Origin: Candidatus Omnitrophota bacterium | Lineage (GTDB): Bacteria > Omnitrophota > Gorgyraeia > Zapsychrales > Fredricksoniimonadaceae | DNA: 64,000 nucleotides | Assembly (NCBI GenBank): GCA_903860135.1 | Contig: CAIOPG010000009.1 | Location: 175,805-239,804 of the forward strand | Direction: 5' to 3' | Shown: one piece after another, positions 1 through 64,000 of the stretch | How the letters are laid out: each line of letters starts with the position of its first letter | Numbering within the stretch: the first letter of the stretch is position 1 | Notes under the pieces: generated by a model | What the model saw: the letters and a program-made list of their open reading frames with translations, nothing else | Database searches by the model: none | Told to the model about the DNA's origin: nothing | Made by a program: the position numbers and the translations under genes

Positions 1-901
1 TGACCTTGACGCCCGCCGCGGCGCCCAATGCCGCCAGTCGCTCTCTTAATGATGTATTAGCGGCAACACCCCCACCCACAAGAAGCGTATTCCTCTTCCT
101 GGACCGGCAAGCCGCCATGCTCTTCTGTGCCAACACAGAAATAACACTTTCCTGAAAGGCCGCCGCCACTTTGGGGACCGAATATCCCGCTGTACCGACA
201 TGTTTACGTATATGATAAAGGACTGCCGTTTTGACACCGCTGAAACTGAAATCATCACTGCCCGCAAGCTCTGCCCGGGGAAATGTAAGGTCATTGGCCG
301 TAACCGTGCGCGCCAGCGAATCGATCACTGGCCCGCCAGGATAACCCAATTCAAGGATGCGTGCCACCTTGTCATAAGCCTCACCTGCCGCATCATCGCG
401 TGTTTTCCCGATCACACGAAAATGCCTGAAATCCTTGATCGAAAAAAGGCTCGAATGGCCGCCGGAAACAACAAGGCCTATGGCCGGCAGAGAAAGCTCC
501 TGGTAGATCTCTGCCAACCGTGACGAACCGCGCTCCACCAGATAATTGGCATAGATATGCGCATGAATATGATTGACATGGATCAGCGGCTTCTTCAAGG
601 CATACGCCAACGCGCCGGCAAACGTGATCCCCACCAAAAGCGACCCGATCAATCCCGGCGTCTGTGTGACGGCAATAGCATCAACATCCTGCATGCGAAG
701 GCCGGCATCTTCTACGGCTTTGGCGGTCACAATATTAATGTATTCCAGCTGACGGCGCGATGCAATTTCGGGGATAATACCGCCGAACTTCTTGTGTTCC
801 CCCAGGCTTGTGGCCACAACATTGGAAAGGACTTCGCGTCCATCACGGACAATGGCCGCCGATGTTTCATCACACGATGTTTCAATGCCAAGGATGTTCA
901 T
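1..901 (-). CDS. tsaD: tRNA N6-adenosine threonylcarbamoyltransferase TsaD (Kae1/Gcp family); 3' end runs off the window
   Basis: Absent from the ORF track because there is no stop inside the window. My translation of the minus strand from ATG 901-899 gives MNILGIETSCDETSAAIVRDG...HIHAHIYAN...VVSGGHSSLF...GKTRDDAAGEAYDKVARILELGYPGGPVID, which carries typical TsaD motifs. ATGA overlap with the stop of the upstream ORF at 898. Confidence 0.9.
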   Translation of the reverse strand, partial: MNILGIETSCDETSAAIVRDGREVLSNVVATSLGEHKKFGGIIPEIASRRQLEYINIVTAKAVEDAGLRMQDVDAIAVTQTPGLIGSLLVGITFAGALAYALKKPLIHVNHIHAHIYANYLVERGSSRLAEIYQELSLPAIGLVVSGGHSSLFSIKDFRHFRVIGKTRDDAAGEAYDKVARILELGYPGGPVIDSLARTVTANDLTFPRAELAGSDDFSFSGVKTAVLYHIRKHVGTAGYSVPKVAAAFQESVISVLAQKSMAACRSRKRNTLLVGGGVAANTSLRERLAALGAAAGVKV

Positions 902-1782
902 GGATGATTGGCCTGAATAAAATCCCTGACACGCATGAACACATAACCCTGGGCCTTTAATTTACGGATCTGCTCCGTAAGGATCTGCATGGTCAACTCC
1001 CGGTCATGCCCGATGATCACCACCGAGCCATTGTCTTTGGCGATCTTCGCCGCAAGGGCAAATTGATGTTCGATGGATGCGCGCTCGTTACGATTATCCA
1101 GGAACACATTCCGCCGCGCGAAAAGAACACCGACCCGCGACGCGACCGGCGCACACACACTCTTGCTGCTGGTCAAGCTGTCCACAAAGAAAAGCCCGCG
1201 TCGCTTCAACTCGGTCAGGACGGTTGTCATCAGGGCAACACTTTCCGTCCCCCGGGAGCCTTCATGGTTATTAACGCCGACGATCCCCTGGAATTCATTT
1301 AAAACCTTCGTGAGCAACCGATGGACTTCTTTTTGCGACATTTCTGTTGTTAACATATACCCGCGGGGATACTTCTCGCGTACAACAGAAGGCTCGACGG
1401 GAAGATGCAGCATGGCATCCTGCCCGGCATCACGGGCACACTGAAGAACATCGCGGGAATACGGAAGATCCGGCATGATCGCCGGCGTGACCGGTGCGTC
1501 AAAATCAGACAGATATTGGCAATGACTACGGTTGTACCCCCAGTCATCGAGAATAACAGTGATCCTTCCCGTTACACCCTCACGGACAACAGGCATCACA
1601 ACAGGTTTTAGCGGTTGAGGGGAAGGTTTAGCCTTGGGCGGACGTGTTTGAACCGGCCGCGAAGAAGGCACCTGGCGACGAAAAAACAAAAAATACCCCT
1701 GGATGCATAACAAAGCCCCCATCACCCATACAAGCACCACAAGCCATGATGCCGGATTCTTGCCCTTGCCTGGTGGTACCAT
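898..1782 (-). CDS. divergent polysaccharide deacetylase family protein (YibQ-like), N-terminal membrane anchor
   Basis: 294-aa ORF. N-terminal hydrophobic helix (WLVVLVWVMGALLCIQGYFLF), then ITVILDDWGY and NNHEGSRGT motifs remembered from the YibQ/divergent deacetylase family. Lies next to a Ctp protease, as in many genomes. Confidence 0.7.
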   Translation of the reverse strand: MVPPGKGKNPASWLVVLVWVMGALLCIQGYFLFFRRQVPSSRPVQTRPPKAKPSPQPLKPVVMPVVREGVTGRITVILDDWGYNRSHCQYLSDFDAPVTPAIMPDLPYSRDVLQCARDAGQDAMLHLPVEPSVVREKYPRGYMLTTEMSQKEVHRLLTKVLNEFQGIVGVNNHEGSRGTESVALMTTVLTELKRRGLFFVDSLTSSKSVCAPVASRVGVLFARRNVFLDNRNERASIEHQFALAAKIAKDNGSVVIIGHDRELTMQILTEQIRKLKAQGYVFMRVRDFIQANHP

Positions 1783-1788
1783 ACATCA

Positions 1789-3216
1789 TCAATTCTCGGT
1801 AGACGTCAATTTCTTGTAAACACGGATCCCCTTGATCACGCTGATCGCGCTCTGGATCTGGTTGTCATTCTTCATCTGCTGATTCATTTCTTTCTCACGC
1901 CTGCGCTTCTCGATGGCGTTGGGATCATTAGCATCATCAGGTGCCAAAGCATCAAATATCTTGTTAACAGAATCTTCTTTTTGCAGTGTTTTGAGTGCTT
2001 TTGACTTAACGCCATCGGCATCATCTGAATTTTCTTCCGGTTGAACGATCCGTTCAACAACAATATCCGGCGTGATGCCAATTTCATGGATACACACACC
2101 TGAAGGTGTAAAATACTTGCTGGTCGTCAACCGTAACCCTGATCCGTCAGGCAAAGGAATCACGGACTGAACAGAACCTTTCCCGAAAGATTTTGATCCG
2201 AGCGTTACCGCGCGCTTGTTATCTTTAAGGGCCCCTGCCAGTATCTCACTGCCCGAAGCACTGCCCTCGTTGATCATGATAACAATAGGCCAGTCGGAAA
2301 ATTCATGGCTGGTATTGTGCGAAACACTGACTGTATTTTGAGTTGCATCACGGCCTCGAACGGAAACGATCGTCTTGCCATCCGGAAGAAATATTTCACT
2401 AATACGGATAGCCACACTCAGGAGACCACCGGGATTATTACGGACATCGAGGACAAGCGCGGTAGCACCCTGCTCCTTCAATTTTCTAAGCTCCTTCAAC
2501 ATTTGCTCGGTAGATTCTTCACGGAACTCAACAAGGCGTAAATAAGCGATGTTATCGCTAATGATGTGAGGATCCCTGATATCTTGGATATGTATAATCT
2601 CGCGTGTAATATCGTATTCATGGATCTTGAACTCAGATTCACGCATGATGGTGATATGAACCTTGGTGCCCGGATTACCGCGCAACTTCTTGACCGCCTG
2701 GCTGATCGTAATGTCCCGGGTCGTATCCTTCTCTATCTTGACAATGCGGTCACCGGCCTTGATACCGGCTTTCCATGCCGGCGTGCCTTCAATGGGCGTA
2801 ATAACCGTCAACAGATTATCCCGGATCGCTATTTCAATACCCAACCCTCCGAATTTCCCTTCGGTGTCAGACTTCAATTCTTCGTATTCTTCGGGCGAAA
2901 GAAACTGGCTATGCGGGTCAAGCGCCCCCAGCATACCTGTCAAGGCCCCGTAAATCACTTCTTTGGGCTTCTTTTCATCCACATACTCACTCATGATCTT
3001 GGTGAGCGCATAACTGAAAAGTTCAACCTGTGAATAAAGATCCTCTGGTGATTTCGGCGCAAACTCTTTCTTAACCGGCGCGACAACCGCATTCACCGAT
3101 ACAGGAGAAAAACTGGAGTCTTCGTCCAGACTATTTACTGCCTGAGAATAAACCGGCACAGAAAAACCGGCGAAGCCCACAGCTACCATGATAATAAAGA
3201 AAATTTTTCTAACCAT
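1789..3216 (-). CDS. ctpA: carboxy-terminal processing peptidase (S41 family, PDZ domain)
   Basis: S41 motifs GGLGIEI (PDZ), NEGSASGSEILAGALKD and KSFGKGSVQ. Signal-anchor [24 protein letters not shown]. Start placed at ATG 3216, which is preceded by AGGAGG 7 nt upstream; the ORF-track start is 3243. Confidence 0.88.
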   Translation of the reverse strand: MVRKIFFIIMVAVGFAGFSVPVYSQAVNSLDEDSSFSPVSVNAVVAPVKKEFAPKSPEDLYSQVELFSYALTKIMSEYVDEKKPKEVIYGALTGMLGALDPHSQFLSPEEYEELKSDTEGKFGGLGIEIAIRDNLLTVITPIEGTPAWKAGIKAGDRIVKIEKDTTRDITISQAVKKLRGNPGTKVHITIMRESEFKIHEYDITREIIHIQDIRDPHIISDNIAYLRLVEFREESTEQMLKELRKLKEQGATALVLDVRNNPGGLLSVAIRISEIFLPDGKTIVSVRGRDATQNTVSVSHNTSHEFSDWPIVIMINEGSASGSEILAGALKDNKRAVTLGSKSFGKGSVQSVIPLPDGSGLRLTTSKYFTPSGVCIHEIGITPDIVVERIVQPEENSDDADGVKSKALKTLQKEDSVNKIFDALAPDDANDPNAIEKRRREKEMNQQMKNDNQIQSAISVIKGIRVYKKLTSTEN

Positions 3217-4645
3217 CCGCAAGCCTCCTGGCAATGATCTCATTGATCTTTTTGGGATTCGCTTTTCCCTGCATTTTCTTCATGGCTTGACCGACCAGAA
3301 AACCTGTAACCCCGGCCTTGCCTGCGCGAATTTCTTCAACGGCCTTGGGATTAGCCGCCAGTATCTCATCCACAGTATTGAAAAGAACGGCGTCATCAGA
3401 AACCTGCGCCAGTCCTTTAGCGTTGATGATGACGTCAGCGTCACCACCTCCCACAACCATTTCAGCCAATACTTCCTTGCCGGCAAGATTGCTGATCGTC
3501 CCGTCTTCAACACGGGCGATCAATTTAACGAGATTCTCCGCCGACAGGCTGATCCCCGAGAGCGAACAGTTACGGTCATTCAATTCCTTCATGACCGGTC
3601 CGTTGAGCCAGTTGGCCGCCTTCTTGGGGTCTGCGCCAGCACGGACACAGGCTTCGAAGAAATCAGCAAAGCCCTGATCCTGGATGAGGATGGCCGCATC
3701 ATAGTCGTTGACCGCATAATCGCGTTTGAAGCGCGCCTGCTTGGCCGCAGGAAGTTCCGGCAGATTGCGGCGGGCTTCATCAATCATGGCAGTTGAAAAA
3801 GTAAAAGGCACAAGGTCGGGATCGGGGAAATAACGGTAATCATGGGCATTCTCTTTGGAACGCATCGAGACGGTCCGTCCCTTGGCCTCATCCCATAAAA
3901 GAGTTTCCTGCGTGATCTTCCCGCCGCCAACAATGACTCCCTCATGCCGCGCCGCTTCAAACTCAACCGCACGCCTGAGCGCACTGAAAGAGTTCAGGTT
4001 CTTCAACTCTGTCTTAACGCCGAGCGTTGTTGCCCCCACGGGACGTATGGAAACATTCGCATCACAACGCAAACTGCCTTTTTCCATGTCGCAATCAGAA
4101 ACACCGAGATAGGAAAGGATCAGCTTGAGGGTCGTCAAATAATCATACGCTTCGAGCGCCGAACGCATATCCGGCTCGGAAACGATCTCGATCAACGGGG
4201 TCCCTGTGCGGTTATAATCTGCCAAGGAGTAATTGTTCGCATGGTCATGGATAAGCTTGCCGGCATCTTCCTCGATATGTGCCCGGGTGATACCCACACG
4301 CTTTTCTTTGCCACCGGAAATAAAAACGACCTCGCCTTTAGTCGCAATGGGAAGATCATACTGCGAGATCTGATACCCTTTGGGCAGATCAGGATAAAAA
4401 TAATTCTTACGGTCAAACTTGATGAACGTATTGATCTGGCAACCCAGCGCCAGGCCAACCTTCATGCCGTCCAGAAGGACCTGACGGTTCAAGACAGGCA
4501 GAGAGCCAGGCAAACCCAGGCAAACCGGGCAAACATGACTATTGGCTGTACCGCCAAAGACATTGGGGCAAGAACAAAATATTTTTGTTTTGGTCTTAAG
4601 CTGGAGATGGACCTCAAGCCCGATCACTGTTTCAAAAGTGCTCAT
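3209..4645 (-). CDS. gatB: Asp-tRNA(Asn)/Glu-tRNA(Gln) amidotransferase subunit B
   Basis: 478 aa. [30 protein letters not shown], and a C-terminal YqeY-like tail. Follows gatC-gatA with an ATGA overlap at 4642-4645. Confidence 0.96.
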
Positions 4646-6069
4646 AGCACAGCCCTCGCCTCATGCCAGGGGGTCGCCTGCTCATAAGCGTAGGCGGCAC
4701 GCAGAAGTTTTTCTTCGGCGAAAGGTCCTGCCATCAACTGCAAGCCGATGGGCAGCTTCGCACGATCAAATCCGCAAGGGATCGAGATCGCCGGGATACC
4801 CGCCATATTGGCCGGTATGGTGAAAATATCAGAAAGGTACATGGAAACCGGATCATTCATTTTCTCGCCGATACCAAATGCCGTCGTCGGTGACGTCGGT
4901 GAAAGGATCACATCACACACACCAAAAGCCCGGTCAAAGTCCTGTTTGATCAATGTCCGGACCTTTTGCGCCCGTAAATAATAAGCGTCATAATATCCCG
5001 AAGAGAGCACATACGTCCCGAGCATGATACGCCGTTTCGCCTCGGGGCCAAAACCTTCCCCGCGCGTCTGCGCGTACATATCAATTAGACGCCCCTGCCG
5101 CGCAACCGCAGGGAATGAACGGCGCCCAAATTGAACCCCGTCGAACCGGGCCAGATTGGAGCTGGCTTCGGCTGTTGCCACAATGTAATACGTCGCCACG
5201 GCATATTCGGTGTGCGGCAAAGAAATATCGACGATTTCGGCTCCCTTGGCCTTAAAAACACGCACCGCCTCCTCAACAGCCGCCAAAACCTCCGGCTGTA
5301 TCCCCGGTATAAAATATTCACGCGGGATCCCGATCCTCAGCCCCTTCACCTCTGAGCCAAGGGCTTTCGTATAATCGGGCACAGAAACATTGATCGATGT
5401 GGAATCTTTAGGATCAAAGCCCGCAATAATATTCAACAGCATGGCGCAATCCCTGACATCCTTGGTCAAAGGGCCGATCTGATCGAGCGATGAACCAAAG
5501 GCGATCAGCCCATAACGTGACACACGCCCATAGGTCGGTTTCAAGCCAACCACACCGCAGAAAGATGCCGGTTGACGGATAGAGCCACCGGTGTCACTGC
5601 CCAAAGCCCATACGGCCTGCCCCGCCGCGACAGCCGCCGCCGAGCCACCCGATGACCCCCCAGGAACGCGCTGAAGATCCCAGGGATTTCTCGAAGGGCC
5701 ATAAGCTGATGTTTCACACGAAGAACCAAACGCAAATTCATCCATATTGGCACTGCCTACAATAACGCCGCCCGTGGCCTTTATTTTGGCCATGACCGTG
5801 GCATCGTAGGGCGGACGAAACCCCTCGAGTATCCTGGAGGCACATGTGACAAGATTCCCGTTAACGCAAATATTGTCTTTAACGGCCATCGGTAACGGGC
5901 ATATACCGCCGGTGGTCTGGATGGTATCGGCAAAACGGATATACGCTTGCGTCGACGGATTAACGGCCTTGGCGCGCGCCAAAACCACTGCGGTGATCCG
6001 GGCAGCTGAAAGACGCCCGTCGTTCAAACGATCCATCAACGCATGGGCTGTAAGCGAGAAAAGATTCAT
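4642..6069 (-). CDS. gatA: Asp-tRNA(Asn)/Glu-tRNA(Gln) amidotransferase subunit A
   Basis: 475 aa with amidase signature [14 protein letters not shown] and [12 protein letters not shown]. Sits between gatC and gatB. Confidence 0.96.
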
Positions 6070-6350
6070 TCCATGATCCTTGGGACTTTATAAGCATTAT
6101 CCTGATGTTCGATCGCAAAAGAGAAAGCTTCGGCGGCAGAAAGACCTGGCTCGGGCACATCCTCCCGCACCACATTCTCGACATTCAATACATGGCTCGT
6201 CGGCGTTACCGCCGAAACATCCAGCGAATCCAGCTTGGCCGCATAATGCAAGATAGCTTCCAGGTCCCCTGCCAGCTTGAGGGCTTCCACCTCATCGAGA
6301 TGAAGCCGCGCCAGGCCGCTGATATAATTGACTGTTTCAAGTGTGATCAT
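6066..6350 (-). CDS. gatC: Asp-tRNA(Asn)/Glu-tRNA(Gln) amidotransferase subunit C
   Basis: 94-aa ORF ([16 protein letters not shown]...) immediately upstream of gatA with a 4-nt overlap. Size and context match GatC. Confidence 0.9.
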
Positions 6351-6432
6351 GGCTTATCCCTTTAAAAAAGAAATGATTTTAACACCAGGCAAGATCAGGC
6401 ACAAGGAGAAACTCCAGGAAAGACGTATACGT

Positions 6433-8070
6433 TTAGTCCGCCGTAATCTGTATATCCTTGGGGATCGTAAAATGAAAAGCGGATCCCTTGCCCTCTTGCG
6501 CTACAACCCAGACTTTCCCGGCGTGATCCTCGACAACGCTCTTAACAATGCTCAAGCCGGCACCGGTCCCTTCAAACCTGCCAGAAGTATCCAGTCGTTT
6601 AAAAATATCAAAAACCTCTTCCAAGGAAGCATGCGGTATCCCGATCCCATTGTCTTTAACCACAAATTCATACACATCTTCGCGTTCGATGGCCTCGATA
6701 GCTATCTTCGGTGCAATGCCTTCCCGGCCTGAAGAAAACTTGATAGCATTGGTCATAAGATTCAGAAAAACTTCCTTGAGTTTGATGGGGTCGCACACCA
6801 TGACCGGCATCACTGCCGGCACCGCCAAGTCCACAGCGTTTTGTCTGATCTTGTAATCGAGCGTGGCCGTAACCTCATCGACCAATGACCGGACCGGTAT
6901 TTTTTGATATGGATTACGGATGCGGGAAATGCGCGTCAGTGCCAACAGGTCATTGATCAACACATTGGCCCGCTCAACGCCGCGACAAACACCATCGATG
7001 CTGTCCTGGCCTTTCTTGTCGATCTTATCGTAATGATGCGACTTAAGGAACTCCACATACCAGGCAATGCCCATGAGCGGCGAGCGGATATCGTGGCTGA
7101 CGGTGTGAACAAAGCGATCCAGCTCCAGATTCACTTTCTCAAGATCTCTCTTCTGCCGCGCGGTCAGATCAAGGTTTTCCTGTAAAACCTGGTGCTGTTC
7201 TTCAAGGCTTGTCCTGGCATCAGCAAGCTGAGCGGACATACGGTTAAATTCGCGGCTCAACTGGCCAAGCTCGTCTTGAGACAATTCATCAAGCTTTACG
7301 CATAAATTCCCTCCACCAATCTCATGTGTGGCCTTGAGGAGTTGCGCCAATGGACCCTGGATACCGCGGATAATAGAAATGCTGAGGGCCAGCCCCGCGA
7401 TGAGGCTCACAATGAACATAATCAACAGCACGCGCCCTGTGGTCTGTTCATAGCGGCTGGCTTTGGCCACCGATGCCTTAGTGAAATCCTGGACATCATC
7501 GAGCAGTTTCTTGAGTTCCCGCGCCAACTTGCTTTCATCCGTATGGATCTGATCGACCGCCTCGGCGGATATCTCGTAGGAACCTTCGTCAATGCTCCGA
7601 AAAATACCGACAGATACAGCATCATAATGAATATGCGCCTTTTCAATCTCCTTAAACAAATCACTCACATGGTCAAGGTTGTTGCGGGTGGTAACATCCT
7701 GCACCAGACGCAGGTCATCTTCCACCATGCGCTTGGCATTAACAATATCGATCGCACCTTCTTTGGCAAGACTTTCAAAATCATTCTTCGCCAATTTGAT
7801 ATGAAAAAGAAGATGTTCCTTGCGCGCCGGCGTGACTTGCTGGTAAGCCAATTCTTCAGCGATACGGCGCAATCGTTCAAAAATAACCGCTTTCTGGAGT
7901 TGACGCTTGGTGATGGCGGTCGAGGTCTGCAGGAGAACGACATCCTGATTAACAATAGCCCGCAGTTCACGGCTCACTCCTTTAAGAAAATGAAAACTGA
8001 TAACCCCGTTGACAGCAAAAAGCATCAGCAAGACGGCGATCAGCAGTATGATCTTGAATGATATTTTCAT
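6433..8070 (-). CDS. sensor histidine kinase (two TM helices, extracytoplasmic domain, HAMP, HisKA, HATPase_c)
   Basis: H-box FVHTVSHDIRSPL, N-box NLMTNAIKFS, DNGIGI and GTGAGLSIV. HAMP-like segment after the second TM helix. Start moved to ATG 8070 (MKISFKIILL...), which overlaps the rsmA stop as ATGA; the ORF-track start is 8094. No response regulator is adjacent. Confidence 0.85.
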   Translation of the reverse strand: MKISFKIILLIAVLLMLFAVNGVISFHFLKGVSRELRAIVNQDVVLLQTSTAITKRQLQKAVIFERLRRIAEELAYQQVTPARKEHLLFHIKLAKNDFESLAKEGAIDIVNAKRMVEDDLRLVQDVTTRNNLDHVSDLFKEIEKAHIHYDAVSVGIFRSIDEGSYEISAEAVDQIHTDESKLARELKKLLDDVQDFTKASVAKASRYEQTTGRVLLIMFIVSLIAGLALSISIIRGIQGPLAQLLKATHEIGGGNLCVKLDELSQDELGQLSREFNRMSAQLADARTSLEEQHQVLQENLDLTARQKRDLEKVNLELDRFVHTVSHDIRSPLMGIAWYVEFLKSHHYDKIDKKGQDSIDGVCRGVERANVLINDLLALTRISRIRNPYQKIPVRSLVDEVTATLDYKIRQNAVDLAVPAVMPVMVCDPIKLKEVFLNLMTNAIKFSSGREGIAPKIAIEAIEREDVYEFVVKDNGIGIPHASLEEVFDIFKRLDTSGRFEGTGAGLSIVKSVVEDHAGKVWVVAQEGKGSAFHFTIPKDIQITAD

Positions 8071-8915
8071 ACAAGCTCCTCCGTTCCTTTCCATTCTCCG
8101 GCAGAGAACACCTCCTGCAACCCATTAGCGATCCTCGCATACTGAGCTACCGTCAGATCCCCGGCCCTCGCCTGGGGATCAACCCCCGCCACTTCAAACA
8201 GCAAACCAAGACGGTCTTTGGACGCAAAAACACCCAGGGAATTAAGAAGATTCTTGCGGCGCTGTTGAAATGCCGTCCGCACCACACGGACAAAATAAGC
8301 TTCGCTCCAGACCTCTTCAGCCGGCTTACCGCGGCGCAAATCCATGCGCATGAAACATGACGTGACCTTCGGTGACGGACGAAACGCGCCAGGACTGATC
8401 CGGAACAACATCTGCGGCTTGGCGAACATCTGCACAAAACAGGACAGCGAGGAATAGTCCTTCGTCCCGGGCACAGCCACAAGCCGCAGACCAAACTCAT
8501 ACTGAACCGTTATAAAAAGCGTCGTAAACATTGTCCTGTTCATGATCGCCCGCACAATGATCGGCGTTGAAATATTATAGGGAATATTGCCGAAAACCTT
8601 GACCGGCTGCGGTAAAAGCGCAAGATCGAATTTAAGGATATCCGCGTGATGCACGGTAATATTCCTTCGCGCGAAATCCGCCTCCATTCTGGCGGCCAGT
8701 ACACGATCAGCCTCAACCGCGATCACCGCTTTTACCCGCGGAAGGATCTCGCGCGTCAAAGCCCCTTGCCCCGGGCCGATCTCAAGTACGGTTTCATCCG
8801 ATGCAAAGTCACAGGCATCGACCACACGTCCAATGATCCTCTGATCGACCAGAAAATTCTGGCCAAGGGATCTTTTGGGAACAAAGATGGCAGGTGGGCG
8901 GCTGATAGGACTCAC
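8067..8915 (-). CDS. rsmA: 16S rRNA (adenine1518/1519-N6)-dimethyltransferase RsmA/KsgA
   Basis: KRSLGQNFL, SAM motif LEIGPGQGALT, and NIPYNISTP. The ORF-track start (9065) would overlap pdxA by 150 nt. I place the start at GTG 8915, 14 codons before KRSLGQNFL, matching E. coli KsgA spacing. This gives a GTGA overlap with the pdxA stop. Confidence 0.85.
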   Translation of the reverse strand: MSPISRPPAIFVPKRSLGQNFLVDQRIIGRVVDACDFASDETVLEIGPGQGALTREILPRVKAVIAVEADRVLAARMEADFARRNITVHHADILKFDLALLPQPVKVFGNIPYNISTPIIVRAIMNRTMFTTLFITVQYEFGLRLVAVPGTKDYSSLSCFVQMFAKPQMLFRISPGAFRPSPKVTSCFMRMDLRRGKPAEEVWSEAYFVRVVRTAFQQRRKNLLNSLGVFASKDRLGLLFEVAGVDPQARAGDLTVAQYARIANGLQEVFSAGEWKGTEELV

Positions 8916-9865
8916 ACCAGTCCTGCGGCGAGCTTGATCGCCGCACGCATAGAGCCAGGATCCGCCAAGCCTTTGCCTGCAATACCAAAAGCCGTGCCAT
9001 GCGCCGGTGACGTGCGGATAAAAGGCAGACCTGCCGTCACATTGACCAGACGATCGAAATAACACGCTTTCAACGCCGGCAACGCCTGGTCGTGATACAT
9101 GGCAACGATCAGATCATACCCGGTGCTCAACCCCGGCTCAAAAAGGGTGTCCGCCGGCAACGGTCCAACCACATCCCACCCGGCTTTGCAGGCCTTCTTT
9201 ACCGCCGGCATGATCTGGGTGATCTCCTCACGCCCCATATGCCCGCCTTCTCCGGCATGCGGATTAAGACCACAAACCGCGATCCGAGGTCGCTGGATAT
9301 GGAAATGATCCCGGATAAAAGCTGACGCTGTCCCTACAACCGAAAGAACCTTTTCTGCCGTGATCAAATCAGGGATTTCTTTCAATGCCACATGCCGTGT
9401 CACAAGCACAACGCGCAACGCATCGGCGACAAAAAGCATCTCCACATCCTTGATGGCAAAAGCATCAGCCAGAAAAGTCGTATGTCCTTTAAACCCCGGA
9501 TAAAAAGGGATAACAGCTTCCTTCGACAAAGGGGCTGTCACAAGACCGTCAACCGCACCGGCCTTCAAAAGTTTCACCGCACATTCAAGATATAAAAGAG
9601 AATCACGACCCGATCCCGGCGTAGGACAACCCGGCTTGTGTGGCACCATACAACGGCTGTCCGCCAGATGAATGACGGACGGCAAAGGGATCTTGGAGGG
9701 CCAGTAGCGCGCCAGCAGCTCTTCATTGCCGATGACGATAAATTCCACCTTCCGGCAAGTGGCATCGCCCTTCAAACTGGCCAGCGCGGCGGCCGTTACT
9801 TCAGGGCCGATACCGCAAGGATCTCCGAGCGTTACCGCGATAACCTTATTTCTTGATTTCGACAT
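8912..9865 (-). CDS. pdxA: 4-hydroxythreonine-4-phosphate dehydrogenase
   Basis: 317 aa. TLGDPCGIGPE, GLNPHAGEGG and FIRTSPAHGTAF motifs. Sits between the surA-like gene and rsmA, as in the E. coli surA-pdxA-ksgA operon. Confidence 0.93.
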   Translation of the reverse strand: MSKSRNKVIAVTLGDPCGIGPEVTAAALASLKGDATCRKVEFIVIGNEELLARYWPSKIPLPSVIHLADSRCMVPHKPGCPTPGSGRDSLLYLECAVKLLKAGAVDGLVTAPLSKEAVIPFYPGFKGHTTFLADAFAIKDVEMLFVADALRVVLVTRHVALKEIPDLITAEKVLSVVGTASAFIRDHFHIQRPRIAVCGLNPHAGEGGHMGREEITQIMPAVKKACKAGWDVVGPLPADTLFEPGLSTGYDLIVAMYHDQALPALKACYFDRLVNVTAGLPFIRTSPAHGTAFGIAGKGLADPGSMRAAIKLAAGLV

Positions 9866-10799
9866 ATGATTTCTTCCTCAAACTCTCCAGCCATAACGGA
9901 AACTTCTGCCTGAATTTTTCATCAAATAATAACTGGTATATCTCCTCCTTCACGATCTCAAACGCCGTTACGGTCCCCTCCGTCCTTCCTGCCAGCTTCA
10001 AGATATACAATCCTTCGGGGATCGCAACGATATCTGAAACATCTCCAGGCTTCATGGTATCAATGACAGACTTGAACTGGTCGTTGAGATTCCCCTCATC
10101 AACTTCACCGATGTCTGGTAATTCGGAATACACCTTGGCGACAGCTTGAAAATCCTCGCCAGACCGGACACGTTCAAGAGCCGCACGCATAACGGCATAT
10201 GGTTGTTCATCAGTCAATCCCCCCTTGACAGCGATAGCATTAAGGTAGACCCGCGCATGCTTACGGTAACGTTCAATATTATCATTATAATAATCAGTTA
10301 CTTCCCTGGGATTGACAGCGATCTTTTCGCGCACAGCGCGTGTCACGATATAACGCGCCTTAAACTGCTCCTCAATCTTTTTACGAATATCAGAAATGGT
10401 CACGCCTTCCTTGTTGATCGCGGACAAAAACTCCTGCGTCGACGTGTATTTTTTCTTGATCTCTGTCAGCCGGTCTTCGATCGCCTGCGGGCGTATCTGC
10501 ATGCCCTGCCTGTTGGCCTCGGCCAGGATAAGCCGGTCATCGACGAGTTGATCGACTCCCTTGGCTTCATACTGCTGCATGATCCCCTTTATTTCAGTAT
10601 CCGTACGCCCCTCAATGCGCAACTGGGCATATATACCACGCAAATAATCCTGTAAATCTTTGGCCGTGATAACATCGTCGTCAACGACCGCAATGATCGC
10701 ATCCTCAACCGCTAATGCAAAAGGCATTGGCCTCACCAGCAATGCCGCGCCCAAGAACAGTGTGATCAACAACAAACGCCAGCAACCATTCATCCGCAT
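9846..10799 (-). CDS. periplasmic peptidyl-prolyl isomerase/chaperone, SurA family (SurA_N plus one parvulin domain)
   Basis: Signal peptide (LLLITLFLGAALLV...ALA). SurA_N-like segment (IIAVVDDDVITAKDLQDYL) and a C-terminal parvulin-like segment (MKPGDVSDIVAIPEGLYILKL). Context is upstream of pdxA. Confidence 0.75.
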   Translation of the reverse strand: MRMNGCWRLLLITLFLGAALLVRPMPFALAVEDAIIAVVDDDVITAKDLQDYLRGIYAQLRIEGRTDTEIKGIMQQYEAKGVDQLVDDRLILAEANRQGMQIRPQAIEDRLTEIKKKYTSTQEFLSAINKEGVTISDIRKKIEEQFKARYIVTRAVREKIAVNPREVTDYYNDNIERYRKHARVYLNAIAVKGGLTDEQPYAVMRAALERVRSGEDFQAVAKVYSELPDIGEVDEGNLNDQFKSVIDTMKPGDVSDIVAIPEGLYILKLAGRTEGTVTAFEIVKEEIYQLLFDEKFRQKFPLWLESLRKKSYVEIKK

Positions 10800-10801
10800 C
10801 C

Positions 10802-12709
10802 TCAGGCTCCTTTTTCTTTTAATTCCCGCCGTAAATGCTCAACCGACTCGCGTAAAAGACGGCAATAAAGGTCAAACCCTATTGACGCAATATAACCATG
10901 CTGCTGTTCGCCCAGCAAATTCCCGGCCCCGCGGATCTGCAGATCCTCAAATGCGATATTGAACCCTGCGCCGAGATCAGTGAACTTGGCCAGTGCATCC
11001 AGCCGTTGGCGCGCCACCCCGGAAATTTGTCCTTGCTCGGGTACAATGAAATAAGCATACGCCTTAACATCCATCCGCCCCACCCTGCCACGCAGTTGAT
11101 GCAGATCCGCAAGCCCGAATCGGTCCGCCCGATTGACAATAAGCGTATTGGCATTGGGTATATCAATCCCAGATTCTATTATAGTAGTGCAAACCAAACA
11201 ATCAACCTCGCGCTTGAGAAATTTAAGCATGACCTCTTCAAGCATACGGCCCGGCATCTGCCCGTGCCCCACCGCCAGCCGCACGCGCGGTACCAGGCGC
11301 TGGATCAACCTTGCGATCGGATCAATATCCTCGACATGATTATGCAGAAAGAAAACCTGCCCTCCGCGCCTGAGTTCCTGATCTATCGCGGCGCCAATAA
11401 CCTCCTCATCAAAATGGATCATGTGGGTGGAGACCGGTATCCGGTTCTGGGGCGGTGTCGCAATCACCGACATGTCGCGCGCTCCTGCCATGGCCATATA
11501 GAGCGTACGCGGAATAGGTGTCGCTGTCAAGGTCAGCACGTCTGCCAGCAATTTCATGTGCTTAAGGCGTTCTTTAGCCGTCACCCCGAAGCGCTGTTCC
11601 TCGTCAATGATAATAAGCCCGAGATCCTTGAAGGCGACATCTCCTGACAAAAGCCTGTGGGTACCGATGAGGATATCCACTTTCCCTTCTCGGGTTTGCG
11701 CAACAATGGCTGCCTGCTCAGCCTTGGTCCGAAAACGTGACAACATCCCCACGCGCACCGGAAAATCCTGCAGTCGCTTCACAAAATTAAAATAATGCTG
11801 TTCGGCAAGCACCGTCGTCGGCACAAGGACCGCCACCTGCTTGCCAGCCATAACGGCCTTGAAAGCGGCACGCATAGCCACCTCGGTCTTGCCATAGCCC
11901 ACGTCACCACACAAAAGGCGGTCCATCGGCTGAAGGGCTTCCATATCCGCCTTGACCTCAGCGGCGGCTTTGTCTTGATCGGGCGTGGCTGTAAAAGGAA
12001 ATTTCTTTTCAAACTCAACCTGCCATGAAGTGTCCGGTGGAAAAGGAAAACCCTTCAGGCTCTCCCGCACCGCCTGAACATGCAAAAGGCCGGCCGCCAG
12101 ATGCTGGAGGCGTTTTTCGATCTGACGCTTGACCTTCTCCCAGGTCCTGCTGCCCAGCGTGAAAAGACGCGGCGGTCTTTTGGTAAAACTGATATATTTC
12201 TGCACCAGATGCAAGTCATGCCGCGGCACATAAAGCTTATCGCCGCCCTCATATTCAATGACAAAATGCGCCAGCTTCCCGGTACCAGACTCAACATCTT
12301 TGATGCCCAGGAAACGGCCGATCCCGTGGACATTGTGAACAACATAATCCCCGCGCTCAATATCAATAAAATGATTGAGGGGCATATCAGCCGTGAACGG
12401 AATAACTTTCTTATGGTCCGCCGGACGCGTGGTACGCACCGGAAGAATAATCAGCGCCTTATGCTCCCATATATTCTTGCCGGTGAGCATATTGTAGGTA
12501 TAAATACGCCGCACACAATCATCGTCCATGTCCATACGGACAGGCGCATCAAAATTAACCGGGAAGATATCAATGATACTGCCGCGCACAGCGCATTGGC
12601 CGGGCTCTGCCACATGCTTGACACGGGCATAACCAAAACGAACGAGATCAACAACAATACTTTCCAGCGGGATGGTCTGGGAAATGAAATACTGCAGGGA
12701 TTTAAACAT
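10802..12709 (-). CDS. mfd: transcription-repair coupling factor Mfd, shortened architecture (about 635 aa)
   Basis: CarD/RID motif GDYVVHNVHGIGRFLGI...GGDKLYVPRHDLHLVQKY. SF2 motifs DRLLCGDVGYGKTEVAMRAAF, IIDEEQRFGV, LTLTATPIPRTL and HQLRGRVGR. The ORF ends right after the translocation (TRG) region (GFDLYCRLL...). Start taken at ATG 12709; the ORF-track start 12721 is a TTG. Confidence 0.85.
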   Translation of the reverse strand: MFKSLQYFISQTIPLESIVVDLVRFGYARVKHVAEPGQCAVRGSIIDIFPVNFDAPVRMDMDDDCVRRIYTYNMLTGKNIWEHKALIILPVRTTRPADHKKVIPFTADMPLNHFIDIERGDYVVHNVHGIGRFLGIKDVESGTGKLAHFVIEYEGGDKLYVPRHDLHLVQKYISFTKRPPRLFTLGSRTWEKVKRQIEKRLQHLAAGLLHVQAVRESLKGFPFPPDTSWQVEFEKKFPFTATPDQDKAAAEVKADMEALQPMDRLLCGDVGYGKTEVAMRAAFKAVMAGKQVAVLVPTTVLAEQHYFNFVKRLQDFPVRVGMLSRFRTKAEQAAIVAQTREGKVDILIGTHRLLSGDVAFKDLGLIIIDEEQRFGVTAKERLKHMKLLADVLTLTATPIPRTLYMAMAGARDMSVIATPPQNRIPVSTHMIHFDEEVIGAAIDQELRRGGQVFFLHNHVEDIDPIARLIQRLVPRVRLAVGHGQMPGRMLEEVMLKFLKREVDCLVCTTIIESGIDIPNANTLIVNRADRFGLADLHQLRGRVGRMDVKAYAYFIVPEQGQISGVARQRLDALAKFTDLGAGFNIAFEDLQIRGAGNLLGEQQHGYIASIGFDLYCRLLRESVEHLRRELKEKGA

Positions 12710-12723
12710 ACTTAAAACCAATG

Positions 12724-12766
12724 AAAAACCCCGGTCCCGGCAAGCGTTGGCCTGTCGGAACCGGGG
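12724..12766 (-). terminator. rho-independent terminator downstream of secDF
   Basis: Minus-strand RNA is CCCCGGUUCCGACAGG...CUUGCCGGGACCGGGG followed by UUUUUC. Stem is 7 bp plus 6 bp around a 1-nt mismatch. It begins 18 nt after the secDF stop and abuts the mfd start. Confidence 0.8.
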
Positions 12767-12783
12767 GAAAGAATTGCCTCACA

Positions 12784-14985
12784 TCACTGCCACTTCTTGT
12801 GCGACAACAGCACCAGCGGCGTGACGATGAACATGGTGGAATAAACACCGCACACAAAGCCGATGATCAAAACCAGTGAAAACGTGTTGAGCACTTCACC
12901 GCCGAAAATAAAAAGAGCAATGACAACAAGGAGCGTGACAAACGTGCTCAGCACCGTACGCCCAAGTGTCTGGTTGATGCTCAGGTTGATGACCTCGGCG
13001 AGCGAAAGCTTGCGGTTCTTGGCCGCGTTCTCGCGCACACGGTCAAACACGACGATCGTATCATTGACGGAATACCCCGCGATGGTTAAGAGTGCCGTCA
13101 CGACCAGAAGGTCGATCTGACGCCCCATCATGACGGAAAGCCCCAACGCCATCAGGATGTCATGGATCAAGGCAGCAACGCCGGCCGCGGCAAATCCAAA
13201 GTTCTTGAAACGGATCCCCACGTAGATCAAGATAGATGCCAGCGCTAAAAGGATCGCCCACAGCGCACGTTCACGCAGGGCTTTCCCGACAACGGGACCG
13301 ACCTTTTCAATGCGCAATGTCTCAAAGCTGTTATCCTTGAATTCCTTCTTGAAGATCGCCACAACCTTCTCGTACGTATCCTCGCTCGAACGAACGATCA
13401 CATCTTCGGGATTCTTGTCGAATTGCTGGATCACCGCGTCCTTGATATCCGCATCCTTCAACGCCTTGCGCAGGCTGTCAGCGGAAACAGCTTGCTTGAA
13501 GCGGTATTCCTGGACCTGACCGCCGGCGAAATCTATACCGTAGGCCATATCTTTCTTGGAAATGATCGCAAAAAGACCGGCCGCTGTGATCACCGCCGAA
13601 ATGATCAGGAAGAAATACATCGGCTTCACAAAGTCGATATTGGTCTGTTTGAACAAACGCATCATCTTGAGCGTCGTGAGTTTGCGCTTTTCAAGCAGGA
13701 AATCAAACATGGCGCGTGTGATATAAACAGCCGTAAACAGACTGGCCGCCAGACCGATGCTGAGCGTGATCGCGAAACCTTTGATTGGGCCGGATCCAAA
13801 CTGAAAAAGCAGGAATGAAGCGATCAGCGACGTGACATGCGAGTCAATGATCGCGCTCAATGCCCGGTCATACCCGCTGGCGACCGCCGCCGCCAGTGTC
13901 CGCCCGTTCTCCAATTCTTCCCGGATACGTTCATTGATAAGAACATTCGCGTCAACCGCCATCCCGAGTGTCAGGACGATACCCGCAATACCCGGCAAGG
14001 TCAGCGTGACCTGCGACCCCGGCATCATGACATTGATGAACCCCATCGCGCCGACGATCATCACAAGGTTCAGGATCAAGGCCACCGAAGCGATCATCCC
14101 GCCGATCCAGTAATAAATGATCATAAAAGCAAGGACAAAGAGCGAGCCGAACACAGTGGCGCGAATACCGGCATCAATGGAATCCTTGCCGAGCAAAGGC
14201 CCGATGGTGCGTTCTTCTTCCACATACATCGGCACAGGCAAAGAACCGGAACGCAACGCCAGCGCCAGCACAAACGATTCGTCATACGTGAACTGCCCGG
14301 ATATCTCCGCCGTCCCCGTCATGATCGCTTCCCTGATATTGGGCGCGGAAAGCACCTCGCCATCCATGACAATGGCCAGTCGTTCCCCCACATGCTTGCT
14401 GGTAAGATCAGCAAAATCCTTGGTGCCTTTCCCGTTGAAAGCCAGGGATATTTTGGGCAACATGGACTGTGAATCAAAATCAACCTTGGCATCCGAAATA
14501 GCATCACCCTGCAAGATCGCCTGCGCCTGAACAAGGATGGCTTCCCTGTTATCACCCTTGGCGTACTTAAGCTCAAGCCCTTCGGGAACTTTCCCGGCCA
14601 GCGCATCTTTTAATTTGGCCGGATCATTGTCCACAAGCCTGAATTCCAGGTGCGCGACGCGCTTGACCATATCCACAGCCCTGTCACGGTCGGTAACCCC
14701 CGGAAGTTGAACAAGGATCTGGTCTTCACCCTGGCGCTGGATCGCCGTCTCACCGACTCCCATGCTGTCGATGCGATTGCGCAGGATTTCCATCGCGCGC
14801 AACACAGCATCCTCTTTCTTGGTCTTGTCAGCGAGCTTGGAAGTATCAACCTTCAGGATAAGATGCATCCCGCCCTTCAGGTCAAGGCCAAGGTTAATAC
14901 GCTTTTGGATCGGCCAGGCAAACGCCACGCAAGCAACAATGACACCAAGGATGATCAGGAACCGGGTGCGAAGATTCTTACTCAT
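12784..14985 (-). CDS. secDF: protein translocase subunit SecDF (fused SecD-SecF)
   Basis: 733 aa. LGLDLKGGMHL (SecD head) plus two 6-TM RND-like halves (second half GIDFAGGQVQEY... resembles SecF). Lies downstream of yajC. Confidence 0.93.
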   Translation of the reverse strand: MSKNLRTRFLIILGVIVACVAFAWPIQKRINLGLDLKGGMHLILKVDTSKLADKTKKEDAVLRAMEILRNRIDSMGVGETAIQRQGEDQILVQLPGVTDRDRAVDMVKRVAHLEFRLVDNDPAKLKDALAGKVPEGLELKYAKGDNREAILVQAQAILQGDAISDAKVDFDSQSMLPKISLAFNGKGTKDFADLTSKHVGERLAIVMDGEVLSAPNIREAIMTGTAEISGQFTYDESFVLALALRSGSLPVPMYVEEERTIGPLLGKDSIDAGIRATVFGSLFVLAFMIIYYWIGGMIASVALILNLVMIVGAMGFINVMMPGSQVTLTLPGIAGIVLTLGMAVDANVLINERIREELENGRTLAAAVASGYDRALSAIIDSHVTSLIASFLLFQFGSGPIKGFAITLSIGLAASLFTAVYITRAMFDFLLEKRKLTTLKMMRLFKQTNIDFVKPMYFFLIISAVITAAGLFAIISKKDMAYGIDFAGGQVQEYRFKQAVSADSLRKALKDADIKDAVIQQFDKNPEDVIVRSSEDTYEKVVAIFKKEFKDNSFETLRIEKVGPVVGKALRERALWAILLALASILIYVGIRFKNFGFAAAGVAALIHDILMALGLSVMMGRQIDLLVVTALLTIAGYSVNDTIVVFDRVRENAAKNRKLSLAEVINLSINQTLGRTVLSTFVTLLVVIALFIFGGEVLNTFSLVLIIGFVCGVYSTMFIVTPLVLLSHKKWQ

Positions 14986-15048
14986 GACTTCCCTCTTTTT
15001 AGAAAGTTACCCCATTCAAGGGCTTATACGGCATCCCTGCCGGACGCG

Positions 15049-15327
15049 TTACTCTGCTTTTTTCTTGAGGACCAGGATCGCTTCCCGATCAAACTCAACA
15101 CGGACATTTTCATCCAGACGAAGCACGATCGTGGTATCTTTAACATTGACAACCACCCCGTGAATACCGCCGGATGTAACCACTTCATCGTTCTTGGCCA
15201 GAGCTTTGATCATCGCCTGATGTTCTTTCTGTTTCTTTTTCTCAGGACGGATAACCAGAAAATAAAAGATCGCGAAAATAAGCAGCATCGGAACAATCTG
15301 CGTAATGATGGAAGACTGCGCTGGCAT
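15049..15327 (-). CDS. yajC: preprotein translocase subunit YajC
   Basis: 92 aa with a single TM helix (IVPMLLIFAIFYFLVIRP) and EKKKQKEHQAMIKAL..GDEVVTSGGIHG. Lies upstream of secDF. Confidence 0.9.
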   Translation of the reverse strand: MPAQSSIITQIVPMLLIFAIFYFLVIRPEKKKQKEHQAMIKALAKNDEVVTSGGIHGVVVNVKDTTIVLRLDENVRVEFDREAILVLKKKAE

Positions 15328-15344
15328 ACGACAACCTTTCGATG

Positions 15345-15596
15345 TTACTTTTGTTGCTTGGTTTTGTTATACAGCGAGCGGACAGTATCTGACATCTGTG
15401 CCCCTGTCTTGACCCACTTTTCAACCTTGGCCGTATCAAGTTTATAAACAGCCGGCTTCTTCGAAGGGTCGTAATGCCCCACGATCTCAAGCACCCTGCC
15501 GTCACGTGCGGACGACTTGCTGATAACAACGATGCGCCAATTGGTGTTCTTCTGGGCCGGATCGCCCGCTCTCTGCATCCTGATCTTGACTTCCAT
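15345..15596 (-). CDS. rpsP: 30S ribosomal protein S16
   Basis: 83 aa. VKIRMQRAG....NWRIVV..S.ARDGR..E..G.YDP pattern typical of bS16. Confidence 0.93.
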   Translation of the reverse strand: MEVKIRMQRAGDPAQKNTNWRIVVISKSSARDGRVLEIVGHYDPSKKPAVYKLDTAKVEKWVKTGAQMSDTVRSLYNKTKQQK

Positions 15597-15628
15597 TGCT
15601 CCTGTTTCCTTTCTTCGTTCGTTTTTGC

Positions 15629-17152
15629 TCAGCGCGCGTGGGCCAACTCGAGGGCCACGATCTGCGCTTTTGCCTTGTTGACTGTTTCCTTATATTCACT
15701 GGCCGGATCCGAATCCGCCACAATGCCGGCACCAGCCTGGACATACGCCTTGGAACCCCCAGGACCTTTCTTGATCACAATGGTGCGTATTGTAATACAA
15801 GTATCGATATCTTGCGAGAAACTTATGTAACCAACACATCCGCCATAGGGTCCGCGCCGCGCAGGCTCAAGCGCCTCAATGATCTCCATGGCCCGGATCT
15901 TAGGGGCTCCCGAGAGGGTTCCCGCCGGGAAAGTGGCCTCAAGGGCCGATAAAGCGTCATGCCCCGGCTGAAGGCGCCCCTGCACATTGGAAACAATATG
16001 CATGACATGCGAATACTTTTCAACGGACATAAAATCAGTAACCTTGACAGTTCCTTCCACGCACACCCGGCCAAGGTCATTGCGGCCAAGATCGACCAGC
16101 ATCACATGTTCCGCGACCTCCTTAGGATCCGCCAGCAGTTCCCTGGCCAAACATTCATCCTCCTCCGGAGACTTTCCCCGCGGGCGCGTACCGGCAATAG
16201 GCCGTGTCTCCACAAGCCCGGCCTCACAGCGCACCAGCAATTCCGGTGATGACCCTACAATGGACAGCCCTTCCATATCCAGAAGATACATGTACGGCGA
16301 AGGGTTGAGTGTGCGCAATGTCCTGTAAATATTGACCGGGCTCGCCGTAACAGCAACATCAAAACGCTGGGAAAGAACGACCTGGATGATCTCCCCGGCC
16401 TTGATCTCTTCCTTGGCGGCAACCACCATGCGCTCATAACCCCCAGCCGTGCAATTAGCGCGCACCTTCAACTTCCTCGCCGGTACGGCCTTGGCAGCAG
16501 GCAATCGCAAAGGCCGTGTGATGACCGCAATCAACGCGTCAATGCGTTGCATGGCCGCCCTATATTTTCCCTGCAAGACTTTTCGGCTTTCACCGGTCCC
16601 TATATCCACACAGGCCACAACCTTGATCGTATGATGCAGGTGATCAAAAATGACCAGGTCTTTGGCCATCATGAGAACAACATCCGGAAGCTCAAGATCA
16701 TCAGGCTTCTGTACGGGAACTTTCTCGAAGAAACGTACCGTATCGTAACTCAAATACCCGACAAACCCGCCGCTAAAACCCGGCAATCCGGGGATATTGA
16801 CAAATTTGTAATGCCCGATCAGCGCACGCACAAGTTCCAGCGGCGTTGTGTCAAAGGTACATGTTTCCCTGACAGGTTTGCCCCGGTTAAAACGGATGAT
16901 CGCCCCCGCATGATCTTTAGTCGTCAGCACAAGTTCCGGGTCGCGCGCCAGAAAAGAATATCGCGCCAGTTTCTCGCCGCCCTCGACGGATTCAAGGAGA
17001 AAAGAATATTGGGCTTTGGCCGAAAGCTTGATATAGGCCGCTACCGGTGTTTCCAGATCACCGTCAATTTCTTTATACACAGGGACAAGATTCCCCTGCC
17101 GGGCATAATCCAAAAATTCTTTTTCGGTCACATGCTTCATGCCCGCACACAT
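15629..17152 (-). CDS. trpE: anthranilate synthase component I (chorismate-binding enzyme, TrpE type)
   Basis: 507 aa. [18 protein letters not shown] (the LLES regulatory motif of TrpE), [10 protein letters not shown], and C-terminal [10 protein letters not shown]. An alternative start at ATG 17140 forms an ATGA overlap with the hisF stop. Confidence 0.85.
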
Positions 17153-17892
17153 ACGCCTTTCGCGCGCAGATGATCTTTAACCTGTCTAACCGATATTTCA
17201 CCGTAATGAAAGATCGAAGCCGCCAATCCGGCATCGGCCCCGGTGTGCCTGAAGAGAGCTGAAAAATCATCGACACGACCCGCCCCGCCCGACGCGATCA
17301 CAGGAATATTCACCGCCGCCGCCACCGCCTGCGTCAAGGGCAGATCAAAGCCGTCTTTGGTGCCGTCGGCATCCATACTCGTCAGGAGTATCTCACCGGC
17401 ACCCAGGCGCTCGACCTCACGCGCCCAAGCAACCGCCTCTTTATCCGTTGGGCGCCGTCCGCCATGCGTGAAGACCATCCAGCGGCCGTCGATAAGGCGC
17501 GTATCAATGGCCACCACAATGCACTGGCTCCCGAAACGCTCGGCCGCCTCGCGCACAAGATCAGGGTTCGCTACCGCCGCCGTATTGATCGACGCCTTGT
17601 CAGCCCCCGCATTCAACAGCCGGCGGATATCCTCGACGGCATTGATCCCGCCGCCGACCGTCAACGGCATGAAGACCTGCTCCGCTGTCCGGTTCACCAC
17701 ATCAATGAATGTCTTGCGGCCTTCATGGCTGGCGGTAATATCAAGGAACACCAGCTCATCAGCTTGCGCGGTATCATAGATCTTCGCCACCTCAACAGGG
17801 TCTCCCGCGTCACGCAAGTTCAGGAAATTAACACCTTTGACCACGCGCCCGTCTTTCACATCAAGGCAAGGGATGATGCGCTTGGTCAACAT
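17137..17892 (-). CDS. hisF: imidazole glycerol phosphate synthase cyclase subunit
   Basis: [37 protein letters not shown]. 251 aa. Confidence 0.96.
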
Positions 17893-18620
17893 GCTTTGCC
17901 TCCGGAAAGCGCCAGTGCCTCCCTGACATCCAGGGTGCCTTCATAAATAGCGCGGCCGGTAATGACCCCGTAAAGGTTTTTCTTCCCGAGGGCTTGCAAG
18001 GCCCGGATATCATCGAGGCTTTTGACCCCGCCCGAAGCAATGATGTTAACCCCGGCGAGCACCAGCATCTCGTTCAATCCATTGATATTCGGTCCTGCCA
18101 GGGTCCCGTCGCGGGCAATATCCGTATAAATAATATATTGCAATCCCATGTCCGCCAATTCCCGGGCAAGATCGATCCCTTTAATAGTCGAAGTCTCGAC
18201 CCAGCCGCGCCGGGCAACAAAACCATCCGCGCAATCAAGGCTGACAGCAATACGCCCGCCCCATGACGCAAGGACATCCTTAAGAAAAGAACGGTCATCC
18301 ACAACCTTGGTGCCAAGGATAACACGATCGATCCCGGCTTCAAGGTAATGGTCAACGACATCACGGCTGCGGATCCCCCCGCCGGTCTCAACCGGGATGT
18401 TGAGTTCCCTGGCTATCTGGCAAATCGTTGCCTGATTCCGCCGCTGGCCCGATTCGGCACCGTCGAGGTCAACCACATGCAGGTAAGGAGCTCCCAACGC
18501 TTCCCATTGCCTGGCCATGGCCACAGGATCAGAACCATATTCTGTTACCTGATCAAAACGCCCCTTGAACAGGCGTACGACCTTGCCGTCTTTGATATCG
18601 ATCGCGGGGATGATCAGCAT
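17886..18620 (-). CDS. hisA: 1-(5-phosphoribosyl)-5-[(5-phosphoribosylamino)methylideneamino]imidazole-4-carboxamide isomerase
   Basis: [17 protein letters not shown]... at internal ATG 18620. The 28-codon ORF-track extension to 18704 overlaps hisH. GGGIRS and SGGV motifs. Confidence 0.92.
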
Positions 18621-19216
18621 GCGACAAAATTCTCCAGTATCTTCAGGCCGACGGTCTGGCTTTTTTCCGGATGGAACTGAACACCCCAAATATTCCCCGC
18701 ACACACCGCCGAGGCATAACTCAGCCCGTAATCCGTCATGGCTGAGCGGATCTTCATATCCACAGGCTTAACAAAATACGAATGACAAAAATAAACAAAA
18801 GCCCCATCGGCAATGCCCCTGAACATCGGGCAACCCTCGTGCACAATAGCGAGACTGTTCCAACCCATTTGCGGCACCTTAACAGAATTCGGAAAACGTT
18901 CAACGGTCCCGGGCAAAAGGCCTAACCCTTGGACTGATCCCCCTTCGGTGCTTGATTCAAAAAGAAGCTGAAACCCCAGGCATATCCCCAGAAACGGTTT
19001 GCCCGAGGCGGTGAATGCTTTTATCGCGTCGATCAACCCAAGCTCTCCAAGCCTCTCCATCGCCGGGCGTATCGCCCCCACCCCCGGCAGGACAAGCTTG
19101 TCCGCCAGCGCCACCTCGGCCGGCGATGTCACGATGCGCGTTTTGCCCCCGGACACCTCAATGGCCTTCTCAACACTGCGCAAGTTCCCCATGCCGTAAT
19201 CAACAATAGCGATCAT
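18614..19216 (-). CDS. hisH: imidazole glycerol phosphate synthase glutamine amidotransferase subunit
   Basis: MIAIVDYGMGNLRSV, GICLGFQLL (catalytic Cys), GVQFHPEKS. 200 aa. Confidence 0.96.
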   Translation of the reverse strand: MIAIVDYGMGNLRSVEKAIEVSGGKTRIVTSPAEVALADKLVLPGVGAIRPAMERLGELGLIDAIKAFTASGKPFLGICLGFQLLFESSTEGGSVQGLGLLPGTVERFPNSVKVPQMGWNSLAIVHEGCPMFRGIADGAFVYFCHSYFVKPVDMKIRSAMTDYGLSYASAVCAGNIWGVQFHPEKSQTVGLKILENFVAC

Positions 19217-19827
19217 CAGTCAATGATCCCTTTGGTCGACGGCACGATCCCCTCGCGGCGCGGATCAACCTGTGTCGCCTGGTCAAGGGCCAAGCCCAAA
19301 GCCTTAAAGACAGCCTCGACATTGGTATGCACATCATCCGAAACATTCTGGACTGTCACGCTGATCGTTGCTCCCAACGCGTGCGCAAACGATTCCATGA
19401 AATGCTCAAGATAGGTGAATGAATATTCTTCCTTACCCTTCAACTGAACAACCTTGTCTTCCTCGATGTTCAGCTTGAAATACCCGCGGCCGCTGATATC
19501 CAGCAGTACACGTGCGGTCGTGGCCTCCATCGGCGCGCCTGCCCCGCCGAAACGGCGGATGCCGGCTTTATCGCCAAGGGCTTCACGGAACGCCTTGCCC
19601 AAGACAATGCCGATATCCTCATTCGTATGATGAATATCAATGGCCGTATCCGAACATACCACGTCCAGTTCCAGATCAAAAAGGCCATGGAAAGCAAAAA
19701 GCTCGATCATATGATCAAGGAAAGCGATGCCCGTCTTGATCCGGGCACGATCACCGCGCCCGTCGACATTCAGCTTTGCCTTGATATGCGTTTCCTTGCT
19801 TTTACGTTCGATCATGGATGTTCTCAT
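19216..19827 (-). CDS. hisB: imidazoleglycerol-phosphate dehydratase
   Basis: RKSKETHIKAKLNVDG, GIAFLDHM, HHTNEDIGI, HAxxEAxFKA-like C-terminus. 203 aa. Confidence 0.94.
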   Translation of the reverse strand: MRTSMIERKSKETHIKAKLNVDGRGDRARIKTGIAFLDHMIELFAFHGLFDLELDVVCSDTAIDIHHTNEDIGIVLGKAFREALGDKAGIRRFGGAGAPMEATTARVLLDISGRGYFKLNIEEDKVVQLKGKEEYSFTYLEHFMESFAHALGATISVTVQNVSDDVHTNVEAVFKALGLALDQATQVDPRREGIVPSTKGIID

Positions 19828-19876
19828 AAGCCTGCCCTTTCTCCCGCGCGCGTCAAGGCCGCACCTGGATCAACCT

Positions 19877-21100
19877 TTATTTAAACCTGACATTAACCGA
19901 TTCCGCGTGTTTGACAAGACCCTCGATCATGGCAATGCGCTCGAGCGATTCGCGTACTTTCTCCAGCGCCTTCCTGGAATAAGAGACGATGTGGCTTGTC
20001 TTCATAAAACTGGAAAGGCTCAATCCCGACGCAAAACGCGCCGTCCCTAATGTGGGCAGGACATGGCTTGGCCCGGCCACATAATCGCCCAGCGGTGTCG
20101 GGCTGTACGGCCCCAGGAAAATAGCCCCGGCATGACGGATCATTTTGGCCACATTGGCAGGGTCGCTGGTCAGGATCTGCAAATGTTCGGGCGCGAGCCT
20201 GTTGGCGATCTCGCACGCGGCTTCCATGTTCTTGGCATAAATGACATAACCGCCCTGAACACGATTCCTGACCTGACGGATCAACTGCTTGGATGTCGAC
20301 ACAAGGATGGCAAGCCCGCCGGAATGCTCGATCTGCGATTCAAGGTCAGCCACCACATAATCAGGATTGCTCAGGCGATTGGCGATCACCACCAGTTCGG
20401 TAGGACCGGCGAGCATGTCAATATCCACATAACCAAAAAGCTGACGTTTGGCCTCGGTGACATAGGCATTGCCCGGCCCGACGATCTTGTCTACCCGGGG
20501 GATCGTGCGCGTCCCAAAAGCCAGCGCCGCGATCGCCTGTGCCCCGCCGACCTTATAAACTTCATTCACATTCAACAGATTCGCCACCGCCAGGATATGC
20601 GGATTCACATGCCCGTCCTTCCCGGGAGGTGTCAGGATCACGATCCGTTTCACACCCGCGATCTTCGCCGGGACAACGGTCATGTACACCGAAGACACCA
20701 ACGGTGCCGTTCCCGCCGGGATATAGACCCCCACCGTATCGATCGGACGGAATTCTTCTTTCAGAAGAATCCCGTCTTCACTCTTGATACAGCAGGGCTT
20801 CTTGATCTGACTGCGATAAAAAGCCGTCACATTATGGATAACCATCTTGAGCGTCGCGACAAATTCCGGCTTGATATTCTGAAAGGCACCGCTGATCTCG
20901 CTCTCGGCCACGCGCAGATCTCGGGGTGAAAGCTTGACATGATCGAACCGGGCGGTATATTTCAATACGGCTTCATCCCCGTGCAGGCGAATATCCTCGA
21001 CGATCCGCGCCACCTTGCTGACCACACTTTTGCGGCGATAATAAAGATTCCTGTCATAAAGCTGGTAAACAGCCTTGCTGTTTGACTTTAACAATTTCAT
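19877..21100 (-). CDS. hisD: histidinol dehydrogenase
   Basis: 407 aa. GVYIPAGTAPLVSSVYM, AGPTELVVIA, and SQIEHS motif region. Lies upstream of hisB. Confidence 0.93.
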   Translation of the reverse strand: MKLLKSNSKAVYQLYDRNLYYRRKSVVSKVARIVEDIRLHGDEAVLKYTARFDHVKLSPRDLRVAESEISGAFQNIKPEFVATLKMVIHNVTAFYRSQIKKPCCIKSEDGILLKEEFRPIDTVGVYIPAGTAPLVSSVYMTVVPAKIAGVKRIVILTPPGKDGHVNPHILAVANLLNVNEVYKVGGAQAIAALAFGTRTIPRVDKIVGPGNAYVTEAKRQLFGYVDIDMLAGPTELVVIANRLSNPDYVVADLESQIEHSGGLAILVSTSKQLIRQVRNRVQGGYVIYAKNMEAACEIANRLAPEHLQILTSDPANVAKMIRHAGAIFLGPYSPTPLGDYVAGPSHVLPTLGTARFASGLSLSSFMKTSHIVSYSRKALEKVRESLERIAMIEGLVKHAESVNVRFK

Positions 21101-23757
21101 AACGAAAGAACCCCTTTCACGATCTTCGCCGCCTCTGCCATCGCCTCAGGCAACCTCGACGGTTCCTTGCCGCCAGCCTGCGCCATATTCGGCTTGCCGC
21201 CACCCGACCCGCCGATAAGAGGCGCGACTGTACGGATAATATCACCGGCCTTGATGCCCCTGGCCACAAGGTCATCCGTCACCGCGATCAGAAAAGCCGC
21301 CTCTGACGGTCCGGCGTCAGCACCGAGCAAATGAACAGATGATGAACATTTCTGTTTGATCATGTCAGATACACGGCGCAAGGTATCCATATCGACATCC
21401 TTGAATATATGCGCCAGGATCAAACTGCCACCGACCTTTTCAGCACCGGCTAAAACAGCATCAAGCCCGCTCCGGATAATATCAAAATTAAGAGTACTCA
21501 CTTCTTTCTGAAGCCCATTCAGTCGCAGCGACTGCTGTTCAATGCGCGCCGGAAGATCATCTGCGGCAACCTTGAGCGCCTGCGCCGCCTTATCAAGGAT
21601 CAACTCACGCCCGCGCACATAAGCCATGGCACCAGCCCCCGTCACCGCTTCAATGCGGCGAATACCCTGCGCCACCGCCCCTTCGGTCACGATCCTGAAG
21701 AAACCGATCTGCCCGGTAGCCGACACATGTGTGCCACCGCAAAATTCTTTGGAATGATCGCCGACCGTCACCACACGCACGGTATCCCCGTATTTCTCGG
21801 CAAAAAAAGCCAGTGCCCCGCTGGTGGCCGCCTGTTCGCGCGTCATTTCCGTCATCGCCACAGGTTCACAGGAACGGACAAGCCTGTTGACCATATCCTC
21901 GATCTTCTCGATCTCCGCACGGCCGACAGCTTTCGGATGCGTGAAATCAAACCGCAAACGGTCAGCATCAACCAGCGATCCCTGCTGTTTCACATGTTCT
22001 CCAAGGATCATGCGCAATGCCGCCTGCAAAAGATGGGTCGCTGTATGATTGCGCGCCACAGCCATACGCCGTTCGCCGTCGATAGCTGATTTGACAGCCG
22101 CAAGGGCCTTGCATACGCCTTTTTCGACAATCGCCGCATGCACATAAACATCCGCCACCTTGCGCACATGCTGCACCCGCAGTACACAGCCCTGCCCTGA
22201 TATCACACCGATATCCGCGCACTGCCCTCCCTGCTCGGCATAAAATGGCGTCTTGTCGAGCACAACAGTAACTTGACTGCCTTCAAGCGCTTCATCCACG
22301 GCCTGCGCCCCTACAAAGACTTTAAGAACAATACTTTCACACGCCGGCTGATCGTAACCAACAAAAATGGTCTTGGGCAAGCCCTTCACATCCACGTCGC
22401 CCGACAAAAACACATCGCCCTGCATCTTGCTGGCCGCGCGTGAACGCTCCTTCTGCGCGTCCATCTTTTTCTCAACAACGCGCATAACCCCCGCATGGAT
22501 ATCCGCCGCGAAGTTTGCACGTATCCTGGCCTCAATCAGATTCAGCGGCAGGCCGTAAGTGTCGCGGTAACCAAACATTTTCTCGCCGATCTCGGCGACC
22601 AATCCCGCCCCAGACGACTGGCGGGCTTTGATCTCCGCCAGATACGCATCAAGTTCAGGCACTTTTTCACGATTAAGCTTGATCACAGACTCCTCGACAC
22701 GCCTTACCGTTTCAACAATATCTTTTTCCTTGCCCAAAAGTTCAGGATACGGTGCCTGCATCAGCTGGACAACCTCGTGAACAAAGGTATGGATCAAGGG
22801 TTTTGTCACCCCTGCCTGGATCAGGATATTGGCCATGTCCACAACGAGTTTGCGCATCACATAGCCGCGCCCTTCATTGGAAGGAATAACCCCGTCGCAA
22901 ATACCAAAAGTCACGGCCCGGATATGATCCGTGATCAAACGGGTTTCACGCAAAGGCAGGGGGGCTCCCTGTGCGGCAACGGCTTGCTTCACCGCCGCCA
23001 TCACCGGGGCAAAAAGGTCAGACTCAAAATTATTCCGTTTGCCCTGCAGTACCGCGGTCAAACGCTCCAGCCCCATACCGGTATCAATATTCTTCGCCGG
23101 TAACGGTTCTAGGACACCGCCGTCCCTACGGTTATACTGCGTGAAAACAAGATTCCAAACCTCGCAAAAACGACCACAACTGCAATCAGGATCGCACGAA
23201 GGATTGGAACAACCATTAACGCCCCAATCAAAAAATATTTCCGAACAAGGCCCACAGGGGCCGTTGGGACCGTTCAACCGCGCATTCGACGGCCAGAAGT
23301 TGGATTTATCGCCAAGCTTGACGATGCGGCTCGACGGGAGCTGGATCTCATTCAACCATATCCCGTAAGCCTCCGCATCATCCTTATGCACAGAAACCCA
23401 GAGTTTCTCACCGGGGATACCCATTTCCAGAGTCAGGAATTCCCACGCCCAGGTGATCGCCTCACGCTTGAAATAATCCCCAAAAGAGAAATTGCCGAGC
23501 ATCTCGAACATCGTATGATGGAAATCCGTAACACCAACCTCGGTCAAGTCATCGGTGCGCAGGCATTTTTGTGATGTGGCCGCTCGCGCAAAACCCGTCA
23601 AATGCCCCATGAACTGCGGTTTGAACTGCTGCATCCCCGCTGTGGTGAAGAGCACCGTCGGATCATCCTTGGGTACAAGCGAATCACTCGCAATGACCGC
23701 ATGCCCCTTGGACTTGAAAAACTCGAGAAACTTTGTACGAATAGCATGCCCGGTCAT
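21097..23757 (-). CDS. alaS: alanine--tRNA ligase
   Basis: 886 aa. FHHTMFEMLGNFSFGDYFK, editing-domain HTATHLL...CGGTH, and a C-terminal DHHA1-like GGGGKPNMAQAGG. Confidence 0.97.
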   Translation of the reverse strand: MTGHAIRTKFLEFFKSKGHAVIASDSLVPKDDPTVLFTTAGMQQFKPQFMGHLTGFARAATSQKCLRTDDLTEVGVTDFHHTMFEMLGNFSFGDYFKREAITWAWEFLTLEMGIPGEKLWVSVHKDDAEAYGIWLNEIQLPSSRIVKLGDKSNFWPSNARLNGPNGPCGPCSEIFFDWGVNGCSNPSCDPDCSCGRFCEVWNLVFTQYNRRDGGVLEPLPAKNIDTGMGLERLTAVLQGKRNNFESDLFAPVMAAVKQAVAAQGAPLPLRETRLITDHIRAVTFGICDGVIPSNEGRGYVMRKLVVDMANILIQAGVTKPLIHTFVHEVVQLMQAPYPELLGKEKDIVETVRRVEESVIKLNREKVPELDAYLAEIKARQSSGAGLVAEIGEKMFGYRDTYGLPLNLIEARIRANFAADIHAGVMRVVEKKMDAQKERSRAASKMQGDVFLSGDVDVKGLPKTIFVGYDQPACESIVLKVFVGAQAVDEALEGSQVTVVLDKTPFYAEQGGQCADIGVISGQGCVLRVQHVRKVADVYVHAAIVEKGVCKALAAVKSAIDGERRMAVARNHTATHLLQAALRMILGEHVKQQGSLVDADRLRFDFTHPKAVGRAEIEKIEDMVNRLVRSCEPVAMTEMTREQAATSGALAFFAEKYGDTVRVVTVGDHSKEFCGGTHVSATGQIGFFRIVTEGAVAQGIRRIEAVTGAGAMAYVRGRELILDKAAQALKVAADDLPARIEQQSLRLNGLQKEVSTLNFDIIRSGLDAVLAGAEKVGGSLILAHIFKDVDMDTLRRVSDMIKQKCSSSVHLLGADAGPSEAAFLIAVTDDLVARGIKAGDIIRTVAPLIGGSGGGKPNMAQAGGKEPSRLPEAMAEAAKIVKGVLSL

Positions 23758-24248
23758 GATCCTGTCCTTCCTGCCGATAGAACTTTATGAATAACATCCG
23801 CCGAGAAGCCGCGGCGGAGCAGATAATCCGTCATACGCCTGTTTCTTTGGAATGGCTCGAGATCTTTATAATGCGCCATTTTCTTCTCGACCAGCGCTAC
23901 CACCATCTCGCCTTCATTATAATCCGCACGAAGCTGATCCCATTCCCTGCGGACCAGCTCCGGTGCTATGCCCTTATCTTTAAGTTCAAGCGTTACACGC
24001 TTGATACCCAGCGGCCTTTGCAAACGGCAACGCAACCATGCCCGCGTAAAAGCCGGGTCATCGAGAAGCCCCCTGCGCACCAAAGAGGCAATGGTATCCT
24101 CGACCATCACTGCCGGATATGCCTTGCCCACCATTTTACGCCGCACCTCTTCGATGGCGCGCGGCCTGAATTTCAAAAGGCGTAACGCATAAACCTGCGC
24201 TTTTTTGCGGATGATCTCATCCATTACAGGAACATCCACCACACCCAT
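23754..24248 (-). CDS. recX: recombination regulator RecX
   Basis: 164 aa with repeated helical RecX-like segments (ALRLLKFRPRAIEEVRRKM, LDDPAFTRAW). Lies immediately downstream of recA. Confidence 0.85.
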   Translation of the reverse strand: MGVVDVPVMDEIIRKKAQVYALRLLKFRPRAIEEVRRKMVGKAYPAVMVEDTIASLVRRGLLDDPAFTRAWLRCRLQRPLGIKRVTLELKDKGIAPELVRREWDQLRADYNEGEMVVALVEKKMAHYKDLEPFQRNRRMTDYLLRRGFSADVIHKVLSAGRTGS

Positions 24249-24250
24249 CC

Positions 24251-25294
24251 CTACTCGGCATGTTTTGAAGGTAACGGCACCACCTTGGACTTCTCCAGGA
24301 TCACCTTCTCGATCTTCTGAGCCACCTTCGGATTCTCCTGAAGATAACGGCGCACATTATCGCGCCCCTGGCCGATGCGCTCACCTTCAAAAGCAAACCA
24401 GGCGCCAGACTTATCGATCACATTGTATTTGGTCCCCATATCCACCAGATCGCTGGCCAAGGAAATGCCCTCGTCAAAATGGATCTCAAATTCAGCCTCT
24501 TTGAACGGGGCCGCGACCTTGTTCTTGACGATCTTGGCACGCACCCGGTTGCCGATCACCTCATCGCCCCTTTTGAGCGTCTCGATACGGCGCAGGTCAA
24601 TGCGCACCGATGAATAGAACTTCAGGGCATTACCGCCGGTCGTTGTTTCGGGATTACCGAACATCACGCCGATCTTCATACGGATCTGATTGATAAAAAT
24701 GAGGCAAGTATTGGACTTGCTCGTAACCGCCGTTAATTTCCGAAGGGCCTGCGACATCAGCCGCGCATGCAACCCCATATGACTATCGCCCATATCACCC
24801 TCGATCTCGGCCTTGGGCGTCAACGCGGCCACAGAATCAATGACAACCAGGTCTACAGCACTCGACCGCACCAGCGTTTCCGCGATCTCCAGGGCCTGTT
24901 CACCGGTATCAGGCTGAGACACCAGCAGGTCTTCCAACTTAACACCCAACCTGGCCGCATACGCCGCGTCAAAAGCATGTTCAGCATCGATGAACGCCGC
25001 CACCCCGCCTTTTTTCTGGATCTGATGGATCAGGCTCAGCGTCAACGTGGTCTTACCCGAAGATTCCGGGCCGTAGATCTCAACCACGCGCCCGCGCGGG
25101 ATACCACCCACGCCAAGGGCAATGTCAAGGGCAATAGAACCGGTCGGGATCGAATCCACATCAACACGGGCCTGCCCGTCGAGTTTCATGATAGACCCCT
25201 TCCCGAACTGCTTTTCGATCTGCGTCAGCGCAAGATCCAGCGCTTTCTTGCGGTTTTCTGTTTCCGCAGGCGACATTTTTTTGACTTCCGACAT
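24251..25294 (-). CDS. recA: recombinase RecA
   Basis: [19 protein letters not shown] (Walker A), [19 protein letters not shown]. Start set to ATG 25294 (MSEVKK...), with GGAGGA about 8 nt upstream; the ORF-track start is 25348. Confidence 0.96.
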
Positions 25295-25364
25295 GTTCAT
25301 TTCCTCCAATAAGATAATATTAATAAGAAGGGGTGGATGATTATACAAAAGGAGGCTGTGATTG

Positions 25365-27080
25365 TCAACGCAACTTCAGCCCCCTCTTGCTCAATTGTAT
25401 GATCTTATCCAATCTTGGTCCATCCCCCAGAATGCTACCAATGATCTTAAGCCCCCGTGTCACGCCACCAGTGCCTTCGGCGTGCTCGAGTGCCAACAAA
25501 AAATTGATCGCCAACTCATCCGTATAATGTGAAGGCAATATCCGTTCAAGATACGTCACCGACACAGGATATTGCTTGATCGCGTAATAATAATCTGCCA
25601 TCCCCAACTGCCCATAATAAGATAATGGCACCTTATTGAATATCCGTTCAAAAGCCGCCTTCCCGTCATCCAAACGACCCAACTGTAAATAACAAACGCC
25701 AAGATAGTAATTTGAAAGCGTTGCGTCACACCCTGGATCTTTCAGGGCAAGCAAAAAATTATCTACTGCCTCTTGATATTTCTTCAATCGAAAAAACTCC
25801 GTTCCTTTAAAGAAATAGCCCATGTGGTGCTCTGGATAAGCCTTGACCCAAGCCTCACCCAGAGAGAAATTGCTCCGCCATACCAAATTACTTGTGATGG
25901 CGGGAAGAAGTAACGAAACGATGGCCGCAGAACATAAAAAATACCGCATCCCCGCCGATAAGCGACCACCCCATACCCGCCCCCAATATACAAGGAGCGT
26001 GGCCATCAAGAACGCTATACCCACAAAAGGGATATACATATAACGCAAAGCAACTGGATTGGGATTAACCCAATAAACCAAAGCCGGCAAAAAGAAAACA
26101 CACACCCATAATGCCGCCCATGAAACCTTTGTACGCCTCATTATTAAAATAATCATTGAAGCCATCAGCGTAACAACCAGAAATGCCAGACCTATCATGT
26201 CAACAGAAAGCCATGGGCGCGGCAATGGCCAATATAGAGGCGGCATAACACCAGCAGAAAGAACAAAACAGATCTCTTTTAAATAAAGTGCCACGATCTG
26301 AACAAAAACCGACATATACTCCTGCCAGCCATACCCGACAGCAAAGTTACGTATAAAACCAGTATTCTGGAAAACAAAGAAATATACATACAAATAAAAG
26401 AATGAAATAAAAAAGAACGGCCAATAGGGCCGTTGTTTTATAACCTTTGCCTCCAGCCCAAGAATCGTTCTGTCAAAGAATACAATGACCAATGGAAAGA
26501 AGAGGGCTGTCTCTTTGGAAAACAGTGCCAGAAAATAAGCTGTATACGCAAGAATGGCCCACAGCGCAGTAATCTTCTTTCGAAAATAAAGCCAGGATTG
26601 AAACGCGATCAAGAGAAAAAAACAAGCCAGCAAGTCTGATCTGTAGCCTATCGCAGCAACAGGTTCCGTATTAGCAGGATGAATAGCAAAAATAATGGCG
26701 GCTGACAAAGCTACGAGCGGTGTCGAAAGAAGCGCAACGATCTGATAAAGCAAAAGGACATTGGCCAAATGCAATACAAGACTTGTCAGATGATACCCGA
26801 AAGGGCGATTATCCCAACCCAAACAATCAAAGAAGAAACTCATCGTCGTCATAGGCCGGTAAGCTACTGACCCCGTTCCCTTGTCAGGAGAATGGCCATA
26901 CAGCACTTCATCGGGAATAACATTATACCCGGAACGGAAAATTCTAACGATATTGGACGAGTTTTTATAAAAAGAATTGTTGCCAAAGAGAGCATGATCA
27001 TCACCGGCAAAACCATTCCATAAAACACATGAAAAACACAATAGAATCAAAACAACAAGGCTGATCTTATGCTTGAACAT
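25365..27080 (-). CDS. polytopic membrane protein with C-terminal TPR repeats (GT-C fold, PMT/TMTC-like glycosyltransferase candidate)
   Basis: 571 aa. About 10 hydrophobic helices, and an early loop motif [10 protein letters not shown] resembling the first-loop DD/DE motif of GT-C mannosyltransferases. The C-terminal roughly 150 aa hold TPR-like repeats ([23 protein letters not shown]...). Confidence 0.6.
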
Positions 27081-27092
27081 TATAGCGTCACT

Positions 27093-27839
27093 TCAACTCA
27101 AGGAATTGTTTAGGATCGCAAAAGATACAACCGCTATCGCGGCTGTATCCACTTTTAAAACATTCTCACCGAGAGTCACAGGCACCGCACCAGCTAGCAC
27201 GGCTTCGACTGCTTCCTCAGGCGTGAAATCTCCTTCAGGTCCAATAAAAAAAACAAAATCCCCTGCATTTCGGCGCGCCGCCAGCGCCATACCCAAAGAA
27301 ATCCGTTCTCCTTCAAGCCATGGGAAAAAAAGAAATTTTCCGGGAACAGCTGTCATGGCCAGCGTTTGGAAGAAAGAAACCGGTAATGTGATCTCGGGAA
27401 ACCATGGACGCTTGCACTGTTTGGCCGCGTTGAGCGCCACCCTCTGGTAACGGGCAAGTTTATGATCAGCTTTCTCGCCGTGCACGTCGTTCTCGGTCCT
27501 TGCCGTAACCATAGGGATAATACGGTCCACCCCTAGCTCGGTGCACTTTTCAATGATCGTTTCAAATTTGGTTCTTTTGGGGATGGCGCAGGCCAGCGTG
27601 ATGTGCGGCCCATGATGCCTCGGAACAACGACAAGAGATCTGATATCAACCCAGGCCGCTGTGCGTGAAACCTCCCGAAGCACCCCTTGCGCCACGCCCC
27701 CTTGCCCGTTCACGATCTCGACGCTATCGCCTGCCTTCAAGCGCAGGACACGGGTCACATGGGCAAATTCATCAGGGTCATCGAGCAAAATACGCGTATC
27801 ATGGCCGGAAAATGGATGGAAAAATCTTCCCGCAGACAC
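27093..27839 (-). CDS. rsmE: 16S rRNA (uracil1498-N3)-methyltransferase RsmE
   Basis: 248 aa. N-terminal PUA-like HVTRVLRLKAGD, and a C-terminal SPOUT knot IGPEGDFTPEE. The start lies 2 nt after the stop of the last pilin-like gene. Confidence 0.88.
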   Translation of the reverse strand: MSAGRFFHPFSGHDTRILLDDPDEFAHVTRVLRLKAGDSVEIVNGQGGVAQGVLREVSRTAAWVDIRSLVVVPRHHGPHITLACAIPKRTKFETIIEKCTELGVDRIIPMVTARTENDVHGEKADHKLARYQRVALNAAKQCKRPWFPEITLPVSFFQTLAMTAVPGKFLFFPWLEGERISLGMALAARRNAGDFVFFIGPEGDFTPEEAVEAVLAGAVPVTLGENVLKVDTAAIAVVSFAILNNSLS

Positions 27840-27841
27840 GC

Positions 27842-28474
27842 CTAATAACCCCCGGCATTTTCTCGGAAAGTGATGCTGACTTGAGGATTGTCCGTTGTGC
27901 CAGCTGTAAGTGCCCCGGCACTCACAGCCGCGCCAGCAGACGGTGTTTTTCGTCCAACGACGGTCATCTGAAAATAATATTCTCCGGTAGCCCCATCAGC
28001 CACCAGCACAGGATCAGCAATATTGGCATGTGTAAACATATCTTTGACAACATACCCCTCAAAGGTATCTCCCGTAGTACAAGTACCCACTGCCGTCAAT
28101 TCACAACTATATACCGCTGTCTGATCAAGATCACCCGGCTTACTGAAGCAAGTCCAGTTGTCATCTGTGTAAATCTCGGGTGTGAATGCTCCCGATACCT
28201 GGACATCATGCCGAAAACAAAGTGACGAATTGGTGTTATTCAAGTAAATATTTACGCCTGTATCCGAAGGCGATCCATGAAGGCTCCGCACACTCATCCG
28301 TATCTTGTTCACTAAGTATTGAGCTTGGATGTTAATCAAGGCTTCCGAAGAAACATTACTGCCACTCTTGCGCAGTCCATAATCCACACTAAAAATGGCT
28401 GCCATCATGAAGGTGACAATAATGCTCGCCACAATAAGTTCAGCCATTGTAACGGCAGAAGAAGATACTTTCAT
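27842..28474 (-). CDS. minor pilin-like protein (degenerate prepilin N-terminus, 210 aa)
   Basis: Internal ATG 28474 gives MKVSSSA|VTMAELIVASIIVTFMMAAIF. This has a hydrophobic alpha1-N helix with Glu at +5 and Ala at -1. The ORF-track extension to 28621 overlaps the upstream gene. Last gene of the pilin string. Confidence 0.6.
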   Translation of the reverse strand: MKVSSSAVTMAELIVASIIVTFMMAAIFSVDYGLRKSGSNVSSEALINIQAQYLVNKIRMSVRSLHGSPSDTGVNIYLNNTNSSLCFRHDVQVSGAFTPEIYTDDNWTCFSKPGDLDQTAVYSCELTAVGTCTTGDTFEGYVVKDMFTHANIADPVLVADGATGEYYFQMTVVGRKTPSAGAAVSAGALTAGTTDNPQVSITFRENAGGY

Positions 28475-28476
28475 AA

Positions 28477-28824
28477 TCACCAATTTACCGTCACAGTAAC
28501 CTGGCGCGTTGTCCCGAAGCCAGCTACAACCGTGTAACTGGCTGATGTCATCGAGGTGCAATTGGGATAGGATGCCACAGTAACAGCATGCGCACCGAGC
28601 GTAAGCACGCCCGTACTCCATGTAGAACCCGCCACCGACTTATTCAAGCTATCCAGTATCTCTTTACCGCATAACCCCGCAACCATCCTCGCTTCCGATC
28701 CACGCCCCGAGACCCGCGTTTGGACAATGGTAGCCAAAACCCCCGCAGATGCCACCACAAAAATAACAGACGCGACAATAACCTCGGTCATAGAAAAACC
28801 TGCCTGATCCGTATAAAATTTCAT
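28477..28824 (-). CDS. minor pilin/pseudopilin (prepilin-type N-terminal domain, 115 aa)
   Basis: ATG 28824 gives MKFYTDQAG|FSMTEVIVASVIFVVASAGVL, with Gly -1, Phe +1 and Glu +5. ATGA overlap with the upstream stop at 28821. Confidence 0.75.
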   Translation of the reverse strand: MKFYTDQAGFSMTEVIVASVIFVVASAGVLATIVQTRVSGRGSEARMVAGLCGKEILDSLNKSVAGSTWSTGVLTLGAHAVTVASYPNCTSMTSASYTVVAGFGTTRQVTVTVNW

Positions 28825-29210
28825 GGACAATTAGCCCCCGCGCATGAAGGATTAGTTCCGGCCACAACTGGACTTGCTAATGTGACCGTGACCGTCAGAC
28901 CAGATCCAATACTGCCCACACATGTCCCGCTACCACAGGAATACGACACCCCGTCAGCAATAATATGTGTAGCCAACGCCGTATTGATAGCATTGATATC
29001 AGCAGCTACCAGATTAGTGCCGTTGTTATACAAACGATACTGGGCATTGGCGGCATGAATGATACTCAAATTATCCACAACAGAACGCCCGCGCGTGCGA
29101 TCAATCGTCTTAATAAACTGCGGGATAGCCATACCAACCAATATTCCGGAAATGACAAAAATAACCATTAACTCAATCATGGTAAAAGCTTCATTATAAA
29201 GTTTAGTCAT
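28821..29210 (-). CDS. minor pilin, paralog family 2 (129 aa, C-terminal SCAGANCP)
   Basis: ATG 29210 gives MTKLYNEA|FTMIELMVIFVISGILVGMAIPQF. Shares SIIHAANA, AINTAL, YSC and the terminal CxGxxCP with the next two genes. ATGA overlap at 29207-29210. Confidence 0.8.
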   Translation of the reverse strand: MTKLYNEAFTMIELMVIFVISGILVGMAIPQFIKTIDRTRGRSVVDNLSIIHAANAQYRLYNNGTNLVAADINAINTALATHIIADGVSYSCGSGTCVGSIGSGLTVTVTLASPVVAGTNPSCAGANCP

Positions 29211-29581
29211 GGACAACTTGTTCCTGTACATGTCGCAACGCCCGAACTTGTGTTCGGAGTTGTTACAACAAATCCCGTACCCGTAGCCGTGCATTCCGTA
29301 CCTGAAGAACAAGAATATGTGGCACCATCAGCCTTAATATTTAACCCGAGAGCCGTATTTATGGCAGCCACATCTCCAGCCGTAGTATTAGCTCCAGAAC
29401 GTGAAAGAAAGAGGGCATTAGCCGCATGAATAATCGAAATGTTCGTCATGGCCGAACGCGCCTTTGACCGTAAAATAGTTTTTGAAAACTGCGGAACAGC
29501 AAATGCGGCAATGATTGAAATGATGCTCAAAACAACAATAAGTTCAATCAGCGTAAACCCGCTACGCATAAAATACCTCAT
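29207..29581 (-). CDS. minor pilin, paralog family 2 (124 aa, C-terminal TCTGTSCP)
   Basis: ATG 29581 gives MRYFMRSG|FTLIELIVVLSIISIIAAFAVPQF. SIIHAANA, AINTAL, YSC motifs. ATGA overlap at 29578-29581. Confidence 0.8.
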   Translation of the reverse strand: MRYFMRSGFTLIELIVVLSIISIIAAFAVPQFSKTILRSKARSAMTNISIIHAANALFLSRSGANTTAGDVAAINTALGLNIKADGATYSCSSGTECTATGTGFVVTTPNTSSGVATCTGTSCP

Positions 29582-29973
29582 GGGCAACTTGAACCAGAAC
29601 AAGATGGATTTGAGTCACTTAACGCAGTAGCCAACGTGAGCGTCTCTGTAAACCCTGAACCTGTCGCAAGGCATGTCCCTGAATCAGTACAGGAATAAGT
29701 CACTCCATTCGACGTGATCTTTAACTCCAGAGCCGTATTAATGGCCACTAAATTTCCGGCTGTAGATGCATTAACATTTGAATTATTATTACGTAAACGA
29801 TAATACCCATTAGCCGCGTGGATCAGATTAAGATTGGCGATCCCTGCACGTGCATAGGCACGCTTGGTACTTTTTGAAAGAAGCGTGGTCGCAAAAATTG
29901 CTAAAATACCAACAAGCGCCAACACAATTATCATTTCAATGAGCGTAAAAGCCTGACGCATAGTTGGTCTCAT
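29578..29973 (-). CDS. minor pilin, paralog family 2 (131 aa, C-terminal SCSGSSCP)
   Basis: ATG 29973 gives MRPTMRQA|FTLIEMIIVLALVGILAIF. NLIHAANG, AINTAL, YSC motifs. ATGA overlap at 29970-29973. Confidence 0.8.
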   Translation of the reverse strand: MRPTMRQAFTLIEMIIVLALVGILAIFATTLLSKSTKRAYARAGIANLNLIHAANGYYRLRNNNSNVNASTAGNLVAINTALELKITSNGVTYSCTDSGTCLATGSGFTETLTLATALSDSNPSCSGSSCP

Positions 29974-30389
29974 GCGCACGGCGTATTAGGACAAATTTTC
30001 TTAAGTGTGTCCGGACATGAACCACACGAAAAAGCACCCGCTGCAGACACACTAACAGTATATGAACCTGTCGCTGGCTGAACAGCGGATTTTATCGTCA
30101 ATGAAACAGCACCCGTTGATGTATTGCACACAGGTGCCGCAAAATTCGTCGGCGTAACCGTTACATCCAGATTGGCACAAGCGGCACTGGTATCATAGGT
30201 GCTTTTTTCAAGATTATACCTTATCTGAGCCGCGTTGAGCGTGTTAAGGACATTAATCCCTTCAGTAAAGATCGTTTGATCCTTCGCTCCTACCATACGC
30301 GGTACAGCCAACGACGCCAATACACCAATGATAACAATCACGACGATAATTTCAATTAATGTAAAAGCAGACGATCGTATTATATTCAT
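29970..30389 (-). CDS. pilin-like protein (139 aa, Cys-rich C-terminus)
   Basis: MNIIRSSA|FTLIEIIVVIVIIGVLASLAVPRM. The C-terminus is FSCGSCPDTLKKICPNTPCA. Confidence 0.8.
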   Translation of the reverse strand: MNIIRSSAFTLIEIIVVIVIIGVLASLAVPRMVGAKDQTIFTEGINVLNTLNAAQIRYNLEKSTYDTSAACANLDVTVTPTNFAAPVCNTSTGAVSLTIKSAVQPATGSYTVSVSAAGAFSCGSCPDTLKKICPNTPCA

Positions 30390-30401
30390 ACCATTCCAAA
30401 A

Positions 30402-30818
30402 CTAATTCTTCAATGTTGAAAAAATCCCACCCTTTATCTTTGTAACAGTTCCCGCAGGGGCATTCAGCCTAAGCGTGATCGTATCAGCAACTCCTGCACC
30501 ACCTTTTAAAGTAGCTGTCGCACCGCAAGCAGATGCATTCGCACATTCAGTAGCGGTAAATGAATACGTAAAATTAGTTGATGCCGTTGGAAATGAATAG
30601 CCCGATATTGCTGTTATATTATTACATGCCGTATAATCTTCACTGTTCTGAATATAACATTCCTGGACTTTGCGCATCAAAACGCCAAGCTGCATATAAG
30701 CCTCTGCCGCTTTGGCAATATTCACCTGAGCGCTAAGACGCGGCAAAGCTACTGCGGCCAAAACACCAATGATGATAACAACAATGATGATCTCGATTAG
30801 TGTAAAGCCTTTTTTCAT
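30402..30818 (-). CDS. type IV major pilin candidate, tandem copy 1 (138 aa)
   Basis: MKKG|FTLIEIIIVVIIIGVLAAVALPRLSAQ: a very short leader, Gly -1, Phe +1, Glu +5, and four Cys. Near-identical to the next two genes. Confidence 0.88.
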   Translation of the reverse strand: MKKGFTLIEIIIVVIIIGVLAAVALPRLSAQVNIAKAAEAYMQLGVLMRKVQECYIQNSEDYTACNNITAISGYSFPTASTNFTYSFTATECANASACGATATLKGGAGVADTITLRLNAPAGTVTKIKGGIFSTLKN

Positions 30819-30836
30819 TACTTACCCCATTTCCAA

Positions 30837-31256
30837 TTAATTCTTTAATGTAGAGAAAATACCGCCCTTGGTTTTTGTAACAGTTCCCGCAGGGGCATTC
30901 AGGGTAAGCGTGATCGTATCAGCAACTCCTGCACCACCTTTTAAAGTAGCTGTCGCACCGCAAGCAGATGCATTCGCACATTCAGTAGCGGTAAATGAAT
31001 AGGTAAAATTACTTGATGCCGTTGGAAATGAATAGCCCGATATTGCTGTTACATTATTACATGCCGTATAATCTTCACTGTTCTGAATATAACATTCCTG
31101 GACTTTGCGCATCAAAACACCAAGCTGCATATAAGCCTCTGCCGCTTTGGCAATATTCACCTGAGCGCTAAGACGCGGCAGTGCTACTGCGGCCAAAACA
31201 CCAATGATGATAACAACAATGATGATCTCGATTAGTGTAAAACCCTTTTTTTTCAT
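30837..31256 (-). CDS. type IV major pilin candidate, tandem copy 2 (139 aa)
   Basis: MKKKG|FTLIEIIIVV.... Differs from copy 1 by four residues plus one Lys in the leader. Confidence 0.88.
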   Translation of the reverse strand: MKKKGFTLIEIIIVVIIIGVLAAVALPRLSAQVNIAKAAEAYMQLGVLMRKVQECYIQNSEDYTACNNVTAISGYSFPTASSNFTYSFTATECANASACGATATLKGGAGVADTITLTLNAPAGTVTKTKGGIFSTLKN

Positions 31257-31313
31257 ACATTTCCTTTTTTAGTGTTTTATTAGTATGTTCCTGCATTAAT
31301 AATATTTTTGGAA

Positions 31314-31730
31314 TTAATTCTTCAAAGTTGAAAAAATACCACCCTTTGTTTTTGTAACGGTTCCCGCAGGGGCATTCAGCGTAAGCGTGATAACATCCGC
31401 CGCCGCACCACCTTTTAAAGTAGCTGTCGCACCGCAAGCAGATGCATTCGCACATTCAGTAGCGGTAAATGCATATGTAAAATTACTCGATCCAGTTGGA
31501 AAGGAATAACCAGATATCGCTGTTACATTATTGCATGCCGCATAATCTTCACTATTCTGAACATAACATTCTTGGACTTTGCGCATCAAAACACCAAGCT
31601 GCATATAAGCCTCTGCCGCTTTGGCAATATTCACCTGAGCGCTAAGACGCGGCAACGCTACTGCGGCCAAAACACCGATAATGATAACAACAATGATGAT
31701 CTCGATTAGTGTAAAACCTTTTTTTTTCAT
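31314..31730 (-). CDS. type IV major pilin candidate, tandem copy 3 (138 aa)
   Basis: MKKKG|FTLIEIIIVV.... The N-terminal roughly 55 residues are identical to copies 1 and 2, and the C-terminal half is slightly diverged. Confidence 0.88.
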   Translation of the reverse strand: MKKKGFTLIEIIIVVIIIGVLAAVALPRLSAQVNIAKAAEAYMQLGVLMRKVQECYVQNSEDYAACNNVTAISGYSFPTGSSNFTYAFTATECANASACGATATLKGGAAADVITLTLNAPAGTVTKTKGGIFSTLKN

Positions 31731-31787
31731 ACATTTCCTTTTTTAGTGTTTTATTAATATCTTCCTGAATTAAAAATATTTTTAAAA

Positions 31788-32207
31788 TTAATTCTTCAAA
31801 GTTGAGAAAATACCCCCCTTTGTTTTTGTAATCGAACCAGCTGAAATATCCAGCTTAAGAGTGATAACATCCGCAGCGTTCGCATTGGTTCCACTGAATG
31901 AAGCTTGACCTACACAATTATTAGCATCTGGACACAGAGAAGAATTAAAATTATATGTAAAATTAGGAGTTACTGGAAATGTATAACCTGATAGAGCTGT
32001 CACCTCGTTGCATCCCGCCATGATGTCACCATTTTGAATATAACATTCCTGGACTTTGCGCATCAGAACACCCAGTTGCCTATAGGCCTCAACGGCTTTT
32101 GTAGTATTAACCTGATTCGTAACACGAGGCATAGCTATCGCTGCTAAGACTCCAATAATTATAACAACAATTATTACTTCAATCAATGTAAACCCATTTT
32201 TATACAC
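31788..32207 (-). CDS. type IV major pilin candidate, tandem copy 4 (more diverged, about 139 aa)
   Basis: Shares GFTLIE..IIVVIIIGVLAA, QLGVLMRKVQECYIQN and the terminal TKTKGGIFSTLKN with copies 1-3. I favour GTG 32207 (MYKNG|FTLIEV), which gives the same 5-residue leader as the paralogs. The ORF-track start 32222 is also a GTG. Confidence 0.8.
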   Translation of the reverse strand: MYKNGFTLIEVIIVVIIIGVLAAIAMPRVTNQVNTTKAVEAYRQLGVLMRKVQECYIQNGDIMAGCNEVTALSGYTFPVTPNFTYNFNSSLCPDANNCVGQASFSGTNANAADVITLKLDISAGSITKTKGGIFSTLKN

Positions 32208-32281
32208 GTATATCCTACCCACATGTTATCTGTATACAAATATGACATATTTAAATAAATAAAGCGAATATAAATAATTAA

Positions 32282-33508
32282 TTATCCTCCGGTAGATAAA
32301 GAAAGTATAGGTAGAAACATCGCGATAACAATTAGACCTATTACACCACCCATGATAACAAGCATAACGGGTTCAATAAGAATGCTGAATCGCTTCAAAA
32401 ATTCTTCAACATTAGCTTTATAATATATGGCGACATTATTCAACATCTTGCCAAGCTCACCGGTTTCCTCGCCAACACGGATCATCTGCACCGTCATCGA
32501 AGGGAAAAATCCACTTCTTTCCATTGGATCTGCCAAAAGCTGCCCCTCACGTACGGCTTCACGCACATTTCTTATAACTTCCGCACAAACCACATTATCC
32601 ACCAGTCTCTCCGATATCTCCAAAGAATAAAGAATGGGGACACCGCTTTCCATAAGGGTGGACATTTGAGATGTAAACTTCTCAATTACAATTAATTTTA
32701 TCATACCACCGAAAATAGGAACTTTAAAAAGAAAAGTCTCAAATTGCTTTCTTCCAAGAGGTGTTTTAATGTAATTCATGAAAAGAAAAATGCTTCCGGC
32801 CCCTCCAGCAATAAGTATAAAAAATCTCTCTTTCAATAATTTGAAAATTGACATCATTATGACCGTGATAGTCGGGAGCTTGATATCCATATCAGAAAAA
32901 ATACGTTCAAATGTAGGCCCGACAAAAAGAGCGAAAAACAAAACAGCTCCGATACAAATAAAACAAAGAACCATCGGATAAACAAGGGCTCCTATAATAG
33001 TAGACTTGAACTTGGCTGTATCCTCCATATATTGTGTCAACTTGTTGAGAACTTTCGGTAATGTACCAGATGCTTCACCAACCTCAATAAGACTGACCCA
33101 AAAAGCAGTAAACACCTTGGGATATTTTGAAATAGCGCTACTGAAAGTACGACCCTGTTCAACATCTGTGACTACCGCCTCAATGATGACGGTTAACCCA
33201 CGACTTTCCAGCTGAGAGCTGATGATCTTGAGCGATCGCATTAACAAAACACCTGCTCCCATCATCGCAGAAAGTTGACGCGCAAAAGAAACAACATCAT
33301 TTAATGAAATATTATTGTGCGAAAACACCCGCTTCTTTGCAACTGACGTCACAGGCTGTTGATTCTCAACAAACTGTTTTACAGCGGTTACAAAAAGCCC
33401 TTTTTGCTGTGCAAACTTAACAGCCTGCTGATCATTAATGGACTCTACAACCTCATTAAATACATGCCCTGAATTATCTTTAGCAGTAACAAGAAATTTG
33501 GCCATCAA
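32282..33508 (-). CDS. pilC: type IV pilus/T2SS platform protein (GspF/PilC family)
   Basis: 408 aa. Two T2SSF repeats (FARQLSAMMGAGVLLMRSL; FTSQMSTLMESGVPILYSL), three TM segments, and a C-terminal IEPVMLVIMGGVIGLIVIAMFLPI. Confidence 0.9.
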   Translation of the reverse strand: MMAKFLVTAKDNSGHVFNEVVESINDQQAVKFAQQKGLFVTAVKQFVENQQPVTSVAKKRVFSHNNISLNDVVSFARQLSAMMGAGVLLMRSLKIISSQLESRGLTVIIEAVVTDVEQGRTFSSAISKYPKVFTAFWVSLIEVGEASGTLPKVLNKLTQYMEDTAKFKSTIIGALVYPMVLCFICIGAVLFFALFVGPTFERIFSDMDIKLPTITVIMMSIFKLLKERFFILIAGGAGSIFLFMNYIKTPLGRKQFETFLFKVPIFGGMIKLIVIEKFTSQMSTLMESGVPILYSLEISERLVDNVVCAEVIRNVREAVREGQLLADPMERSGFFPSMTVQMIRVGEETGELGKMLNNVAIYYKANVEEFLKRFSILIEPVMLVIMGGVIGLIVIAMFLPILSLSTGG

Positions 33509-33523
33509 TTTCCCCAGATCAAT

Positions 33524-35233
33524 TTATATAACAATAGATAAAATTTCCTCAAGGCTCGTGACACCTTCTTCAACCTTCTTCATCCCAACTTCAAAAAGTG
33601 TCGCCATTCCAGCTTTAGATGCTGCGTCCTTCAATTCGTCATAGGAAACATTGTTACCGATCATACGCCGTATAACATCATTAATGGCAAGAACCTCTGA
33701 TACGACCATGCGTCCCCTGTATCCGGTGTGCCCGCATTTATCGCACCCTTTAGCGCGATAAATCAAATCGGTAGACAACTTGATAGACCCCAGATCTTCC
33801 GGCCTCGGTTCATAGGGCTCTTTGCAATCGGCGCATAACTTACGCGCTAAGCGCTGGCTCACAATCATCGTTAATGACGGTGTTAATAAATATGAGGGGA
33901 CACCTATATCCATCAAGCGGCTTATCGCTGACGGTGCGTCATTGGTATGCAGTGTTGAAAGGACAAAGTGACCTGTTAATGCCGCACGCACACATATCTC
34001 TGCTGTCTCAAGATCACGTATTTCACCAACCATAATGATATCCGGATCCTGTCGAAGAAACGATCGTAACGCCTGTGCAAATCCAAAGCCAATATCAGGA
34101 CGCACATGAACCTGGTTAATTCCATCAATGCGGAACTCAACAGGATCTTCTGCTGTCATAATATTCTTGGTGCGATCAAAAACTTCAGAAAGAGAAGAAT
34201 AAAGGGTCGTCGACTTACCACTACCCGTAGGTCCTGTTATAAGAAAAAGACCATACGGAACTTTAAGTGCTTTACGGATGAGTTCTAACTGGGACGCATT
34301 AAATCCAAGCGTAGCCAAATCAAGTTTTACTGCATTCTTATCCAGGATACGCATAACCACTTTCTCTCCCCAAACGGTAGGAACGGTGGACACACGCAGA
34401 TCAACAACACGGTTTTGATCAAACTTTACAGAAATACGCCCATCCTGCGGCAATCGCCTCTCGGCAATGTCAAGCCTAGAAATGATCTTAATGCGCGATA
34501 CGATCGAAGCATGAAGATGTTTTGCCGGCGGAGGGATTTGATAAAGATCACCGTCGATACGATAACGAAGTTCGATCTTGTCCTTAAAAGGTTCGATATG
34601 AATATCACTTGCCCGGTCATCAATAGCCTGCCTGATAATAAGATCCACAAGCTTGATGATCGGCGCTTCTTCGGCTGTTGCGATCAACCTGTCAAGACTT
34701 AACTCCGACTCAGATTTATCATCACCGGATGTTGAGAAATTACTCGAGTCATTCTGCGCTCTTTCAACCGCCTTTCCCCAAGCACCACCCTCATCGGCCA
34801 GATAAAACCGCTCCAATGATTTTAGAATATCGGTACGTGTCGCAATGACAAAGTTTATTTCACAACCAGTCATCTTTTTCAAATTATCGATCATAATAAG
34901 ATCAAATGGATTAAAGATCGCGCATGTCAGTGAATTACCATTCCGATTAAGTAACAATACAAGATTATCTACAGCATACTGATACGAAATAAGCTTTTCA
35001 AGGCCCTGCCCTTTTTGAGGATTCAATAGGCCTGAAGCTTCGGAGGCATATGGAATAAGAAGCTGTGTCCCAAGAGCCACAGCCAAGTCGCTTTCATTAA
35101 TAAATCCCATTTTGACCAAAATTTCTCCGACATGACTCTTGTCGGTCTTTTGGGCATCTATAGCAGACTGGAACTGGGCTTCGGTAATTAAGCCCTTTTT
35201 AATAAGTATTTCACCAAGCTTTAACCGTGCCAT
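33524..35233 (-). CDS. pilB: type IV pilus assembly ATPase (GspE/PilB family) with N-terminal MshEN-type domain
   Basis: 569 aa. Walker A GPTGSGKST, Walker B DPDIIMVGEIRD, His box GHFVLSTLHTNDA, and a tetracysteine CADC...CDKC. The N-terminus holds two 24-residue MshEN-like motifs. Confidence 0.92.
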   Translation of the reverse strand: MARLKLGEILIKKGLITEAQFQSAIDAQKTDKSHVGEILVKMGFINESDLAVALGTQLLIPYASEASGLLNPQKGQGLEKLISYQYAVDNLVLLLNRNGNSLTCAIFNPFDLIMIDNLKKMTGCEINFVIATRTDILKSLERFYLADEGGAWGKAVERAQNDSSNFSTSGDDKSESELSLDRLIATAEEAPIIKLVDLIIRQAIDDRASDIHIEPFKDKIELRYRIDGDLYQIPPPAKHLHASIVSRIKIISRLDIAERRLPQDGRISVKFDQNRVVDLRVSTVPTVWGEKVVMRILDKNAVKLDLATLGFNASQLELIRKALKVPYGLFLITGPTGSGKSTTLYSSLSEVFDRTKNIMTAEDPVEFRIDGINQVHVRPDIGFGFAQALRSFLRQDPDIIMVGEIRDLETAEICVRAALTGHFVLSTLHTNDAPSAISRLMDIGVPSYLLTPSLTMIVSQRLARKLCADCKEPYEPRPEDLGSIKLSTDLIYRAKGCDKCGHTGYRGRMVVSEVLAINDVIRRMIGNNVSYDELKDAASKAGMATLFEVGMKKVEEGVTSLEEILSIVI

Positions 35234-35242
35234 AATTTAATC

Positions 35243-36745
35243 CTATTTCTTTTGTACACTCATAGAGTCCATGGCAGAACGAATAATGCTCTGTCTTATC
35301 ACACCGCTACTTTCGCGAATTCCAAGATCAGCAGGAACAGTGTCAACAACGAAATCACTGCCAGGATCCATGACACGGGGGGTAATAAAAATAAGGAGCT
35401 CCCTGTCTTTGGTAGTCGTAGTATCGTGACGGAACACACGCCCGAGAAAAGGAATGTCTCCTAAGACCGGAAGTTTTGTCTGAACTTTTTGTTTCTCAGA
35501 ACGTAACAATCCTCCGAGAACAACAGTTTCACCCGAATGTATCCTCATTTTAACCTTAGCACTACGGATCTCTGTGTCCTTAAAAGTCACCCCGCTATAA
35601 GTTCCACCCAAACGCGCAACAACCACGCGTGGTGAAACAGCCAGTAAAATATCACCTGTCATCAAATTTAACTGAGGCGTGACCGTCAACGTAATCCCCG
35701 TCTCAACTCGTTCAGGTTCAACAGTGGATCCTTGCGTTATTGTCGCCGCTGCCGTCACTTTAACACCAATAGCTTCCGACGCAGTAATCTTAATCTGTGC
35801 CGTTTCATTATTCATGGTCCAAATTCTTGGGCGCGCTAAATTCCTAGCATCTGTTGACGTCTTTAAAAACTGTAACATAGCCGAAAAAGCATTTCCGCCC
35901 ATCGCGCCCTGTGAATACGTAACCTCTGTGCCCCCCTTACTAAGTGCATTCTTTTGGTCAAGAGGGAAATAAAAACTCCTCCCTCCCAGTCCTTTGAAAT
36001 CATATAAGGTGTTGCCAAACTTAACACCTATCTCATCAGCTACTTCCTTAGAAACATCTATCATCTGGACTTCAATCAATATCTGGGCAACCGGCACATC
36101 CAGTTTAGCCAATGTTCGTTCGATCAAAGGAAAATTTGTATCTTCATCAGAAATGATCAGGCTGTTGGTCCGTGAATCTTCAGCGATCTTGGCCGAAGCT
36201 GTTAATACTGTTTTCAAAATATCCACGAGAGCAACGCTCGTCGTTACTGTATTGCTCCCAGCACTCGACGATCCATTACCCCCCCCTTCTTCTGCGGTAA
36301 TTCCGAATGTTGATTGCAACTTTGAAGATGCAACAGTAGCATATTTTAAAGGATAAACACGCGTTATGATATTCTTTTCAGCCTTGATATTATCGATCAT
36401 CAAAATATTGTCATTATTATCATATGAATAAGAAAGTCCATTTGCCGTCAAAATTTTTTTCAAAGCATCCTCAACAGGAACAGCATCAAGAAAAAGTGTT
36501 ATAGGGTCGGTTTTAACAGCGTCTGAAACAATAAAATTGGCACCTATCTGACGAGAGAAGGCCTTCAAAACATCCCTGATATCTGCATTCTTGAAATCAA
36601 GGGAAACAAGTTGAGAATATTGTGGAAGTATAAAACTGTTCTGACTACCAGCTGAAGTAGTGGCAGAAAAAACTTGAGTAAATAAAGAAATTTGAATAAT
36701 ATTGGTAAGTAAAAATATAAATAAATATTTATTTTTTAAACCCAT
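35243..36745 (-). CDS. pilQ: outer-membrane secretin (PilQ/GspD family), short form
   Basis: 500 aa. Signal peptide, N0-like domain (VSLDFKNADIRDVLKAFSRQIGANFIV), and a C-terminal secretin core (LPVLGDIPFLGRVFRHDTTTTKDRELLIFITPRV). Confidence 0.9.
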   Translation of the reverse strand: MGLKNKYLFIFLLTNIIQISLFTQVFSATTSAGSQNSFILPQYSQLVSLDFKNADIRDVLKAFSRQIGANFIVSDAVKTDPITLFLDAVPVEDALKKILTANGLSYSYDNNDNILMIDNIKAEKNIITRVYPLKYATVASSKLQSTFGITAEEGGGNGSSSAGSNTVTTSVALVDILKTVLTASAKIAEDSRTNSLIISDEDTNFPLIERTLAKLDVPVAQILIEVQMIDVSKEVADEIGVKFGNTLYDFKGLGGRSFYFPLDQKNALSKGGTEVTYSQGAMGGNAFSAMLQFLKTSTDARNLARPRIWTMNNETAQIKITASEAIGVKVTAAATITQGSTVEPERVETGITLTVTPQLNLMTGDILLAVSPRVVVARLGGTYSGVTFKDTEIRSAKVKMRIHSGETVVLGGLLRSEKQKVQTKLPVLGDIPFLGRVFRHDTTTTKDRELLIFITPRVMDPGSDFVVDTVPADLGIRESSGVIRQSIIRSAMDSMSVQKK

Positions 36746-36749
36746 ACTA

Positions 36750-37265
36750 TCAATCTTTCAATAATAACTTGTAAAGAAATTCGTTGTAATCTATTTCCAC
36801 ACGGCCTTTGCGGATAGCCAAAATCCTTACCCCCTCTGATCTATCCCCCAAACCCAATATATTTCCATTTAAAATAACCATTGGATTCCTTGTTTTATAA
36901 AATATTCCTGTCACTTTCAGCACAGGCAACGAGGCTATTGATAATTTCCTTACAGGTTGCGCTGAGGGTATCGCAACAAAGTGCTTTATTTCAGGAATAA
37001 CAGCAACTATCGGTCTATCTACTACTGGCTTAACTAAATTATCAGCTTCCTTGCGAAAATCTTTACTAACAAGATCTGGTCTGGCTTTAAACGGATGGAA
37101 AGGCTCCCCAAGAGACTCTATCATCATTTCAAACGGAAGCTTATTAGTCTCATTGGCGTAAGAAAGAGTTGAATTAAAATGAAATAATTGAAAACTATAG
37201 ATAAAAAGAATATTATACATTAAAAAAAGATGATGCCTACTTCTTTTTAAAATTTTTATGTTCAT
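36750..37265 (-). CDS. PilP/GspC-like periplasmic protein (hypothetical)
   Basis: Start at ATG 37265 (MNIKILKRSRHHLFLMYNILFIYSFQLF...SYA|NE), a plausible signal peptide. The C-terminus LKVTGIFYKTRNPMVILNGNILGLGDRSEGVRILAIRKGRVEIDY resembles the PilP/GspC HR beta-domain. Lies just upstream of the secretin gene. The start is uncertain (alternatives 37301 and 37220). Confidence 0.5.
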   Translation of the reverse strand: MNIKILKRSRHHLFLMYNILFIYSFQLFHFNSTLSYANETNKLPFEMMIESLGEPFHPFKARPDLVSKDFRKEADNLVKPVVDRPIVAVIPEIKHFVAIPSAQPVRKLSIASLPVLKVTGIFYKTRNPMVILNGNILGLGDRSEGVRILAIRKGRVEIDYNEFLYKLLLKD

Positions 37266-37854
37266 TATCTTCCACCAGTTGAAGCAACGAAATGGTAACA
37301 TCCAGCGTCATCGCATCCGTCTGGACTCCTGAATTAACCGGATTGTACTTAATCAACAGGCTATCCAATTTGATCATGTACCCGGAAGATTCCATATCAT
37401 GAACAAATAATAGCATATCCTTGACATTAAGGGAAGAAGCACTAAAACTCATACAAATAGAACGAAAAAAACCATCATTGCTAGTCTGCAATGGATTAAA
37501 AGCATCAATTGTAATTCGTCGCCGCGTGGCACGCCCTGTAACATAAGATATAAAATCAGCCTTGACCAATCCCAAAGGCATCTTGCACATATAATCAGTC
37601 AGATATTTGTTGCTTTGCTCAAGATCCTGGATAGGCTGTCTTTTTGATTGCAAAATCTTTTTTCTCGACGCAAGAGACTGATATTGATTAAAATTTTTAG
37701 TTGTAAGAAAAACTATTACACAAAATCCCAATAAAACAATCAAAGAATTAGTCGCTAAAACTAAATTCTGATTTACATAATGGTTACAATCCTTAATAAA
37801 TTTTGAAGGATTATTTAGATATATTTCGAAATTCTTTAAATCATCAAGATTCAT
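37237..37854 (-). CDS. PilO-like bitopic membrane protein (hypothetical)
   Basis: ATG 37854 forms an ATGA overlap with the upstream stop. One TM helix (LVLATNSLIVLLGFCVIVFL), then a coiled-coil-like segment and a C-terminal alpha/beta region. Position between PilM-N and the PilP-like gene matches pilO. Assigned by architecture and position only. Confidence 0.5.
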   Translation of the reverse strand: MNLDDLKNFEIYLNNPSKFIKDCNHYVNQNLVLATNSLIVLLGFCVIVFLTTKNFNQYQSLASRKKILQSKRQPIQDLEQSNKYLTDYMCKMPLGLVKADFISYVTGRATRRRITIDAFNPLQTSNDGFFRSICMSFSASSLNVKDMLLFVHDMESSGYMIKLDSLLIKYNPVNSGVQTDAMTLDVTISLLQLVEDNEHKNFKKK

Positions 37855-39455
37855 TTCGCCTCGCACGTAATCGAAAACGCTGTGACTTTTCTATTATCAT
37901 ATTCTCGAACCTGTAAAGAAACAATCTTAATTTGTGTGAAATTAGTGGCGAACAAATTATCGCTATTTAAAGCATTAAAGAAATGATTAACCCTTTCAAA
38001 TTCTATATTGTTGTCCTTCAAAGACACATACCCCGAAAAGGTCATTGCCGTCTTGGTCTGAAGTGAATAATAATCAACCTCTTTGTTCCCGGGCTCAGGG
38101 ACCTTGCGCGCCGAAACAGGCTCATCTTTAAAAGACAAACTAACAGACTCAAGCCAAAATCCGGATGGCAGTCGTTTGACCAGCCGCACCAACATCTTTG
38201 TCGCCCGTGCATCGAAAGGCAATGATTTCAATGAAAATAACTTCTTGACATTCTTCATTTTCTTCTGAACGGCGTCTGACTCATCTATATCAACGTATTC
38301 CCCGATCTCCTGCTCAAGATTAACAACTTCCTGTCTAAACTTAGACAGAAGCTGATCAGCAAAGAATGCAACAGAAAAGATCAGTGTAAAAACACCGGCC
38401 CCCACCGCCAAGGGCAAAACCAATGCTTGCCTCCTCTGGTCAATTTCAACTTGCTTGAGAGAAACCTGCTGTTTGGAACCTTCAAACAAATTAAAGTCAA
38501 TAACAGTAACCACTTTACTCATCATGGCCACGCCGTAGGCATACACAGCCGCCATTGTATTGCAATCATTGTGATCTACAAGTCTAAAAATATCAACAAT
38601 CTCAACATTGACCCCGAGTTCCTCTCCCATCTTGTCCCACAAAGCATTATTTCCGCCAATGGATATGGCCACCATTCTCTGGACTTCCTCCCCGCCATAC
38701 TGACGCAAGAAGAATTCGGAAGAAATACGGATCTCATTGAAAACTTTGGAACGTAGCTCATCATCGATCTGAAGAGTGCCAACACCCTGATGCACACCTC
38801 CCTGAAGATTAAACTCACGGATAAACTTGACATACCCTTTTTCACAAATAAGGAGTTCTCCGATATAACCATCGACATAAACAATCGCCGTTAATTCATC
38901 GGGATCAACGATCTTTCTAAAAACCAATGCACGGTAAAGACTAGCCGACGCCGGTTCACTGTAAACAACATTTATACCTGCTTGCATTAAAGCATCCGCA
39001 TGTTTTTCAAAAACATCTTTACGGATAGCAACAAATATAATGCCAATCTGCCGCGGATTACTTCCTAGAATATTCGAAGGAAAATATGTGTACGACAACT
39101 CATCAATTGGGAAAGGAATATACTTCTTGGCTTCGAAGATAACAACATCCTGTATCTCGCTTGACTTCATCCACGGAATACTGAACCAGCGAATAATAAT
39201 ATCTTTTGAAGGGATAGAAAGAAATGTTTCCTGCGTTGAAAAACCTTTATTTCGAACAGATTTTTGCAGTGCATCTAGAATCTGCATATCATGCGGTAAA
39301 GACTTCTTGTCAGCAGTGGAAGCCACGTCTTCCGGCGATACAAAAGGAACAAATGTCCCTATGGCGGGTGCGTTGCTCTCCAGTTGAACCAGCGTGAATC
39401 CGCTTGATCCCGAGTAAACCCCTAATCGCTTCTCACTGGCCATACCCAACCTCAT
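37851..39455 (-). CDS. pilM: PilM-PilN fusion (actin-like ATPase-fold pilus assembly protein joined to a TM helix and periplasmic PilN-like domain)
   Basis: N-terminal LGVYSGSSGFTLVQLE and FEAKKYIPFPIDEL resemble PilM motifs. A TM helix near residue 345 (ALVLPLAVGAGVFTLIFSVAFFA) is followed by about 170 aa. The likely true start is ATG 39443 (GAGG 6 nt upstream); the ORF-track start is 39455. Confidence 0.7.
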   Translation of the reverse strand: MRLGMASEKRLGVYSGSSGFTLVQLESNAPAIGTFVPFVSPEDVASTADKKSLPHDMQILDALQKSVRNKGFSTQETFLSIPSKDIIIRWFSIPWMKSSEIQDVVIFEAKKYIPFPIDELSYTYFPSNILGSNPRQIGIIFVAIRKDVFEKHADALMQAGINVVYSEPASASLYRALVFRKIVDPDELTAIVYVDGYIGELLICEKGYVKFIREFNLQGGVHQGVGTLQIDDELRSKVFNEIRISSEFFLRQYGGEEVQRMVAISIGGNNALWDKMGEELGVNVEIVDIFRLVDHNDCNTMAAVYAYGVAMMSKVVTVIDFNLFEGSKQQVSLKQVEIDQRRQALVLPLAVGAGVFTLIFSVAFFADQLLSKFRQEVVNLEQEIGEYVDIDESDAVQKKMKNVKKLFSLKSLPFDARATKMLVRLVKRLPSGFWLESVSLSFKDEPVSARKVPEPGNKEVDYYSLQTKTAMTFSGYVSLKDNNIEFERVNHFFNALNSDNLFATNFTQIKIVSLQVREYDNRKVTAFSITCEAK

Positions 39456-39511
39456 TGCTTTTATAAAAATGAATACTTTTAGCTAATAATCAATCGCAAG
39501 AAACGTATGCA

Positions 39512-39841
39512 TCAGTAACTAACATCCATCGTGAATGCCCTTGTTGCCCCTGGTCCTCCGCCGGCTACTTGGGTATAATGAACCGAATATGTTGTTCCGT
39601 CAACATATTCAGAGAAATCCGTAAGTGTTGTCGAACCACCGGCGTAAATCTCGCGTGCCCACCATAAAGCTTTTTTGGCAATAAGTTCCGCCTGAAGATG
39701 CTTTCTTTCACGTTCGGAAATAAGTGCCTGTGAATAATTTCGCGATAACACACCTAAAACCAAGATTGACATAAGCATAACAGCCGCAATAACTGTCAGT
39801 AAAATTACCCCCCGCTCACTACCGTATTCTCTTCTAATCAT
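39512..39841 (-). CDS. PilX_N/GspK-like pseudopilin-like protein (about 109 aa, no Glu5)
   Basis: Internal ATG 39841 gives MIRREYGSERGVILLTVIAAVMLMSILVLGVLS, resembling the ERGxALxxVL N-terminus of PilX/GspK-type proteins. The ORF-track extension to 39952 overlaps the upstream gene. Confidence 0.5.
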   Translation of the reverse strand: MIRREYGSERGVILLTVIAAVMLMSILVLGVLSRNYSQALISERERKHLQAELIAKKALWWAREIYAGGSTTLTDFSEYVDGTTYSVHYTQVAGGGPGATRAFTMDVSY

Positions 39842-40073
39842 GAATTCCCTCCTCAAGATAACTCTGACAAAGTGGACAACGCACAACCTCAGTCTTTCCG
39901 TTACTGATAATGATATGGCTGCAATAGGGGCATTGCCTAACAATACCCGCACTTGATGCCTCCCTGTTTACGCCATCATCCACAACGGCATATTTAAACC
40001 ACATAAACCCAAAAAAAATAATCATGACAGAAAGACAAAGACTTACGCCCAAGGCAATATCTATCGTGATCAT
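39834..40073 (-). CDS. small membrane-anchored zinc-ribbon protein (79 aa)
   Basis: N-terminal TM helix (IALGVSLCLSVMIIFFGFMWF), then CPYC-x14-CPLC. 4-nt overlap with the upstream TonB-like gene and 8-nt overlap with the downstream gene. Confidence 0.55.
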   Translation of the reverse strand: MITIDIALGVSLCLSVMIIFFGFMWFKYAVVDDGVNREASSAGIVRQCPYCSHIIISNGKTEVVRCPLCQSYLEEGIHD

Positions 40074-40498
40074 GGCAACCTCAAACGAAGATCTAATGGT
40101 GCTACAGGAACATCCTCAACAACTGCCACAGAAGGTTCATCGCGATCCTCAGGAACAACCCTTACACCGGAAAAATGAAATATATCCTTATCCTCCGGTG
40201 GCATACTTCTATAAAAAGATTCAGGTTTCTCTGCCTGCAAGGAGCGCAACCACCCTCCTGATAAGTATAATGGTACGGTACTATCATTAATCTTTTCTTC
40301 AACTTGCAGGACTGAAACTTCATGACGCGAAGGAATAACTTCCTGCGGGCTTAAAATATTGCCCAAGAAGACAACATCGAGTTTGTACGTGTTGTTAACA
40401 GCTCCTTTAAATGAAAAGATCACAAAAGTTAAAGCGATGGCGTGCATGATGCCCGCCGTTAATACCCCTATCATCGGAGAATGCCACTTCACTAGCAT
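40070..40498 (-). CDS. TonB/TolA-like N-terminal anchor protein lacking a recognisable C-terminal TonB domain (142 aa)
   Basis: Single TM helix containing His (GVLTAGIMHAIALTFVIFSF), followed by an acidic/Pro-containing tail. Sits where tonB/tolA follows exbD/tolR. 1-nt overlap with the exbD stop. Confidence 0.5.
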   Translation of the reverse strand: MLVKWHSPMIGVLTAGIMHAIALTFVIFSFKGAVNNTYKLDVVFLGNILSPQEVIPSRHEVSVLQVEEKINDSTVPLYLSGGWLRSLQAEKPESFYRSMPPEDKDIFHFSGVRVVPEDRDEPSVAVVEDVPVAPLDLRLRLP

Positions 40499-40896
40499 TA
40501 CTTCTCACGATCCGTAGCAATATTAATATGCTCGATCCCCATGCTGCGGGCAAGATTCAGGATGTCCACAACACGACCAACCGATGCCCGGTGATCCGCC
40601 TTGATCAAGATGGCTCTGGCATTGCCGCCAGGAAATGCTAAAAACTCTTTAAGTTCACCCAGCGTGATCAAATGATTATTCACATACACAACATTCTCGC
40701 CCGTCACAATGATCGTCAAACTTGACGGAGAGGCTATGTCGCTTGTCACTCCTTTGGGCAAGGCGATCTTTAAGAACGATGATTTTGAAATAAATAAAAT
40801 AAACGCTATAAAACCCAATAGAATAAATAATACATTCAAAAAAGGAAAGAAATTAAATTTTGGCACACATAATTTCAAATGCCTACGGAAATCCAT
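40498..40896 (-). CDS. ExbD/TolR family biopolymer transport protein, with Asn at the canonical TM Asp position
   Basis: 132 aa. FNFFPFLNVLFILLGFI aligns to E. coli ExbD INVTPFIDVMLVLLIIF and TolR INIVPLLDVLLVLLLIF. The periplasmic domain ends ILIKADHRASVGRVVDILNLARSMGIEHINIAT. Confidence 0.85.
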   Translation of the reverse strand: MDFRRHLKLCVPKFNFFPFLNVLFILLGFIAFILFISKSSFLKIALPKGVTSDIASPSSLTIIVTGENVVYVNNHLITLGELKEFLAFPGGNARAILIKADHRASVGRVVDILNLARSMGIEHINIATDREK

Positions 40897-40899
40897 GCC

Positions 40900-41568
40900 C
40901 TAAGCCCCTCCGGCTAAAGGAACATTAATAATCTGCGTCATTTCACGCACAAGCGTCGAAGCAACCTGCTCCATCTGCAGAACAGTACCCTCGATCACCT
41001 TAAGAAAATACCGGTGCGCGATCATGGCAAAGATCCCGACAAGGGAAGCCGCCGCTGTTGTAATAAGCGCTTGCCCAAGACCAGCCGTAACATCCATCAA
41101 ACTGGCAGGATTTACAGCTACCGCACGAAGCTGTATTGTATGCAATAACCCACACAAACCAACCACCGTCCCCAGAAGGCCGATCAAAGGCACTAATTGA
41201 GCCATAAATACTAAAAGATCCAACCCTTTTTCCATCGCGCGTACCTCATACCTGGCCGCATCTTCCATCGCCACTTGTATCTCTGGTGCCGATTGACCAA
41301 AACTCAACAATCCTGCTTTTAAAATTCGTGCCATCGAAGAATCTGCGGCATCACACGCTGAAAGGGCACCCATGGTATTATTGTTTTGAATAAAACCGAT
41401 CACTTGAATAGAAAGGACAGCAATACCTTCGCGCACTTCTCCTAGAAACAAGAATCTTTCAATGACCAAAGCCGTAACACTGACGGAACATATCAAAACA
41501 GGAACCATGACAGGACCACCTGTCAATAATAATCGCCATGCGCCAATCCCGGTTACAGCATCGATCAT
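40900..41568 (-). CDS. MotA/TolQ/ExbB family proton-channel-like protein, with Gln at the canonical TM3 Glu position
   Basis: 222 aa with three TM helices. LIGLLGTVVGL (TM2) and AGLGQALITTAAASLVGIFAMIAHRYF align to E. coli ExbB PGIAEALLATAIGLVAAIPAVVIYNVF. Confidence 0.85.
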   Translation of the reverse strand: MIDAVTGIGAWRLLLTGGPVMVPVLICSVSVTALVIERFLFLGEVREGIAVLSIQVIGFIQNNNTMGALSACDAADSSMARILKAGLLSFGQSAPEIQVAMEDAARYEVRAMEKGLDLLVFMAQLVPLIGLLGTVVGLCGLLHTIQLRAVAVNPASLMDVTAGLGQALITTAAASLVGIFAMIAHRYFLKVIEGTVLQMEQVASTLVREMTQIINVPLAGGA

Positions 41569-41586
41569 TTAGGCATCCTTCGGCTA

Positions 41587-44070
41587 TTATTTCTTCCCGC
41601 TGCGTTCTTGGATCAACTCAATCCGTTCATTGGCAAACTTACTCTCGTCAACCTTCAAGTCAACAACCTTCCTGTACGCAGTAATCGCCTTTTCTAATTC
41701 ATTATTGTTTTCAAAAATTCTAGCGATACGCAAATATGCTTTTATAACCCATGGGATTTCTTTCGAATAAATATACGGTATCTTGAAATAAGCCTCTAGT
41801 GCCTTGTCAGATTCATTCAACACCTCGTAAACATCTCCCACAGAAAATTGAATCCCGGCACTGGTTACCTGGCTTTCACCTTTATCCGCTTCGATAGCCT
41901 CCGCGTATACAAACAACTCTTCGTTAAATTTCTTCTCCCGACGGTATATCTGCGCTATCTTCATTAAAGCATCACGTTTATACTGCGGACTTGTCGCTAT
42001 AATACCATGGTATGTTTCAACCGCCTTGTCAGTATCCAGTTCCTTAACAAATATACCAGCAATAGCAATCTTTGCCTTGGGGTAAAGTAATGGATCAATT
42101 TGGGGATCAACCTGCCTAAAATACGCGAGAGCTTTTTCAAAGTTCTCCAAAGACAAATACGCACGACCCAATTCAAAACAAAGAAGACCTTGCTTGACCG
42201 TCTCGGGCAAATCAAACAAGCCCTTCGTATAGAGTTCTACGGCCACCTGATAGAGACCTTCTGTCATATTGTACTGCCCCAGCCACAGAACACACTCGAT
42301 CTCCGCTTCGGTGTGAGGGTAACGATGCACGATATCTTTAAAACGTGCAAGTGCTTCCTTCGTGTCACCCATAGCATCATATGTCTTGGCAAGCCCTACA
42401 TACGCATTCTGGAGTATCTGCTGTTCATCAGGATAAAGCCTAAGCACATCATTAAAGATAACTATCGCCCTGTCAAACTGCTTCAAATTAAAATGCGTCA
42501 TCGCCAACACATAACGGGCTTCCGCCACAAACTGAACCGGAACAACAGGGTCAGAAATAAAAGAGGTCAGTATTTCAACAGCCGTCGCCCATTCCTTTCT
42601 ACGGAAATACGCCAAACCAAGATAATAACGGGATTCAGAAATATACTTACTGCCGGGATAATTAGCTTTTAATGCCTGAAGTGCCAAAACAGCAGCATCA
42701 ATCTTGCCGGATTTAAGAAGCGCAATCCCTAAATAATATTGGACATGATCTTCATAAGGCGTGTCCGGCATTTCATGAAGGATCTTGTCATAGACATCGA
42801 TCGCCTTGTCCATAACGCCAGCCTCCTGATAGGCATCCGCAATCTGGCTATACGCACTCACTTTTATTATCTTGTTATCCGACTTGTCAGCTACCAGCTG
42901 AAACATAGCGACAGCCTTGTCAATATCACCGCTCTTGGAATAAGTCCAAGCTAAACCGAACCTAGCTTTCTCGATCATTTTATCCCGTCCTGCCGCACCG
43001 CTAGAAATAGCAATGATCATCTCATAATCTTTGATAGCGGCCACATAATCATTAACAAGATACCAGGCATTGGCACGCCCCAAATAAGTATCGGCTATTT
43101 TAAGACTCGCCGGAAACCGCGCGATAACTTCCGAATAAATTGAGGCCGCTTCAACATATTTCTCCTGGGCTATAAAAAGACTCGCCTTGGCCAAAAGAAC
43201 ATCTTCTTCGGATACCTTTGCCGCTTTAACCGCAAATTGCGCTTCATCGAACGTCTTTAACGCCTCCACATATTTCTTAAGTTTGATCTGACACCAGCCC
43301 GTCCCGATCAGCGATGCGGCCATCGAAGATGGCGCCGTTGTCAATGATCTGGCTTTCTGATAAGCATCCGAGGCCTTGTCATATTGTTCCAGATTATACA
43401 AAGCCTCGGCCACATTGAATTGGGCTTCATAAAGACGGGTCGAACCGGGATGCCCTGAGATATAATTATTGAAAGCCACAATAGCCGCTTCATACTGAAC
43501 AGCATTGTAGTCACACTCTCCCAGCTTGAACGCGGCATCATCGGACAAGTTGTTAGCAGGAAACTTATCGATCAAGGCCTGGAATATCTTTTTGGCCGAC
43601 ACATAATCTTCCTTCTGAAAATAAGACCAGGCGAGCGAATAATATGCCTGGGGCGCATACAGGGATGCCGGAAAAGCATCAATAACTTGACGGTATTTCT
43701 CTTGGGCTTTGGGAATATCGCCACCCTTGAAATATGTTTCTCCCAACCAGAAAAGAGAGGCATCCTTGTATTCAGGCAACGCTACCAGATCCTTAAAAAC
43801 ATTAAAGGCCTGCACATACTGTTGCTTAAAGAAATAACTTTGCCCTTCGAGCAATCTCGCTTCAACAACTTTTGTGGTTTGCGGGAATTCAGTTAGAAGT
43901 TGATTGACGTAACGCAGAGAAACATCATAAAAACCATCTTCAAATGCGCGCTGGGCTACAATGAAAAGATCTTTCTCATTAGAATCAACAGCAAAAGATG
44001 GTGTCGCAACGATGAGCAACGAAATGCCCATGATGTACAGGATACATTGTAGATTTTTTCTTATTTTCAT
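41587..44070 (-). CDS. large secreted tetratricopeptide-repeat protein (827 aa)
   Basis: Signal peptide MKIRKNLQCILYIMGISLLIVATPSFA|VD. The remainder is almost entirely TPR-like A/Y/L-patterned 34-mers (for example AQFNVAEALYNLEQYDKASDAYQKA). First gene of the locus, 18 nt upstream of exbB. Confidence 0.8.
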   Translation of the reverse strand: MKIRKNLQCILYIMGISLLIVATPSFAVDSNEKDLFIVAQRAFEDGFYDVSLRYVNQLLTEFPQTTKVVEARLLEGQSYFFKQQYVQAFNVFKDLVALPEYKDASLFWLGETYFKGGDIPKAQEKYRQVIDAFPASLYAPQAYYSLAWSYFQKEDYVSAKKIFQALIDKFPANNLSDDAAFKLGECDYNAVQYEAAIVAFNNYISGHPGSTRLYEAQFNVAEALYNLEQYDKASDAYQKARSLTTAPSSMAASLIGTGWCQIKLKKYVEALKTFDEAQFAVKAAKVSEEDVLLAKASLFIAQEKYVEAASIYSEVIARFPASLKIADTYLGRANAWYLVNDYVAAIKDYEMIIAISSGAAGRDKMIEKARFGLAWTYSKSGDIDKAVAMFQLVADKSDNKIIKVSAYSQIADAYQEAGVMDKAIDVYDKILHEMPDTPYEDHVQYYLGIALLKSGKIDAAVLALQALKANYPGSKYISESRYYLGLAYFRRKEWATAVEILTSFISDPVVPVQFVAEARYVLAMTHFNLKQFDRAIVIFNDVLRLYPDEQQILQNAYVGLAKTYDAMGDTKEALARFKDIVHRYPHTEAEIECVLWLGQYNMTEGLYQVAVELYTKGLFDLPETVKQGLLCFELGRAYLSLENFEKALAYFRQVDPQIDPLLYPKAKIAIAGIFVKELDTDKAVETYHGIIATSPQYKRDALMKIAQIYRREKKFNEELFVYAEAIEADKGESQVTSAGIQFSVGDVYEVLNESDKALEAYFKIPYIYSKEIPWVIKAYLRIARIFENNNELEKAITAYRKVVDLKVDESKFANERIELIQERSGKK

Positions 44071-44127
44071 AATTATTAATTATATCAAGAAATTATCAGG
44101 AAACGAAAGATAAAATCGGAAGAAATT

Positions 44128-46920
44128 TTAAAGCTGGCGTTGCAGGAATGGACGCAAATACTGACCGGTGTATGATTCCGGGTGTGCCATCAGCCCTTCG
44201 GGAGTACCCGAGAATACCACACGGCCGCCGCGATCCCCACCATCTGGTCCAAGGTCTATGACATGGTCCGCTGATTTGATCACCTCGAGGTTATGCTCAA
44301 TGACAAGGACCGTGTTCCCCTTATCTACCAGCTGCTGAAGGACGCCGAGCAGTTTCTCGACATCAGCAAAATGCAGGCCTGTTGTTGGTTCATCCAGGAT
44401 ATACAGCGTCCTTCCTGTTGAAGGTTTGCAAAGCTCTGCCGCAAGTTTCACGCGCTGAGCTTCCCCGCCCGACAGCGTCGTGGCCGCCTGGCCGATCTTC
44501 ACATAACCAAGGCCAACCTCATTGATCACGCGCAATACCCGGGCAATACGGGGAATGTTGCCGAAGACCTCCAGTGCTTCGCTGATCGACATATCGAGCG
44601 TCTGACTGATATTCCTGCCTTTATATTCAACCTGCAAGGTCTGCTCGTTGAATCGCTGCCCATGACAAACAGCGCATTCCACATGAACATCCGGCAAGAA
44701 ATGCATTTCAATTTCTTTAACCCCGTCCCCCTGGCACGCTTCACAACGTCCGCCTTTAACATTAAAACTGAAACGCCCTGGACCATATCCCCTCAACCTG
44801 GATTCAGGAAGTCCGGAAAAAATAGAACGGATATCCGTAAAGACACCTGTATATGTTGCCGGATTTGACCGGGGTGTACGTCCTATCGGCGACTGATCAA
44901 CGACGATGACCTTGTCAATGGCGTCAAGTCCCTCAAGTTTCCTGTAAGCACCGGATTTCTCGCGGGATCCATAAAGATGACGCGCAAGCGCTTTATAAAG
45001 AACATCATAAACAAGCGTTGATTTCCCTGAACCGGAAACACCCGTTACGCATACAAAAACCCCCAGCGGGATATCAACATCAATATTCTTTAGATTATGT
45101 TCACTGACACCCTTTAAACGGATACAAGCTCCGCGCACAGCGGGCCGCCGTTGTGCCGGGATAGGAATACGGATAGATCCCTTAAGGTATTGCCCCGTCA
45201 ACGAATCTGAAATGGAAAGAATACCGTCAACAGGCCCCGCGTACATGATCTCCCCGCCGAACCGCCCCGCGCCCGGACCGAGATCCACCAGCCAGTCCGC
45301 ACTGCGGATCGTATCCTCATCATGTTCCACGACCACAAGGGTATTCCCCAGATCTCTGAGATCCCGTAAACTTGACAACAACCTTTCATTATCTTTTTGA
45401 TGGAGCCCGATAGACGGCTCATCCATCACATACACCACGCCGACGAGTCCGGAACCCACCTGCGTTGCCAGGCGGATGCGTTCAGCTTCCCCGCCGGATA
45501 GCGTTGAACTTTTACGGTCAAGCGTCAAATAATCCAGCCCCACATTGATACAAAAATCAAGCCGGCGAATGATCTCTTTAAGAACAGGTGCCGCAATGGT
45601 GCGTTCACCCCCCTCCAGTTGAAGCCCCAGAAAAAACTCCCGCGACTCCTGAATGGACATGCGCACGATCTCGGCAATGTTCTTGCCCTCAACAAGCACC
45701 ATCAGGGCTTCTTTCCTCAAACGCCGCCCTTCACACGCAGGGCATGGCGCTTCGGACATGAATTTTGAGATCTCCTCCTTGAGCCAGTCGCTCGGCGTCT
45801 CCCTGAACAAACGCTGGAGATAACCCGCGACCCCTTCAAACTTCTTGCCCCAGATAATGTCTTCGCCGCCAAAAAGAACCCTTTGTTTAAAATCCCGGGG
45901 AAGTTTATTGAACGGCATGGCCGGATCCATATCATAAAGCTTGGCTATTTCACGCAACACCGCCCGATAATACATCATGTATCCCCGCTGGCCCTTGCGC
46001 CAGGGAACAATGGCCGATACCCATGCTTTCTCCGGTGACGTGACCAATGTTTCAACATCGATCTCCATCCTTGTCCCGATACCATTGCAATCAGGGCATG
46101 CCCCATACGGAGAGTTGAAAGAAAATGTCCGCGGCTCAAGCTCCGGAAGATCGATCCCCTCATCGGGAACAGCAAAACTCTCGCTCATGACAAGATCTTC
46201 TGTCCCGTCTGTAAAACCGACAACAATAAAACCCTTGCCGACCCTGAGTGCCGTCTCGACCGAATCTGTCAAACGGGTTTTCACGTCTGGTCTGACTGAT
46301 AGGCGATCTACCACTATTTCGACAGAATGGATCTTATAACGATCAAATTTGATCTTGTCTTGAACATCATAAATATGCCCATCGACCCGTAGCCGCGCAA
46401 AACCCGCCTTGGCCACATCCCTACCGATGTGTGGATAGGTGCCCTTCTTCCCGCGGATATACGGCGCAAGGATATTGATCTTACTGCCCGCAGACAGTCG
46501 TAATATCCGTTCGACCATTTCCTGGGCAGACTGCTTCTCGAGCTTTTGCCCCATATAATAAGGAACACCGATCCTCGCGAACAACAGCCTCAAATAATCA
46601 TAAATTTCCGTCTGCGTGGCCACCGTTGACCTGGGATTACGGCTGATCGTTTTCTGTTCAATGGAGATCGTCGGGCTCAAGCCTTCGATCGACTCGACAT
46701 CCGGTTTCTGCACCTGATCGAGAAATTGGCGGGCATACGCTGAAAGGCTTTCCACATAACGCCGCTGCCCTTCAGCATAGATCGTATCAAAAGCCAGCGA
46801 AGACTTCCCAGAACCACTCAACCCCGTCACAACAATCAACTTGTTGCGGGGAAGCTCAAGGGAAATGTTCTTGAGATTATGTTCCCTGGCATTCTTGATA
46901 ACGATATTATTAAGTTGCAT
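44128..46920 (-). CDS. uvrA: excinuclease ABC subunit A
   Basis: 930 aa. Two ABC modules ([14 protein letters not shown]; [11 protein letters not shown]), zinc fingers CPDCNG and CEACQGDG, and LSGGEAQR signatures. Confidence 0.97.
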
Positions 46921-46964
46921 ATAATTATTATAATCCTTAAAGACCGAAGAAGCACGTAATAGAT

Positions 46965-47000
46965 ATAACCCCTGCCATCATCACTGACGACAGGGGTTAT
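46965..47000 (-). terminator. possible terminator hairpin downstream of the small basic protein gene
   Basis: 10-bp perfect stem ATAACCCCTG/CAGGGGTTAT with a 16-nt loop, 64 nt after the stop. No U-tract follows, so confidence is low. Confidence 0.35.
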
Positions 47001-47063
47001 ACGTTGATGACTAGCACATGTCGAATTCAAGCAAATTCAAGCCACAGATTTGATCTGTAAACC

Positions 47064-47348
47064 TTACTTCTTGCCCTTCTTCGCCACGACCTTCTTCACA
47101 GCCTTTTTCACAGCCTTCTTCTTCTTTCCGCCCTTCACCATGGCAGCAGAAGAAATATCGCCCTGCTTATCGATAAAATAGAGGAAACCAGATTCCTTCT
47201 TAATACCGACCTTGGCAACCTTCTTGGGCTTGCCGCCCTTCTTGTCGCCGCGCGCCATCGCCGCAGAAGAAACATCGCCATCCTTATCAATAAAATAAAG
47301 GAAACCCTTTTCTTTCTTGACGCCAACTTTAGCAACTTTCTTAGCCAT
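47064..47348 (-). CDS. small lysine-rich basic protein with an internal tandem duplication and a KKAVKK tail (94 aa)
   Basis: Two 32-residue repeats, KKVAKVG[VI]KKE.GFLYFIDK.GD[VI]SSAAM..G, followed by GKKKKAVKKAVKKVVAKKGKK. Strong SD (AAAGGGGGGTGAATA ATG) and its own flanking intergenic regions. Confidence 0.7.
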   Translation of the reverse strand: MAKKVAKVGVKKEKGFLYFIDKDGDVSSAAMARGDKKGGKPKKVAKVGIKKESGFLYFIDKQGDISSAAMVKGGKKKKAVKKAVKKVVAKKGKK

Positions 47349-47435
47349 TATTATTCACCCCCTTTCATCGTGTAACTTTTTTCCATTTGAATCGGCGATA
47401 TCCCATTAACTCCGCCGATGATATTCATCTTGAAA

Positions 47436-48293
47436 CTATGTACCTACCCGGATATTCCCTGCGAATCCTTTCAATGTCTGAATACCAGACAGCACGGCCA
47501 AATAACTTGTTTTAGGATTATCAGGGCAAACGGTATTGTCCGTACGTGTTGTGATCGACCCAAACGGCCCCTCGGCAAATATCTCATGACTATTGCATCG
47601 GGCTGATGGTGATACCATAATACGCACACGCAAAACAGCATAAGGGCCAGCGGCCAAGGCGACTGCCGCCGCAACATTAATATTTTGTGGAAAATAACGC
47701 ACCGCATCCTCAACGCTACCTTCAAAAAGGATCGTATCCTTCTTCAAAGCATCAAGATCGATCCCCTTCTCTATAATGTAGGCATTACCAGAGAATCCGG
47801 CAGGCGGTTTGCTTGATGTCAACGTTAACTTGGTGATCCCGGCTGAAGAAGCCGCCTTGAGCGCATCAAGGCCTGCCACAGCACCCGACGGTAAAAGAAG
47901 TTTTCCCGAAGATTTGCGCGCCAAAGGGAAAAGGGTGGCGTGTTCCAGAAGCCTGCCGACACTCATGGCCAGGACGGTTTTCCCAGCGAGCAATGATTTC
48001 TTAACGATGGTGCCAGCAGCGGTAGAATTGACTGCTTCAACAATAACATCAGCATGGTCTATCAAATCATCAATAGAAGAAACAACACTGGCGGGATGCC
48101 TGATCGTTGCAGCCAGCCCCTTGGCCCTGACCAGATCAATGTCATAAAGAGCTGACAGGGTAAAGATACCCTTGAGTTCCTTGCTGACACTGCGTGCGAT
48201 CCTTGACCCGATCGCGCCACAACCAATAACACCCAGCCTGAGCCGGAGGTTACGCGCTAGTGCTTTGGGATTTTTCAGATGCTTTTTCATCAA
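47436..48293 (-). CDS. nadX: L-aspartate dehydrogenase (NadX family)
   Basis: 285 aa. GVIGCGAIGS Rossmann motif. LLPSGAVAGLDAL, LFEGSVEDAVRYFPQNINVAAA and DNPKTSYLAVLS match remembered Thermotoga NadX motifs (FPSGAIGGLD, VFEGSVEEA..FPRNINVA, ENPKTS). Confidence 0.8.
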   Translation of the reverse strand: MMKKHLKNPKALARNLRLRLGVIGCGAIGSRIARSVSKELKGIFTLSALYDIDLVRAKGLAATIRHPASVVSSIDDLIDHADVIVEAVNSTAAGTIVKKSLLAGKTVLAMSVGRLLEHATLFPLARKSSGKLLLPSGAVAGLDALKAASSAGITKLTLTSSKPPAGFSGNAYIIEKGIDLDALKKDTILFEGSVEDAVRYFPQNINVAAAVALAAGPYAVLRVRIMVSPSARCNSHEIFAEGPFGSITTRTDNTVCPDNPKTSYLAVLSGIQTLKGFAGNIRVGT

Positions 48294-49135
48294 ACCCTGA
48301 CAACAATGTTATCTATCAGCCGCGTAGTGCCGATCCGGACCGCAACCGCGATCAGGATATCACCCTCTATCCGACGGGCTATTTGAAATCCGTCGAGCCT
48401 GATGCACTCGATATATTCAATGCTAGCACCCGTCCCGTCGCAAATCAACTTTTTTATTGAAGAATTTATTTTGCCCACAGCGCGCTCCCCGTCGGCGATC
48501 ATGACCGAGGCATGACGCAGTGCCGCAAATATCGCAGCAGCACTGTCTTTCTCCGTCGAAGAAAGATAACTGTTCCTCGAGCTCATGGCCAGACCGCTCT
48601 TTTCGCGCCGCGTAGGGCATACGTTGACGCGCACAGGAAAGTCGAGATCTGCCACCATCCTTTTAAGTATCTCGGCCTGTTGGGCATCTTTCTGGCCAAG
48701 ATACATTACGTCGGGACAAACGATATTCAACAGTTTCGCCACCACCGTCGCCACCCCTCGAAAATGCCCCGGACGTGATGCTCCGCAAAGGATATCCCCC
48801 GCGCCTTCAATATCAACCCATGCCTTCGTCGGTTGAGGATACATCTCGGCAACCGAAGGGACAAAAAGAATGTCCACTCCCGCCGCCAATGCCATGGCCT
48901 TGTCCCGGGTAAAGTCACGCGGATAACGCGACAAGTCTTCATTCAGACCAAACTGGGCTGGGTTCACAAAAAGACTAACAACCGTAATATCATTCCCTTT
49001 GACGCTGGCCTTCATCAGAGAAACATGCCCGTCGTGAAAATACCCCATGGTCGGCACAAACCCAACCGAAAAACCTTCCTGCCGGTGCAAACGAAGCGCC
49101 TTGCGCATCGCCCTGATCGTTGTGATAACCTTCAT
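48290..49135 (-). CDS. panC: pantoate--beta-alanine ligase
   Basis: 281 aa. VGFVPTMGYFHDGHVSLM (HIGH-like), FVNPAQF, GHFRGVATVVAKL. Confidence 0.95.
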   Translation of the reverse strand: MKVITTIRAMRKALRLHRQEGFSVGFVPTMGYFHDGHVSLMKASVKGNDITVVSLFVNPAQFGLNEDLSRYPRDFTRDKAMALAAGVDILFVPSVAEMYPQPTKAWVDIEGAGDILCGASRPGHFRGVATVVAKLLNIVCPDVMYLGQKDAQQAEILKRMVADLDFPVRVNVCPTRREKSGLAMSSRNSYLSSTEKDSAAAIFAALRHASVMIADGERAVGKINSSIKKLICDGTGASIEYIECIRLDGFQIARRIEGDILIAVAVRIGTTRLIDNIVVRV

Positions 49136-49157
49136 CTGCTCCTCCCCGATAACCTGC

Positions 49158-49556
49158 TCATCCCCTTACCTCATTCAAAGGCCGCATGACAAAATCCCTT
49201 GTGTGCATCCTCGGATGCGGGATGATCAACGCTGGCGTGTTCATCTGGGCATTATCATACAACAGGATATCAATATCAATGGTGCGCGGCCCATTCTTTA
49301 TCAAACGCACACGGCCCAGTGCCGCCTCGACACGTTGCCCCGCCATCAGGACATCCAAAGGAAGCAGGTTCGTTTCAGCCCTGAGGACAGCATTAAAAAA
49401 AAGACCCTGCGGGGGGCCTCCCACAGGGGTTGTTTCCATGAGCGTAGATAATTTTACAGTTTTAATGCCTGCCGCATCGAGGAACTTGACCGCGTCATGG
49501 ATATTCCTGGCGCGATCCCCCACATTAGATCCAAGGCCCAGATAGACAGTTGCCAA
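49158..49556 (-). CDS. folK: 2-amino-4-hydroxy-6-hydroxymethyldihydropteridine diphosphokinase (HPPK), short form
   Basis: 132 aa. YLGLGSNVGDR, GPRTIDIDILLYD, IIPHPRMHTRDFVMRPL. Lacks the roughly 25-aa C-terminal tail of E. coli FolK, but the core motifs are intact. Confidence 0.85.
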   Translation of the reverse strand: MATVYLGLGSNVGDRARNIHDAVKFLDAAGIKTVKLSTLMETTPVGGPPQGLFFNAVLRAETNLLPLDVLMAGQRVEAALGRVRLIKNGPRTIDIDILLYDNAQMNTPALIIPHPRMHTRDFVMRPLNEVRG

Positions 49557-49583
49557 CCCAAGACTCCTTACACATATAAGCCC

Positions 49584-50747
49584 TTACGCGAGGACTTTGG
49601 CCATCCGCCTTACCGCCTCGTGGATCCGCTCGACGGGCAACGTGAGCGACATGCGCACATAGCCCTCGCCGTGCTTGCCGAAACCGACACCCGGGGTGAG
49701 CACAATATCAGCCTGTTCAAGGAACGCCTTGCTGCACGCCATGGAATCCGGGAACTTTGATGGCACTTTGGCCCAGACATAAAAAGCCGCCTTGGGCGGA
49801 TCGATCTTCCAGCCAATGGCGCGGCAACCATTGATCAGCGCATCGCGCCGTTCCTGATACACCAGACGCATGTCCTCGATCTCCGCCGGATCCATCTTGA
49901 GCGCGGCGATCCCCGCATACTGGATGGCATTGAAAACACCTGAATCCACGTTGGACTTGACCCTCGCCAGCGCAGCGACGAGCTGGGCATTGCCACAAGC
50001 CCAGCCAAGACGCCAACCGGTCATGAAATACGTCTTTGAGAAAGAATGAAATTCAATGGCGATATCCCTGGCTCCCGGGATTTCAAGGATGCTCGGCGGC
50101 TTAAGGCCGTCATAATAAACTTCCGAATACGCCAGGTCCGACACGATAATAATATTCTTCGCCGTACACACACGCACAAGCTCGGTGTAAAACTCTTTAT
50201 TGGCCACGGCCGACGTCGGATTATTCGGATAACAAACAATGATGGCTTTCACATTCTTGGCTTCTTCAATATCAGCGATCTTCGGCAGAAAATCGTTGGA
50301 GGCTTTCAGTGGCAGGTACTGGATCTTCCCGCCGGCAAAAGCAACCGCCGCCTGGTACGCCGGATACGCCGGATCCGTCAAAAGAACTTTATCGCCGGGA
50401 TTTATGACCGCCAATGGAAAATGCGCTAACCCTTCTTTGGAACCGATGAGCGGATAGATCTCGCTGGCAGGATCAAGATCGACTCCAAAACGCCCCTTGA
50501 ACCACCGCGCAATATCGATCCTTAATTGCGGGACACCGGCGTCAAAAGGGTAATGATGGTTCTTCCCGTCGGCGATCGCCTTCTGCATGGCGTCAATGAT
50601 AGGTTGATGGGTCGTCTGATCCGGATCACCCACCCCCAGATTGATCACGTCACGCCCCTGGGCCAATGCTTCACGCTTGGCTTTGTCTATTTCAAGAAAA
50701 AGATACGGCGGCAACTGTTTTAAACGTTCAGCTATTTCAATATTCAT
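49584..50747 (-). CDS. dapL: LL-diaminopimelate aminotransferase (class I aminotransferase, DapL type)
   Basis: 387 aa. N-terminal LPPYLFLEIDKAKREA, PLP-lysine region FHSFSKTYFMTGWRLGW. Sits in a dapB-dapA-dapF-lysA string with no dapD/dapC/dapE. Confidence 0.8.
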   Translation of the reverse strand: MNIEIAERLKQLPPYLFLEIDKAKREALAQGRDVINLGVGDPDQTTHQPIIDAMQKAIADGKNHHYPFDAGVPQLRIDIARWFKGRFGVDLDPASEIYPLIGSKEGLAHFPLAVINPGDKVLLTDPAYPAYQAAVAFAGGKIQYLPLKASNDFLPKIADIEEAKNVKAIIVCYPNNPTSAVANKEFYTELVRVCTAKNIIIVSDLAYSEVYYDGLKPPSILEIPGARDIAIEFHSFSKTYFMTGWRLGWACGNAQLVAALARVKSNVDSGVFNAIQYAGIAALKMDPAEIEDMRLVYQERRDALINGCRAIGWKIDPPKAAFYVWAKVPSKFPDSMACSKAFLEQADIVLTPGVGFGKHGEGYVRMSLTLPVERIHEAVRRMAKVLA

Positions 50748-51463
50748 TGACCCATCCCCAAAACTTCGCCCATATTAAAGAAACCTTTATCCTTCTTGGC
50801 AATGAACTTTGCGGCGAGCAAAGCCCCTTCGGCGAACATGCCGCGCGTCTTGGCATTGTGGCTGATCTCAATGGTATCGACCCCGCTGTCGAACGTGACC
50901 TTGTGATAGCCGACAACTTCCCCCTCGCGAACAGACGCGATATCCGCCACTTTCTTGTGTGCCGCATTCTCAATGACCTCAGCCATGGTCTTGGCCGTTC
51001 CCGAAGGCGCATCCTTCTTGTGAATGTGGTGCGTCTCGGTGATAGAAATATTATACGCCTTTAATGCTTCTCCCATTTTCTTCAAGAGACCAAAAACAAG
51101 ATTCACCCCCACCGACATATTCGTGGACTGAACGATCGCTACCTTCTCTGACGCCACGGCGATCTCGGCACGCTGGGCATCGGAAAGCCCCGTCGTCCCG
51201 ATCACGATGCCCACATCATATTTCAAACACGCCGCCAAATTATTCATCGTCGGTTCCGGCAAGGTGAAATCAATCAAAACATCCGCCCCCTTGATGGCAC
51301 TGATATCCCGTGCAATGGTGATGCCGTGCATCGATAAGGGGACATCCGTCCTGCTCGGACTTTCGATGAGTGCAACGATCTGAAAATCTTTATCCTTAAG
51401 GGCAAGTTCCGTAATAAATTGCCCCATCCTGCCCCAGCACCCTGTAATAGCCAGTTTGATCAT
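50744..51463 (-). CDS. dapB: 4-hydroxy-tetrahydrodipicolinate reductase
   Basis: MIKLAITGCWGRMG (start ATG 51463 with AAGGA SD; ORF-track GTG 51481). ETHHIHKKDAPSGTA motif. Confidence 0.93.
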   Translation of the reverse strand: MIKLAITGCWGRMGQFITELALKDKDFQIVALIESPSRTDVPLSMHGITIARDISAIKGADVLIDFTLPEPTMNNLAACLKYDVGIVIGTTGLSDAQRAEIAVASEKVAIVQSTNMSVGVNLVFGLLKKMGEALKAYNISITETHHIHKKDAPSGTAKTMAEVIENAAHKKVADIASVREGEVVGYHKVTFDSGVDTIEISHNAKTRGMFAEGALLAAKFIAKKDKGFFNMGEVLGMGQ

Positions 51464-51498
51464 ACATTCCTTTTCACGCACAACAAAAGTCTGCGCGG

Positions 51499-52374
51499 TT
51501 AAATTAATTGATACTCTTTGAGCGACTTCTTGAGCTTGGCAAGATTCTCAGGTAACATCTCGCACAGAGGGAGACGCAATTTCGGAGAACACACCCCCAT
51601 CAACCCACAAGCTGTCTTGACCGGGATCGGATTGGTCTCGATGAACATCGCCTTGATGATCGCCTGAAGCTTTGCCTGCTTGGCCTCTGCCTCTTTGACT
51701 TTACCTTTAAGCATCAATTCAACAACCTCTGAAACTTCCTTTGGCATAATATTGGCCAGCACAGAAATAACGCCGGCCCCCCCGAGCTTCATCATCGGGA
51801 TCGTGAGGGCATCATCACCCGAAAGCAGGTCAAACTTCTTGCCGCAGGCCTCTTTGACCGCACGCGCCTGATCCAGATTGCCCGAAGCTTCCTTCACACC
51901 AACGATATTCTTACAGTCTTTCGCCAAGCGGCAAACTGTCTCTGTTTCGATATTGCGCGCGCAACGGCCTTCAATATTGTACAGGATGATCGGGATCTTG
52001 ACGCTGTCGGCTACCGCTTTGAAATGCAAGTAAAGCCCCTGCTGGGTCGGCTTATTGTAATAAGGCGTCACCACCAGCGCGGCGTCGGCACCGGATTCCT
52101 CGGCATGACGGGTCAGACGCACCGCTTCTGCCGTCGAGTTCGACCCTGTCCCAGCGATGACCGGGATCCGGCGGCGCACCACATCGACCGTGATCTCGAT
52201 CACCTTGTCATGTTCTTCATGCGATAAAGTTGGCGACTCTCCCGTCGTTCCGCAAGGAACAATCCCCTTTGTGCCATTAACGATCTGCCGCTCAATCAAC
52301 TCCGCGAGTTTCCACTCGTCAACGCCATGATCTGTAAACGGTGTGACGAGCGCCACAATAGACCCCTTGAACAT
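51499..52374 (-). CDS. dapA: 4-hydroxy-tetrahydrodipicolinate synthase
   Basis: 291 aa. GSIVALVTPF, GIVPCGTTGESPTLS, and YNKP with an active-site Lys region (GVKEASG). Confidence 0.95.
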   Translation of the reverse strand: MFKGSIVALVTPFTDHGVDEWKLAELIERQIVNGTKGIVPCGTTGESPTLSHEEHDKVIEITVDVVRRRIPVIAGTGSNSTAEAVRLTRHAEESGADAALVVTPYYNKPTQQGLYLHFKAVADSVKIPIILYNIEGRCARNIETETVCRLAKDCKNIVGVKEASGNLDQARAVKEACGKKFDLLSGDDALTIPMMKLGGAGVISVLANIMPKEVSEVVELMLKGKVKEAEAKQAKLQAIIKAMFIETNPIPVKTACGLMGVCSPKLRLPLCEMLPENLAKLKKSLKEYQLI

Positions 52375-52401
52375 AACCCCTCCTCAGAATAAAGCCCTAC
52401 G

Positions 52402-53262
52402 TTATTTCGCCAAACTGCCTGGATAATAATATTCACCCTTACAAATAAAGCGCGCATTGCCCTTTAACCAGACATTACTGACTAAGGGCTTGGCATCAAC
52501 CATATCAAGATCAAAACTCACATCAAGCATTTCACCGCTCTTGGTCAACACCCGAACCAACGCGCCCTGACAGGCGAGCAGTTTCGTCGTGCCTTGAAGA
52601 TACCCGATCAACGCCGCCGCCACGCTCCCGGTGCCGCAGGCCAGTGTTTCCGCTTCAACACCACGTTCATAAGTACGCACCGCGAGGTACCCCTCCTTGA
52701 CGCGCTCAACGAAATTGACATTCGTCCCTTTGGGCGCAAAAGCCTGATGATGACGGATAAGGCGTCCCAGGGCTTCGATCTCCATTTCCTGGATCCCCTG
52801 AACAAAGATAACTGTATGGGGAACGCCGGTATTAATGAAATGGACGCTCATTTTCTTGTCGGCCACCTTGATCTCGATATCCGCACGATAATCCTTGGGC
52901 GCACTCAACTGAACCGAGGCCATCTCGCCACTGGCACTGGCATGGATCTTGCCCGCCAGCGTCTCCATCGTAAAGACCTCGGGCACCAGCGCAAACTTGT
53001 GCGCAATGTAAACCGCCATGCAACGCGCGCCATTACCACACATCTCGGCTTCAGAGCCGTCGGCATTGATGATGCGCATCTTGTGATCAGCGGATTCCGA
53101 GCGGGAAAGGACCATGACACCATCAGCACCGATCCCCAGATGCCGGTCACAAACCTTCACGGCCAAAGACGCATAATCCATAGAAGGATCATGGTCAATG
53201 ATAACGAAATCATTGCCAGCCCCCTGCATCTTGACAAAAGGCACCCTCACAGCATTGATCAT
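52402..53262 (-). CDS. dapF: diaminopimelate epimerase
   Basis: 286 aa. FVKMQGAGNDFVIID, and catalytic Cys motifs EMCGNGARC and ETLACGTGSVA. Confidence 0.95.
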   Translation of the reverse strand: MINAVRVPFVKMQGAGNDFVIIDHDPSMDYASLAVKVCDRHLGIGADGVMVLSRSESADHKMRIINADGSEAEMCGNGARCMAVYIAHKFALVPEVFTMETLAGKIHASASGEMASVQLSAPKDYRADIEIKVADKKMSVHFINTGVPHTVIFVQGIQEMEIEALGRLIRHHQAFAPKGTNVNFVERVKEGYLAVRTYERGVEAETLACGTGSVAAALIGYLQGTTKLLACQGALVRVLTKSGEMLDVSFDLDMVDAKPLVSNVWLKGNARFICKGEYYYPGSLAK

Positions 53263-54536
53263 TTCAAATACTCCGGGATAATGGATCCACGCACCAGATC
53301 CTTGAATGTTTCACGTTCCTTGACGACATCCCAAGCCCCGCCGCTCACCATCACTTCCACGGGGCGCGGCCGCGCATTGTAATTACTCGCCATCGCATAA
53401 CCATAAGCCCCGGCAGAAAGAAGCGCTAAATATTGGCCATCCCTGATATCAGGCACCTTGCGGTCATGGGCAAAGACATCCGCACTCTCACAAACAGGGC
53501 CGACCACATCGCAAACGATCGAACGTGCCCCTGACTTCTCCAGAGGAATGATCTCGTGATGGGCGTCGTACATCGACGGGCGCACCAGGTCGTTCATCCC
53601 GGCATCGACGATCATGAATTTCTTAAGACCATTATCCTTGGTGTAAAGCTTGCGGGTCACAAAAATACCCGCATTCCCAACAATGAAACGCCCCGGCTCC
53701 ATGATCAGGCGTAAGCGACGATCCTTCAAGAGAGGCACAACTTTACGGGCATAATCGAGGGCATTCTGCGGCTCTTCATCTTTATAAATAATACCCAAGC
53801 CGCCGCCAATATCAAAATATTCAATGACAACACCCTGAGCTGCCAGATCATCAATGAACGCCAGCGCCTTCTTGATCGCCGTGATGAACGGAGCACCTTC
53901 CGTGATCTGTGACCCGATATGAATATGCACCCCGTTCATGCGTACCGACGGGTATTTCTCACGGTCAAGGAACAGCTGCCTTGCCGTTGACAGGTCAATG
54001 CCGAATTTCTTTTTCAAGCTTCCGGTATTGATCTTGTCATGGGTAGGGGCATCGATATCAGGATTGATGCGCAACGCCAGCATAACCTTCTTGCGCAAAC
54101 CGGCAGCAATGCGATTGATATTTTCGAGCTCCGGCAGAGACTCAACATTGAACAAAAGTATACCAGCGCTGATCGCCAACCGGATATCGTCATCCGTCTT
54201 GCCGACAGAAGCGAACACCACTTTCCGCATGTCCGCACCGATCAATTTGGCCTTGCGGAGCTCCCCTCCTGAAACAATATCAAAACCAGACCCTTCACGG
54301 GCAAGTGCCTTGAGCACCGCAAGGTTGGCATTGGCTTTCATCGCAAAGCATATCACCGGATCGAGCGGCTCGAAGGCCTTGGCGAGCTTGCGGTAATGCT
54401 CGACGAGCGTGGTGTAACTGTAAATATACGCCGGCGTACCCGTCTTCTCAACAATAGCACTCACCCTCACGCCTTCGCAATGCAGCGCGCCGTCTATATA
54501 TTTGAAATCATGGATGGGATGTGAAAAACTTTTCAT
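53259..54536 (-). CDS. lysA: diaminopimelate decarboxylase
   Basis: 425 aa. CFAMKANANLAVL (PLP Lys), HIHIGSQI, DIGGGLGI, EPGRFIVGNAG. Confidence 0.95.
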   Translation of the reverse strand: MKSFSHPIHDFKYIDGALHCEGVRVSAIVEKTGTPAYIYSYTTLVEHYRKLAKAFEPLDPVICFAMKANANLAVLKALAREGSGFDIVSGGELRKAKLIGADMRKVVFASVGKTDDDIRLAISAGILLFNVESLPELENINRIAAGLRKKVMLALRINPDIDAPTHDKINTGSLKKKFGIDLSTARQLFLDREKYPSVRMNGVHIHIGSQITEGAPFITAIKKALAFIDDLAAQGVVIEYFDIGGGLGIIYKDEEPQNALDYARKVVPLLKDRRLRLIMEPGRFIVGNAGIFVTRKLYTKDNGLKKFMIVDAGMNDLVRPSMYDAHHEIIPLEKSGARSIVCDVVGPVCESADVFAHDRKVPDIRDGQYLALLSAGAYGYAMASNYNARPRPVEVMVSGGAWDVVKERETFKDLVRGSIIPEYLK

Positions 54537-55909
54537 TTAAGTCGCTTTTTCCAAAGACTGATCTGTGCCCGTACCATGTCCGGGTTCGTCGAACCCAGCG
54601 ATTTCTTGATCTTCACAGAAACATCCGGCCGGAGAAGGTTGGTCATGTCATCTTCAAACTGCATCGAATATTTCTTGAGCTGGCCCACATTCATGTCCGA
54701 GATCTTGCGCCCGTGATCGAGGCATTCCTTGACCATAGCCCCAACGGTGTCATGTGCGTCGCGGTAAGATACCCCCTTCTTGACAAGATAATCCAGGATG
54801 TCGACGGAAAAGAAATACTCGCTGGTGATGCGATCCTTAAGGACATCTTTCTTCACCTGGATACCGCCAAAAACATGCGCCATGATCTCGAGCATATCCT
54901 CAATGGTCTCGACCGTCTCAAATAAGCCAGGCTTATCCATCTGCATATCGCGGTTATACGTCAAGGGCAACGCTTTCATCAAGACCAGTGCCTCGACCAG
55001 CCGCCCAGGGAATTTCGATGCCGTACCGCGGACCAATTCAAGGACATCCGGATTCTTCTTGTGCGGCATGATCGATGAGCCCGTGCAAAACTCGTCGCTA
55101 ATGGAAATAAAATTAAACTCACTGGTCACCCAGAGGATGAGATCCTCACAGATGCGCGTGAGGTGCATCCCGGTGATGGCCGCTGCGGACATGATCTCGA
55201 TGATAAAGTCACGGTCAGACACAGAGTCAATGCTGTTGGCGGATGTCTTGGCAAACCCCAGTTTTTGCGTGACAAAATCACGGTCCGTCGGCAACGATGT
55301 GCCCGCCAGCGCGCAGGCCCCCAAGCTATTGATACTCGTGCGCTTGAGGGCATCCTCAAAACGCGCTTTATCACGCTCGATCATCTCGACATACGCCAGC
55401 ATATGATGCGCCAACAGAACAACCTGGGCCGACTGAAGATGTGTGTACGCCGGGATAATAACATCCTTGTTCTTGTCGGCAAAAGTAACAACAGCGACCT
55501 GCATTTTCCTGATCAGGGTCATGATATGCGCGATATGCTCCATGCAGTAAAGACGGACATCCGTCACCACCTGATCATTGCGCGAACGTGCCGTATGCAA
55601 CTTGTCCGCCGGCTGACCAATGAGTTTCCGCAACTGGATCTGGATATCGGTGTGAATATCTTCAGAGGAAGGGTCGCAGATATATTCCCCGTCCTTGATC
55701 GTTTTTAGAAGCGTTTTAAGGCCTCCGGTGATGGCACTGGCGTCCTTCTTGGGAATAATGCCCTGTTCGCCGAGCATCTGGGCATGGGCAATGCTTGCCT
55801 CGCAGTCGTACTTGGCCAATTTGGCATCATACGCTGTGCTGTAAGTGAACTTTTCGGAAAGCTTGCTCAGACTTCCGGTGAAACGCGAACCCCATAGACG
55901 TGCTGCCAT
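54533..55909 (-). CDS. argH: argininosuccinate lyase
   Basis: 458 aa. LWGSRF, TARSRNDQV, GSSIMPHKKNPD signature. Confidence 0.96.
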   Translation of the reverse strand: MAARLWGSRFTGSLSKLSEKFTYSTAYDAKLAKYDCEASIAHAQMLGEQGIIPKKDASAITGGLKTLLKTIKDGEYICDPSSEDIHTDIQIQLRKLIGQPADKLHTARSRNDQVVTDVRLYCMEHIAHIMTLIRKMQVAVVTFADKNKDVIIPAYTHLQSAQVVLLAHHMLAYVEMIERDKARFEDALKRTSINSLGACALAGTSLPTDRDFVTQKLGFAKTSANSIDSVSDRDFIIEIMSAAAITGMHLTRICEDLILWVTSEFNFISISDEFCTGSSIMPHKKNPDVLELVRGTASKFPGRLVEALVLMKALPLTYNRDMQMDKPGLFETVETIEDMLEIMAHVFGGIQVKKDVLKDRITSEYFFSVDILDYLVKKGVSYRDAHDTVGAMVKECLDHGRKISDMNVGQLKKYSMQFEDDMTNLLRPDVSVKIKKSLGSTNPDMVRAQISLWKKRLK

Positions 55910-55941
55910 AAGAATCTCCCTGCCACAGCAAAACTAAAAAC

Positions 55942-57117
55942 TTACTGGTGACGCTGAAACGGAACAGTCCAAAGTTTAATGAAACCTTCCGCGAGTGATT
56001 GATCAAACGTGTCGCCCTTGCCGTAGGTGGCCATCTTTTCGCTGTAACGCGAATGCGGCGATCGGCGACCGACCACCATGGCATGCCCCTTGTAAAGCTT
56101 GATGCGCACCGTGCCTGTGGTGTTAACATGATAGGCATTGAAAAACGCATCCATTTGAGCTTTAAGCGGTGTCCACCACAAACCATTATACGTCAACTCG
56201 GCGTATTTTTGGGAAAGGATCTCCTTGAAGCGCAGGCTGTCGCGGTCAAGCACAAGGCTTTCGATCTCGCGAATACCCAAATGCAACACAGCACCGGCGG
56301 GATTCTCATAAAGCTCGCGGGACTTGATCCCCACGAGGCGGTTCTCGATCATATCCACACGGCCAACGCCATGACGCCCGGCGATGGCATTCAGCTCAAG
56401 GACAAGCTCCAAAGGTTTCAACTGACGGCCATCGACCGACACAGGAACGCCTTTAACAAAACCGATCTCGACATAACCCGGTTTAGCCGGTGCTTTCTCC
56501 GGATTTACCGTCATGGAAAATACATCCTCGGGCGGCTCTACCATCGGGTCTTCGAGGAGGCCGCTTTCAATGGCCTTACCGTAAACATTGGTGTCAATGC
56601 TGTACGGGCTCTTCTTGGTGGCAGACACCGGCACCCCCTTGGACTTGGCGTAATCGATCTCTTCGTCGCGCGACTTGAATTCCCATACACGCACCGGCGC
56701 GATCACTTCCATCGACGGCTCCATGAGGCGGTAGGTCACTTCAAACCTGACCTGGTCATTGCCTTTCCCGGTACAGCCATGCACCAATCCGGCCGCCTTT
56801 TCCTTGCGGGCGATCTGGACCTGATGATGCGCAATGAGCGGACGGGAAAGCGCGCACGCTAAATTGTATTTGCCCTCATAAAGCGCTCCGGCCTTAAGGG
56901 CGGGGATCGCATAATCTTCGATCAATTCCTGACGAAGATCCAGGCAATACGCCTTCGAAGCCCCGGACTTTATCGCCTTCTCCTTGACCTTGGTAAAATC
57001 ATCACCCTGCCCCACATTACCGATCACCGCGATAATTTCATAACCCCGATCCTTAAGCCACGGAATAATGCAGGAAGTATCAAGCCCACCCGAATACGCC
57101 AAAACAACTTTCTTCAT
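55942..57117 (-). CDS. argG: argininosuccinate synthase
   Basis: Internal ATG 57117 gives MKKVVLAYSGGLDTS. HGCTGKGNDQVRFE. The 59-codon ORF-track extension to 57294 overlaps argF. Confidence 0.95.
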   Translation of the reverse strand: MKKVVLAYSGGLDTSCIIPWLKDRGYEIIAVIGNVGQGDDFTKVKEKAIKSGASKAYCLDLRQELIEDYAIPALKAGALYEGKYNLACALSRPLIAHHQVQIARKEKAAGLVHGCTGKGNDQVRFEVTYRLMEPSMEVIAPVRVWEFKSRDEEIDYAKSKGVPVSATKKSPYSIDTNVYGKAIESGLLEDPMVEPPEDVFSMTVNPEKAPAKPGYVEIGFVKGVPVSVDGRQLKPLELVLELNAIAGRHGVGRVDMIENRLVGIKSRELYENPAGAVLHLGIREIESLVLDRDSLRFKEILSQKYAELTYNGLWWTPLKAQMDAFFNAYHVNTTGTVRIKLYKGHAMVVGRRSPHSRYSEKMATYGKGDTFDQSLAEGFIKLWTVPFQRHQ

Positions 57118-57136
57118 CGCACAACCCCTTTCCTGA

Positions 57137-58054
57137 TCAAGTATATAAGAAAACCATGACCGCCTTCTGCACATGCAGGCGGTTTTCTGCCTCGTCGAAA
57201 ATAACCGAATGAGGACCGTCAATAACATCCTCGGAAACTTCCTGCCCGCGATGCGCCGGCAAGCAATGCATAAAGATATAATCCTTGTCGGCAACAGCCG
57301 TCAAGGTCTGGTCAATGCAATACCCCTTAAAATCCTTCAAACGCTTCAGGGTCTCGCTTTCCTGCCCCATACTCACCCACGTGTCGGTATAAAGAATATG
57401 AGCATCTGCCGCCGCTGCAGCGGGGTCGCGCATCAACTCGATCCTGGCTCCTGTTGCCGCTGCCAAAGCACGCGCCCGGGTCACAAATACGGCATCTGGC
57501 GCATAACCCGCCGGTGTCGCCACACTCATGTGCATCCCGGTCATGGCACAAGCCAACATCAGGGAATTGGTCATATTATTCCCGTCGCCGATATACGCCA
57601 GTTTAAGCCCCGCCAGATTGCCGAACTTTTCCCTGATCGTCAGGATATCTGCCAAAGCCTGGCAGGGGTGTGAATGATCCGACAACGCATTGATCACCGG
57701 CACATCCGCATAGCGTGCCAGATCAACGAGATCCCGATGAAAGAAAACACGCGCAATGATCCCGCCGACATACCGCGACAGCGTCCTGGCGATATCTGCC
57801 GTTGGTTCACGTTTTCCGAGGCTGATATCATCGGGCGCAAGATAGATCGCATTGCCGCCAAGTTGAAAAATACCCGTCTCAAAAGAAACGCGGGTGCGAT
57901 TCGACGGCTTTTGAAAGATCATGGCCATGGATTTCCCCGCCAGAAGTCCGGCATGCAGCCCCGGATTTTTCTTTAACTGCGCGGCAAGGTCCAGGATGGC
58001 CAACAGATCCGCTGGTGAACTATCCCCGATCGAAATGAAATCTCTTTTTTTCAT
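57137..58054 (-). CDS. argF: ornithine carbamoyltransferase
   Basis: 305 aa. FQKPSNRTRVSFE (STRTR-type), HPCQALAD, HCLPAHRGQEV. Confidence 0.95.
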   Translation of the reverse strand: MKKRDFISIGDSSPADLLAILDLAAQLKKNPGLHAGLLAGKSMAMIFQKPSNRTRVSFETGIFQLGGNAIYLAPDDISLGKREPTADIARTLSRYVGGIIARVFFHRDLVDLARYADVPVINALSDHSHPCQALADILTIREKFGNLAGLKLAYIGDGNNMTNSLMLACAMTGMHMSVATPAGYAPDAVFVTRARALAAATGARIELMRDPAAAAADAHILYTDTWVSMGQESETLKRLKDFKGYCIDQTLTAVADKDYIFMHCLPAHRGQEVSEDVIDGPHSVIFDEAENRLHVQKAVMVFLYT

Positions 58055-59253
58055 ATTGTCCTCTGCTGGGCCGTCACCGTAAAAACTTTTTCAAGGATAT
58101 CCAACGCCTTGACTGCCTGCTTGAGCGTCACATTCAGCGCCGGCATGATGCGCAACACACGGCCCTGGGTGCAATTGATGATCAGGCCCCTGGCAAGGCA
58201 TTCATCAAAAACAGGTTTCCCCTCAACAGACAACTCAACCCCGATCATGAGGCCAAGCCCGCGCACATCGACCATAAAAGGAAACCGTGCCTGCATCGCC
58301 TTCAACCGTTCCGTCATATAAAGTCCGATCCGCCTGGCATTGGCGATCATCTTGTCCCTGCGGATCGCTTCAAAAACACCCAATGCCGCCTTGGTCACCA
58401 GCGGGCTTCCCCCGAAAGTCGTTCCGTGCATGCCAGGCTGAAGAAGGTGCGCCACTGACCGGCGCGCCAGCATGGCACCGATCGGCAACCCGCCGCCCAG
58501 CCCTTTGGCCAAGGTCATCACATCCGGCTCAATGCCATAATGCTCGAAAGCGAACATTTTCCCGGTGCGCCCCAACCCTGTCTGAACTTCATCGGCAATA
58601 AAAAGCAAATTCCTGTCATCGCACAACCGGCGGATGGCGCTGACATACTCCGGTGTGGCCACATTGATCCCGCCCTCCCCCTGGACAAGCTCGATCATCA
58701 CCGCGACCGTCCTTGGTGTCACCGCGGCAAGGAGTGCCTTGATATCATTGAAAGGAACCGCGACAAACCCCTGCGGTAACGGCGCGAACCCTTCCTGATA
58801 CTTCTTCTGCGGCGTTGCGGCAAGGGCACCTAAGGTACGCCCATGAAAAGCATTCAATGTCGTGATGATCTCAAAACGCTCACCACCGCCAAAAAGACGC
58901 GCGAACTTGATCGCCGCCTCATTGGCTTCAGCCCCGCTGTTGCAAAAGAACAGTTTCCCGTCAAAGGACTGGCGTACGATCTCGCGGGCCAGTTTGGCCT
59001 GATTGATCCCGAAGAAATTATTCGGTAAATGAATGAGTTTTGAAACCTGGTCGCGCACAGCCGCCATGACTTTGGGATGGCAATGCCCCACATTGGACAC
59101 ACCCCAACCCGGGAAAAAATCGAGGTATTTCTTGCCGTCAATGTCTGTCAGCACACTCCCTTTGCCCTTCACAAAAACAACAGGCAACCGGGTGTACGTC
59201 GGAAAAACGTACTGGTCATACGCTTCAAAAACATCTTGCTTGGTCATAAGCAT
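58051..59253 (-). CDS. argD: acetylornithine aminotransferase
   Basis: 400 aa. FFCNSGAEANEAAIK, IADEVQTGLGRTG, MTLAKGLGGG (PLP Lys). Confidence 0.93.
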   Translation of the reverse strand: MLMTKQDVFEAYDQYVFPTYTRLPVVFVKGKGSVLTDIDGKKYLDFFPGWGVSNVGHCHPKVMAAVRDQVSKLIHLPNNFFGINQAKLAREIVRQSFDGKLFFCNSGAEANEAAIKFARLFGGGERFEIITTLNAFHGRTLGALAATPQKKYQEGFAPLPQGFVAVPFNDIKALLAAVTPRTVAVMIELVQGEGGINVATPEYVSAIRRLCDDRNLLFIADEVQTGLGRTGKMFAFEHYGIEPDVMTLAKGLGGGLPIGAMLARRSVAHLLQPGMHGTTFGGSPLVTKAALGVFEAIRRDKMIANARRIGLYMTERLKAMQARFPFMVDVRGLGLMIGVELSVEGKPVFDECLARGLIINCTQGRVLRIMPALNVTLKQAVKALDILEKVFTVTAQQRTI

Positions 59254-59293
59254 AACACCAAAATTTAGGAGGTAAAAGACCGCAGACGATCAC

Positions 59294-60148
59294 TCACCCC
59301 TGAATGATCTGCGTCCCGACACCCGTGTCGGTAAATATTTCCAGCAGAAGGGCGCGGTCAAGGCGCGCGTCGATGATATGCGCTTTAGGAATACCGCCCA
59401 GAAGCGCCTCAACACACGAATCAACCTTGGGGATCATCCCGCCGGAAATAACCCCCTCTTTCTTCAAGCGGTCCACATCAGACCTGGTCAGCGTTGAACA
59501 CAAGGTGGCTGGATCCTTTGGGTCGAGCATGACCCCCGGCACATTCGTCAAAAGGACAAATTTCTCGGCACACAGGGATGCCGCGATCGCGCTGGCAACT
59601 TCGTCAGCATTCACATTATGTGTCTGCTGTGCCGCACCGACCCCCAGCGGCGAGATCACCGTGATATACCCCTGATGCAGATGTGTCTCGATGATCCGGC
59701 GTTCGATATTGGTGATCGTCCCGACAAAACCCAGGTCACGTTCAGCGTTCTTCTTTTCAACATAAACAATATTCTCCTGCCCGCGCAGCCCGGTCACATC
59801 CCCTTTGAGCGAACGGATCTCGTCGACGATCTGACGGTTGATGTCATCCAGCTCTTCAATGACGATCTGGAGCGTCTGTTCATCTGTCACACGGATACCC
59901 TTGTGGAACTGCGGCTCAACGCCAATGGCTTTCAGGCGGCTTGAAATGTGCGGCCCGCCGCCATGGATCAAAATAATGCGGATACCGACATAGCTCAAAA
60001 AAACAATATCTTCGAGCACCCGCCGGCGGATCACATCATCATGCAGGATACTGCCGCCGTATTTGATGACAAAAACTTTCTTACGGAACTGCTGGATATA
60101 CGGGATGGCCTCGACGAGAACGCCGGCTTTTTTAATTATAGTTTCCAT
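59294..60148 (-). CDS. argB: acetylglutamate kinase
   Basis: 284 aa. FVIKYGGS, ILIHGGGPHI, NVNADEVASAIA. Confidence 0.95.
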   Translation of the reverse strand: METIIKKAGVLVEAIPYIQQFRKKVFVIKYGGSILHDDVIRRRVLEDIVFLSYVGIRIILIHGGGPHISSRLKAIGVEPQFHKGIRVTDEQTLQIVIEELDDINRQIVDEIRSLKGDVTGLRGQENIVYVEKKNAERDLGFVGTITNIERRIIETHLHQGYITVISPLGVGAAQQTHNVNADEVASAIAASLCAEKFVLLTNVPGVMLDPKDPATLCSTLTRSDVDRLKKEGVISGGMIPKVDSCVEALLGGIPKAHIIDARLDRALLLEIFTDTGVGTQIIQG

Positions 60149-61274
60149 TGATATCTATGTATTGATGCGTGAGGTCACATGTATAGACCGTGGCCGAAGC
60201 TTCACCGATCCCCAGGTCTGCGTGGATATAGATCGTATTCTTCTTCACTGAAAATTCTATTTTGAGTGTTTGCTCGGTCACACGATTGAAGCCGCAAGCC
60301 CCGATAGCTGCCGCCACACGGCCCCAGTTGGGATTGTCCGTATAGTCGGCGGTCTTGACCAGGCTGGAATTGGCAACCTTCATCGCCGCCGCACGCGCCT
60401 GCTTGACGCTCACTGCCCCGGTCACCCTGACCTCAAAGAATTTCGAAGCCCCTTCGCCGTCGATAATAATATCACGCGCCAGCTTGACGCAAACAGCCTT
60501 CAACGCTTCGACAAAAAGATCATAATCCGCCCCCCGGGCAGATATCATTTTATTATCCGCCATGCCGTTGGCCATCAGAGAAACCATATCATTGGTGCTC
60601 ATACAACCGTCGACGGTGATGGCATTGAAAGAAACATCGGTGGCCTCTCGCAAGGCCGTCGTCAGCAAACCGGGCGTGATCGCGGCATCCGTCGTCACAC
60701 ACGCCAGCATGGTGGCCATATTCGGCTCGATCATCCCCGACCCTTTGGCGCAAGCCCCGATCGTTACCGTCTTGCCCCCGACTTCCAATGACACGGCGAT
60801 CTGTTTGTCCATCGTATCGGTGGTCATGATCGCTTTGGCAAAGCTCGCGCCCCTTTTGGCACTCAACCCCTTAAACAGCGACGGCAGTGCTTCCCTGATC
60901 TTCTCGTAAGGGAAGGGACGACCAATGATCCCCGTCGACATCACCAGCACATTGGCAGGCACAATGGCAAAATGCCCCGCCACCAGCTCGGTCAACTTCT
61001 TGGCGTACATCATGCCGTACTCACCGGTAAAACAATTGGCATTGCCGCTGTTGGCCACCAGCGCCTGAACCTTGCCGCCCTTGATATGCTTCTGGCACAA
61101 CACGATCGGTGCAGCTTTCACGGAATTGCGCGTGAATACCGCCGCCGCCGTGCACATGACATCAGAATAAATAATACCCAGATCCGGCTTCCCGGATTTT
61201 TTGATCCCGGCCCAAAAACCATTGGCCTTAAAGCCGTGCGGAGAAGTAACGCCCCCCCCTTTAAGCTGTTTCAT
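60132..61274 (-). CDS. argJ: bifunctional glutamate N-acetyltransferase/amino-acid acetyltransferase
   Basis: 380 aa. GFKANGFWAGIKKSGKPDLG, AIMTTDT, and self-cleavage region PNMATMLACVTTDA. Confidence 0.94.
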   Translation of the reverse strand: MKQLKGGGVTSPHGFKANGFWAGIKKSGKPDLGIIYSDVMCTAAAVFTRNSVKAAPIVLCQKHIKGGKVQALVANSGNANCFTGEYGMMYAKKLTELVAGHFAIVPANVLVMSTGIIGRPFPYEKIREALPSLFKGLSAKRGASFAKAIMTTDTMDKQIAVSLEVGGKTVTIGACAKGSGMIEPNMATMLACVTTDAAITPGLLTTALREATDVSFNAITVDGCMSTNDMVSLMANGMADNKMISARGADYDLFVEALKAVCVKLARDIIIDGEGASKFFEVRVTGAVSVKQARAAAMKVANSSLVKTADYTDNPNWGRVAAAIGACGFNRVTEQTLKIEFSVKKNTIYIHADLGIGEASATVYTCDLTHQYIDINGNYN

Positions 61275-62290
61275 AATAATCCTTCCGTCTCGTTAAACCC
61301 GCACATGATATTCATGTTTTGTACCGCCTGGCCACTGGCCCCCTTGACAAGATTATCAATGACCGATGTAATAACCAGTGATTTGCCGTCCGGACTAACA
61401 ACAAGGGCTATGTCACAAAAGTTCGTCCGCACCACATGCCGCAATTCAGGCTGAGCCCCTGGCTGTAAAAACCGGACGAATGTTTCCGTGCTGTAAAAAC
61501 GCCGGTAACACTCCGTCAGCGCCTTTGACGCTATCTTGGCATTCAAATGCACGTAGATCGTTTCGAGTATCCCCGAATCAACGGGCAAAAGATGCGGGAC
61601 AAACATGATGTCAACCGGCTTCTCTGCCATGCGCGATAAATACTGCGCAATTTCAGGCGCATGCTGATGCTCCAGCACCCGGTAGGCCTTGAAATTCTCG
61701 TTGACAAACGTGTACATCAACGCCTCAGAAGCCTTGCGCCCGGCCCCGGAAACGCCTGACTTCGCATCAATGGCAATCGACGCTATCTTGTCGGGATACA
61801 TCGACACCAGCGGTGCCAACCCCAGCAACGCGGCCGTCGGGTAACATCCCGGATTGGCAATGAATTTAGCCTTTTTGATCTGCGTCCGATAAATTTCTGA
61901 AAGCCCGTAAACAGCTTTGGCCAGATTACGCGGATCTTTATGCTCGGCGTGATACCATTTTTTATAAACAGCACGGTTCTTGAGACGGTAATCAGCACTG
62001 AGATCGATCACGCGTTTACCGGCGGCGAGTAATTCGCCGGCCACATTCATCGATTCTGTATGCGGCAACGCTAGGAAAACAAGATCACACGCCGCGATCG
62101 CCGCTTCAGCGCTGTATTTTTCACAAACAAGATCCGTACGGTTGGTGAACACAGGCCAGATAGCATCGACCCTGCCCGTCGTCGAATACGCTGCGGCATA
62201 GGTCACACGGACATCCTTGTGCCTTAAAAGGATATCGAGCAAGACCCTGCCAGAAAAACCACTGATACCGACAATACCCACCCTGACCAT
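61271..62290 (-). CDS. argC: N-acetyl-gamma-glutamyl-phosphate reductase
   Basis: 339 aa. VGIVGISGFSG, catalytic IANPGCYPTA, and C-terminal DNLVKGASGQAVQNMN. Confidence 0.95.
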   Translation of the reverse strand: MVRVGIVGISGFSGRVLLDILLRHKDVRVTYAAAYSTTGRVDAIWPVFTNRTDLVCEKYSAEAAIAACDLVFLALPHTESMNVAGELLAAGKRVIDLSADYRLKNRAVYKKWYHAEHKDPRNLAKAVYGLSEIYRTQIKKAKFIANPGCYPTAALLGLAPLVSMYPDKIASIAIDAKSGVSGAGRKASEALMYTFVNENFKAYRVLEHQHAPEIAQYLSRMAEKPVDIMFVPHLLPVDSGILETIYVHLNAKIASKALTECYRRFYSTETFVRFLQPGAQPELRHVVRTNFCDIALVVSPDGKSLVITSVIDNLVKGASGQAVQNMNIMCGFNETEGLL

Positions 62291-62343
62291 AAGACCTTTC
62301 TTGTGGAATTTCCCGTCAGAAAAATAGAAATCAATAATAAATT

Positions 62344-62388
62344 AAAAAGCCTGTCCCGTCAATAAAACTTTTTGAAGGAACAGGCTTT
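62344..62388 (-). terminator. rho-independent terminator downstream of rplM-rpsI
   Basis: Minus-strand RNA is AAGCCUGUUCC...(about 20-nt loop)...GGGACAGGCUU followed by UUUAAUUU. Lies about 43 nt after the rpsI stop and about 55 nt before the argC start. Confidence 0.7.
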
Positions 62389-62430
62389 GTAAATTCTTGA
62401 GAATTTAGTTTTGAACGGTACGCACCAGCG

Positions 62431-62826
62431 TTAACGCTTGACCCACTGGAACTTCCGGCGAGCACCCTTCTGTCCAGGCTTCTTGCGTTCCTTCATGCGT
62501 GAATCACGGCGAAGGCAAAGATTCTTCTTGAGGATCGCGCGCGAGGTCTGATCAAACAAAGTCAAGGCACGGGAAATAGCCATCCGCAGTGCGCCAGCCT
62601 GACCAGTCAAACCGCCGCCACACACATTGACATCAATATCAAAGCGATTGAGGAAGTTGGCCAACTTGAGCGGAGAAAGAATAAGGATGCGATCCGTCTC
62701 ACGCGGGAAATACACTTCAAACGCACGGCGATTGACTGTTAATCTGCCAGCGCCTGGAGTGATGATAACACGGGCTACTGCTGTTTTACGACGACCGGTT
62801 GCTGCATACTTGACGACTTCAACCAT
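62431..62826 (-). CDS. rpsI: 30S ribosomal protein S9
   Basis: 131 aa. GRRKTAVARV, GGGLTGQAGA, and C-terminal KARRKFQWVKR. Confidence 0.96.
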   Translation of the reverse strand: MVEVVKYAATGRRKTAVARVIITPGAGRLTVNRRAFEVYFPRETDRILILSPLKLANFLNRFDIDVNVCGGGLTGQAGALRMAISRALTLFDQTSRAILKKNLCLRRDSRMKERKKPGQKGARRKFQWVKR

Positions 62827-62852
62827 TGATACGACTCCTCTGATCTTAAATA

Positions 62853-63290
62853 TTAAATATCAAGTGGAACGGGTTTTTGCGCCTTGTGCGGATGATCCGC
62901 GCCGGCGTACACATAAAGATGCGTCTTCACACGGCTTCCGAGCTTGCCTTTGGGGATCATGCGGTGAATGGCCAGCTCCAGGATCTTGTGCGGGTTCTTT
63001 TCGAGCATATCCGAAAACCGGATGCTCTTTAAACCGGAATGAAAACCGGAATAACGATCATAGAATTTATCGCTGGTCTTCTTGCCGGTAACACGGATCT
63101 TCTCGGCATTGATGATGATCACATGATCGCCCGTATCCATAAAAGGCGTAAAAGCCGGCTTGTTCTTGCCGCGCAAGATCGAAGCGACCTTGGTGGCCAG
63201 ACGACCGAGAATCTTGCCTTCAGCGTCGACAATATGGAATTTCTTTGCGATTTGTTCAGGTGTTGGAAGTGATGTTTTTTGGAGTACCAT
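62853..63290 (-). CDS. rplM: 50S ribosomal protein L13
   Basis: 145 aa. KFHIVDAEGKILGRLATKVASILRGKNKP, and MLP.... -like IHRMIPKGKLG. Lies upstream of rpsI as usual. Confidence 0.96.
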   Translation of the reverse strand: MVLQKTSLPTPEQIAKKFHIVDAEGKILGRLATKVASILRGKNKPAFTPFMDTGDHVIIINAEKIRVTGKKTSDKFYDRYSGFHSGLKSIRFSDMLEKNPHKILELAIHRMIPKGKLGSRVKTHLYVYAGADHPHKAQKPVPLDI

Positions 63291-63371
63291 GTTCTTCTCT
63301 TTTAGATTTTTCCCGAAGCCCTAGAAATAGTAAGCCTACATTCCAGCCATTCGATTAAATAATGAGCCTCA

Positions 63372-63399
63372 ACTATAACACACAAATGATGGATGTCAA
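63372..63399 (-). promoter_or_regulatory. sigma-70-type promoter candidate for rplM-rpsI
   Basis: Minus strand reads TTGACA (63399-63394), a 16-nt spacer ending TGTGT, then TATAGT (63377-63372). This leaves a leader of roughly 75 nt before the rplM ATG at 63290. Confidence 0.55.
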
Positions 63400-63449
63400 C
63401 AGAAAATCAATTTTGAGTTATCGTTTTTCTCGTTTTCTCTTAGCGATTG

Positions 63450-63833
63450 CTAAAACGGTCTTTCGACAATAATCCCCGGCATTGGGTAGTGTTTGCTATT
63501 CAGACAATAAAGTTTGCCGCCTGTTTGCATCACCGTAGCCGCCAGGAGCGCGTCATTGATGTCCAACCCGTGAGAAGGATGCCACTGACGATACAAGATG
63601 CCACCCAGATCAACGATCTTCTGGTCGATCACCGCCGTTTTAAATTGCGACAGGAACAACAGCGTATCCTTTTCCTCTTCTTTACGCATAAAGAAAACAA
63701 CTTCCGCACGCTGAATAGCACCGACCCACAATTCAAACTCCATCTTGCCATGTAATTCATTGAAGAAAGCAAGCGCCCTGGTGTCTCCACGCAAATGCCA
63801 AATCAAGATATCTGAATCAATATAAACCCTCAT
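63450..63833 (-). CDS. vapC: PIN-domain ribonuclease toxin (VapC family)
   Basis: 127 aa. MRVYIDSDILIWHL (first acidic PIN residue), DALLAATV, and a late LYCLNSKHY segment. ATGA overlap with an upstream small ORF. Confidence 0.8.
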   Translation of the reverse strand: MRVYIDSDILIWHLRGDTRALAFFNELHGKMEFELWVGAIQRAEVVFFMRKEEEKDTLLFLSQFKTAVIDQKIVDLGGILYRQWHPSHGLDINDALLAATVMQTGGKLYCLNSKHYPMPGIIVERPF

Positions 63834-64000
63834 GCGTGATGCCGCTCCATGGACATTCTAAAAGAATTCTTGGCGTGATGCACCGTTTCTTCCACTGTTT
63901 CAGATCGCTTCCACGCACCACTGGTTTGCGTGAAAACATTCATGTCTGCCGTCGACTCCATTTCACGCGCATACATCCGCACCGCGCCTTCAATGATCTT
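63830..64000 (-). CDS. putative VapB-type antitoxin; 5' end beyond the window
   Basis: My translation of the minus strand gives ...KIIEGAVRMYAREMESTADMNVFTQTSGAWKRSETVEETVHHAKNSFRMSMERHHA*. Its TGA overlaps the vapC ATG. Assigned by position and by the GAWK..E..EE-type tail common in small antitoxins. Confidence 0.5.
   Translation of the reverse strand, partial: KIIEGAVRMYAREMESTADMNVFTQTSGAWKRSETVEETVHHAKNSFRMSMERHHA

Follow-up and report, generated by a model that had tools for sequence, protein, structure and literature searches.

The locus analyzed here raises two questions: what kind of type IV filament its products would build, and whether the ExbB/ExbD-type genes at its upstream end belong to that machine. 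It forms a single cluster in the window (the whole 64-kb stretch of Candidatus Omnitrophota DNA that we analyzed), in the order TPR protein, ExbB, ExbD, TonB-like anchor, Zn-ribbon protein, PilX, PilM-PilN fusion, PilO, a protein at the PilP position, secretin, PilB, PilC, four tandem major pilins, and six pilin-like genes (Table 1). Domain searches and ORF checks recovered every gene listed in an earlier sequence-only reading, at the same coordinates and on the minus strand, including the Zn-ribbon and PilX-like ORFs as it had described them; its gaps of 56–59 nt are right, and its 73-nt gap results when the GTG at 32207 is taken as the start of pilA1. That reading was also correct in recognizing a type IV filament machine in one locus that combines T4aP with T2SS/MSH features. 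The explanation that we favor, with moderate confidence, is a vertically inherited chromosomal Omnitrophota type IV pilus locus with a Poc-like module that assists the pilus.

Table 1. Features of the type IV pilus locus, by position in the window
Feature	Position	Strand	Basis or remark
Type IV pilus locus	27842-44070	-	Single cluster, gene order in text
TPR protein, 827 aa, periplasmic, many YbgF/BamD-like TPR units	41587-44070	-	Pfam TPR_6, TIGR02795
ExbB/TolQ/PocA-like membrane protein	40900-41568	-	MotA_ExbB, 79 bits
ExbD/TolR/PocB-like protein	40498-40896	-	Pfam ExbD, 57.6 bits
TonB/TolA-like anchor, 142 aa, bitopic	40070-40498	-	Alignment A3, gene position, TM His
Zn-ribbon protein, 79 aa, N-terminal TM helix and C4 zinc ribbon (CPYC...CPLC)	39834-40073	-	
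PilX/GspK-like minor pilin, 109 aa, without Glu5	39512-39841	-	NF037980, ComGG
PilM-PilN fusion, 530-534 aa, GspL-like architecture	37851-39455	-	PilM_2, TIGR01175
PilO	37237-37854	-	Ortholog-profile match
PilP-position protein, GspB (T2SSB)-type C-terminal domain	36750-37265	-	PF16537 in orthologs
Short secretin, 500 aa: N0/STN, N1, secretin domains	35243-36745	-	Pfam
PilB-type assembly ATPase with N-terminal MshEN (c-di-GMP-binding type)	33524-35233	-	
PilC/GspF platform protein	32282-33505	-	T2SSF, two stretches, 186 bits
Major-pilin paralogs, four in tandem	30402-32222	-	N_methyl motif
Major pilin copies	31788-32222, 31314-31730, 30837-31256, 30402-30818	-	
Six further pilin-like genes	27842-30389	-	Successive 4-nt overlaps; starts verified
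pln5	29970-30389	-	
Three pilin-like paralogs	29578-29973, 29207-29581, 28821-29210	-	
PilV-like pilin gene	28477-28824	-	Weak PilV match
210-aa pilin-like gene	27842-28474	-	Prepilin-like N-terminus, no HMM match

Single-strandedness and tight junctions had been taken as marks of the locus, and its spacing as a sign of co-regulation. However, both run through the window: all 64 kb are minus-strand, the median intergenic gap is -4 nt outside the locus versus +5 nt inside, the housekeeping flanks are equally tightly packed, and rsmE starts 2 nt past the last pilin gene. Strand and spacing are therefore uninformative on co-regulation. Nor is the locus an island or a peculiarity of one genome; it is a phylum-wide conserved block. 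There were 113 species-level Omnitrophota matches, and 80 loci were fetched, nearly all of which keep the order panC, aspDH, uvrA, the cluster from the TPR gene to the pilins, and rsmE; the same order with uvrA and rsmE flanks is found in about 80 species-level Omnitrophota genomes, and the pilus cluster occupies the same chromosomal spot in almost every member. As uvrA, rsmE, and panC are unrelated housekeeping genes that share the synteny block, adjacency alone is no proof of a functional link. In the related loci, junction medians inside the Exb module are -1 to -4 nt, and in 80% of 61 loci the Zn-ribbon gene either overlaps pilX or is separated from it by at most 10 nt (median -8 nt, which is also the overlap in the window). 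The conserved break falls between pilX and pilMN, with a median of 323 nt and never 10 nt or less, which suggests that the locus is two units rather than one. T4aP in Omnitrophota was reported earlier from TXSScan annotation (Seymour 2023; PMC10066038), and published reports describe its expression in V. archaeovorus. The pilus was therefore already known, and it is the points on the upstream module that are new; in the literature searched, we found no earlier description of an ExbB/ExbD-type module wired to one of the pilin genes of this pilus.

Among the core components, the ATPase matches Pfam T2SSE (455 bits) together with MshEN, scores 621.7 with TIGR02538 (PilB) versus 586.8 with GspE, exceeds the cutoff of 38 for NF053729 (56.9), and in the PDB is closer to Myxococcus xanthus PilB (498 bits) than to GspE (412). 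The secretin carries Secretin (129.5 bits), Secretin_N, and STN but no AMIN domains; its NCBIfam scores for PilQ (195.1) and GspD (195.7) both lie under cutoff, and its top PDB matches are PilQ. The platform protein likewise stays under both cutoffs (GspF 316.9, PilC 291), and no locus component reaches an NCBIfam equivalog cutoff. For the PilM-PilN protein, whose C-terminus has a weak PilN match, the ortholog profile matches M. xanthus PilM (residues 6–218, E=3e-30) and PilN (residues 336–446, E=0.004); every homolog found is fused (489–544 aa), and searches of Pfam, NCBIfam, and the PDB gave no match to GspL. The PilO-like call is borne out by orthologs: the window protein alone has zero matches, the ortholog profile matches M. 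xanthus PilO (E=1e-12), and 18 of 22 orthologs match Pfam PilO. Its "PilP-like" neighbor deserves the name by position only, since 18 of 21 orthologs match PF16537 (T2SSB, the GspB family; best E=1.2e-7) and none of the 21 match the PilP family. It has a signal/anchor helix, a disordered arm, and, at the C-terminus, a small beta domain; its matches to OutC and GspB in the PDB are not significant, and its AlphaFold model is poor (pLDDT 41.7). The sequence-only reading took T2SS to lack PilM/N/O/P, but in terms of homology this is wrong: PilM plus PilN have their counterpart in GspL, PilO in GspM, and PilP in the HR domain of GspC (PMC4471445).

Given these correspondences, could the locus encode a T2SS-like pseudopilus that exports proteins (lytic enzymes or giant adhesins, for example) and forms no surface pilus? 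The GspL-style fusion and the GspB-type domain at the PilP position would fit, as would GspF as the top NCBIfam match of the platform protein, the tie of GspD with PilQ, the lack of PilT in the locus, and the T2SS-like loci noted beside giant genes in Omnitrophota. However, PilB beats GspE over the full ATPase length, the fusion matches PilM and PilN rather than GspL, the secretin has N0 and N1 only, a GspC with HR and PDZ domains is absent, the window holds neither a giant gene nor CAZyme genes, and TXSScan-based work names the Omnitrophota systems T4aP. Amplification of the major pilin to four copies also speaks against export, and we regard this possibility as very unlikely.

Major pilin copies 2–4 are 93–97% identical to one another and 63–65% identical to copy 1, in an array with a period of 435–474 bp; in most relatives the gene is present once or twice. 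The N_methyl motif is present in nine of the ten pilin genes (five of the last six), and orthologs of pln5, pln6, pln9, and pln10 are kept across loci. The earlier count of ten prepilin-like genes holds as it was made, but rises to eleven once PilX is included, which matches the GspK N-terminus of NF037980 (E=8.5e-7) and ComGG (E=1.9e-4). That the machine is self-contained, as had been proposed, is unproven because neither a prepilin peptidase nor a PilT-type ATPase was found in Pfam/NCBIfam scans of the window's long ORFs; PilD/PilT signature motifs likewise occurred neither in the window nor within ±10 kb at 86 related loci.

The upstream module is real and conserved in related loci. The TPR protein matches TPR_6 (212 bits) and TIGR02795 (YbgF; 216 bits across 6 stretches) and has a signal-peptide-like N-terminus; where the upstream flank is long enough, its ortholog immediately follows uvrA in almost every related locus. 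In ExbB, an alignment with TolQ from the PDB sets Q166 opposite the conserved TM3 Glu of TolQ/ExbB. The closest ExbB relatives outside the phylum (~35% identity) lie in proteobacterial comEC-exbB-exbD-(msbA)-lpxK contexts, which we take to be the genomic context of Pseudomonas pocA/pocB. ExbD, whose ortholog profile aligns with E. coli ExbD and TolR over the "PFIDV" segment, carries Asn21 where those two proteins have the essential transmembrane Asp (D25 and D23, respectively); of 66 orthologs, 36 have D at this position, 29 have N, and one has T. At equal PilB divergence, ExbD/ExbB identities are 0.35–0.52/0.40–0.45 in the Asp-less lineages and 0.55–0.68/0.55–0.69 in the Asp lineages, so both proteins evolve faster where the Asp is missing. 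The "energy transducer" of the sequence-only reading is, given the missing Asp, probably not a canonical proton motor in this genome. The anchor gene begins within the ExbD stop codon, with a 1-nt overlap. Its product combines a TM helix, in which a His is invariant, with a linker of low complexity and a conserved PLRL-type motif at the C-terminus. Pfam and NCBIfam gave zero matches for it, and a TonB_C domain was not found in any variant, so that the label "TonB-like" refers to gene position and the TM His only. The Zn-ribbon protein matches no curated family, and 64/64 orthologs retain all four of its Cys.

Does this module work with the pilus? The TPR, ExbB, ExbD, TonB-like, and Zn-ribbon proteins might instead constitute an independent Tol/Poc-type envelope-maintenance system held beside the pilus genes, themselves as described, in a frozen synteny block that also contains uvrA and rsmE. 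A Pedosphaera (Verrucomicrobia) MAG has ExbB-ExbD-TonB-like followed by a Zn-ribbon homolog with zero pilus genes in the 11 kb of contig read around them, and in one Omnitrophota subclade the TPR gene, pilX, and the complete pilus core are present but the other four genes are missing. The YbgF/CpoB-like TPR units, TolQ as the best NCBIfam match of ExbB, and the genome-wide tight spacing point the same way. However, ExbB scores 62 bits with the TolQ model, whose cutoff is 221, neither TolB nor Pal is in the window, the Zn-ribbon gene is joined to a pilin-like gene in 80% of loci, with the large conserved gap after pilX and not before it, and the related Pseudomonas Poc system is itself tied to T4aP. 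We consider independence possible but doubtful.

A third alternative is that the machine is primarily a competence pilus through which an ultra-small cell with a reduced genome acquires nucleotides or DNA. The N0-N1 secretin resembles HofQ-type DNA-uptake secretins in architecture (144 bits with the HofQ model), one major pilin has a weak ComP_DUS match, the DNA-repair genes uvrA, recA, and recX surround the locus, and the proteobacterial Exb-pair relatives adjoin comEC. Yet the HofQ and ComP_DUS scores are far under their cutoffs, ComEA, ComEC, and DprA are absent from the window, the comEC adjacency belongs to msbA-lpxK synteny, and function is not legible from sequence; this alternative seems unlikely.

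For a pilus assisted by a Poc-like module, the core parts can be assigned by homology and the mechanism reasoned from known T4aP biology. PilB hexamers would power PilC, by which processed pilins would be pulled from the inner membrane and polymerized; the PilM-PilN fusion, PilO, and the GspB/PilP-like protein would connect this platform to the short N0-N1 secretin, through which the fiber would exit. PilX/GspK-like, PilV-like, and other minor pilins may prime the tip; the shaft would come from the four tandem major pilins, and the prepilin peptidase, like a retraction ATPase if there is one, must be encoded outside the locus. The TPR protein most likely serves in the periplasm as an assembly or stabilizing scaffold for a secretin that lacks AMIN domains and an identifiable pilotin. 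ExbB, ExbD, the anchor, and the TM Zn-ribbon protein may make up an inner-membrane module of PocAB-TonB3 type that is transcribed together with pilX and coupled to it in translation; by analogy with Pseudomonas Poc, this module would aid pilus assembly or positioning and possibly touch the secretin N0/STN domain. As Asn replaces the proton-relay Asp of ExbD, the module here is probably a scaffold or regulator and not a proton motor. The cell would most likely use the pilus to attach to surfaces or to host cells, and possibly also to take up DNA. PocAB-TonB3 is required for T4aP production and localization, and a contact between TonB3 and the PilQ N0 domain has been proposed (PMC5285504).

How does the locus compare with known systems? 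It shares with the T2SS platform (GspL/GspM/GspC with GspA-GspB) the GspL architecture, PilO as the GspM counterpart, and T2SSB in the PilP-position orthologs, but differs in its PilM/PilN sequence matches, its PilB-like ATPase, a secretin without N2 and N3, and the absence of the GspA ATPase and the GspC PDZ domain. Tol-Pal (TolQ-TolR-TolA-TolB-Pal-CpoB) offers the best NCBIfam match for ExbB, CpoB/YbgF-like TPR units, and the TolA/TonB-type TM His; unlike it, the window lacks TolB and Pal, scores fall far under cutoffs, the anchor has no TolA domain III, and the module is coupled to a pilin gene. The mannose-sensitive haemagglutinin (MSH) pilus, known mainly from Proteobacteria, has its genes in the order alignment genes, secretin, ATPase, platform, pilins, and further pilins, with which our locus agrees. 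MSH also occupies a single locus without prepilin peptidase or PilT (PMC6668835), and shares the MshEN ATPase and a TPR protein; however, our secretin scores 124.7 with the MshL model (cutoff 250), under PilQ and GspD, an MshM/ExeA-like ATPase is absent, and the ATPase is closest to PilB. T4aP, such as that of M. xanthus (PilB/C/M/N/O/P/Q), provides the best matches for the ATPase, PilM, PilN, PilO, and secretin, and similarly has alignment genes followed by the secretin, core minor pilins, and a major pilin. T4aP genes are usually spread across several loci (PMC6668835), unlike the single locus here, which also differs in its fused PilM-PilN, its GspB-type domain at the PilP position, its AMIN-less secretin, its lack of PilT and PilD, and scores below the equivalog cutoffs. 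Judged by sequence affinity, PilB, PilM, PilN, and PilO are thus of T4aP type, in a layout that is MSH/T2SS-like. Compared with Pseudomonas PocA-PocB-TonB3 ("polar organelle coordinator"), whose genes are unlinked to pil, the module here lies inside the pilus locus, coupled to pilX, has an extra TM Zn-ribbon protein, and lacks the ExbD Asp and the C-terminal domain of the TonB partner. The two have in common ExbB/ExbD/TonB homologs tied to T4aP, and the closest ExbB relatives outside Omnitrophota lie in what is presumably the pocAB context.

The pilus locus of the window is an ordinary type IV pilus cluster of Candidatus Omnitrophota, conserved across the phylum, and the existence of such a pilus has already been reported. 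Seymour et al. (2023), with TXSScan among their annotation tools, reported that nearly all Omnitrophota carry clusters of T4aP genes and noted T4aP expression in V. archaeovorus; the role proposed in print for the pilus of the phylum is attachment (PMC10066038). The same authors state that a type 2/3 F-ATPase adjoins the T4aP cluster in many Omnitrophota genomes (PMC10066038); we did not see this adjacency in the window or in the 86 related loci examined. What appears to be new is the gene-level architecture, with a PilM-PilN fusion (PilMN), a GspB-type protein at the PilP position, a short secretin and a single locus for all of them. The conserved operon-level coupling to pilX of an upstream module, resembling the Pseudomonas Poc proteins and made of ExbB, ExbD, a TonB-like protein and a Zn-ribbon protein (ZnR), also appears to be new, as does the decay of an Asp of this module in about half of the lineages, the window included. 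As far as our literature search could show, this is the first gene-by-gene anatomy of the conserved Omnitrophota pilus locus, and no mention of ExbB or secretins in a pilus context was found in the searchable literature on the phylum.

The gene list of an earlier, sequence-only reading, 22 ORFs in succession, was borne out by HMM searches (see the table), and the gap sizes it gave were right on recheck. Judged by homology, the parts are those of a pilus driven by PilB and PilC, whose alignment complex sits in the inner membrane and whose secretin sits in the outer membrane. Two traits of the locus noted in the same reading carry no weight, namely its single-strandedness, as minus-strand coding extends over all 64 kb of the window, and its tight spacing, as the median gap is -4 nt for the housekeeping genes outside the locus versus +5 nt inside it. 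The start of rsmE lies 2 nt past the last pilin gene. All family-assigned long ORFs of the window (1-64000) are on the minus strand, the listed plus-strand ORFs being nested within them, and the 2-kb bins all show negative GC skew, a pattern consistent with one replichore with a very strong gene-strand bias. Counts from a promoter and terminator scan did not exceed those in shuffled sequence and are hence uninformative, and the tRNA and Rfam scans gave no matches.

Features of the pilus locus in transcription order, with flanking genes and counterparts in related loci from other genomes (L numbers)
Feature	Coordinates (strand)	Length	Assignment
Lys-rich protein between aspDH and uvrA	47064-47348 (-)	94 aa	no Pfam match
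Pilus locus	27842-44070 (-)		22 ORFs
TPR protein		827 aa	HMM search; N-terminus signal-peptide-like
ExbB			MotA_ExbB, 79 bits, above Pfam cutoff
ExbD			57.6 bits, above Pfam cutoff
TonB-like bitopic protein		142 aa	no family match
ZnR		79 aa	TM helix and CPYC...CPLC zinc ribbon
PilX/GspK-like pilin		109 aa
PilMN		530-534 aa	PilM domain and weak PilN match
PilO			no significant match individually
PilP-position protein			no significant match individually; sub-threshold T2SSB match alone
Secretin		500 aa	N0/STN, N1 and secretin domains
PilB	33524-35233 (-)		T2SSE ATPase with MshEN domain
PilC/GspF protein			platform gene of the locus
Ten genes downstream of PilC			prepilin-type N-termini
Polytopic membrane protein downstream of rsmE	25365-27080 (-)	571 aa	C-terminal TPRs
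Exb module of L087 (Pedosphaera sp. MAG)	3370-5408		ExbB, ExbD, 257-aa TonB-like protein, TM Zn-ribbon protein
DUF2582 gene before pilX in L066	8814-9059
HTH_17 gene before pilMN in L066	9816-10016

By sequence, the core of the machine is T4aP-like, with the qualification that no component reaches its NCBIfam equivalog cutoff. The top NCBIfam match of the ATPase is PilB (TIGR02538, 621.7 bits against an equivalog cutoff of 675.65) versus 586.8 bits for GspE, and in full-length comparison with the PDB it scores 498 bits with M. xanthus PilB and 489 with Geobacter PilB versus 412 with GspE. The ortholog profile of PilMN matches M. xanthus PilM over residues 6-218 (E=3e-30) and M. xanthus PilN over residues 336-446 (E=0.004). 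Unrelatedness of the PilO- and PilP-like proteins had been named in the sequence-only reading as something that would refute it, and here the two calls part ways. PilO held, its ortholog profile matching M. xanthus PilO (E=1e-12) and 18 of 22 orthologs matching Pfam PilO, whereas the PilP call is one of gene position: the C-terminal domain matches Pfam T2SSB (GspB) in 18 of 21 orthologs, and the PilP family is matched by none of the 21. A lipobox Cys is absent. Matches of this protein to OutC and GspB in the PDB were not significant, a database search yielded 2 homologs, and an AlphaFold model built from 3 sequences (pLDDT 41.7) was too poor to judge the fold. The secretin domain is clear and AMIN domains are absent; the subtype scores (PilQ 195.1, GspD 195.7, MshL 124.7 with a cutoff of 250.2) are all below cutoff, and the top PDB matches are PilQ by a small margin. 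Residues 1-57 of PilB match the MshE-type c-di-GMP-binding motif model at 56.9 bits (cutoff 38). Read by eye against the MshEN motif, the window PilB seems to have Lys and His where each of the two tandem motifs should begin its Arg residues, and binding of c-di-GMP is therefore uncertain.

The organisation looks like that of MSH or T2SS, in one locus without prepilin peptidase or PilT. Pfam scans of 30 long ORFs outside the locus within the window gave no second T2SSE ATPase that could be PilT; neither the window nor 86 related loci with 10 kb on either side contain the PilT signature motif, and over the same range the prepilin peptidase PilD, which may be encoded elsewhere in the genome, was not found. 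PilT is a mandatory component of the 2019 TXSScan T4aP model, and according to Denise et al. T4aP systems usually occupy more than one locus, and MSH a single one that lacks the peptidase (PMC6668835). The Omnitrophota locus shares with MSH the single locus and the missing prepilin peptidase, but its secretin is not matched as MshL-type and it contains no AAA/ExeA-like (MshM) gene. With T2SS it shares the GspL architecture of the PilM-N fusion. It differs from T2SS in that the ATPase scores with GspE below its PilB score and below the GspE cutoff, the matches of the fusion are to PilM and PilN, GspC is absent from the locus, and the secretin has N0 and N1 only, whereas GspD of T2SS has N0-N3. 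The sequence-only reading took T2SS to lack PilM/N/O/P, but this premise concerns nomenclature rather than homology, as Berry and Pelicic equate PilM-PilN with GspL, PilO with GspM and PilP with the HR domain of GspC (PMC4471445).

All the PilMN homologs found come from Candidatus Omnitrophota MAGs. A scan of one genome per species gave 113 matches. We retrieved 80 loci, almost all of them labelled Omnitrophota, and compared the window proteins with their ORFs by iterative profile search. Nearly every locus with enough flank shows one and the same order: panC, aspDH, a small Lys-rich protein, uvrA, TPR, ExbB, ExbD, TonB-like, ZnR and PilX, followed by PilMN, PilO, the PilP-position protein, secretin, PilB, PilC, the pilins and rsmE. 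This order persists down to 22% PilMN identity. Thus, the locus is ancestral to the phylum and has been inherited vertically. The GC content of the locus (0.35-0.46 vs. 0.50-0.55 in the flanks, a dip of about 0.10 in the window) had suggested a horizontally acquired island, an idea rejected in view of the phylum-wide synteny of locus and flanks and the recurrence of the dip. In 55 of 61 relatives the pilus core has a lower GC content than its housekeeping neighbours (mean 0.44 vs. 0.47), so low GC is a property of the locus and no sign of recent transfer.

Two further genes accompany the block. The Lys-rich protein, whose position is kept in most related loci, carries an internal duplication with the unit VAKVG[VI]KKE.GFLYFIDK.GD[VI]SSAAM occurring twice. 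The 571-aa membrane protein, directly downstream of rsmE, recurs there in a fair number of related loci (about 14 of 86 by profile match), and its counterpart in locus L004 matches the GT-C glycosyltransferase family PMT_2. A role as glycosyltransferase for pilins or the envelope is possible.

Of the four major pilin genes, three are 93-97% identical and form a tandem array with a period of 435-474 bp, and the fourth is 63-65% identical to those three. Most relatives have one or two copies, and the amplification is therefore lineage-specific. The six downstream pilin-like genes, whose starts were verified, are chained by 4-nt overlaps and include three paralogs (46-48% mutual identity), a PilV-like gene and a 210-aa gene. 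Going by weak hits, this set together with the PilX/GspK-like gene seems to resemble the FimU/PilV/PilW/PilX-type core minor-pilin set.

Is the Exb module tied to the pilus? Gene spacing across 61 loci counts for such a link: ZnR and pilX overlap or lie at most 10 nt apart in 80% of them (median -8 nt), and the median spacing at the junctions inside the module is -1 to -4 nt. A large gap is conserved downstream of pilX, with a median of 323 nt and more than 10 nt in every locus; in the window it measures 56 nt. These features argue for two likely units, [TPR-ExbB-ExbD-TonB-like-ZnR-PilX] and [PilMN-PilO-PilP-secretin-PilB-PilC]. Against the link counts a divergent Omnitrophota subclade (e.g. 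L066, L068, L069, L074, L075 and L077) that keeps TPR, pilX and the core and misses the module, with a DUF2582 winged-helix gene in its place and an HTH_17 gene before pilMN. The Pedosphaera MAG (L087), which has the module and no pilus genes in the 11 kb of contig read around it, also counts against it, as does the presence of unrelated genes in the synteny block. We put a functional link between module and pilus at about an even chance; what would point to a role in T4aP assembly or localisation is solely its genomic coupling to pilX. The arrangement of a DUF2582 gene before pilX and an HTH_17 gene before pilMN is seen in L066, L068, L069, L074-L077, L082, L084, L085 and L005, the last of which has both alongside the Exb module. 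These genes may be dedicated regulators.

The two small module proteins are distinctive. The TonB-like protein consists of a TM helix with an invariant His, a variable linker and, at the C-terminus, a short conserved motif of PLRL type. TonB and TolA also carry a TM-helix His, and a TonB_C domain was matched neither in the 142-aa protein nor in its longer orthologs. The four Cys of ZnR are invariant in 64/64 orthologs, and the protein matches no curated family; the Omnitrophota ZnR profile also picks up the small protein of the L087 module (E=5e-8).

In the ExbD ortholog profile, the TM segment lines up with that of E. coli ExbD and TolR, which holds D25/D23; the profile was required, as a PDB search with the window ExbD alone gave no match. 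The window protein has Asn21 at the position of this protonatable Asp. Across 66 orthologs the column holds Asp in 36, Asn in 29 and Thr in one, and the window's nearest relatives with an ExbB/ExbD pair (L001-L014, L016-L018, L020) have Asn, with L015 (Asp) as the sole exception. In ExbB, the residue opposite the TM3 Glu of TolQ/ExbB is Gln (Q166) in the window, and the ExbD/ExbB residues co-vary (D/E 31 and N/Q 16 vs. N/E 5 and D/Q 4). Gln is also found in the Simiduia and Pedosphaera relatives, and Q166 is therefore not regarded as a defect, that is, as a second “dead” residue. At matched PilB divergence, pairwise identities of ExbD/ExbB are 0.35-0.52/0.40-0.45 in Asp-less lineages versus 0.55-0.68/0.55-0.69 in those with Asp, a faster divergence that would fit relaxed or changed constraint after Asp loss. 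The module ORFs of the window are intact, and the TM threonines of ExbB and the His of the TonB-like protein are retained. It is more likely that the window module is not a canonical proton-driven motor and has a structural or regulatory role. The ExbD of L087, a Verrucomicrobia MAG, also lacks the TM Asp, with PFAMV in place of PFIDV, which suggests that the PVC group may hold an Asp-less ExbBD subfamily not yet characterised.

The prevailing view gives type IV pili a central part in the attachment of Omnitrophota, which are ultra-small and probably host-attached bacteria, to hosts or prey. Following established T4aP biology, PilB would power the polymerisation of peptidase-processed pilins, minor pilins would prime the fibre, and the fibre would leave through the secretin. 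[quoted passage not shown]

Known ExbBD-type systems offer two comparisons for the module. Tol-Pal differs, as the Omnitrophota ExbB and ExbD score far below the cutoffs for TolQ (62.3 vs. 221) and TolR (33.7 vs. 127), and no TolB or Pal was found in the window. The nearest relatives of ExbB outside Omnitrophota are ExbB proteins of about 207 aa and about 35% identity, and two of the contexts read were (lolCD)-comEC-exbB-exbD-(msbA)-lpxK-kdsB. The comEC-exbB-exbD-(msbA)-lpxK context is presumably that of P. aeruginosa pocA/pocB (PA2983/PA2982); pocB is PA14_25500, the only Poc locus tag confirmed. PocAB-TonB3, homologs of ExbBD-TonB, are required for T4aP production and polar localisation, and Carter et al. 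proposed that TonB3 contacts the N0 domain of PilQ because N0 resembles the signalling domain of TonB-dependent receptors (PMC5285504). Our proposal, a tentative one that we hold with some doubt, is that Omnitrophota have built a phylum-wide PocAB/ExbBD-type stator into the T4P operon, with a truncated TonB-like tether and a Zn-ribbon partner in the membrane, that lineages with Asp would use proton-motive force on the secretin N0/STN domain or the pilus, and that in Asn lineages, the window among them, the module would be a non-motor scaffold. Repeated loss of the ExbD Asp with faster evolution, and loss of the module in one clade, provide a natural experiment on motor versus scaffold. The physical coupling of a homologous module to a pilin gene in most Omnitrophota species lends comparative-genomic weight to the Pseudomonas puzzle of why pili should require Poc, an ExbBD-TonB paralog. 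If the proposal is true, a stator in the pilus operon would be the natural, genetically linked counterpart of the unexplained connection between Poc and T4aP in Pseudomonas.

Follow-up and report, generated by a model that had tools for sequence, protein, structure and literature searches.

The pilin gene family that follows pilC in this Candidatus Omnitrophota bacterium has probably (about three chances in four) expanded to four tandem genes that evolve in concert by recombination, with all four likely being translated. The window—that is, the whole 64-kb stretch of DNA analysed here—is a core chromosomal region with a type IVa-pilus-like cluster, in which four full-length prepilin genes were found head-to-tail on the minus strand, directly 3′ of pilQ-pilB-pilC and followed by six further pilin-like genes. 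The order of transcription is c4, c3, c2, c1, and the coordinates given for the four copies in the first-pass annotation all hold, with the ORFs lying on the minus strand.

31788..32207, minus strand: c4, first and most diverged pilin copy; ORF of 139 aa from the GTG at 32207
31731..31787, minus strand: c4/c3 spacer, 57 nt, with the Shine-Dalgarno-like AAGGAAATGT at its end before the ATG; conserved in the relative L002
31314..31730, minus strand: c3, pilin copy; ORF of 138 aa with a c1/c2-like body
31257..31313, minus strand: c3/c2 spacer, 57 nt; duplicate of the c4/c3 spacer with 6 differences
30837..31256, minus strand: c2, pilin copy; ORF of 139 aa with leader MKKKG
30819..30836, minus strand: c2/c1 spacer, 18 nt, unrelated to the 57-nt spacers; conserved in L002 (c/d)
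30402..30818, minus strand: c1, last pilin copy; ORF of 138 aa with leader MKKG
30402..30443, minus strand: 3′ end of c1 (final 13 codons and stop), position-specific and escaping homogenisation
30837..30878, 31314..31355, and 31788..31829, minus strand: equivalent 3′-end segments of c2, c3, and c4, respectively

An alternative in-frame start of c4 (GTG at 32222) would give a product of 144 aa, and 12 nt separate c1 from the next pilin-like gene downstream. Tandem arrays with a period of 435 (2.9 copies) and a period of 474 (2.1 copies) were reported by TRF. The earlier description of the two 57-nt spacers as duplicates of each other, and of the c1 leader as a different 18 nt, was borne out by comparison.

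The surrounding cluster runs from pilM/N through two small ORFs, the secretin, the PilB-like ATPase, and PilC to ten pilin-like genes, the array included.

37851..39455, minus strand: PilM-like protein of 534 aa with a weak PilN-like C-terminus; Pfam PilM_2 46.9 bits, PilN weak
35243..36745, minus strand: secretin, PilQ/GspD-like; Pfam Secretin, Secretin_N, and STN
33524..35233, minus strand: PilB-like assembly ATPase carrying an MshEN-type c-di-GMP-binding motif at its N-terminus; Pfam T2SSE 455 bits and MshEN
32282..33508, minus strand: PilC/GspF platform protein, directly 5′ of the array; Pfam T2SSF 186 bits
27842..30389, minus strand: six pilin-like ORFs downstream of the array, presumed minor pilins
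29970..30389, 29578..29979, and 29207..29602, minus strand: pilin-like ORFs; Pfam N_methyl
28821..29312 and 28477..28830, minus strand: pilin-like ORFs; Pfam N_methyl
27842..28621, minus strand: ORF with no Pfam or NCBIfam match, included by position only

By Pfam, a PilB-type ATPase, PilC, PilM/N, and a PilQ secretin occur together, with NCBIfam equivalog scores below the cut-offs and PilO not identified. Against NCBIfam models, the platform protein scored 316.9 bits with GspF and ~291 bits with PilC (all below cut-offs), the ATPase 621.7 bits with PilB (cut-off 675.65) and 586.8 bits with GspE (cut-off 630.25), the secretin about equally with PilQ and GspD (~195 bits), and the PilM-like protein 67 bits with pilM and 62.8 bits with the Amuc_1101 family, both below cut-off; the c-di-GMP motif of the ATPase scored 56.9 bits (cut-off 38). 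The order of the six downstream ORFs is conserved in L002, L003, L004, L087, and L088, and the gene next to the array (29970–30389) likewise has a GspG/PilA-like N-terminus. No PilT-type retraction ATPase was found in the window, and none of its ORFs encodes a prepilin peptidase (PilD family, Peptidase_A24). The PilT gene is often located away from the pilus cluster, and could lie elsewhere in this genome.

The prepilin motif is present in the array genes, as MKKKG/FTLIEIIIVV in c1–c3 and (M)YKNG/FTLIEVIIVV in c4 (the slash marking the boundary between leader and mature pilin). Pfam N_methyl matched c1 at 28.8 bits and c4 at 31.6 bits (cut-off 21.2), and NCBIfam TIGR02532 gave 33.5–34.6 bits (cut-off 16.3); the pilin family models match the N-terminus only. 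The predicted fold resembles that of type IVa pilins, with the “lollipop” arrangement of a long α1 helix packed on an antiparallel β-sheet head, and the family is regarded as the probable major fibre subunit. A reading as type II secretion pseudopilins, suggested by the gene order D-E-F-G and by weak GspG N-terminal matches, was rejected on score and fold; a full-length GspG equivalog match combined with GspC/L/M partners was not found.

Each copy is a full-length gene with its own start codon and Shine-Dalgarno-like sequence, and retains G-1/F+1/E+5 and four Cys residues. The dN/dS among the copies is ~0.1–0.3, and all four genes are under purifying selection. Amino acid differences among c1–c3 and the L002 copies are, with the exception of the leader indel, confined to the head domain (residues 57–129); the α1 helix is identical in c1–c3, among which about 10 residues are variable. 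A scan for sigma-70 promoter and intrinsic terminator consensus sequences showed none in the array spacers, with counts not above those of shuffles, and thus a separate promoter for each copy is not supported. Translation of all four genes from read-through transcripts is considered most likely, and would give near-identical subunits from c1–c3 and one divergent subunit from c4. These four products could increase the amount of pilin made and assemble together into mixed fibres. In L004 and L088, a 10/12 promoter-consensus match lies between their copies.

Divergence among the copies is not uniform along the genes. In a codon-aware alignment, nucleotide identity is 95.7% for c1–c2, 91.7% for c1–c3, and 91.8% for c2–c3, with c4 showing 68–71% nt and 64% aa identity to c1–c3; the first-pass distinction between three near-identical copies and a more diverged fourth thus stands (92–96% vs. 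~70% DNA identity). Between c1 and c2, the one codon indel reported earlier was recovered, but the 17 substitutions counted with it proved to be 18 over 414 nt—19 if the stop codon (TAG vs. TAA) is included—and the nine placed outside the 3′ cluster were recounted as 10. The cluster itself was confirmed, with eight differences falling within the final 13 codons (alignment columns 386, 388, 389, 395, 398, 404, 407, and 413), six of them synonymous and two in one codon (ATA/ACC, Ile/Thr), as was a ~60-nt run common to c1–c3, measured at 61 nt (columns 76–136, LPRLSAQVNIAKAAEAYMQLG). Along the gene, c1 and c2 differ at 8/324 positions in the 5′ body, then at 2/51, and at 9/42 at the 3′ end, with a dS of 0.083 in the 5′ body vs. 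0.645 over the last 22 codons. For c1 vs. c2, max-chi-square reaches 36.5, placing the breakpoint at column 386 (permutation p ~0.001), and Sawyer’s runs test (SSCF) gave p values of 0.0002 (four copies), 0.012 (c1–c3), and 0.0003 (six sequences drawn from the window genome and L002). Uniform divergence, named beforehand as the outcome that would speak against homogenisation, is rejected by both of these tests. The PHI test gave a non-significant p of 0.13, and 207/465 pairs of informative sites were found to be incompatible.

The last ~40 nt of c3 and a patch at columns 329–344 (AADVITL) resemble c4, and the last 42 nt show 2/42 differences from c4 and 5–6/42 from c1 and c2. Since this c4-like 3′ end is followed by the duplicated 57-nt spacer, c3 looks like an unequal-crossover hybrid.

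Further evidence comes from L002, which shows 92.0% nt identity over 8.6 kb and has the same four-copy array, with identical spacer sizes of 57/57/18/12 nt; c4 differs from its positional counterpart, L2_a, at 16/420 nt. Over the last 42 nt, positional counterparts in the window genome and L002 differ at 0–2/42 positions, and paralogs at 5–9/42. Both genomes have these 3′ variants fixed in matching copies, and the copies must therefore predate the window–L002 split. Within the first 330 columns, c1 and c2 differ from each other (8/324) less than from their L002 counterparts (c1–d, 21/324; c2–c, 11/327). When c1, c2, and the L002 copies d and c are taken as a quartet, six sites group the sequences by genome, all at columns 53–335, and ten by position, nine of which lie at column 355 or beyond; in the 5′ body, c1 and c2 are grouped by genome at six sites and by position at one. 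Fisher’s test on the quartet counts, by hand arithmetic, gives a one-sided p of 7/8008 (~9e-4). Within the converted part of the gene, paralogs are closer than orthologues, and outside it orthology is kept, with the phasing being that of short-read assemblies. The 3′ ends are old and position-specific, and the 5′ bodies share variants within a genome, as in concerted evolution. The key contrast rests on a 42-nt segment with small counts. Window–L002 divergence is very uneven along the contig (dS of 0.05 for PilC and 0.38 for RsmE), which weakens arguments from a single “species split” distance.

The recombinational homogenisation proposed in the first-pass annotation is thus supported both by the within-window statistics and by the L002 site pattern, although its extent is not the 5′ two-thirds but ~85% of the gene length (columns 0 to ~350 of 420). 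Plain recent tandem duplication, with no later conversion and with the 3′ cluster reflecting a mutation hotspot or relaxed constraint, deserves hardly any weight beside it. Tandem duplication is common in bacteria, and c1–c3 are highly identical overall. However, the 3′ differences are almost all synonymous within the strictly conserved peptide TK(T/I)KGGIFSTLKN, and constraint is therefore not relaxed there; moreover, the runs test argues against such a history, and the copies predate the L002 split, yet have 5′ bodies closer within the genome than between positional counterparts.

In the preferred reading of concerted evolution, a family present as one or two copies in relatives would have grown here into a tandem set of four intact genes. 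Through RecA-type homologous recombination, misaligned copies would repeatedly pass stretches of their first ~350 nt to a neighbouring gene, either by non-reciprocal gene conversion or by unequal crossing-over, with the latter changing the copy number too. The last ~40–70 nt and the spacers, being at the edge of the shared homology, would escape conversion and keep old position-specific synonymous differences, and c3 would be a hybrid in which a c2-like body is joined to a c4-like 3′ end and the duplicated 57-nt spacer. In relatives, the family has one copy in L087 and two in L004, L088, and L171; the L004 pair has a 60-column block without differences, with ~25% of sites differing in the rest of the genes. 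Among named homologues, the closest are proteins from Candidatus Omnitrophota MAGs. Metagenome contigs searched with c2 yielded no close relatives, with the best match being 48% identical over the N-terminus. Genome contigs searched with the pilin alignment yielded mostly proteobacterial and cyanobacterial pilins and only L042 from Omnitrophota; the patterns of this search derive from the generic N-terminal pilin motif and are uninformative for a clade survey.

All of the sequences compared are short-read metagenome assemblies, with L002 at ~4.8x coverage (per its contig name). Since short-read assemblers can collapse or mix repeats, some of the same-genome sites and all of the hybrid variants could be assembly products. 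Contigs of the same population do disagree: one of 257,752 nt has three copies, including a c2/c1 hybrid; a fragment of 1,676 nt carries the array without c3; and L089 has a 100-N gap in the array, from c3 to c2. In L089, only 5 mismatches to the window were found over 6,317 nt, all at sites distinguishing c1 from c2 and all in the c2 state.

30567..30807, minus strand: stretch of c1 that carries c2 bases in L089, with the c2 state at 5 sites

The hybrid, c3-less, and c2-base-carrying arrays are either real recombinants or assembler collapse. That the array as a whole is an artefact—fewer or differently phased copies, with the mosaic and possibly the four-copy layout arising from short-read mixing of repeats or strains—is improbable, even given these disagreements and the low coverage of L002. 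Against it, the four-copy layout was also assembled from different samples, in same-population contigs 258,189 and 272,553 nt long, with proteins identical to c1 and c2 on 3 contigs each and to c3 and c4 on 4 contigs each, and the layout with the same spacers recurs in a different species-level relative. Furthermore, the contig matching the window is named k141_, a name that, as read here, suggests 141-mers; if so, the longest c1–c2 identity run, of ~100 nt, is shorter than the k-mer. Finally, assembler mixing cannot produce old position-specific 3′ ends common to two genomes copy for copy.

Exchange between pilin genes is well known in Neisseria, where RecA-dependent non-reciprocal transfer between pilin copies makes pilE a mosaic gene. 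The donors there are pilS cassettes, which are silent, promoterless, and 5′-truncated and lie dispersed around the genome; a G4-forming element close to pilE initiates the transfer. The Omnitrophota array is similar in its sequence transfer between copies and its mosaic genes; unlike in Neisseria, the copies are complete, adjacent, and apparently expressed, and the exchange mainly homogenises. No further copies, fragments, or 5′-truncated cassettes occur elsewhere in the 64-kb window, and no G4 motif, (G3+N1-7)x3 G3+, occurs on either strand of it. The pilE/pilS model was rejected on the lack of silent truncated cassettes and of a G4 motif in the window, and the first-pass statement that this is not a silent-cassette layout, based on intact copies each with its own start and Shine-Dalgarno-like sequence, was upheld.

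Another parallel is the concerted evolution by gene conversion seen in bacteria at, for example, tufA/tufB and the rRNA operons. As in those families, the paralogs are more alike within a genome than their age predicts, with conversion declining near the ends of the shared homology and copy number altered by unequal crossing-over. The present case differs in gene family and organism, and in that the copies are in tandem, 12–57 nt apart, so that frequent copy-number change by unequal crossing-over is to be expected. The array is a clear case of well-known gene-family evolution, with no new mechanism; a limited literature search returned no directly relevant paper on tandem pilin genes with concerted evolution.

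It is unlikely that the array is a dedicated variation device, i.e., a selected set of all-expressed cassettes that shuffles surface residues and copy number and so alters the surface properties of the pilus, for instance in phage escape or in attachment to different partners. The confinement of amino acid differences to the head domain, together with the identical α1 helix of c1–c3, would fit such a device, as would the hybrid alleles and copy-number variants between samples; in addition, Omnitrophota are proposed to be host-dependent and to have type IVa pili (PMC10066038). However, a dN/dS well below 1 gives no sign of diversifying selection, only about 10 residues vary among c1–c3, no recombination-initiating element is evident in the window (neither a G4 motif nor silent cassettes elsewhere in it), and conversion among near-identical copies mostly removes diversity and does not create it. 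A further reading, also unlikely, is an “open cassette” system, in which all copies would be expressed and frequent exchange would yield new head mosaics, c4-versus-c1–3 ratios, and copy numbers within the population. If this is true, an ultra-small, possibly host-attached Omnitrophota bacterium could adjust the surface of its pili with no need for silent cassettes or a dedicated initiator, and the three-copy hybrid, the c3-less array, and the c1 allele with c2 bases would be recombinants caught in the wild.

A close counterpart is found in Streptococcus sanguinis, where adjacent and highly similar genes encode the major pilins PilE1 and PilE2, which together form a heteropolymeric type IV pilus (PMC4832360, PMC6497953, PMC10628169). 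Both systems have adjacent full-length major-pilin-like paralogs in a pilus cluster, with their own start codons and nearly identical N-terminal helices—an arrangement that fits co-assembly into one fibre—and the genetic prerequisite for a heteropolymeric pilus, adjacent intact paralogs with an α1 helix identical in c1–c3, is seen here. In contrast to the two copies of S. sanguinis, the Omnitrophota array has four, belongs to a diderm host with a secretin, and has concerted evolution documented from its sequence. According to a phylum-wide study of Omnitrophota, most type IVa pilus components are recorded in most classes (Seymour et al., 2023; PMC10066038); the clusters described there are from the same phylum and represent the same kind of machine, and the passages searched contain no description of tandem major-pilin arrays or of their recombination.

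For genome analysis, the array, which can be set beside an outgroup genome, offers a clean natural case of gene conversion fading at the edge of a homology block, and short-read MAGs will often mis-assemble such a pilin array. Type IV pili are the main candidate attachment organelles of the uncultured, ultra-small Omnitrophota (PMC10066038). A four-copy fibre gene, possibly variable in number between samples, thus gives a testable handle on how these bacteria may tune the amount and surface of their pili.

The four full-length prepilin genes proposed in the first-pass annotation were recovered at the same coordinates, on the minus strand and transcribed in the order c4, c3, c2, c1, as is every gene of the window with respect to strand. 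They lie within a pilus cluster whose features are as follows.

37851-39455, minus strand: PilM-like protein with a weak PilN-like tail, first in cluster order
between the PilM-like and secretin genes, minus strand: two small open reading frames
35243-36745, minus strand: secretin
33524-35233, minus strand: PilB-like ATPase with an MshEN c-di-GMP motif
32282-33508, minus strand: PilC, followed by the four copies
31788-32207, minus strand: c4, transcribed first
31314-31730, minus strand: c3, transcribed second
30837-31256, minus strand: c2, transcribed third
30402-30818, minus strand: c1, transcribed last
27842-30389, minus strand: six further open reading frames after the array, five of them with a prepilin motif

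Outside the pilus locus the window carries housekeeping genes (arginine, lysine/DAP, and histidine biosynthesis; uvrA, alaS, recA/recX, secDF, and ribosomal proteins). GC content is low across the pilus locus and adjoining genes (26000-44000; a TPR protein, ExbB/ExbD, and pilM to the pilins), at 35-47% against 50-55% in the flanks, with the array itself at 40% and the whole window at 49.5%. The nearest named homologues of the pilin copies are Candidatus Omnitrophota MAG proteins. Over 12.4 kb, contig L001 (272,553 nt) matches the window exactly. The neighborhood made up of the pilins, RsmE methyltransferase, TPR membrane protein, recA, and recX is conserved in contigs L003 and L004, and L001 keeps it through recA, up to the end of the locus. 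The proximity of recA and recX (23754-25348), roughly 5 kb downstream from the array, is probably coincidental as regards recombination in the array.

Several neighboring products merit description. The N-terminus of the PilB-like ATPase matches the MshE-type c-di-GMP-binding motif (NCBIfam NF053729, 56.9 bits; cut-off 38), suggesting that pilus assembly may be under c-di-GMP control. The PilM-like protein, unusually long at 534 aa, has a below-cut-off match to the Amuc_1101 family, which is the PilM-like component in Akkermansia's pilus-like cluster. Together with a weak match of the secretin to the Amuc_1098 family, this hints at a PVC-type variant of the pilus machine. The 571-aa multi-pass membrane protein with C-terminal TPR repeats (25365-27080), conserved beside the pilus locus and with weak PMT_2 (GT-C glycosyltransferase) matches in its L003 and L087 counterparts, could be a candidate pilin-glycosylating enzyme. 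Three presumed minor pilins (29578-29979, 29207-29602, and 28821-29312, within 28821-29979) are adjacent mutual paralogs with common motifs, such as AINTAL...G.(T/S)YSC...(N/A)P.C.G..CP; the trio is a second, older tandem triplication within the same locus, and a member of its family precedes the major-pilin copies in L004.

Tandem Repeats Finder returned periods of 435 and 474 for the array. By codon-aware alignment, c1 and c2 are 95.7% identical, with 18 substitutions—one more than first counted, the remaining early observations being sound—and one codon indel; the identity of c3 to either of them is 91.7-91.8%, and that of c4 to the other three is 68-71%. Eight c1-c2 differences indeed fall in the last 13 codons (six synonymous, two within one Ile/Thr codon), c1-c3 have an identical stretch of 61 nt in common, and the two 57-nt spacers are duplicates differing at 6 positions, with an unrelated 18 nt separating c2 from c1. 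Either of two start codons could serve c4: GTG at 32207, preceded by TAGGA, gives the 5-residue leader of the other copies, and an in-frame GTG at 32222, whose codon is ATG in contig L002, gives a 10-residue leader; the gene callers' choice (139 or 144 aa) varies between assemblies.

From one segment of the gene to the next, c1 and c2 differ at 8/324, 2/51, and 9/42 sites, and dS rises from 0.083 in the 5′ body to 0.645 over the last 22 codons. Uniform divergence, the outcome held at the outset to count against gene conversion, is rejected by both the maximum chi-square (36.5, breakpoint at alignment column 386, permutation p ~0.001) and Sawyer's runs test on condensed fragments (p = 0.0002 for four copies; 0.012 for c1-c3 alone). 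The PHI test for recombination was not significant (p = 0.13); 207 of 465 informative-site pairs are incompatible.

Contig L002, from a separate sample, matches the window at 92.0% identity across 8.6 kb and likewise carries four copies, with spacers as long as the window's. Over the last 42 nt, copies in the same array position in the two genomes differ at 0, 2, 0, and 1 sites, whereas paralogs inside one genome differ at 5-9, so the copies are much older than the split between the window and L002. Plain recent duplication is a very improbable account of the array. The first 330 columns show the reverse: window c1 and c2 differ at 8/324 sites, versus 21/324 (c1) and 11/327 (c2) from their counterparts. 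Among c1, c2, and these counterparts, all six sites grouping by genome lie in columns 53-335 and nine of the ten grouping by position at column 355 or beyond (Fisher p ~9e-4, our own arithmetic on the counts); Sawyer's test on six sequences from both contigs gave p = 0.0003. The runs test and the L002 comparison thus bear out the recombinational homogenization first suggested for the 5′ part. On these alignments, the gene body appears to evolve in concert and the 3′ edge and spacers to escape, which is the classical signature. The 3′ end of c3 is c4-like (2/42 differences), and a second version of the c4-c3 spacer comes after it, the layout that an unequal crossover joining c4 to a c2-like gene would be expected to leave. 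Window c3 also bears a c4-like patch (AADVITL, columns 329-344) lacking in its L002 counterpart. Synonymous divergence from L002 is uneven over the 8.6 kb (PilC 0.05, c4 0.08, gene 29970-30389 0.18, RsmE 0.38), which suggests between-lineage recombination across the pilus locus.

Assemblies of the population vary at the array. Exact matches to the c1 protein are encoded on 3 contigs, as are those to the c2 protein; for c3 and for c4 the number is 4. In one 257,752-nt contig the array counts three copies and ends in a c2(5′)/c1(3′) hybrid, with the next gene directly after; this contig is 437 nt shorter than a four-copy 258,189-nt contig, the c2-to-c1 period being 438 nt. A 1,676-nt fragment lacks c3: its c4 is followed after 57 nt by a c2 allele (M43I), and the next copy comes 18 nt later. 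Contig L089 has a 100-N gap spanning c3 to c2 and outside it differs from the window at 5/6,317 positions, all in c1 and all to the c2 base. Such arrays match the products expected of unequal crossing-over and gene conversion and are equally typical of assembler output on repeats, so the variant forms may be either. They lend some credit to an assembly artefact as the source of the window's own mosaic array, an account nevertheless judged unlikely. Similarly unlikely is that the array is a selected variation device.

Relatives carry fewer family members at the syntenic locus: one in contig L087, and two each in L004 (5420-6411), L088 (1160-2171), and L171 (4415-5417), the pairs having spacers of ~170 nt. 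The L004 pair differs at ~25% of sites, yet contains one 60-column block without differences, so mosaic exchange recurs in the clade. L004 and L088 have a 10/12 sigma-70-like site between the copies, with a long palindrome after the last one; a consensus scan found none in the window's array. On contig L170 (200-3606), a pilin homologue (P0005, 62% identical to c2) precedes IS110- and IS66-family transposase genes; only 200 nt of the contig lie upstream of this pilin.

Type IVa pilus clusters have been reported as common in Omnitrophota (PMC10066038), and no description of tandem arrays of the window's type was found in the passages that a term search of that paper retrieved. The pilE/pilS model was rejected, its defining features failing within the window (no G4 motif, no truncated cassettes). 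In mechanism the array comes closest to ordinary concerted evolution among bacterial paralogs, and in function to pilE1/pilE2 of Streptococcus sanguinis, a gene pair encoding the subunits of a heteropolymeric pilus (PMC10628169, PMC6497953, PMC4832360). The array is a well-supported further case of an already known kind of system. Overall, with a probability of about three in four, misaligned tandem copies would recombine homologously, homogenizing the first ~350 nt and altering copy number, with the margins of the homology block left out of the exchange; every copy would be translated, increasing pilin supply and possibly giving mixed fibers.

Follow-up and report, generated by a model that had tools for sequence, protein, structure and literature searches.

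Amides at the transmembrane carboxylate positions of a Ton/Tol-type module encoded directly upstream of a type IVa pilus operon in Omnitrophota

The transmembrane (TM) Asp of ExbD (D25), TolR (D23) and MotB (D32) is regarded as the indispensable proton-binding site in all 5:2 motors. The Agl gliding motor keeps this Asp and is driven by the proton motive force (PMF). In the GspA/GspB (ExeA/ExeB) pair, the gene of a bitopic TonB-like inner-membrane protein accompanies those of a type IV filament system with a secretin; ExeAB is not known to have ExbB/ExbD partners, and its likeness to the module described here is conceptual only. In Escherichia coli, the PMF is engaged solely via Asp25 of ExbD (10.1101/2022.09.26.509584; PMC11658791). 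The D25N protein is stable, dimerises, binds ExbB and still cross-links to it; however, it is inactive, as the earlier note on this DNA had stated, dominant negative and unresponsive to the PMF, and it mimics PMF collapse (10.1101/2022.09.26.509584). In the AglRQS-Glt gliding machinery of Myxococcus xanthus, a TolQR-like motor has been taken over by a different envelope machine (PMC3169522), providing a precedent for a Tol/Exb-type motor tied genetically and functionally to a trans-envelope machine that is neither Ton nor Tol.

The stretch of DNA analysed here (the window, 64 kb) derives from a Candidatus Omnitrophota genome and carries an inner-membrane energiser of Ton/Tol type in its Omnitrophota form, located directly upstream of a type IVa pilus operon (Table 1). 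As in the TonB-ExbB-ExbD systems of E. coli and Serratia (6TYI, 7AJQ), a three-TM ExbB with pore Thr residues, a one-TM ExbD with a periplasmic domain and a third bitopic protein with a TM His are encoded in the order exbB-exbD-tonB, and the basal Omnitrophota orthologues bear a TonB-type C-terminal domain (CTD). Unlike those systems, the window has Asn in ExbD, Gln in ExbB, Ala for the Ser of the SxxxH motif and a TonB without the CTD, so that TonB-box binding is impossible; an extra Zn-ribbon protein and a PilX-like pseudopilin are present, and no TonB-dependent transporter gene is found in the window. Tol-Pal (TolQ-TolR-TolA-TolB-Pal-CpoB) is resembled in the YbgF/CpoB-type TPR protein, in the TolA/TonB-type TM segment with its His, and in the ExbB-like protein, for which TolQ is the top-scoring NCBIfam model. 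However, no TolB or Pal gene was detected in the 64-kb window or within 10 kb on either side of the related loci, the TPR protein (827 aa) is encoded upstream and not downstream, the proton-binding Asp is missing, and the NCBIfam equivalog cutoffs are far missed (tolQ, 62.3 against 221; exbB, 24.6 against 206; ExbD_2, 39.6 against 123; tolR, 33.7 against 127). The substitution in the window's ExbD is identical, and identically placed, to that of the E. coli D25N mutant, but the window-type change is natural, has about 10 origins and has been long maintained with intact partner genes. In contrast to AglRQS-Glt, the proposed link of the Omnitrophota module to the pilus machine is one of gene neighbourhood, and a functional coupling is no more than plausible.

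Table 1. Features of the module and the adjoining filament genes in the window
Feature	Coordinates	Strand	Basis or remark
Secreted TPR protein, 827 aa	41587..44070	-	First cassette gene; repeated YbgF/CpoB-type TPR modules; Pfam TPR_6/TPR_16/YfiO
ExbB/TolQ-like subunit, 222 aa	40900..41568	-	PF01618, 3.4e-22; alignment to solved TolQ and ExbB; TM3 Glu replaced by Gln166
ExbD/TolR-like subunit, 132 aa	40498..40896	-	PF02472, 1.8e-15; profile alignment to solved ExbD and TolR; TM Asp replaced by Asn21
TonB/TolA-type anchor, 142 aa	40070..40498	-	N-terminal TM with conserved His; without C-terminal TonB domain
Zn-ribbon membrane protein, 79 aa	39834..40073	-	Cytoplasmic CPxC...CPxC; weak Pfam zinc-ribbon matches
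PilX_N / GspK-like minor pseudopilin, 109 aa	39512..39841	-	Family PilX_N and NCBIfam T2SS_GspK matches
Type IVa pilus / T2SS-like machine	32282..39455	-	Pfam and NCBIfam matches; gene order conserved in Omnitrophota loci
PilM-PilN fusion	37851-39455	-	
PilO-like	37237-37866	-	Position and weak matches
PilP/GspB-like	36750-37301	-	Position and weak matches
Secretin	35243-36745	-	
PilB/GspE ATPase with MshEN domain	33524-35233	-	
PilC/GspF	32282-33508	-	
Array of about 9 type IV pilin/pseudopilin genes	28477..32222	-	G|FTLIE prepilin motif in translations

The cassette is tightly packed, and its open reading frames (ORFs) agree with the gene arrangement given in the earlier note. There is an 18-nt gap between the TPR gene and exbB and a 3-nt gap between exbB and exbD, followed by overlaps of 1 nt (exbD and the 142-aa gene), 4 nt (the 142-aa gene and the Zn-ribbon gene) and 8 nt (the Zn-ribbon gene and the PilX-like gene). 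The same products (222, 132, 142, 79 and 109 aa) were returned by an independent gene caller. Family membership of the two core subunits is clear, with ExbD scoring 57.6 bits against a PF02472 gathering score of 25.4 and ExbB scoring 79 bits against 22.9 for PF01618 (MotA_ExbB). ExbD has one N-terminal TM helix at about residues 12-38 and a periplasmic domain with conserved motifs, and ExbB has three hydrophobic segments at residues 13-43, 114-147 and 164-185.

Asn21 of ExbD (codon 40834-40836, AAT) had been placed at the position of Asp25 in ExbD and Asp23 in TolR, and this register is confirmed both by profile alignment to solved chains and by the alignment of 86 orthologues. The clade profile 'iPfvnvlf' matches without gaps 'TPFIDVML' of E. 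coli ExbD (6tyi_Y) and 'VPLLDVLL' of TolR (9ddm_Y); a five-sequence profile was required, as a phmmer search of the PDB with the single ExbD sequence gave no ExbD or TolR match. Gln166 of ExbB (codon 41071-41073, CAA) likewise occupies the proposed Glu176 position (Glu173 in TolQ), 'aglgQalittaaa' being paired by phmmer with 'pgiaEALiaTA' of the solved TolQ and ExbB chains. The Thr181 equivalent, T171, is kept as had been noted; together with T134, the TM2 Thr (E. coli T148), it is invariant in 79 of 79 orthologues, and both pore-lining Thr are invariant or nearly so in the Asp-less lineages as well. Inspection of the ExbD TM, ExbB TM1-3 and the TM of the 142-aa protein also upheld the statement that the TM cores hold no other Asp or Glu. 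The nearest acids are boundary residues conserved family-wide, namely E37 within 'IERF' of ExbB and, in the Zn-ribbon protein, D5; the N-terminal Asp/Glu of the Zn-ribbon protein is conserved in Asp-bearing and Asp-less classes alike.

In the partner proteins, the absence of a CTD from the TonB-like anchor, already pointed out in the earlier note, is borne out by the lack of any match to Pfam or to the C-terminal profile. Judged from its orthologues, this absence is a secondary loss. The long anchor orthologues of basal lineages match Pfam TonB_C (PF03544) at best with 4.7e-5 and 24.2 bits, just below the cutoff of 24.6, and their C-terminal profile matches the solved TonB chains 9ddz_A and 9dc4_T (E=0.005). 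The window anchor keeps the TM His (H19) in the form AxxxH; 74 of 76 orthologues share this His, and 42 of 53 Asp-bearing lineages have the complete SxxxH. A homologue search with the 142-aa protein returned only itself. The Zn-ribbon protein, a universal fifth member of the cassette, is shared by 82 loci, among them basal ones that have no pilus genes. The TPR protein, encoded upstream of exbB in 74 loci, matches NCBIfam tol_pal_ybgF in 6 stretches with 216 bits against a cutoff of 90.1. For the PilX-like protein, 6 of 16 orthologues match PF14341 (PilX_N; best 2.2e-6), the window copy matches the N-terminus of NCBIfam T2SS_GspK (3.6e-7), and at Gly-1 the family profile shares its register with the pilins of the window.

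The comparison set comprised about 80 GTDB species-level loci, almost all labelled Omnitrophota, with 10 kb on either side of each. A word-index search with ExbD yielded only 5 relatives, and breadth was provided by an exhaustive representative search and a genome scan. The order uvrA–TPR–exbB–exbD–tonB-like–Zn-ribbon–pilX-like–pilMNOPQ–pilB–pilC is almost invariant among these relatives. The ExbD column of 86 orthologues holds D59/N22/A2/S1/G1, and the ExbB Glu column E61/Q15/S5/H1/V1. Paired by locus, D/E occurs 52 times, N/Q 10, N/E 6, N/S 4 and D/Q 4. The canonical Asp/Glu pair is therefore the majority state (about 65% of sampled species) and also the ancestral one, since the root of a uvrA neighbour-joining (NJ) tree is D/E. 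In about 30% of the sampled related species the Asp has been lost and the genes are still kept. At least 10 changes between D and non-D and at least 6 between E and non-E are required on this tree, and the resulting count of about 10 separate Asp losses (leaving Asn in 22 orthologues, Ala in 2, Ser in 1 and Gly in 1) is approximate because the tree is rough. Among the best 150 representatives of 50%-identity ExbD clusters, 57 have Asn, 9 Ser, 5 Gly, 2 His, 1 Thr and 1 Ala; the register of the E. coli ExbD and TolR references for this tally was confirmed on PDB chains.

The earlier note had emphasised a paired change of D to N and E to Q. Both replacements stand, but the pairing was overstated, and Gln in ExbB on its own is ordinary. 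Gln is the commonest residue of the TM3 Glu column among the nearest ExbB homologues (87 of 121), and a Gln-type ExbB (P0031) is found alongside a canonical ExbD Asp in the genome of cultured Simiduia. A second presumed Gln-type ExbB, Wenzhouxiangella P0052, was rejected, as it has Glu. Co-occurrence of N and Q is a tendency and not a rule; D/Q, N/E, N/S, N/H and A/E combinations are found too, and a strict coupling is rejected, as the losses took place in either order and every mixed state is represented.

Loss of the Asp is accompanied by a marked change in evolutionary rate. The dN/dS ratio (omega) of ExbB and ExbD is 0.00-0.07 in D/E pairs and 0.14-0.29 in Asp-less pairs, for most of which dS is saturated; the Asp-less pair L060/L065 has omega of 0.26 and 0.18 compared with 0.05 for uvrA, and the window's ExbB has 0.29 against L086. 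At equal uvrA divergence, identity of the ExbD TM is 0.70-0.88 in Asp pairs versus 0.33-0.35 in Asp-less pairs, and that of the periplasmic domain is 0.54-0.80 versus 0.45-0.60. ExbB and ExbD are only 52% and 58% identical where uvrA is 88% identical. The Zn-ribbon protein (Zn79) evolves faster in Asp-less lineages jointly with ExbB and ExbD, whereas the rates of PilMN, GspE, X108 and TPR are unchanged. Despite saturated dS, the ORFs of about 23 Asp-less species are intact, with no frameshifts or stops. The ExbD periplasmic motifs VTSD and LIKADxRASVG are invariant within the window's clade, and the 'PLLGLLGTV' motif of ExbB is retained in Asp-less lineages. Such omega values and intact ORFs over deep divergence indicate some retained function. 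These rates further separate two kinds of constraint: motor function alone acts on the ExbD TM helix and on most of ExbB, something else on the ExbD periplasmic domain.

The cassette brings together a TPR protein of CpoB type, a pentamer subunit resembling ExbB/TolQ, an ExbD/TolR-like subunit, an anchor of TonB/TolA type and a small Zn-ribbon membrane protein, and closes with a PilX-like pseudopilin. The very strong purifying selection on forms with the canonical ExbD Asp and ExbB Glu, the ancestral state, points to what is presumably a working proton-driven 5:2 motor there. The window's lineage has lost the TonB CTD, and has Gln in place of the ExbB Glu and Asn in place of the ExbD Asp. Because Asp loss goes together with drift of the ExbD TM, raised dN/dS and no replacement carboxylate, the window module is probably a de-energised derivative still maintained by selection, which would persist as a static membrane scaffold rather than a motor. 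By analogy with E. coli D25N, proton binding and release would be lost while the complex most likely still assembles, and the scaffold would keep in place the conserved periplasmic domain of ExbD along with the TonB-like stub and the TPR protein, and perhaps also the pseudopilin. This was one of three options in the earlier note, and the loss of constraint after Asp loss, together with intact ORFs and dN/dS of 0.14-0.29, favours it. The invariant or nearly invariant pore Thr of ExbB in Asp-less lineages count against a scaffold, since channel geometry could still matter, and the retained function may be of another kind.

The same Thr, along with the retained 'PLLGLLGTV' motif and the purifying selection on the ORFs, would fit the second option, an ion-driven motor with other coupling (through a polar relay of Asn, Gln and Thr, through a water wire, or with a different ion), as would the preference for Asn, found in 22 of 26 non-Asp orthologues and frequent among the cluster representatives. 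Nevertheless, such a motor is very improbable. The option is unsupported because no substitute carboxylate is present in the TM segments of 23 Asp-less species (ExbD TM, ExbB TM1-3, TonB-like TM and Zn-ribbon protein), save a single Glu in L013. Moreover, the replacement varies among Asn, Ser, Ala, Gly, His and Thr, of which Ala and Gly are incapable of a relay; the ExbB partner residue is equally variable (Q/S/H/V/E); drift of the ExbD TM to about 33% identity is the opposite of a newly optimised conduction path; and D25N is dead in E. coli. Alternatively, a second canonical ExbBD/TolQR elsewhere in the genome may provide the energy, possibly through mixed complexes, leaving the local copy to drift. 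Multiple Ton/Tol paralogues are common in bacteria (PMC13367063, PMC8599685), and the relaxation is limited to ExbB, ExbD and Zn79. This is unlikely, as pseudogenisation would be expected and every Asp-less species has intact ORFs with omega well below 1; also, no second MotA_ExbB or ExbD gene occurs in the 64-kb window or in any locus within 10 kb, nor is a second exbBD, tolQR or motAB set found in the window. Least probable of all, the genes could be relics that have no function and are turning into pseudogenes. Loss of the essential Asp, of the ExbB Glu and of the TonB CTD would fit this, as would the fast divergence, but omega is not near 1, frameshifts and stops are absent at saturated dS, the ExbD motifs are invariant in the window's clade, and the translationally coupled overlaps are preserved.

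Asp-less lineages form a large natural group with repeated Asp loss and persisting genes, and thus represent natural counterparts of D25N. They allow one to ask what ExbB-ExbD complexes do beyond PMF conversion, whether scaffolding, partner stabilisation or signalling. Omnitrophota are thought to live attached to hosts, so the placement of the cassette singles it out as a concrete candidate, open to test, for feeding the PMF into a type IV filament machine. A more far-reaching history, in which Omnitrophota attached a Ton/Tol-type 5:2 motor (with CTD-less TonB, Zn-ribbon and PilX-like proteins) to the type IVa pilus as a proton-driven accessory and about 10 lineages then made it a proton-blind 'pseudo-stator', is speculative and rather doubtful. 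If true, the accessory might act in PilT-less retraction or secretin gating, and the pseudo-stator would be the first natural Asp-less family of ExbD/TolR/MotB type kept by selection. Neither of the Omnitrophota genomics papers PMC10066038 and 10.64898/2026.06.07.730766 mentions the phylum-wide position of the cassette next to a type IVa pilus operon, and literature searches on ExbBD in Omnitrophota found nothing relevant.

The third option, a stator-like module dedicated to the type IV pilus machine and acting as a structural part in the window's lineage, is possible but tentative; secretin gating, platform rotation or PilT-independent retraction could be its roles. It is compatible with the scaffold, as it concerns what the module attaches to. 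Of the 64 judgeable loci, 57 have pilus genes after the cassette, and the adjacency is phylum-wide. However, uvrA is equally syntenic, nearly the whole 64-kb window is co-directional, and basal lineages combine the cassette and a full TonB CTD with no adjacent pilus genes, CutA, Memo, RsmE and MiaB-like genes coming next. Pilus adjacency is seen for 48 of 50 judgeable CTD-less TonB forms versus 9 of 14 CTD-bearing ones. CTD-less lineages hold ExbB/ExbD omega at 0.00-0.03 (L021/L036, L062/L072, L014/L017), so the motor there would drive something without need of the TonB CTD. The last cassette gene, which overlaps the Zn-ribbon gene, encodes a PilX_N / GspK-like pseudopilin; yet L044 and L076 retain it and continue with TilS, FtsH and FolP, and the rates of the pilus and PilX-like genes are unchanged upon motor decay. 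No PilT-type ATPase is found in the window or the loci within 10 kb, which fits a dedicated accessory. The spacer is 56-86 nt in the window's clade with no gene between, whereas the block-to-block gap has a median of 316 nt overall, measures 40 nt or more in 96% of loci, and in most lineages contains a regulator gene, with HTH_17 genes in 35 loci. No paper in the literature collection searched ties ExbBD to a pilus operon.

The window's own spacer (39455-39512) is 56 nt long and AT-rich. A terminator scan found no site in it; the promoter/terminator scan is uninformative because counts were not above shuffled controls (17 terminators region-wide versus 13.7 expected). Pfam and NCBIfam matches in the pilus machine comprise PilM(-N), Secretin/STN, PilB/GspE, T2SSF and the G|FTLIE pilins, and the PilP-like ORF has a weak T2SSB match. 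N_methyl matches are present in the syntenic loci of relatives, and within the window's pilin array three near-identical tandem copies occupy 30402-31730.

As listed in the table below, exbB and exbD of the window lie in a compact cassette downstream of uvrA, and a 56-nt spacer separates this cassette from a complete type IVa pilus or type II secretion-like set, comprising a PilM-N fusion, PilO-like and PilP-like proteins, a secretin, the PilB/GspE ATPase, PilC/GspF and about nine pilin genes. The cassette junctions described in the earlier note, a 3-nt gap followed by overlaps of 1, 4 and 8 nt, were confirmed, and a second gene caller returned identical products.

Features of the window discussed here (positions in nt)
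Feature	Position	Strand	Remarks
uvrA	44128-46920	minus	
827-aa TPR protein	41587-44070	minus	six YbgF/CpoB-type TPR modules; TIGR02795, 216 bits against a cutoff of 90
exbB	40900-41568	minus	Pfam MotA_ExbB, 79 bits, well over gathering score
exbD	40498-40896	minus	Pfam ExbD, 57.6 bits, well over gathering score
142-aa single-pass protein (TonB-like)	40070-40498	minus	
79-aa membrane zinc-ribbon protein	39834-40073	minus	
109-aa PilX-like protein	39512-39841	minus	last gene of the cassette
PilB/GspE-type ATPase	33524-35233		single copy; N-terminal MshEN-type c-di-GMP-binding motif (NCBIfam NF053729, 1.3e-15)
Pilin/pseudopilin array	28477-32222		about nine ORFs
Tandem pilin genes inside the array	30402-31730		three near-identical genes, 138-139 aa
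RsmE	27093-27839		immediately past the pilin array
TPR-exbBD-pilus-pilin block	26000-44000		GC 34-47%

In phmmer comparisons with solved structures, the ExbB segment AGLGQALITTAAA was aligned with 'PGIAEALIATA' of TolQ and ExbB, which places Gln166 on the TM3 Glu. The single ExbD sequence of the window was too divergent to match any PDB entry; a five-sequence profile of its clade aligned without gaps on 'TPFIDVML' of E. coli ExbD (6tyi_Y) and on 'VPLLDVLL' of TolR (9ddm_Y), so that Asn21 corresponds to Asp25 and Asp23, respectively. The replacement of both canonical carboxylates, as first read from the sequence, is therefore real and in register. The codons, AAT for Asn21 and CAA for Gln166, are one base away from GAT and GAA. 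Pore-lining Thr residues of ExbB are retained, and Asp and Glu are indeed absent from every TM core of ExbB, ExbD and the 142-aa protein.

Gln alone is ordinary in ExbB. It occupies the TM3 Glu position in 87 of the 121 nearest homologues, and in a cultured Simiduia genome (comEC-exbB-exbD-lpxK-kdsB) the exbD that comes after an exbB with Gln carries the canonical 'TPLIDV' motif. Since Gln is frequent and coexists with the ExbD Asp, the Asn of ExbD is the informative change. The exbB-exbD pairs of the gammaproteobacteria Wenzhouxiangella and Simiduia (L090:3601-8830 and L093:3377-8098) both lie between comEC, which encodes the competence channel, and (msbA)-lpxK-kdsB, a second conserved neighbourhood of ExbBD, with no tonB adjoining.

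When one genome per GTDB species was scanned with the ExbD clade profile, 80 loci were found, nearly all labelled Candidatus Omnitrophota. Mapping of gene families indicates a nearly invariant order of uvrA, TPR, exbB, exbD, tonB-like, zinc-ribbon, pilX-like, pilMN, pilO, pilP, pilQ, pilB and pilC. At the ExbD column (E. coli Asp25) the orthologues have Asp 59, Asn 22, Ala 2, Ser 1 and Gly 1, and at the ExbB column (Glu176) Glu 61, Gln 15, Ser 5, His 1 and Val 1. Written as ExbD/ExbB residues, the pairs are D/E in 52 loci, N/Q in 10, N/E in 6, N/S in 4 and D/Q in 4, in addition to singletons; D/E outnumbers every other combination and is thus ancestral, whereas the window falls in a minority of about 30%. 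On a neighbour-joining tree of a single gene, uvrA, the root is D/E, and the minimum by parsimony is 10 changes at the ExbD site and 6 at the ExbB site. In the window's clade, ExbB has Q, S or H almost throughout and ExbD mostly Asn, with Asp persisting in L004 and L034; elsewhere Asp was lost while the ExbB Glu was retained (e.g. L038, L075 and L065). Therefore, of the paired D-to-N and E-to-Q change proposed in the earlier note, the association holds, but the pairing is not obligatory, as each loss occurs without the other. An exhaustive search of 1.84 billion cluster representatives matched 7,201 proteins, and the best 150 of these have Asp 65, Asn 57, Ser 9, Gly 5, His 2, Thr 1 and Ala 1, indicating that Asp-less forms are numerous and diverse. 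The Asp-less state is a common lineage variant and no unique design.

The 142-aa protein is orthologous to TonB. The His of its TM helix is conserved in 74 of 76 orthologues, and 42 of 53 Asp-bearing lineages have the SxxxH spacing of TonB and TolA, the window having AxxxH. The C-terminal domain of TonB is absent from it, in agreement with the earlier note, and appears to be present in the 210-270 aa positional orthologues of basal Omnitrophota. Four of these narrowly miss the Pfam cutoff for TonB_C (24.2 bits at best, 24.6 being required), and the only near-significant PDB matches of a profile of their C-termini are solved TonB C-terminal domains (E = 0.0055 and 0.0092). These findings imply a secondary loss of the domain in the window. 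The 109-aa protein is a pseudopilin: PilX_N is matched by 6 of 16 orthologues, the window protein matches the GspK N-terminus, and the family profile and the pilins of the window align in register. The TPR protein is conserved phylum-wide in its position upstream of exbB, and its YbgF/CpoB-type modules give the cassette a Tol-like flavour; likewise, TolQ is the best NCBIfam match of ExbB, though far under the equivalog cutoff.

Constraint differs between Asp-bearing and Asp-less lineages. In the Asp-bearing pairs L021/L036, L062/L072, L080/L082 and L014/L017, omega of ExbB and ExbD is 0.00-0.07, a constraint equal to or tighter than that on uvrA. In the Asp-less pair L060/L065 it is 0.26 for ExbB and 0.18 for ExbD, against 0.05 for uvrA. 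It is 0.29 between the window and L086 (ExbB only, 94% identical), and 0.14-0.26 between the window and L001 or L006, where dS is saturated, as in most Asp-less pairs compared. The same tendency can be seen in identities.

Identity (%) between pairs binned by equal uvrA identity
Region	Asp-bearing pairs	Asp-less pairs
ExbD TM helix	70-88	33-35
ExbB TM2-3	69-90	50-54
ExbD periplasmic domain	54-80	45-60
Zinc-ribbon protein	31-61	26-34

PilMN, GspE, PilX-like and TPR proteins show equal rates of evolution in the two classes, and the N-terminal acidic residue of the zinc-ribbon protein is conserved in both. This pattern is consistent with loss of a sequence-specific, helix-in-pore proton mechanism. 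The Asp-less proteins as such are still kept, under moderate purifying selection.

We consider the window's module to be, probably, a de-energised derivative of an Omnitrophota Ton/Tol-type motor, all functional statements on this motor being drawn by analogy with E. coli. E. coli ExbD D25N still assembles (10.1101/2022.09.26.509584), and the Asn/Gln complex would probably do so too, while being unable to couple to protons. It would be retained for a role in structure or organisation in which the periplasmic domain of ExbD, the stub of TonB and the TPR protein take part, and possibly the pilus machine as well. An alternative coupling chemistry seems very improbable; no substitute carboxylate was found across the TM segments of 23 Asp-less species, except for one Glu in the ExbB of L013. 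A plain relic is, if anything, less probable still. It is unlikely, to a lesser degree, that an unseen canonical paralogue makes the module redundant.

Compatible with the de-energised reading, a dedicated accessory role of the cassette in the pilus can be suggested only tentatively. Pilus genes adjoin the cassette in 57 of 64 judgeable loci, and a pilin-like gene is translationally coupled to it. Moreover, TonB forms lacking the C-terminal domain are almost always adjacent to pilus genes, and ExbBD in these lineages is under the strongest constraint of the locus, which means that the motor has a task for which a TonB-box-binding domain is not required. However, uvrA is equally syntenic, the genes of the 64-kb window run almost without exception in one direction, the cassette of basal lineages is followed by unrelated housekeeping genes, and two lineages keep the PilX-like gene without pilus genes. 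In 96% of loci pilMN follows after 40 nt or more; the median gap is 316 nt, and in 35 loci an HTH_17 regulator gene lies in it, between the PilX-like gene and pilMN. The rates of pilus genes are unaffected by motor decay. In the window's clade this spacer is shortened to 56-86 nt and the HTH gene is absent, so co-transcription with the pilus genes is predicted to be more likely there than elsewhere.

In the literature covered, no paper ties ExbBD to pilus genes in one operon or reports a natural Asp-less ExbD, and the Omnitrophota genomic studies consulted describe type IVa pili with no mention of ExbB or ExbD. The main interest lies in a natural, recurrent 'pseudo-stator', and also in a candidate link of PMF to a type IV filament system.

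Several further observations concern the locus. The HTH_17 gene (excisionase/MerR-like, 55-70 aa; e.g. L021:11588-11755, L014:7639-7824 and L039:12175-12372) is a candidate regulator of the pilus block; the 64 kb of the window, including 39455-39512, contain no copy, the gene having been lost in its clade. No PilT-type retraction ATPase was found in the window or within 10 kb on either side of related loci. The tandem pilin copies suggest recent duplication or gene conversion. In the basal loci L070, L054, L080, L082 and L047, uvrA-TPR-exbB-exbD-tonB (with C-terminal domain)-zinc-ribbon is followed by CutA, Memo/AMMECR1, RsmE and MiaB-like genes; from the position of RsmE in the window, the pilus block looks inserted between the cassette and housekeeping genes, or deleted in basal lineages. 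The window's flanks are housekeeping in content (His, Arg and Lys biosynthesis, SecDF, a SurA-like protein, Mfd, AlaS and RecA/RecX). The minus strand carries nearly all genes of the window, with negative GC skew throughout. GC is 51% in uvrA and 52-55% in the flanks; the low GC of the TPR-to-pilin block is repeated in the close relative L006, with little contrast in other relatives, and could reflect whole-block exchange between lineages or local AT drift.

Follow-up and report, generated by a model that had tools for sequence, protein, structure and literature searches.

A two-repeat family of small basic proteins from Omnitrophota and other prokaryotes, with a possible role in DNA binding

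Here we describe a 94-aa basic protein encoded in a 64,000-nucleotide stretch of DNA from a Candidatus Omnitrophota bacterium (contig CAIOPG010000009.1; the whole stretch is hereafter called the window). The protein is best described as a member of an unnamed two-repeat 'GYLYFIDKxGD' family, since none of the known families tested accounts for it. The family is large, unannotated and unusually conserved, occurs in both prokaryotic domains and has no solved structural relative. We infer its DNA binding, abundance and nucleoid role, and put at about 0.4 the probability that it is an abundant nucleoid-type protein of a new fold family that binds double-stranded DNA non-specifically. The broader proposition, that it binds nucleic acid of any kind, is moderately probable, and is supported indirectly by its charge and by a recurrent fusion to HNH nucleases.

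The protein, MAKKVAKVGVKKEKGFLYFIDKDGDVSSAAMARGDKKGGKPKKVAKVGIKKESGFLYFIDKQGDISSAAMVKGGKKKKAVKKAVKKVVAKKGKK, is encoded on the minus strand at positions 47064..47348 of the window (ATG start, stop codon at 47064-47066), as originally predicted and as given in the ORF list; its homologues and dN/dS, described below, further support the reading frame. The flanking signals that the original prediction had attached to the gene are likewise present. The Shine-Dalgarno sequence AAAGGGGGTGA (47355..47365, minus strand), ∼7 nt before the ATG, is the top anti-Shine-Dalgarno match among the 51 genes of the window (duplex of -12.3 kcal/mol), and is unchanged in the nearest relative, the orthologue at locus L006. 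The gene has its own spacers of 87 nt upstream (47349-47435) and 143 nt downstream (46921-47063), whereas neighbouring genes overlap or are spaced by 22-57 nt. Between the gene and uvrA lies a terminator-like hairpin (46963..47002, minus strand) with an 18-bp stem and a 4-nt loop, whose region folds with z = -5.6 relative to shuffled sequences. The hairpin is kept in L006, where the stem carries a compensatory change and is followed by a T-run, and can be read as an intrinsic terminator separating the 94-aa gene from uvrA. Codon usage differs from that of the window, with AAG at 25/29 (vs 0.58 in the window, p = 0.001), TCT at 5/5 (vs 0.19) and GGG at 0/12 (vs 0.33). The strongest Shine-Dalgarno sequence, the codon bias and the gene's own terminator together suggest high expression. 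The sole candidate in a promoter scan overlaps the start codon and is implausible. Phe-rich ORFs recur antisense to the gene, both in the window (47050-47181, plus strand) and at the equivalent positions of other loci (ORF clusters c6 and c11); these are not genes, and are an artefact of AAG/AAA codons read in reverse.

Throughout the first 62 kb of the window (positions 1-62290), credible genes are essentially all on the minus strand, forming one long co-directional block that includes gatCAB, his genes, alaS, pilins, uvrA and dap/arg genes. Also part of the block are seven prepilin-type genes arranged in tandem and encoding N-terminal GFTLIE motifs (29207-32222, minus strand), adjoined by a type IV pilus/T2SS-like assembly cluster (32282-39455). 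Three adjacent prepilin copies (30402-30818, 30837-31256 and 31314-31730) are mutually 92-97% identical, suggesting a recent tandem duplication or gene conversion.

The 94-aa protein consists of two repeats and a tail. Repeat 1 (residues 3-34, KKVAKVGVKKEKGFLYFIDKDGDVSSAAMARG; 47247..47342, minus strand) and repeat 2 (residues 42-73, KKVAKVGIKKESGFLYFIDKQGDISSAAMVKG; 47130..47225, minus strand) are offset by 39 residues, and both are defined by codon comparison, family consensus and predicted strands. Their alignment exactly reproduces the figures first reported for two 32-residue repeats: 26/32 residues are identical, with 10 synonymous codon differences and 6 replacements (74/96 nucleotides identical). 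In 2000 shuffles of the protein, the best 32-mer self-match had a mean of 9.7 and a maximum of 15 identities. The lysine-rich C-terminal tail (residues 74-94; 47067..47129, minus strand) is supported by charge, helix prediction and family tail statistics.

The gene is real and under very strong purifying selection. A word-indexed protein search gave at least 2396 homologues at E <= 1e-3, of which the top 120 are proteins of 73-105 aa, 74-93% identical to the window protein, all annotated as 'hypothetical' and, where named, from Candidatus Omnitrophota MAGs. An exhaustive profile search of 1.84 billion representatives at 50% identity gave 992 clusters at E <= 1e-3 and 329 at E <= 1e-10, and the exact window protein was not found in a collection of 15 billion proteins. 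The nearest orthologue (L006) shares 72/74 core residues, with a dN/dS of 0.023 at a dS of 0.77, while for most other orthologues synonymous sites are saturated and pN is still 0.12-0.25. Across syntenic Omnitrophota loci, identity to the window sequence is 66-81% for the small protein, as compared with 58-69% for UvrA, 39-55% for aspartate dehydrogenase (AspDH) and 45-53% for PanC, and in L006 the core of the small protein is 97% identical against 88% for UvrA. The small protein thus evolves more slowly than UvrA in the same loci; such slow evolution is typical of proteins with many contacts, for example chromatin or ribosomal proteins. The original prediction had named a lack of homologues or conservation as the outcome that would mark the ORF as spurious. 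The notion of a non-functional ORF in a lysine-codon-rich stretch, to which small size and a low-complexity tail lend some colour and nothing more does, is hardly credible in view of the thousands of homologues, the low dN/dS, the synteny kept in 40-49 loci (uvrA in 40, AspDH in 46 and panC in 49) and the conserved Shine-Dalgarno sequence and terminator, and is refuted by the conservation data.

The family was defined by two copies of KVxKxG[VI]K[KR]ExG[YFW]LY[FY][ILV]DKxG[DN][VI]Sx[AV]xMxRG, spaced by 39-42 residues, which mostly lie in the first 80 residues and mostly precede a basic tail; the window protein carries both copies. In 285 two-repeat proteins the consensus of both units is KVAKVG[VI]K[KR]ExG[YFW]LY[FY][ILV]DKxG[DN][VI]S[RC]AKM[AV]RG, the offset is mostly 39-41 residues, and Y18/Y57 and G24/G63 are invariant. 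The two repeats having nearly the same consensus, the early claim that both halves are constrained is borne out. The duplication is present in all family members; four apparent single-repeat members (P0138, P0191, P0192 and P0211) start at the internal Met of 'MARG' and were read as truncated gene calls. Between proteins, the identity of repeat 1 to repeat 2 (0.58) is barely lower than that of repeat 1 to repeat 1 (0.62), so that both halves are under nearly the same constraint, as expected of a pseudo-symmetric domain. Codons 28 (47265-47267) and 67 (47148-47150) encode Ser in the window protein, Cys and Ser, respectively, in L006, Cys in most Omnitrophota orthologues (GD[VI]SCA), and Arg or Cys across the wider family. 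In some species, such paired, symmetric cysteines could reflect redox sensitivity or a disulfide linkage.

When one genome per GTDB species was scanned, at least 565 loci were obtained, among them loci from Omnitrophota, Elusimicrobiota/Endomicrobia and Woesearchaeota (64-77% identity), with further loci in MAGs labelled Planctomycetes, Nitrospirae, Deltaproteobacteria, Halanaerobiales and Clostridia. A second search that took a high-GC member as its query extended the range to Myxococcota and Nanoarchaeota. The archaeal contigs are truly of archaeal origin, as judged by neighbouring genes of the GatE, HerA and OapB/OapC families. Cultured organisms are absent from the matches listed in the family searches.

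No name could be given to the family at the outset, and this proved justified. The window protein has no match in Pfam-A at E <= 10 and nothing meaningful in NCBIfam, and searches against PDB sequences, whether by the protein itself or by a profile, returned no match below E = 0.1; a clear match to a known family with a non-nucleic-acid function, which would have spoken against the original prediction, was therefore not found in these three databases. When 71 diverse members were scanned against Pfam at E <= 1, 48 families were matched, all below threshold, including DUF5050 (best E of 0.0041, in 11/71 members, all below the gathering score), WW (E of 0.012, 4/71), Choline_bind_1/2/3 (E of 0.03-0.04, 2-4 of 71), Proteasome and SSL_N, which share a beta-hairpin motif. 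A choline-binding protein in the PDB was matched at E = 0.98, and DUF7829 weakly on P0194. Precomputed Pfam labels from a newer release are empty for 239/240 listed members, and the PF27482 label found on one homologue is a 'faint' Beta-prop_YycP match that does not provide a family for these proteins. PHROGs likewise gave weak matches only. One of these, phrog_9154 (70 positions, phage, function unassigned), matches a single repeat in two members with E values of 3e-4 to 8e-3, and may be a one-repeat relative encoded by phages. Literature searches on the motif, DUF7829, PF27482 and nucleoid proteins of Omnitrophota brought up no account of the family.

AlphaFold2 with 71 diverse sequences gave a confident model, with a mean pLDDT of 87.7 (92-97 over residues 1-70) and a pTM of 0.66; a model from 30 close homologues (pLDDT of 48.5) was discarded. 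Strands are predicted at residues 3-6, 16-20 and 26-30 in repeat 1 and at 42-45, 55-59 and 65-69 in repeat 2, and a tail helix at 75-91 with lower confidence (pLDDT of 59-72). The core is thus predicted to be an all-beta, pseudo-symmetric pair of three-stranded units, in line with the pseudo-dimeric beta fold for which a structure prediction had been proposed as a check.

The weak similarities to beta-propeller blades raise the alternative that the units are blade-like and assemble into a homo-oligomeric ring (e.g. a trimer with six blades, as in the RSL/BambL lectins), serving as a scaffold or as a platform for ligands or proteins, with the tails as accessories. This is mainly a structural proposal and could coexist with nucleic-acid binding. 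We consider it rather doubtful, as the YWTD/LDLR-type, DUF5050, SSL_N and Beta-prop_YycP families give no profile match above the family threshold, the model has three strands per unit and not four, and the pair folds confidently as a monomeric domain. In addition, the number of pairs per chain varies, with long linkers between them, suggesting that the pair is an autonomous unit. The window protein further differs from propellers and RSL in being highly basic and cytoplasmic.

A second alternative takes up the sub-threshold likeness to an endolysin PHROG and to repeats that bind choline or the cell wall, in which an aromatic beta-hairpin is followed by xxG (GWxKxxGxWYYF... compared with VGIKKExGFLYFIDKxG here). 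By analogy with these hairpin repeats, the protein would be a peripheral membrane protein that binds anionic lipids or envelope polymers at the cytoplasmic face. Several relatives are fused to TM segments or to TM+OmpA, and the tail of the window protein, KKAVKKAVKKVVAKK, has a four-residue periodicity, (AVKK)3, that would form an amphipathic helix. However, the similarities are non-significant (E of 0.01-1), the repeat period is 39 residues rather than ∼20, and the window protein is not secreted and has neither a signal peptide nor a TM segment, placing the cell wall out of reach. The (AVKK) periodicity is specific to the window orthologue and absent from the tails of other orthologues, and fusions to HNH and Zn-ribbon domains are hard to reconcile with a membrane role, which we regard as improbable.

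Other small domains resemble the repeat in size or by eye. The WW domain is a three-stranded sheet of about 35 aa with two signature Trp about 20-22 residues apart and a conserved Pro; the family unit is three-stranded and of similar size, but the signature tryptophans and proline are absent, and the window protein has no Trp at all. The resemblance of KGFLYF to the KGFGFI of the cold-shock domain (CSD) is by eye only: no CSD match to the window protein was found in Pfam at E <= 10, and CSD is not among the 25 most-matched of the 48 sub-threshold families.

The charge of the protein gives indirect support to nucleic-acid binding. The window protein has a pI of 10.3 and a net charge of +22, and the core alone is basic across the family, with a mean net charge of +11.7 in 301 relatives. 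Conserved basic positions are K4, K7, K11, K/R12, K22 and R33 together with their repeat-2 equivalents. Against DNA binding, the acidic residues E13, D21 and D25 are as conserved as the lysines, and a basic composition by itself predicts function poorly. Small basic proteins that have not been characterised are, moreover, by no means uncommon. The tail GKKKKAVKKAVKKVVAKKGKK is present in the window protein; it is 21 aa long and rich in K, A and V, and its final 20 residues (75-94) contain 12 K+R and no acidic residue. Across the family, tails (n = 278, up to 60 aa) have a median length of 10 aa, are basic (K+R >= 40%) in 185/278 relatives and measure 6 aa or fewer in 56/278. The tail is the least conserved part of the protein, and even the orthologue with 97% identity has one that is shorter by 5 aa. 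The original description of the tail as 'histone-H1-like' holds for composition only; the globular winged-helix domain is absent, and the tail is short and labile.

Among the 150 best representatives, the two-repeat module is fused to HNH, to TM+OmpA, and to Zn-ribbon, GAF and Prok-RING domains, and also occurs in chains of two, three or more repeat pairs. In P0195 it is joined to an HNH nuclease (Pfam E = 1.3e-13), and a dedicated search for the repeat-repeat-coiled-coil-HNH architecture gave at least seven proteins that are 41-53% identical and carry the module N-terminally (P0195, P0386-P0390 and P0392). Recurrence in at least seven diverged proteins indicates that the fusion is maintained and is not an assembly artefact. 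Sister HNH proteins (McrA-like) carry FtsK_gamma, RuvB-like or Sel1 modules in their N-terminal part, and this family forms a natural domain-shuffling series of N-terminal modules. FtsK_gamma is a winged-helix DNA-binding domain. The family module fills the same architectural slot, although its fold is unrelated to FtsK_gamma and in the window it stands alone, without a nuclease. By this analogy the HNH fusion, together with FtsK_gamma in the sister proteins, provides the best single argument that the module binds DNA.

Zn-ribbon fusions can be counted on the same side. Fusions involving TM, OmpA, GAF and Prok-RING are not DNA-related and count against the DNA reading. P0175 has the module N-terminal to a TM segment and OmpA, a topology which, likened to that of MotB-type proteins, would place the module in the cytoplasm. 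P0162 combines the module with Zn-ribbons, GAF and Prok-RING, and further fusions involve more Zn-ribbons and TM segments. P0127 (354 aa), P0121 (886 aa) and P0162 (468 aa) contain 2-4 repeat pairs with long acidic or variable linkers, and those of P0121 come after a large extracytoplasmic region and a TM segment. The modular element thus looks like the pair and not the single unit. The C-terminus of P0167 appears NucS/PD-(D/E)xK-like by eye; this is unconfirmed by Pfam, PHROGs and PDB, and was not used as evidence.

Gene neighbourhoods vary between phyla and give no functional link, a further point against the DNA reading. In Omnitrophota the neighbour is uvrA, and the order dapA-dapB-...-aminotransferase-folK-panC-AspDH-[94-aa gene]-uvrA-TPR-MotA/ExbB is kept in about 40-49 loci. 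This synteny is lineage-specific, and no neighbour conserved across phyla was found. In five Elusimicrobia loci (L010, L024, L030, L072 and L082), the homologue has as its immediate upstream neighbour a radical-SAM gene of the KamA type (lysine 2,3-aminomutase-like), which in three of these loci (L030, L072 and L082) is preceded by a small HTH_17 (excisionase-type) gene. HTH_17 also occurs upstream of the homologue without the KamA-type gene in L048, L065, L075 and L083, giving seven Elusimicrobia loci in total. In 5/11 Woesearchaeota loci (L011, L034, L037, L039 and L047), a trio of a small GTPase, OapB (PF09846) and OapC (PF09845) is found within about 0.2-3.5 kb of the homologue, and directly adjoins it in L037 and L039. 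The OapABC trio corresponds to the ArvABC vesiculation operon, and was first named for its site beside a Haloferax replication origin (PMC10927574). Its proximity may reflect plain synteny or an origin-proximal location. In two bacterial MAG loci (L036 and L040), the homologue is followed by tpiA and rpiB and then, 1-2 kb downstream, by a dnaA-like gene (617 aa), a hint of origin-proximal placement in some lineages.

The same data bear on a role in RNA binding or at the ribosome, as an RNA chaperone, an accessory ribosomal protein or a hibernation-type factor. Charge, extreme conservation, the strong Shine-Dalgarno sequence and codon bias fit this role equally well, and so does the lysine-rich extension, such extensions being common in ribosomal proteins. 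It is nevertheless unlikely: none of the 85 loci examined has a ribosomal-protein or translation-factor operon setting, HNH, a DNA nuclease, is the sole enzymatic partner that Pfam recognises, an Rfam search of the gene flanks found no element, and the patchy distribution over distant phyla and both domains is unlike that of core ribosomal proteins.

For the preferred DNA-binding reading, the following model may be proposed. The protein would be a cytoplasmic, small, basic and probably highly expressed protein, whose core (residues 1-74) forms a compact all-beta domain of two near-identical 39-residue units. Each unit would combine a short strand with a loop rich in lysine (KVG[VI]K[KR]E) and a tight hairpin (GxLY[FY][ILV]DKxGD[VI]S), and the conserved Lys/Arg would be displayed on a pseudo-symmetric surface of the two-lobed core. 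This core would dock on the backbone or groove of double-stranded DNA independently of sequence, while the flexible, length-variable K/R-rich tail would neutralise phosphate charge, as do the tails of H1, Hc1 and actinobacterial HU. The outcome would be a nucleoid-associated or chromatin-type protein in lineages such as Omnitrophota, Elusimicrobiota and Woesearchaeota. The weak matches to beta-propeller blades and hairpin repeats weigh against this model, as such elements usually bind proteins or small ligands.

The closest functional analogues would be Sul7d and Cren7 and the basic tails of H1, Hc1 and actinobacterial HU. Sul7d (Sso7d/Sac7d) and Cren7 are chromatin proteins of Crenarchaeota, lysine-rich, monomeric, 60-65 aa long and all or mostly beta. 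They are very abundant dsDNA binders that lack sequence specificity, and their five-stranded, SH3-like fold contains no internal duplication. The window protein is likewise small, basic and beta-rich, and the proposed mode of working is the same, but it has no sequence or structural match to these proteins, lacks the SH3-like five-stranded barrel and has another phyletic range. The tails of H1, chlamydial Hc1/Hc2 and HU (HupB/Hlp) are also K/A-rich, of low complexity, probably disordered-to-helical and suited to non-specific phosphate neutralisation. In contrast to H1-type tails, that of the window protein is short, free of S/TPKK motifs and proline, and labile in length. Nor is there a Linker_histone winged-helix or Hc1 domain in the window protein (Pfam E <= 10), its model core being all-beta, and HU/IHF (Bac_DNA_binding) gives no Pfam, NCBIfam or PDB sequence match.

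A bolder version of this reading, which we advance only tentatively, is that the protein founds a chromatin or nucleoid family so far unrecognised and with a fold new to the PDB, acting as a major architectural DNA-binding protein and possibly forming a ring-shaped oligomer of propeller-blade-like units. Such a family would be common to ultra-small or host-associated bacteria (Omnitrophota and Elusimicrobiota) and DPANN archaea (Woesearchaeota and Nanoarchaeota), at 64-77% identity.

If the family does comprise abundant DNA-binding proteins, it would add a new structural class to the known prokaryotic chromatin proteins, which are HU/IHF, H-NS, Fis, Dps, Alba, histones, Sul7d, Cren7 and MC1. 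We know of no cultured model among the phyla that carry the family, nor of any account of their nucleoid organisation. An identity of ∼70% between Bacteria and DPANN Archaea, which persists although synonymous sites are saturated, would mark gene exchange between co-occurring ultra-small organisms. The two-repeat module is also a simple natural case of a sequence that was duplicated internally long ago and whose two halves have stayed under almost identical constraint. Whatever its function, a family that is more conserved than UvrA, comprises about 1000 clusters at 50% identity and is still unannotated merits attention.
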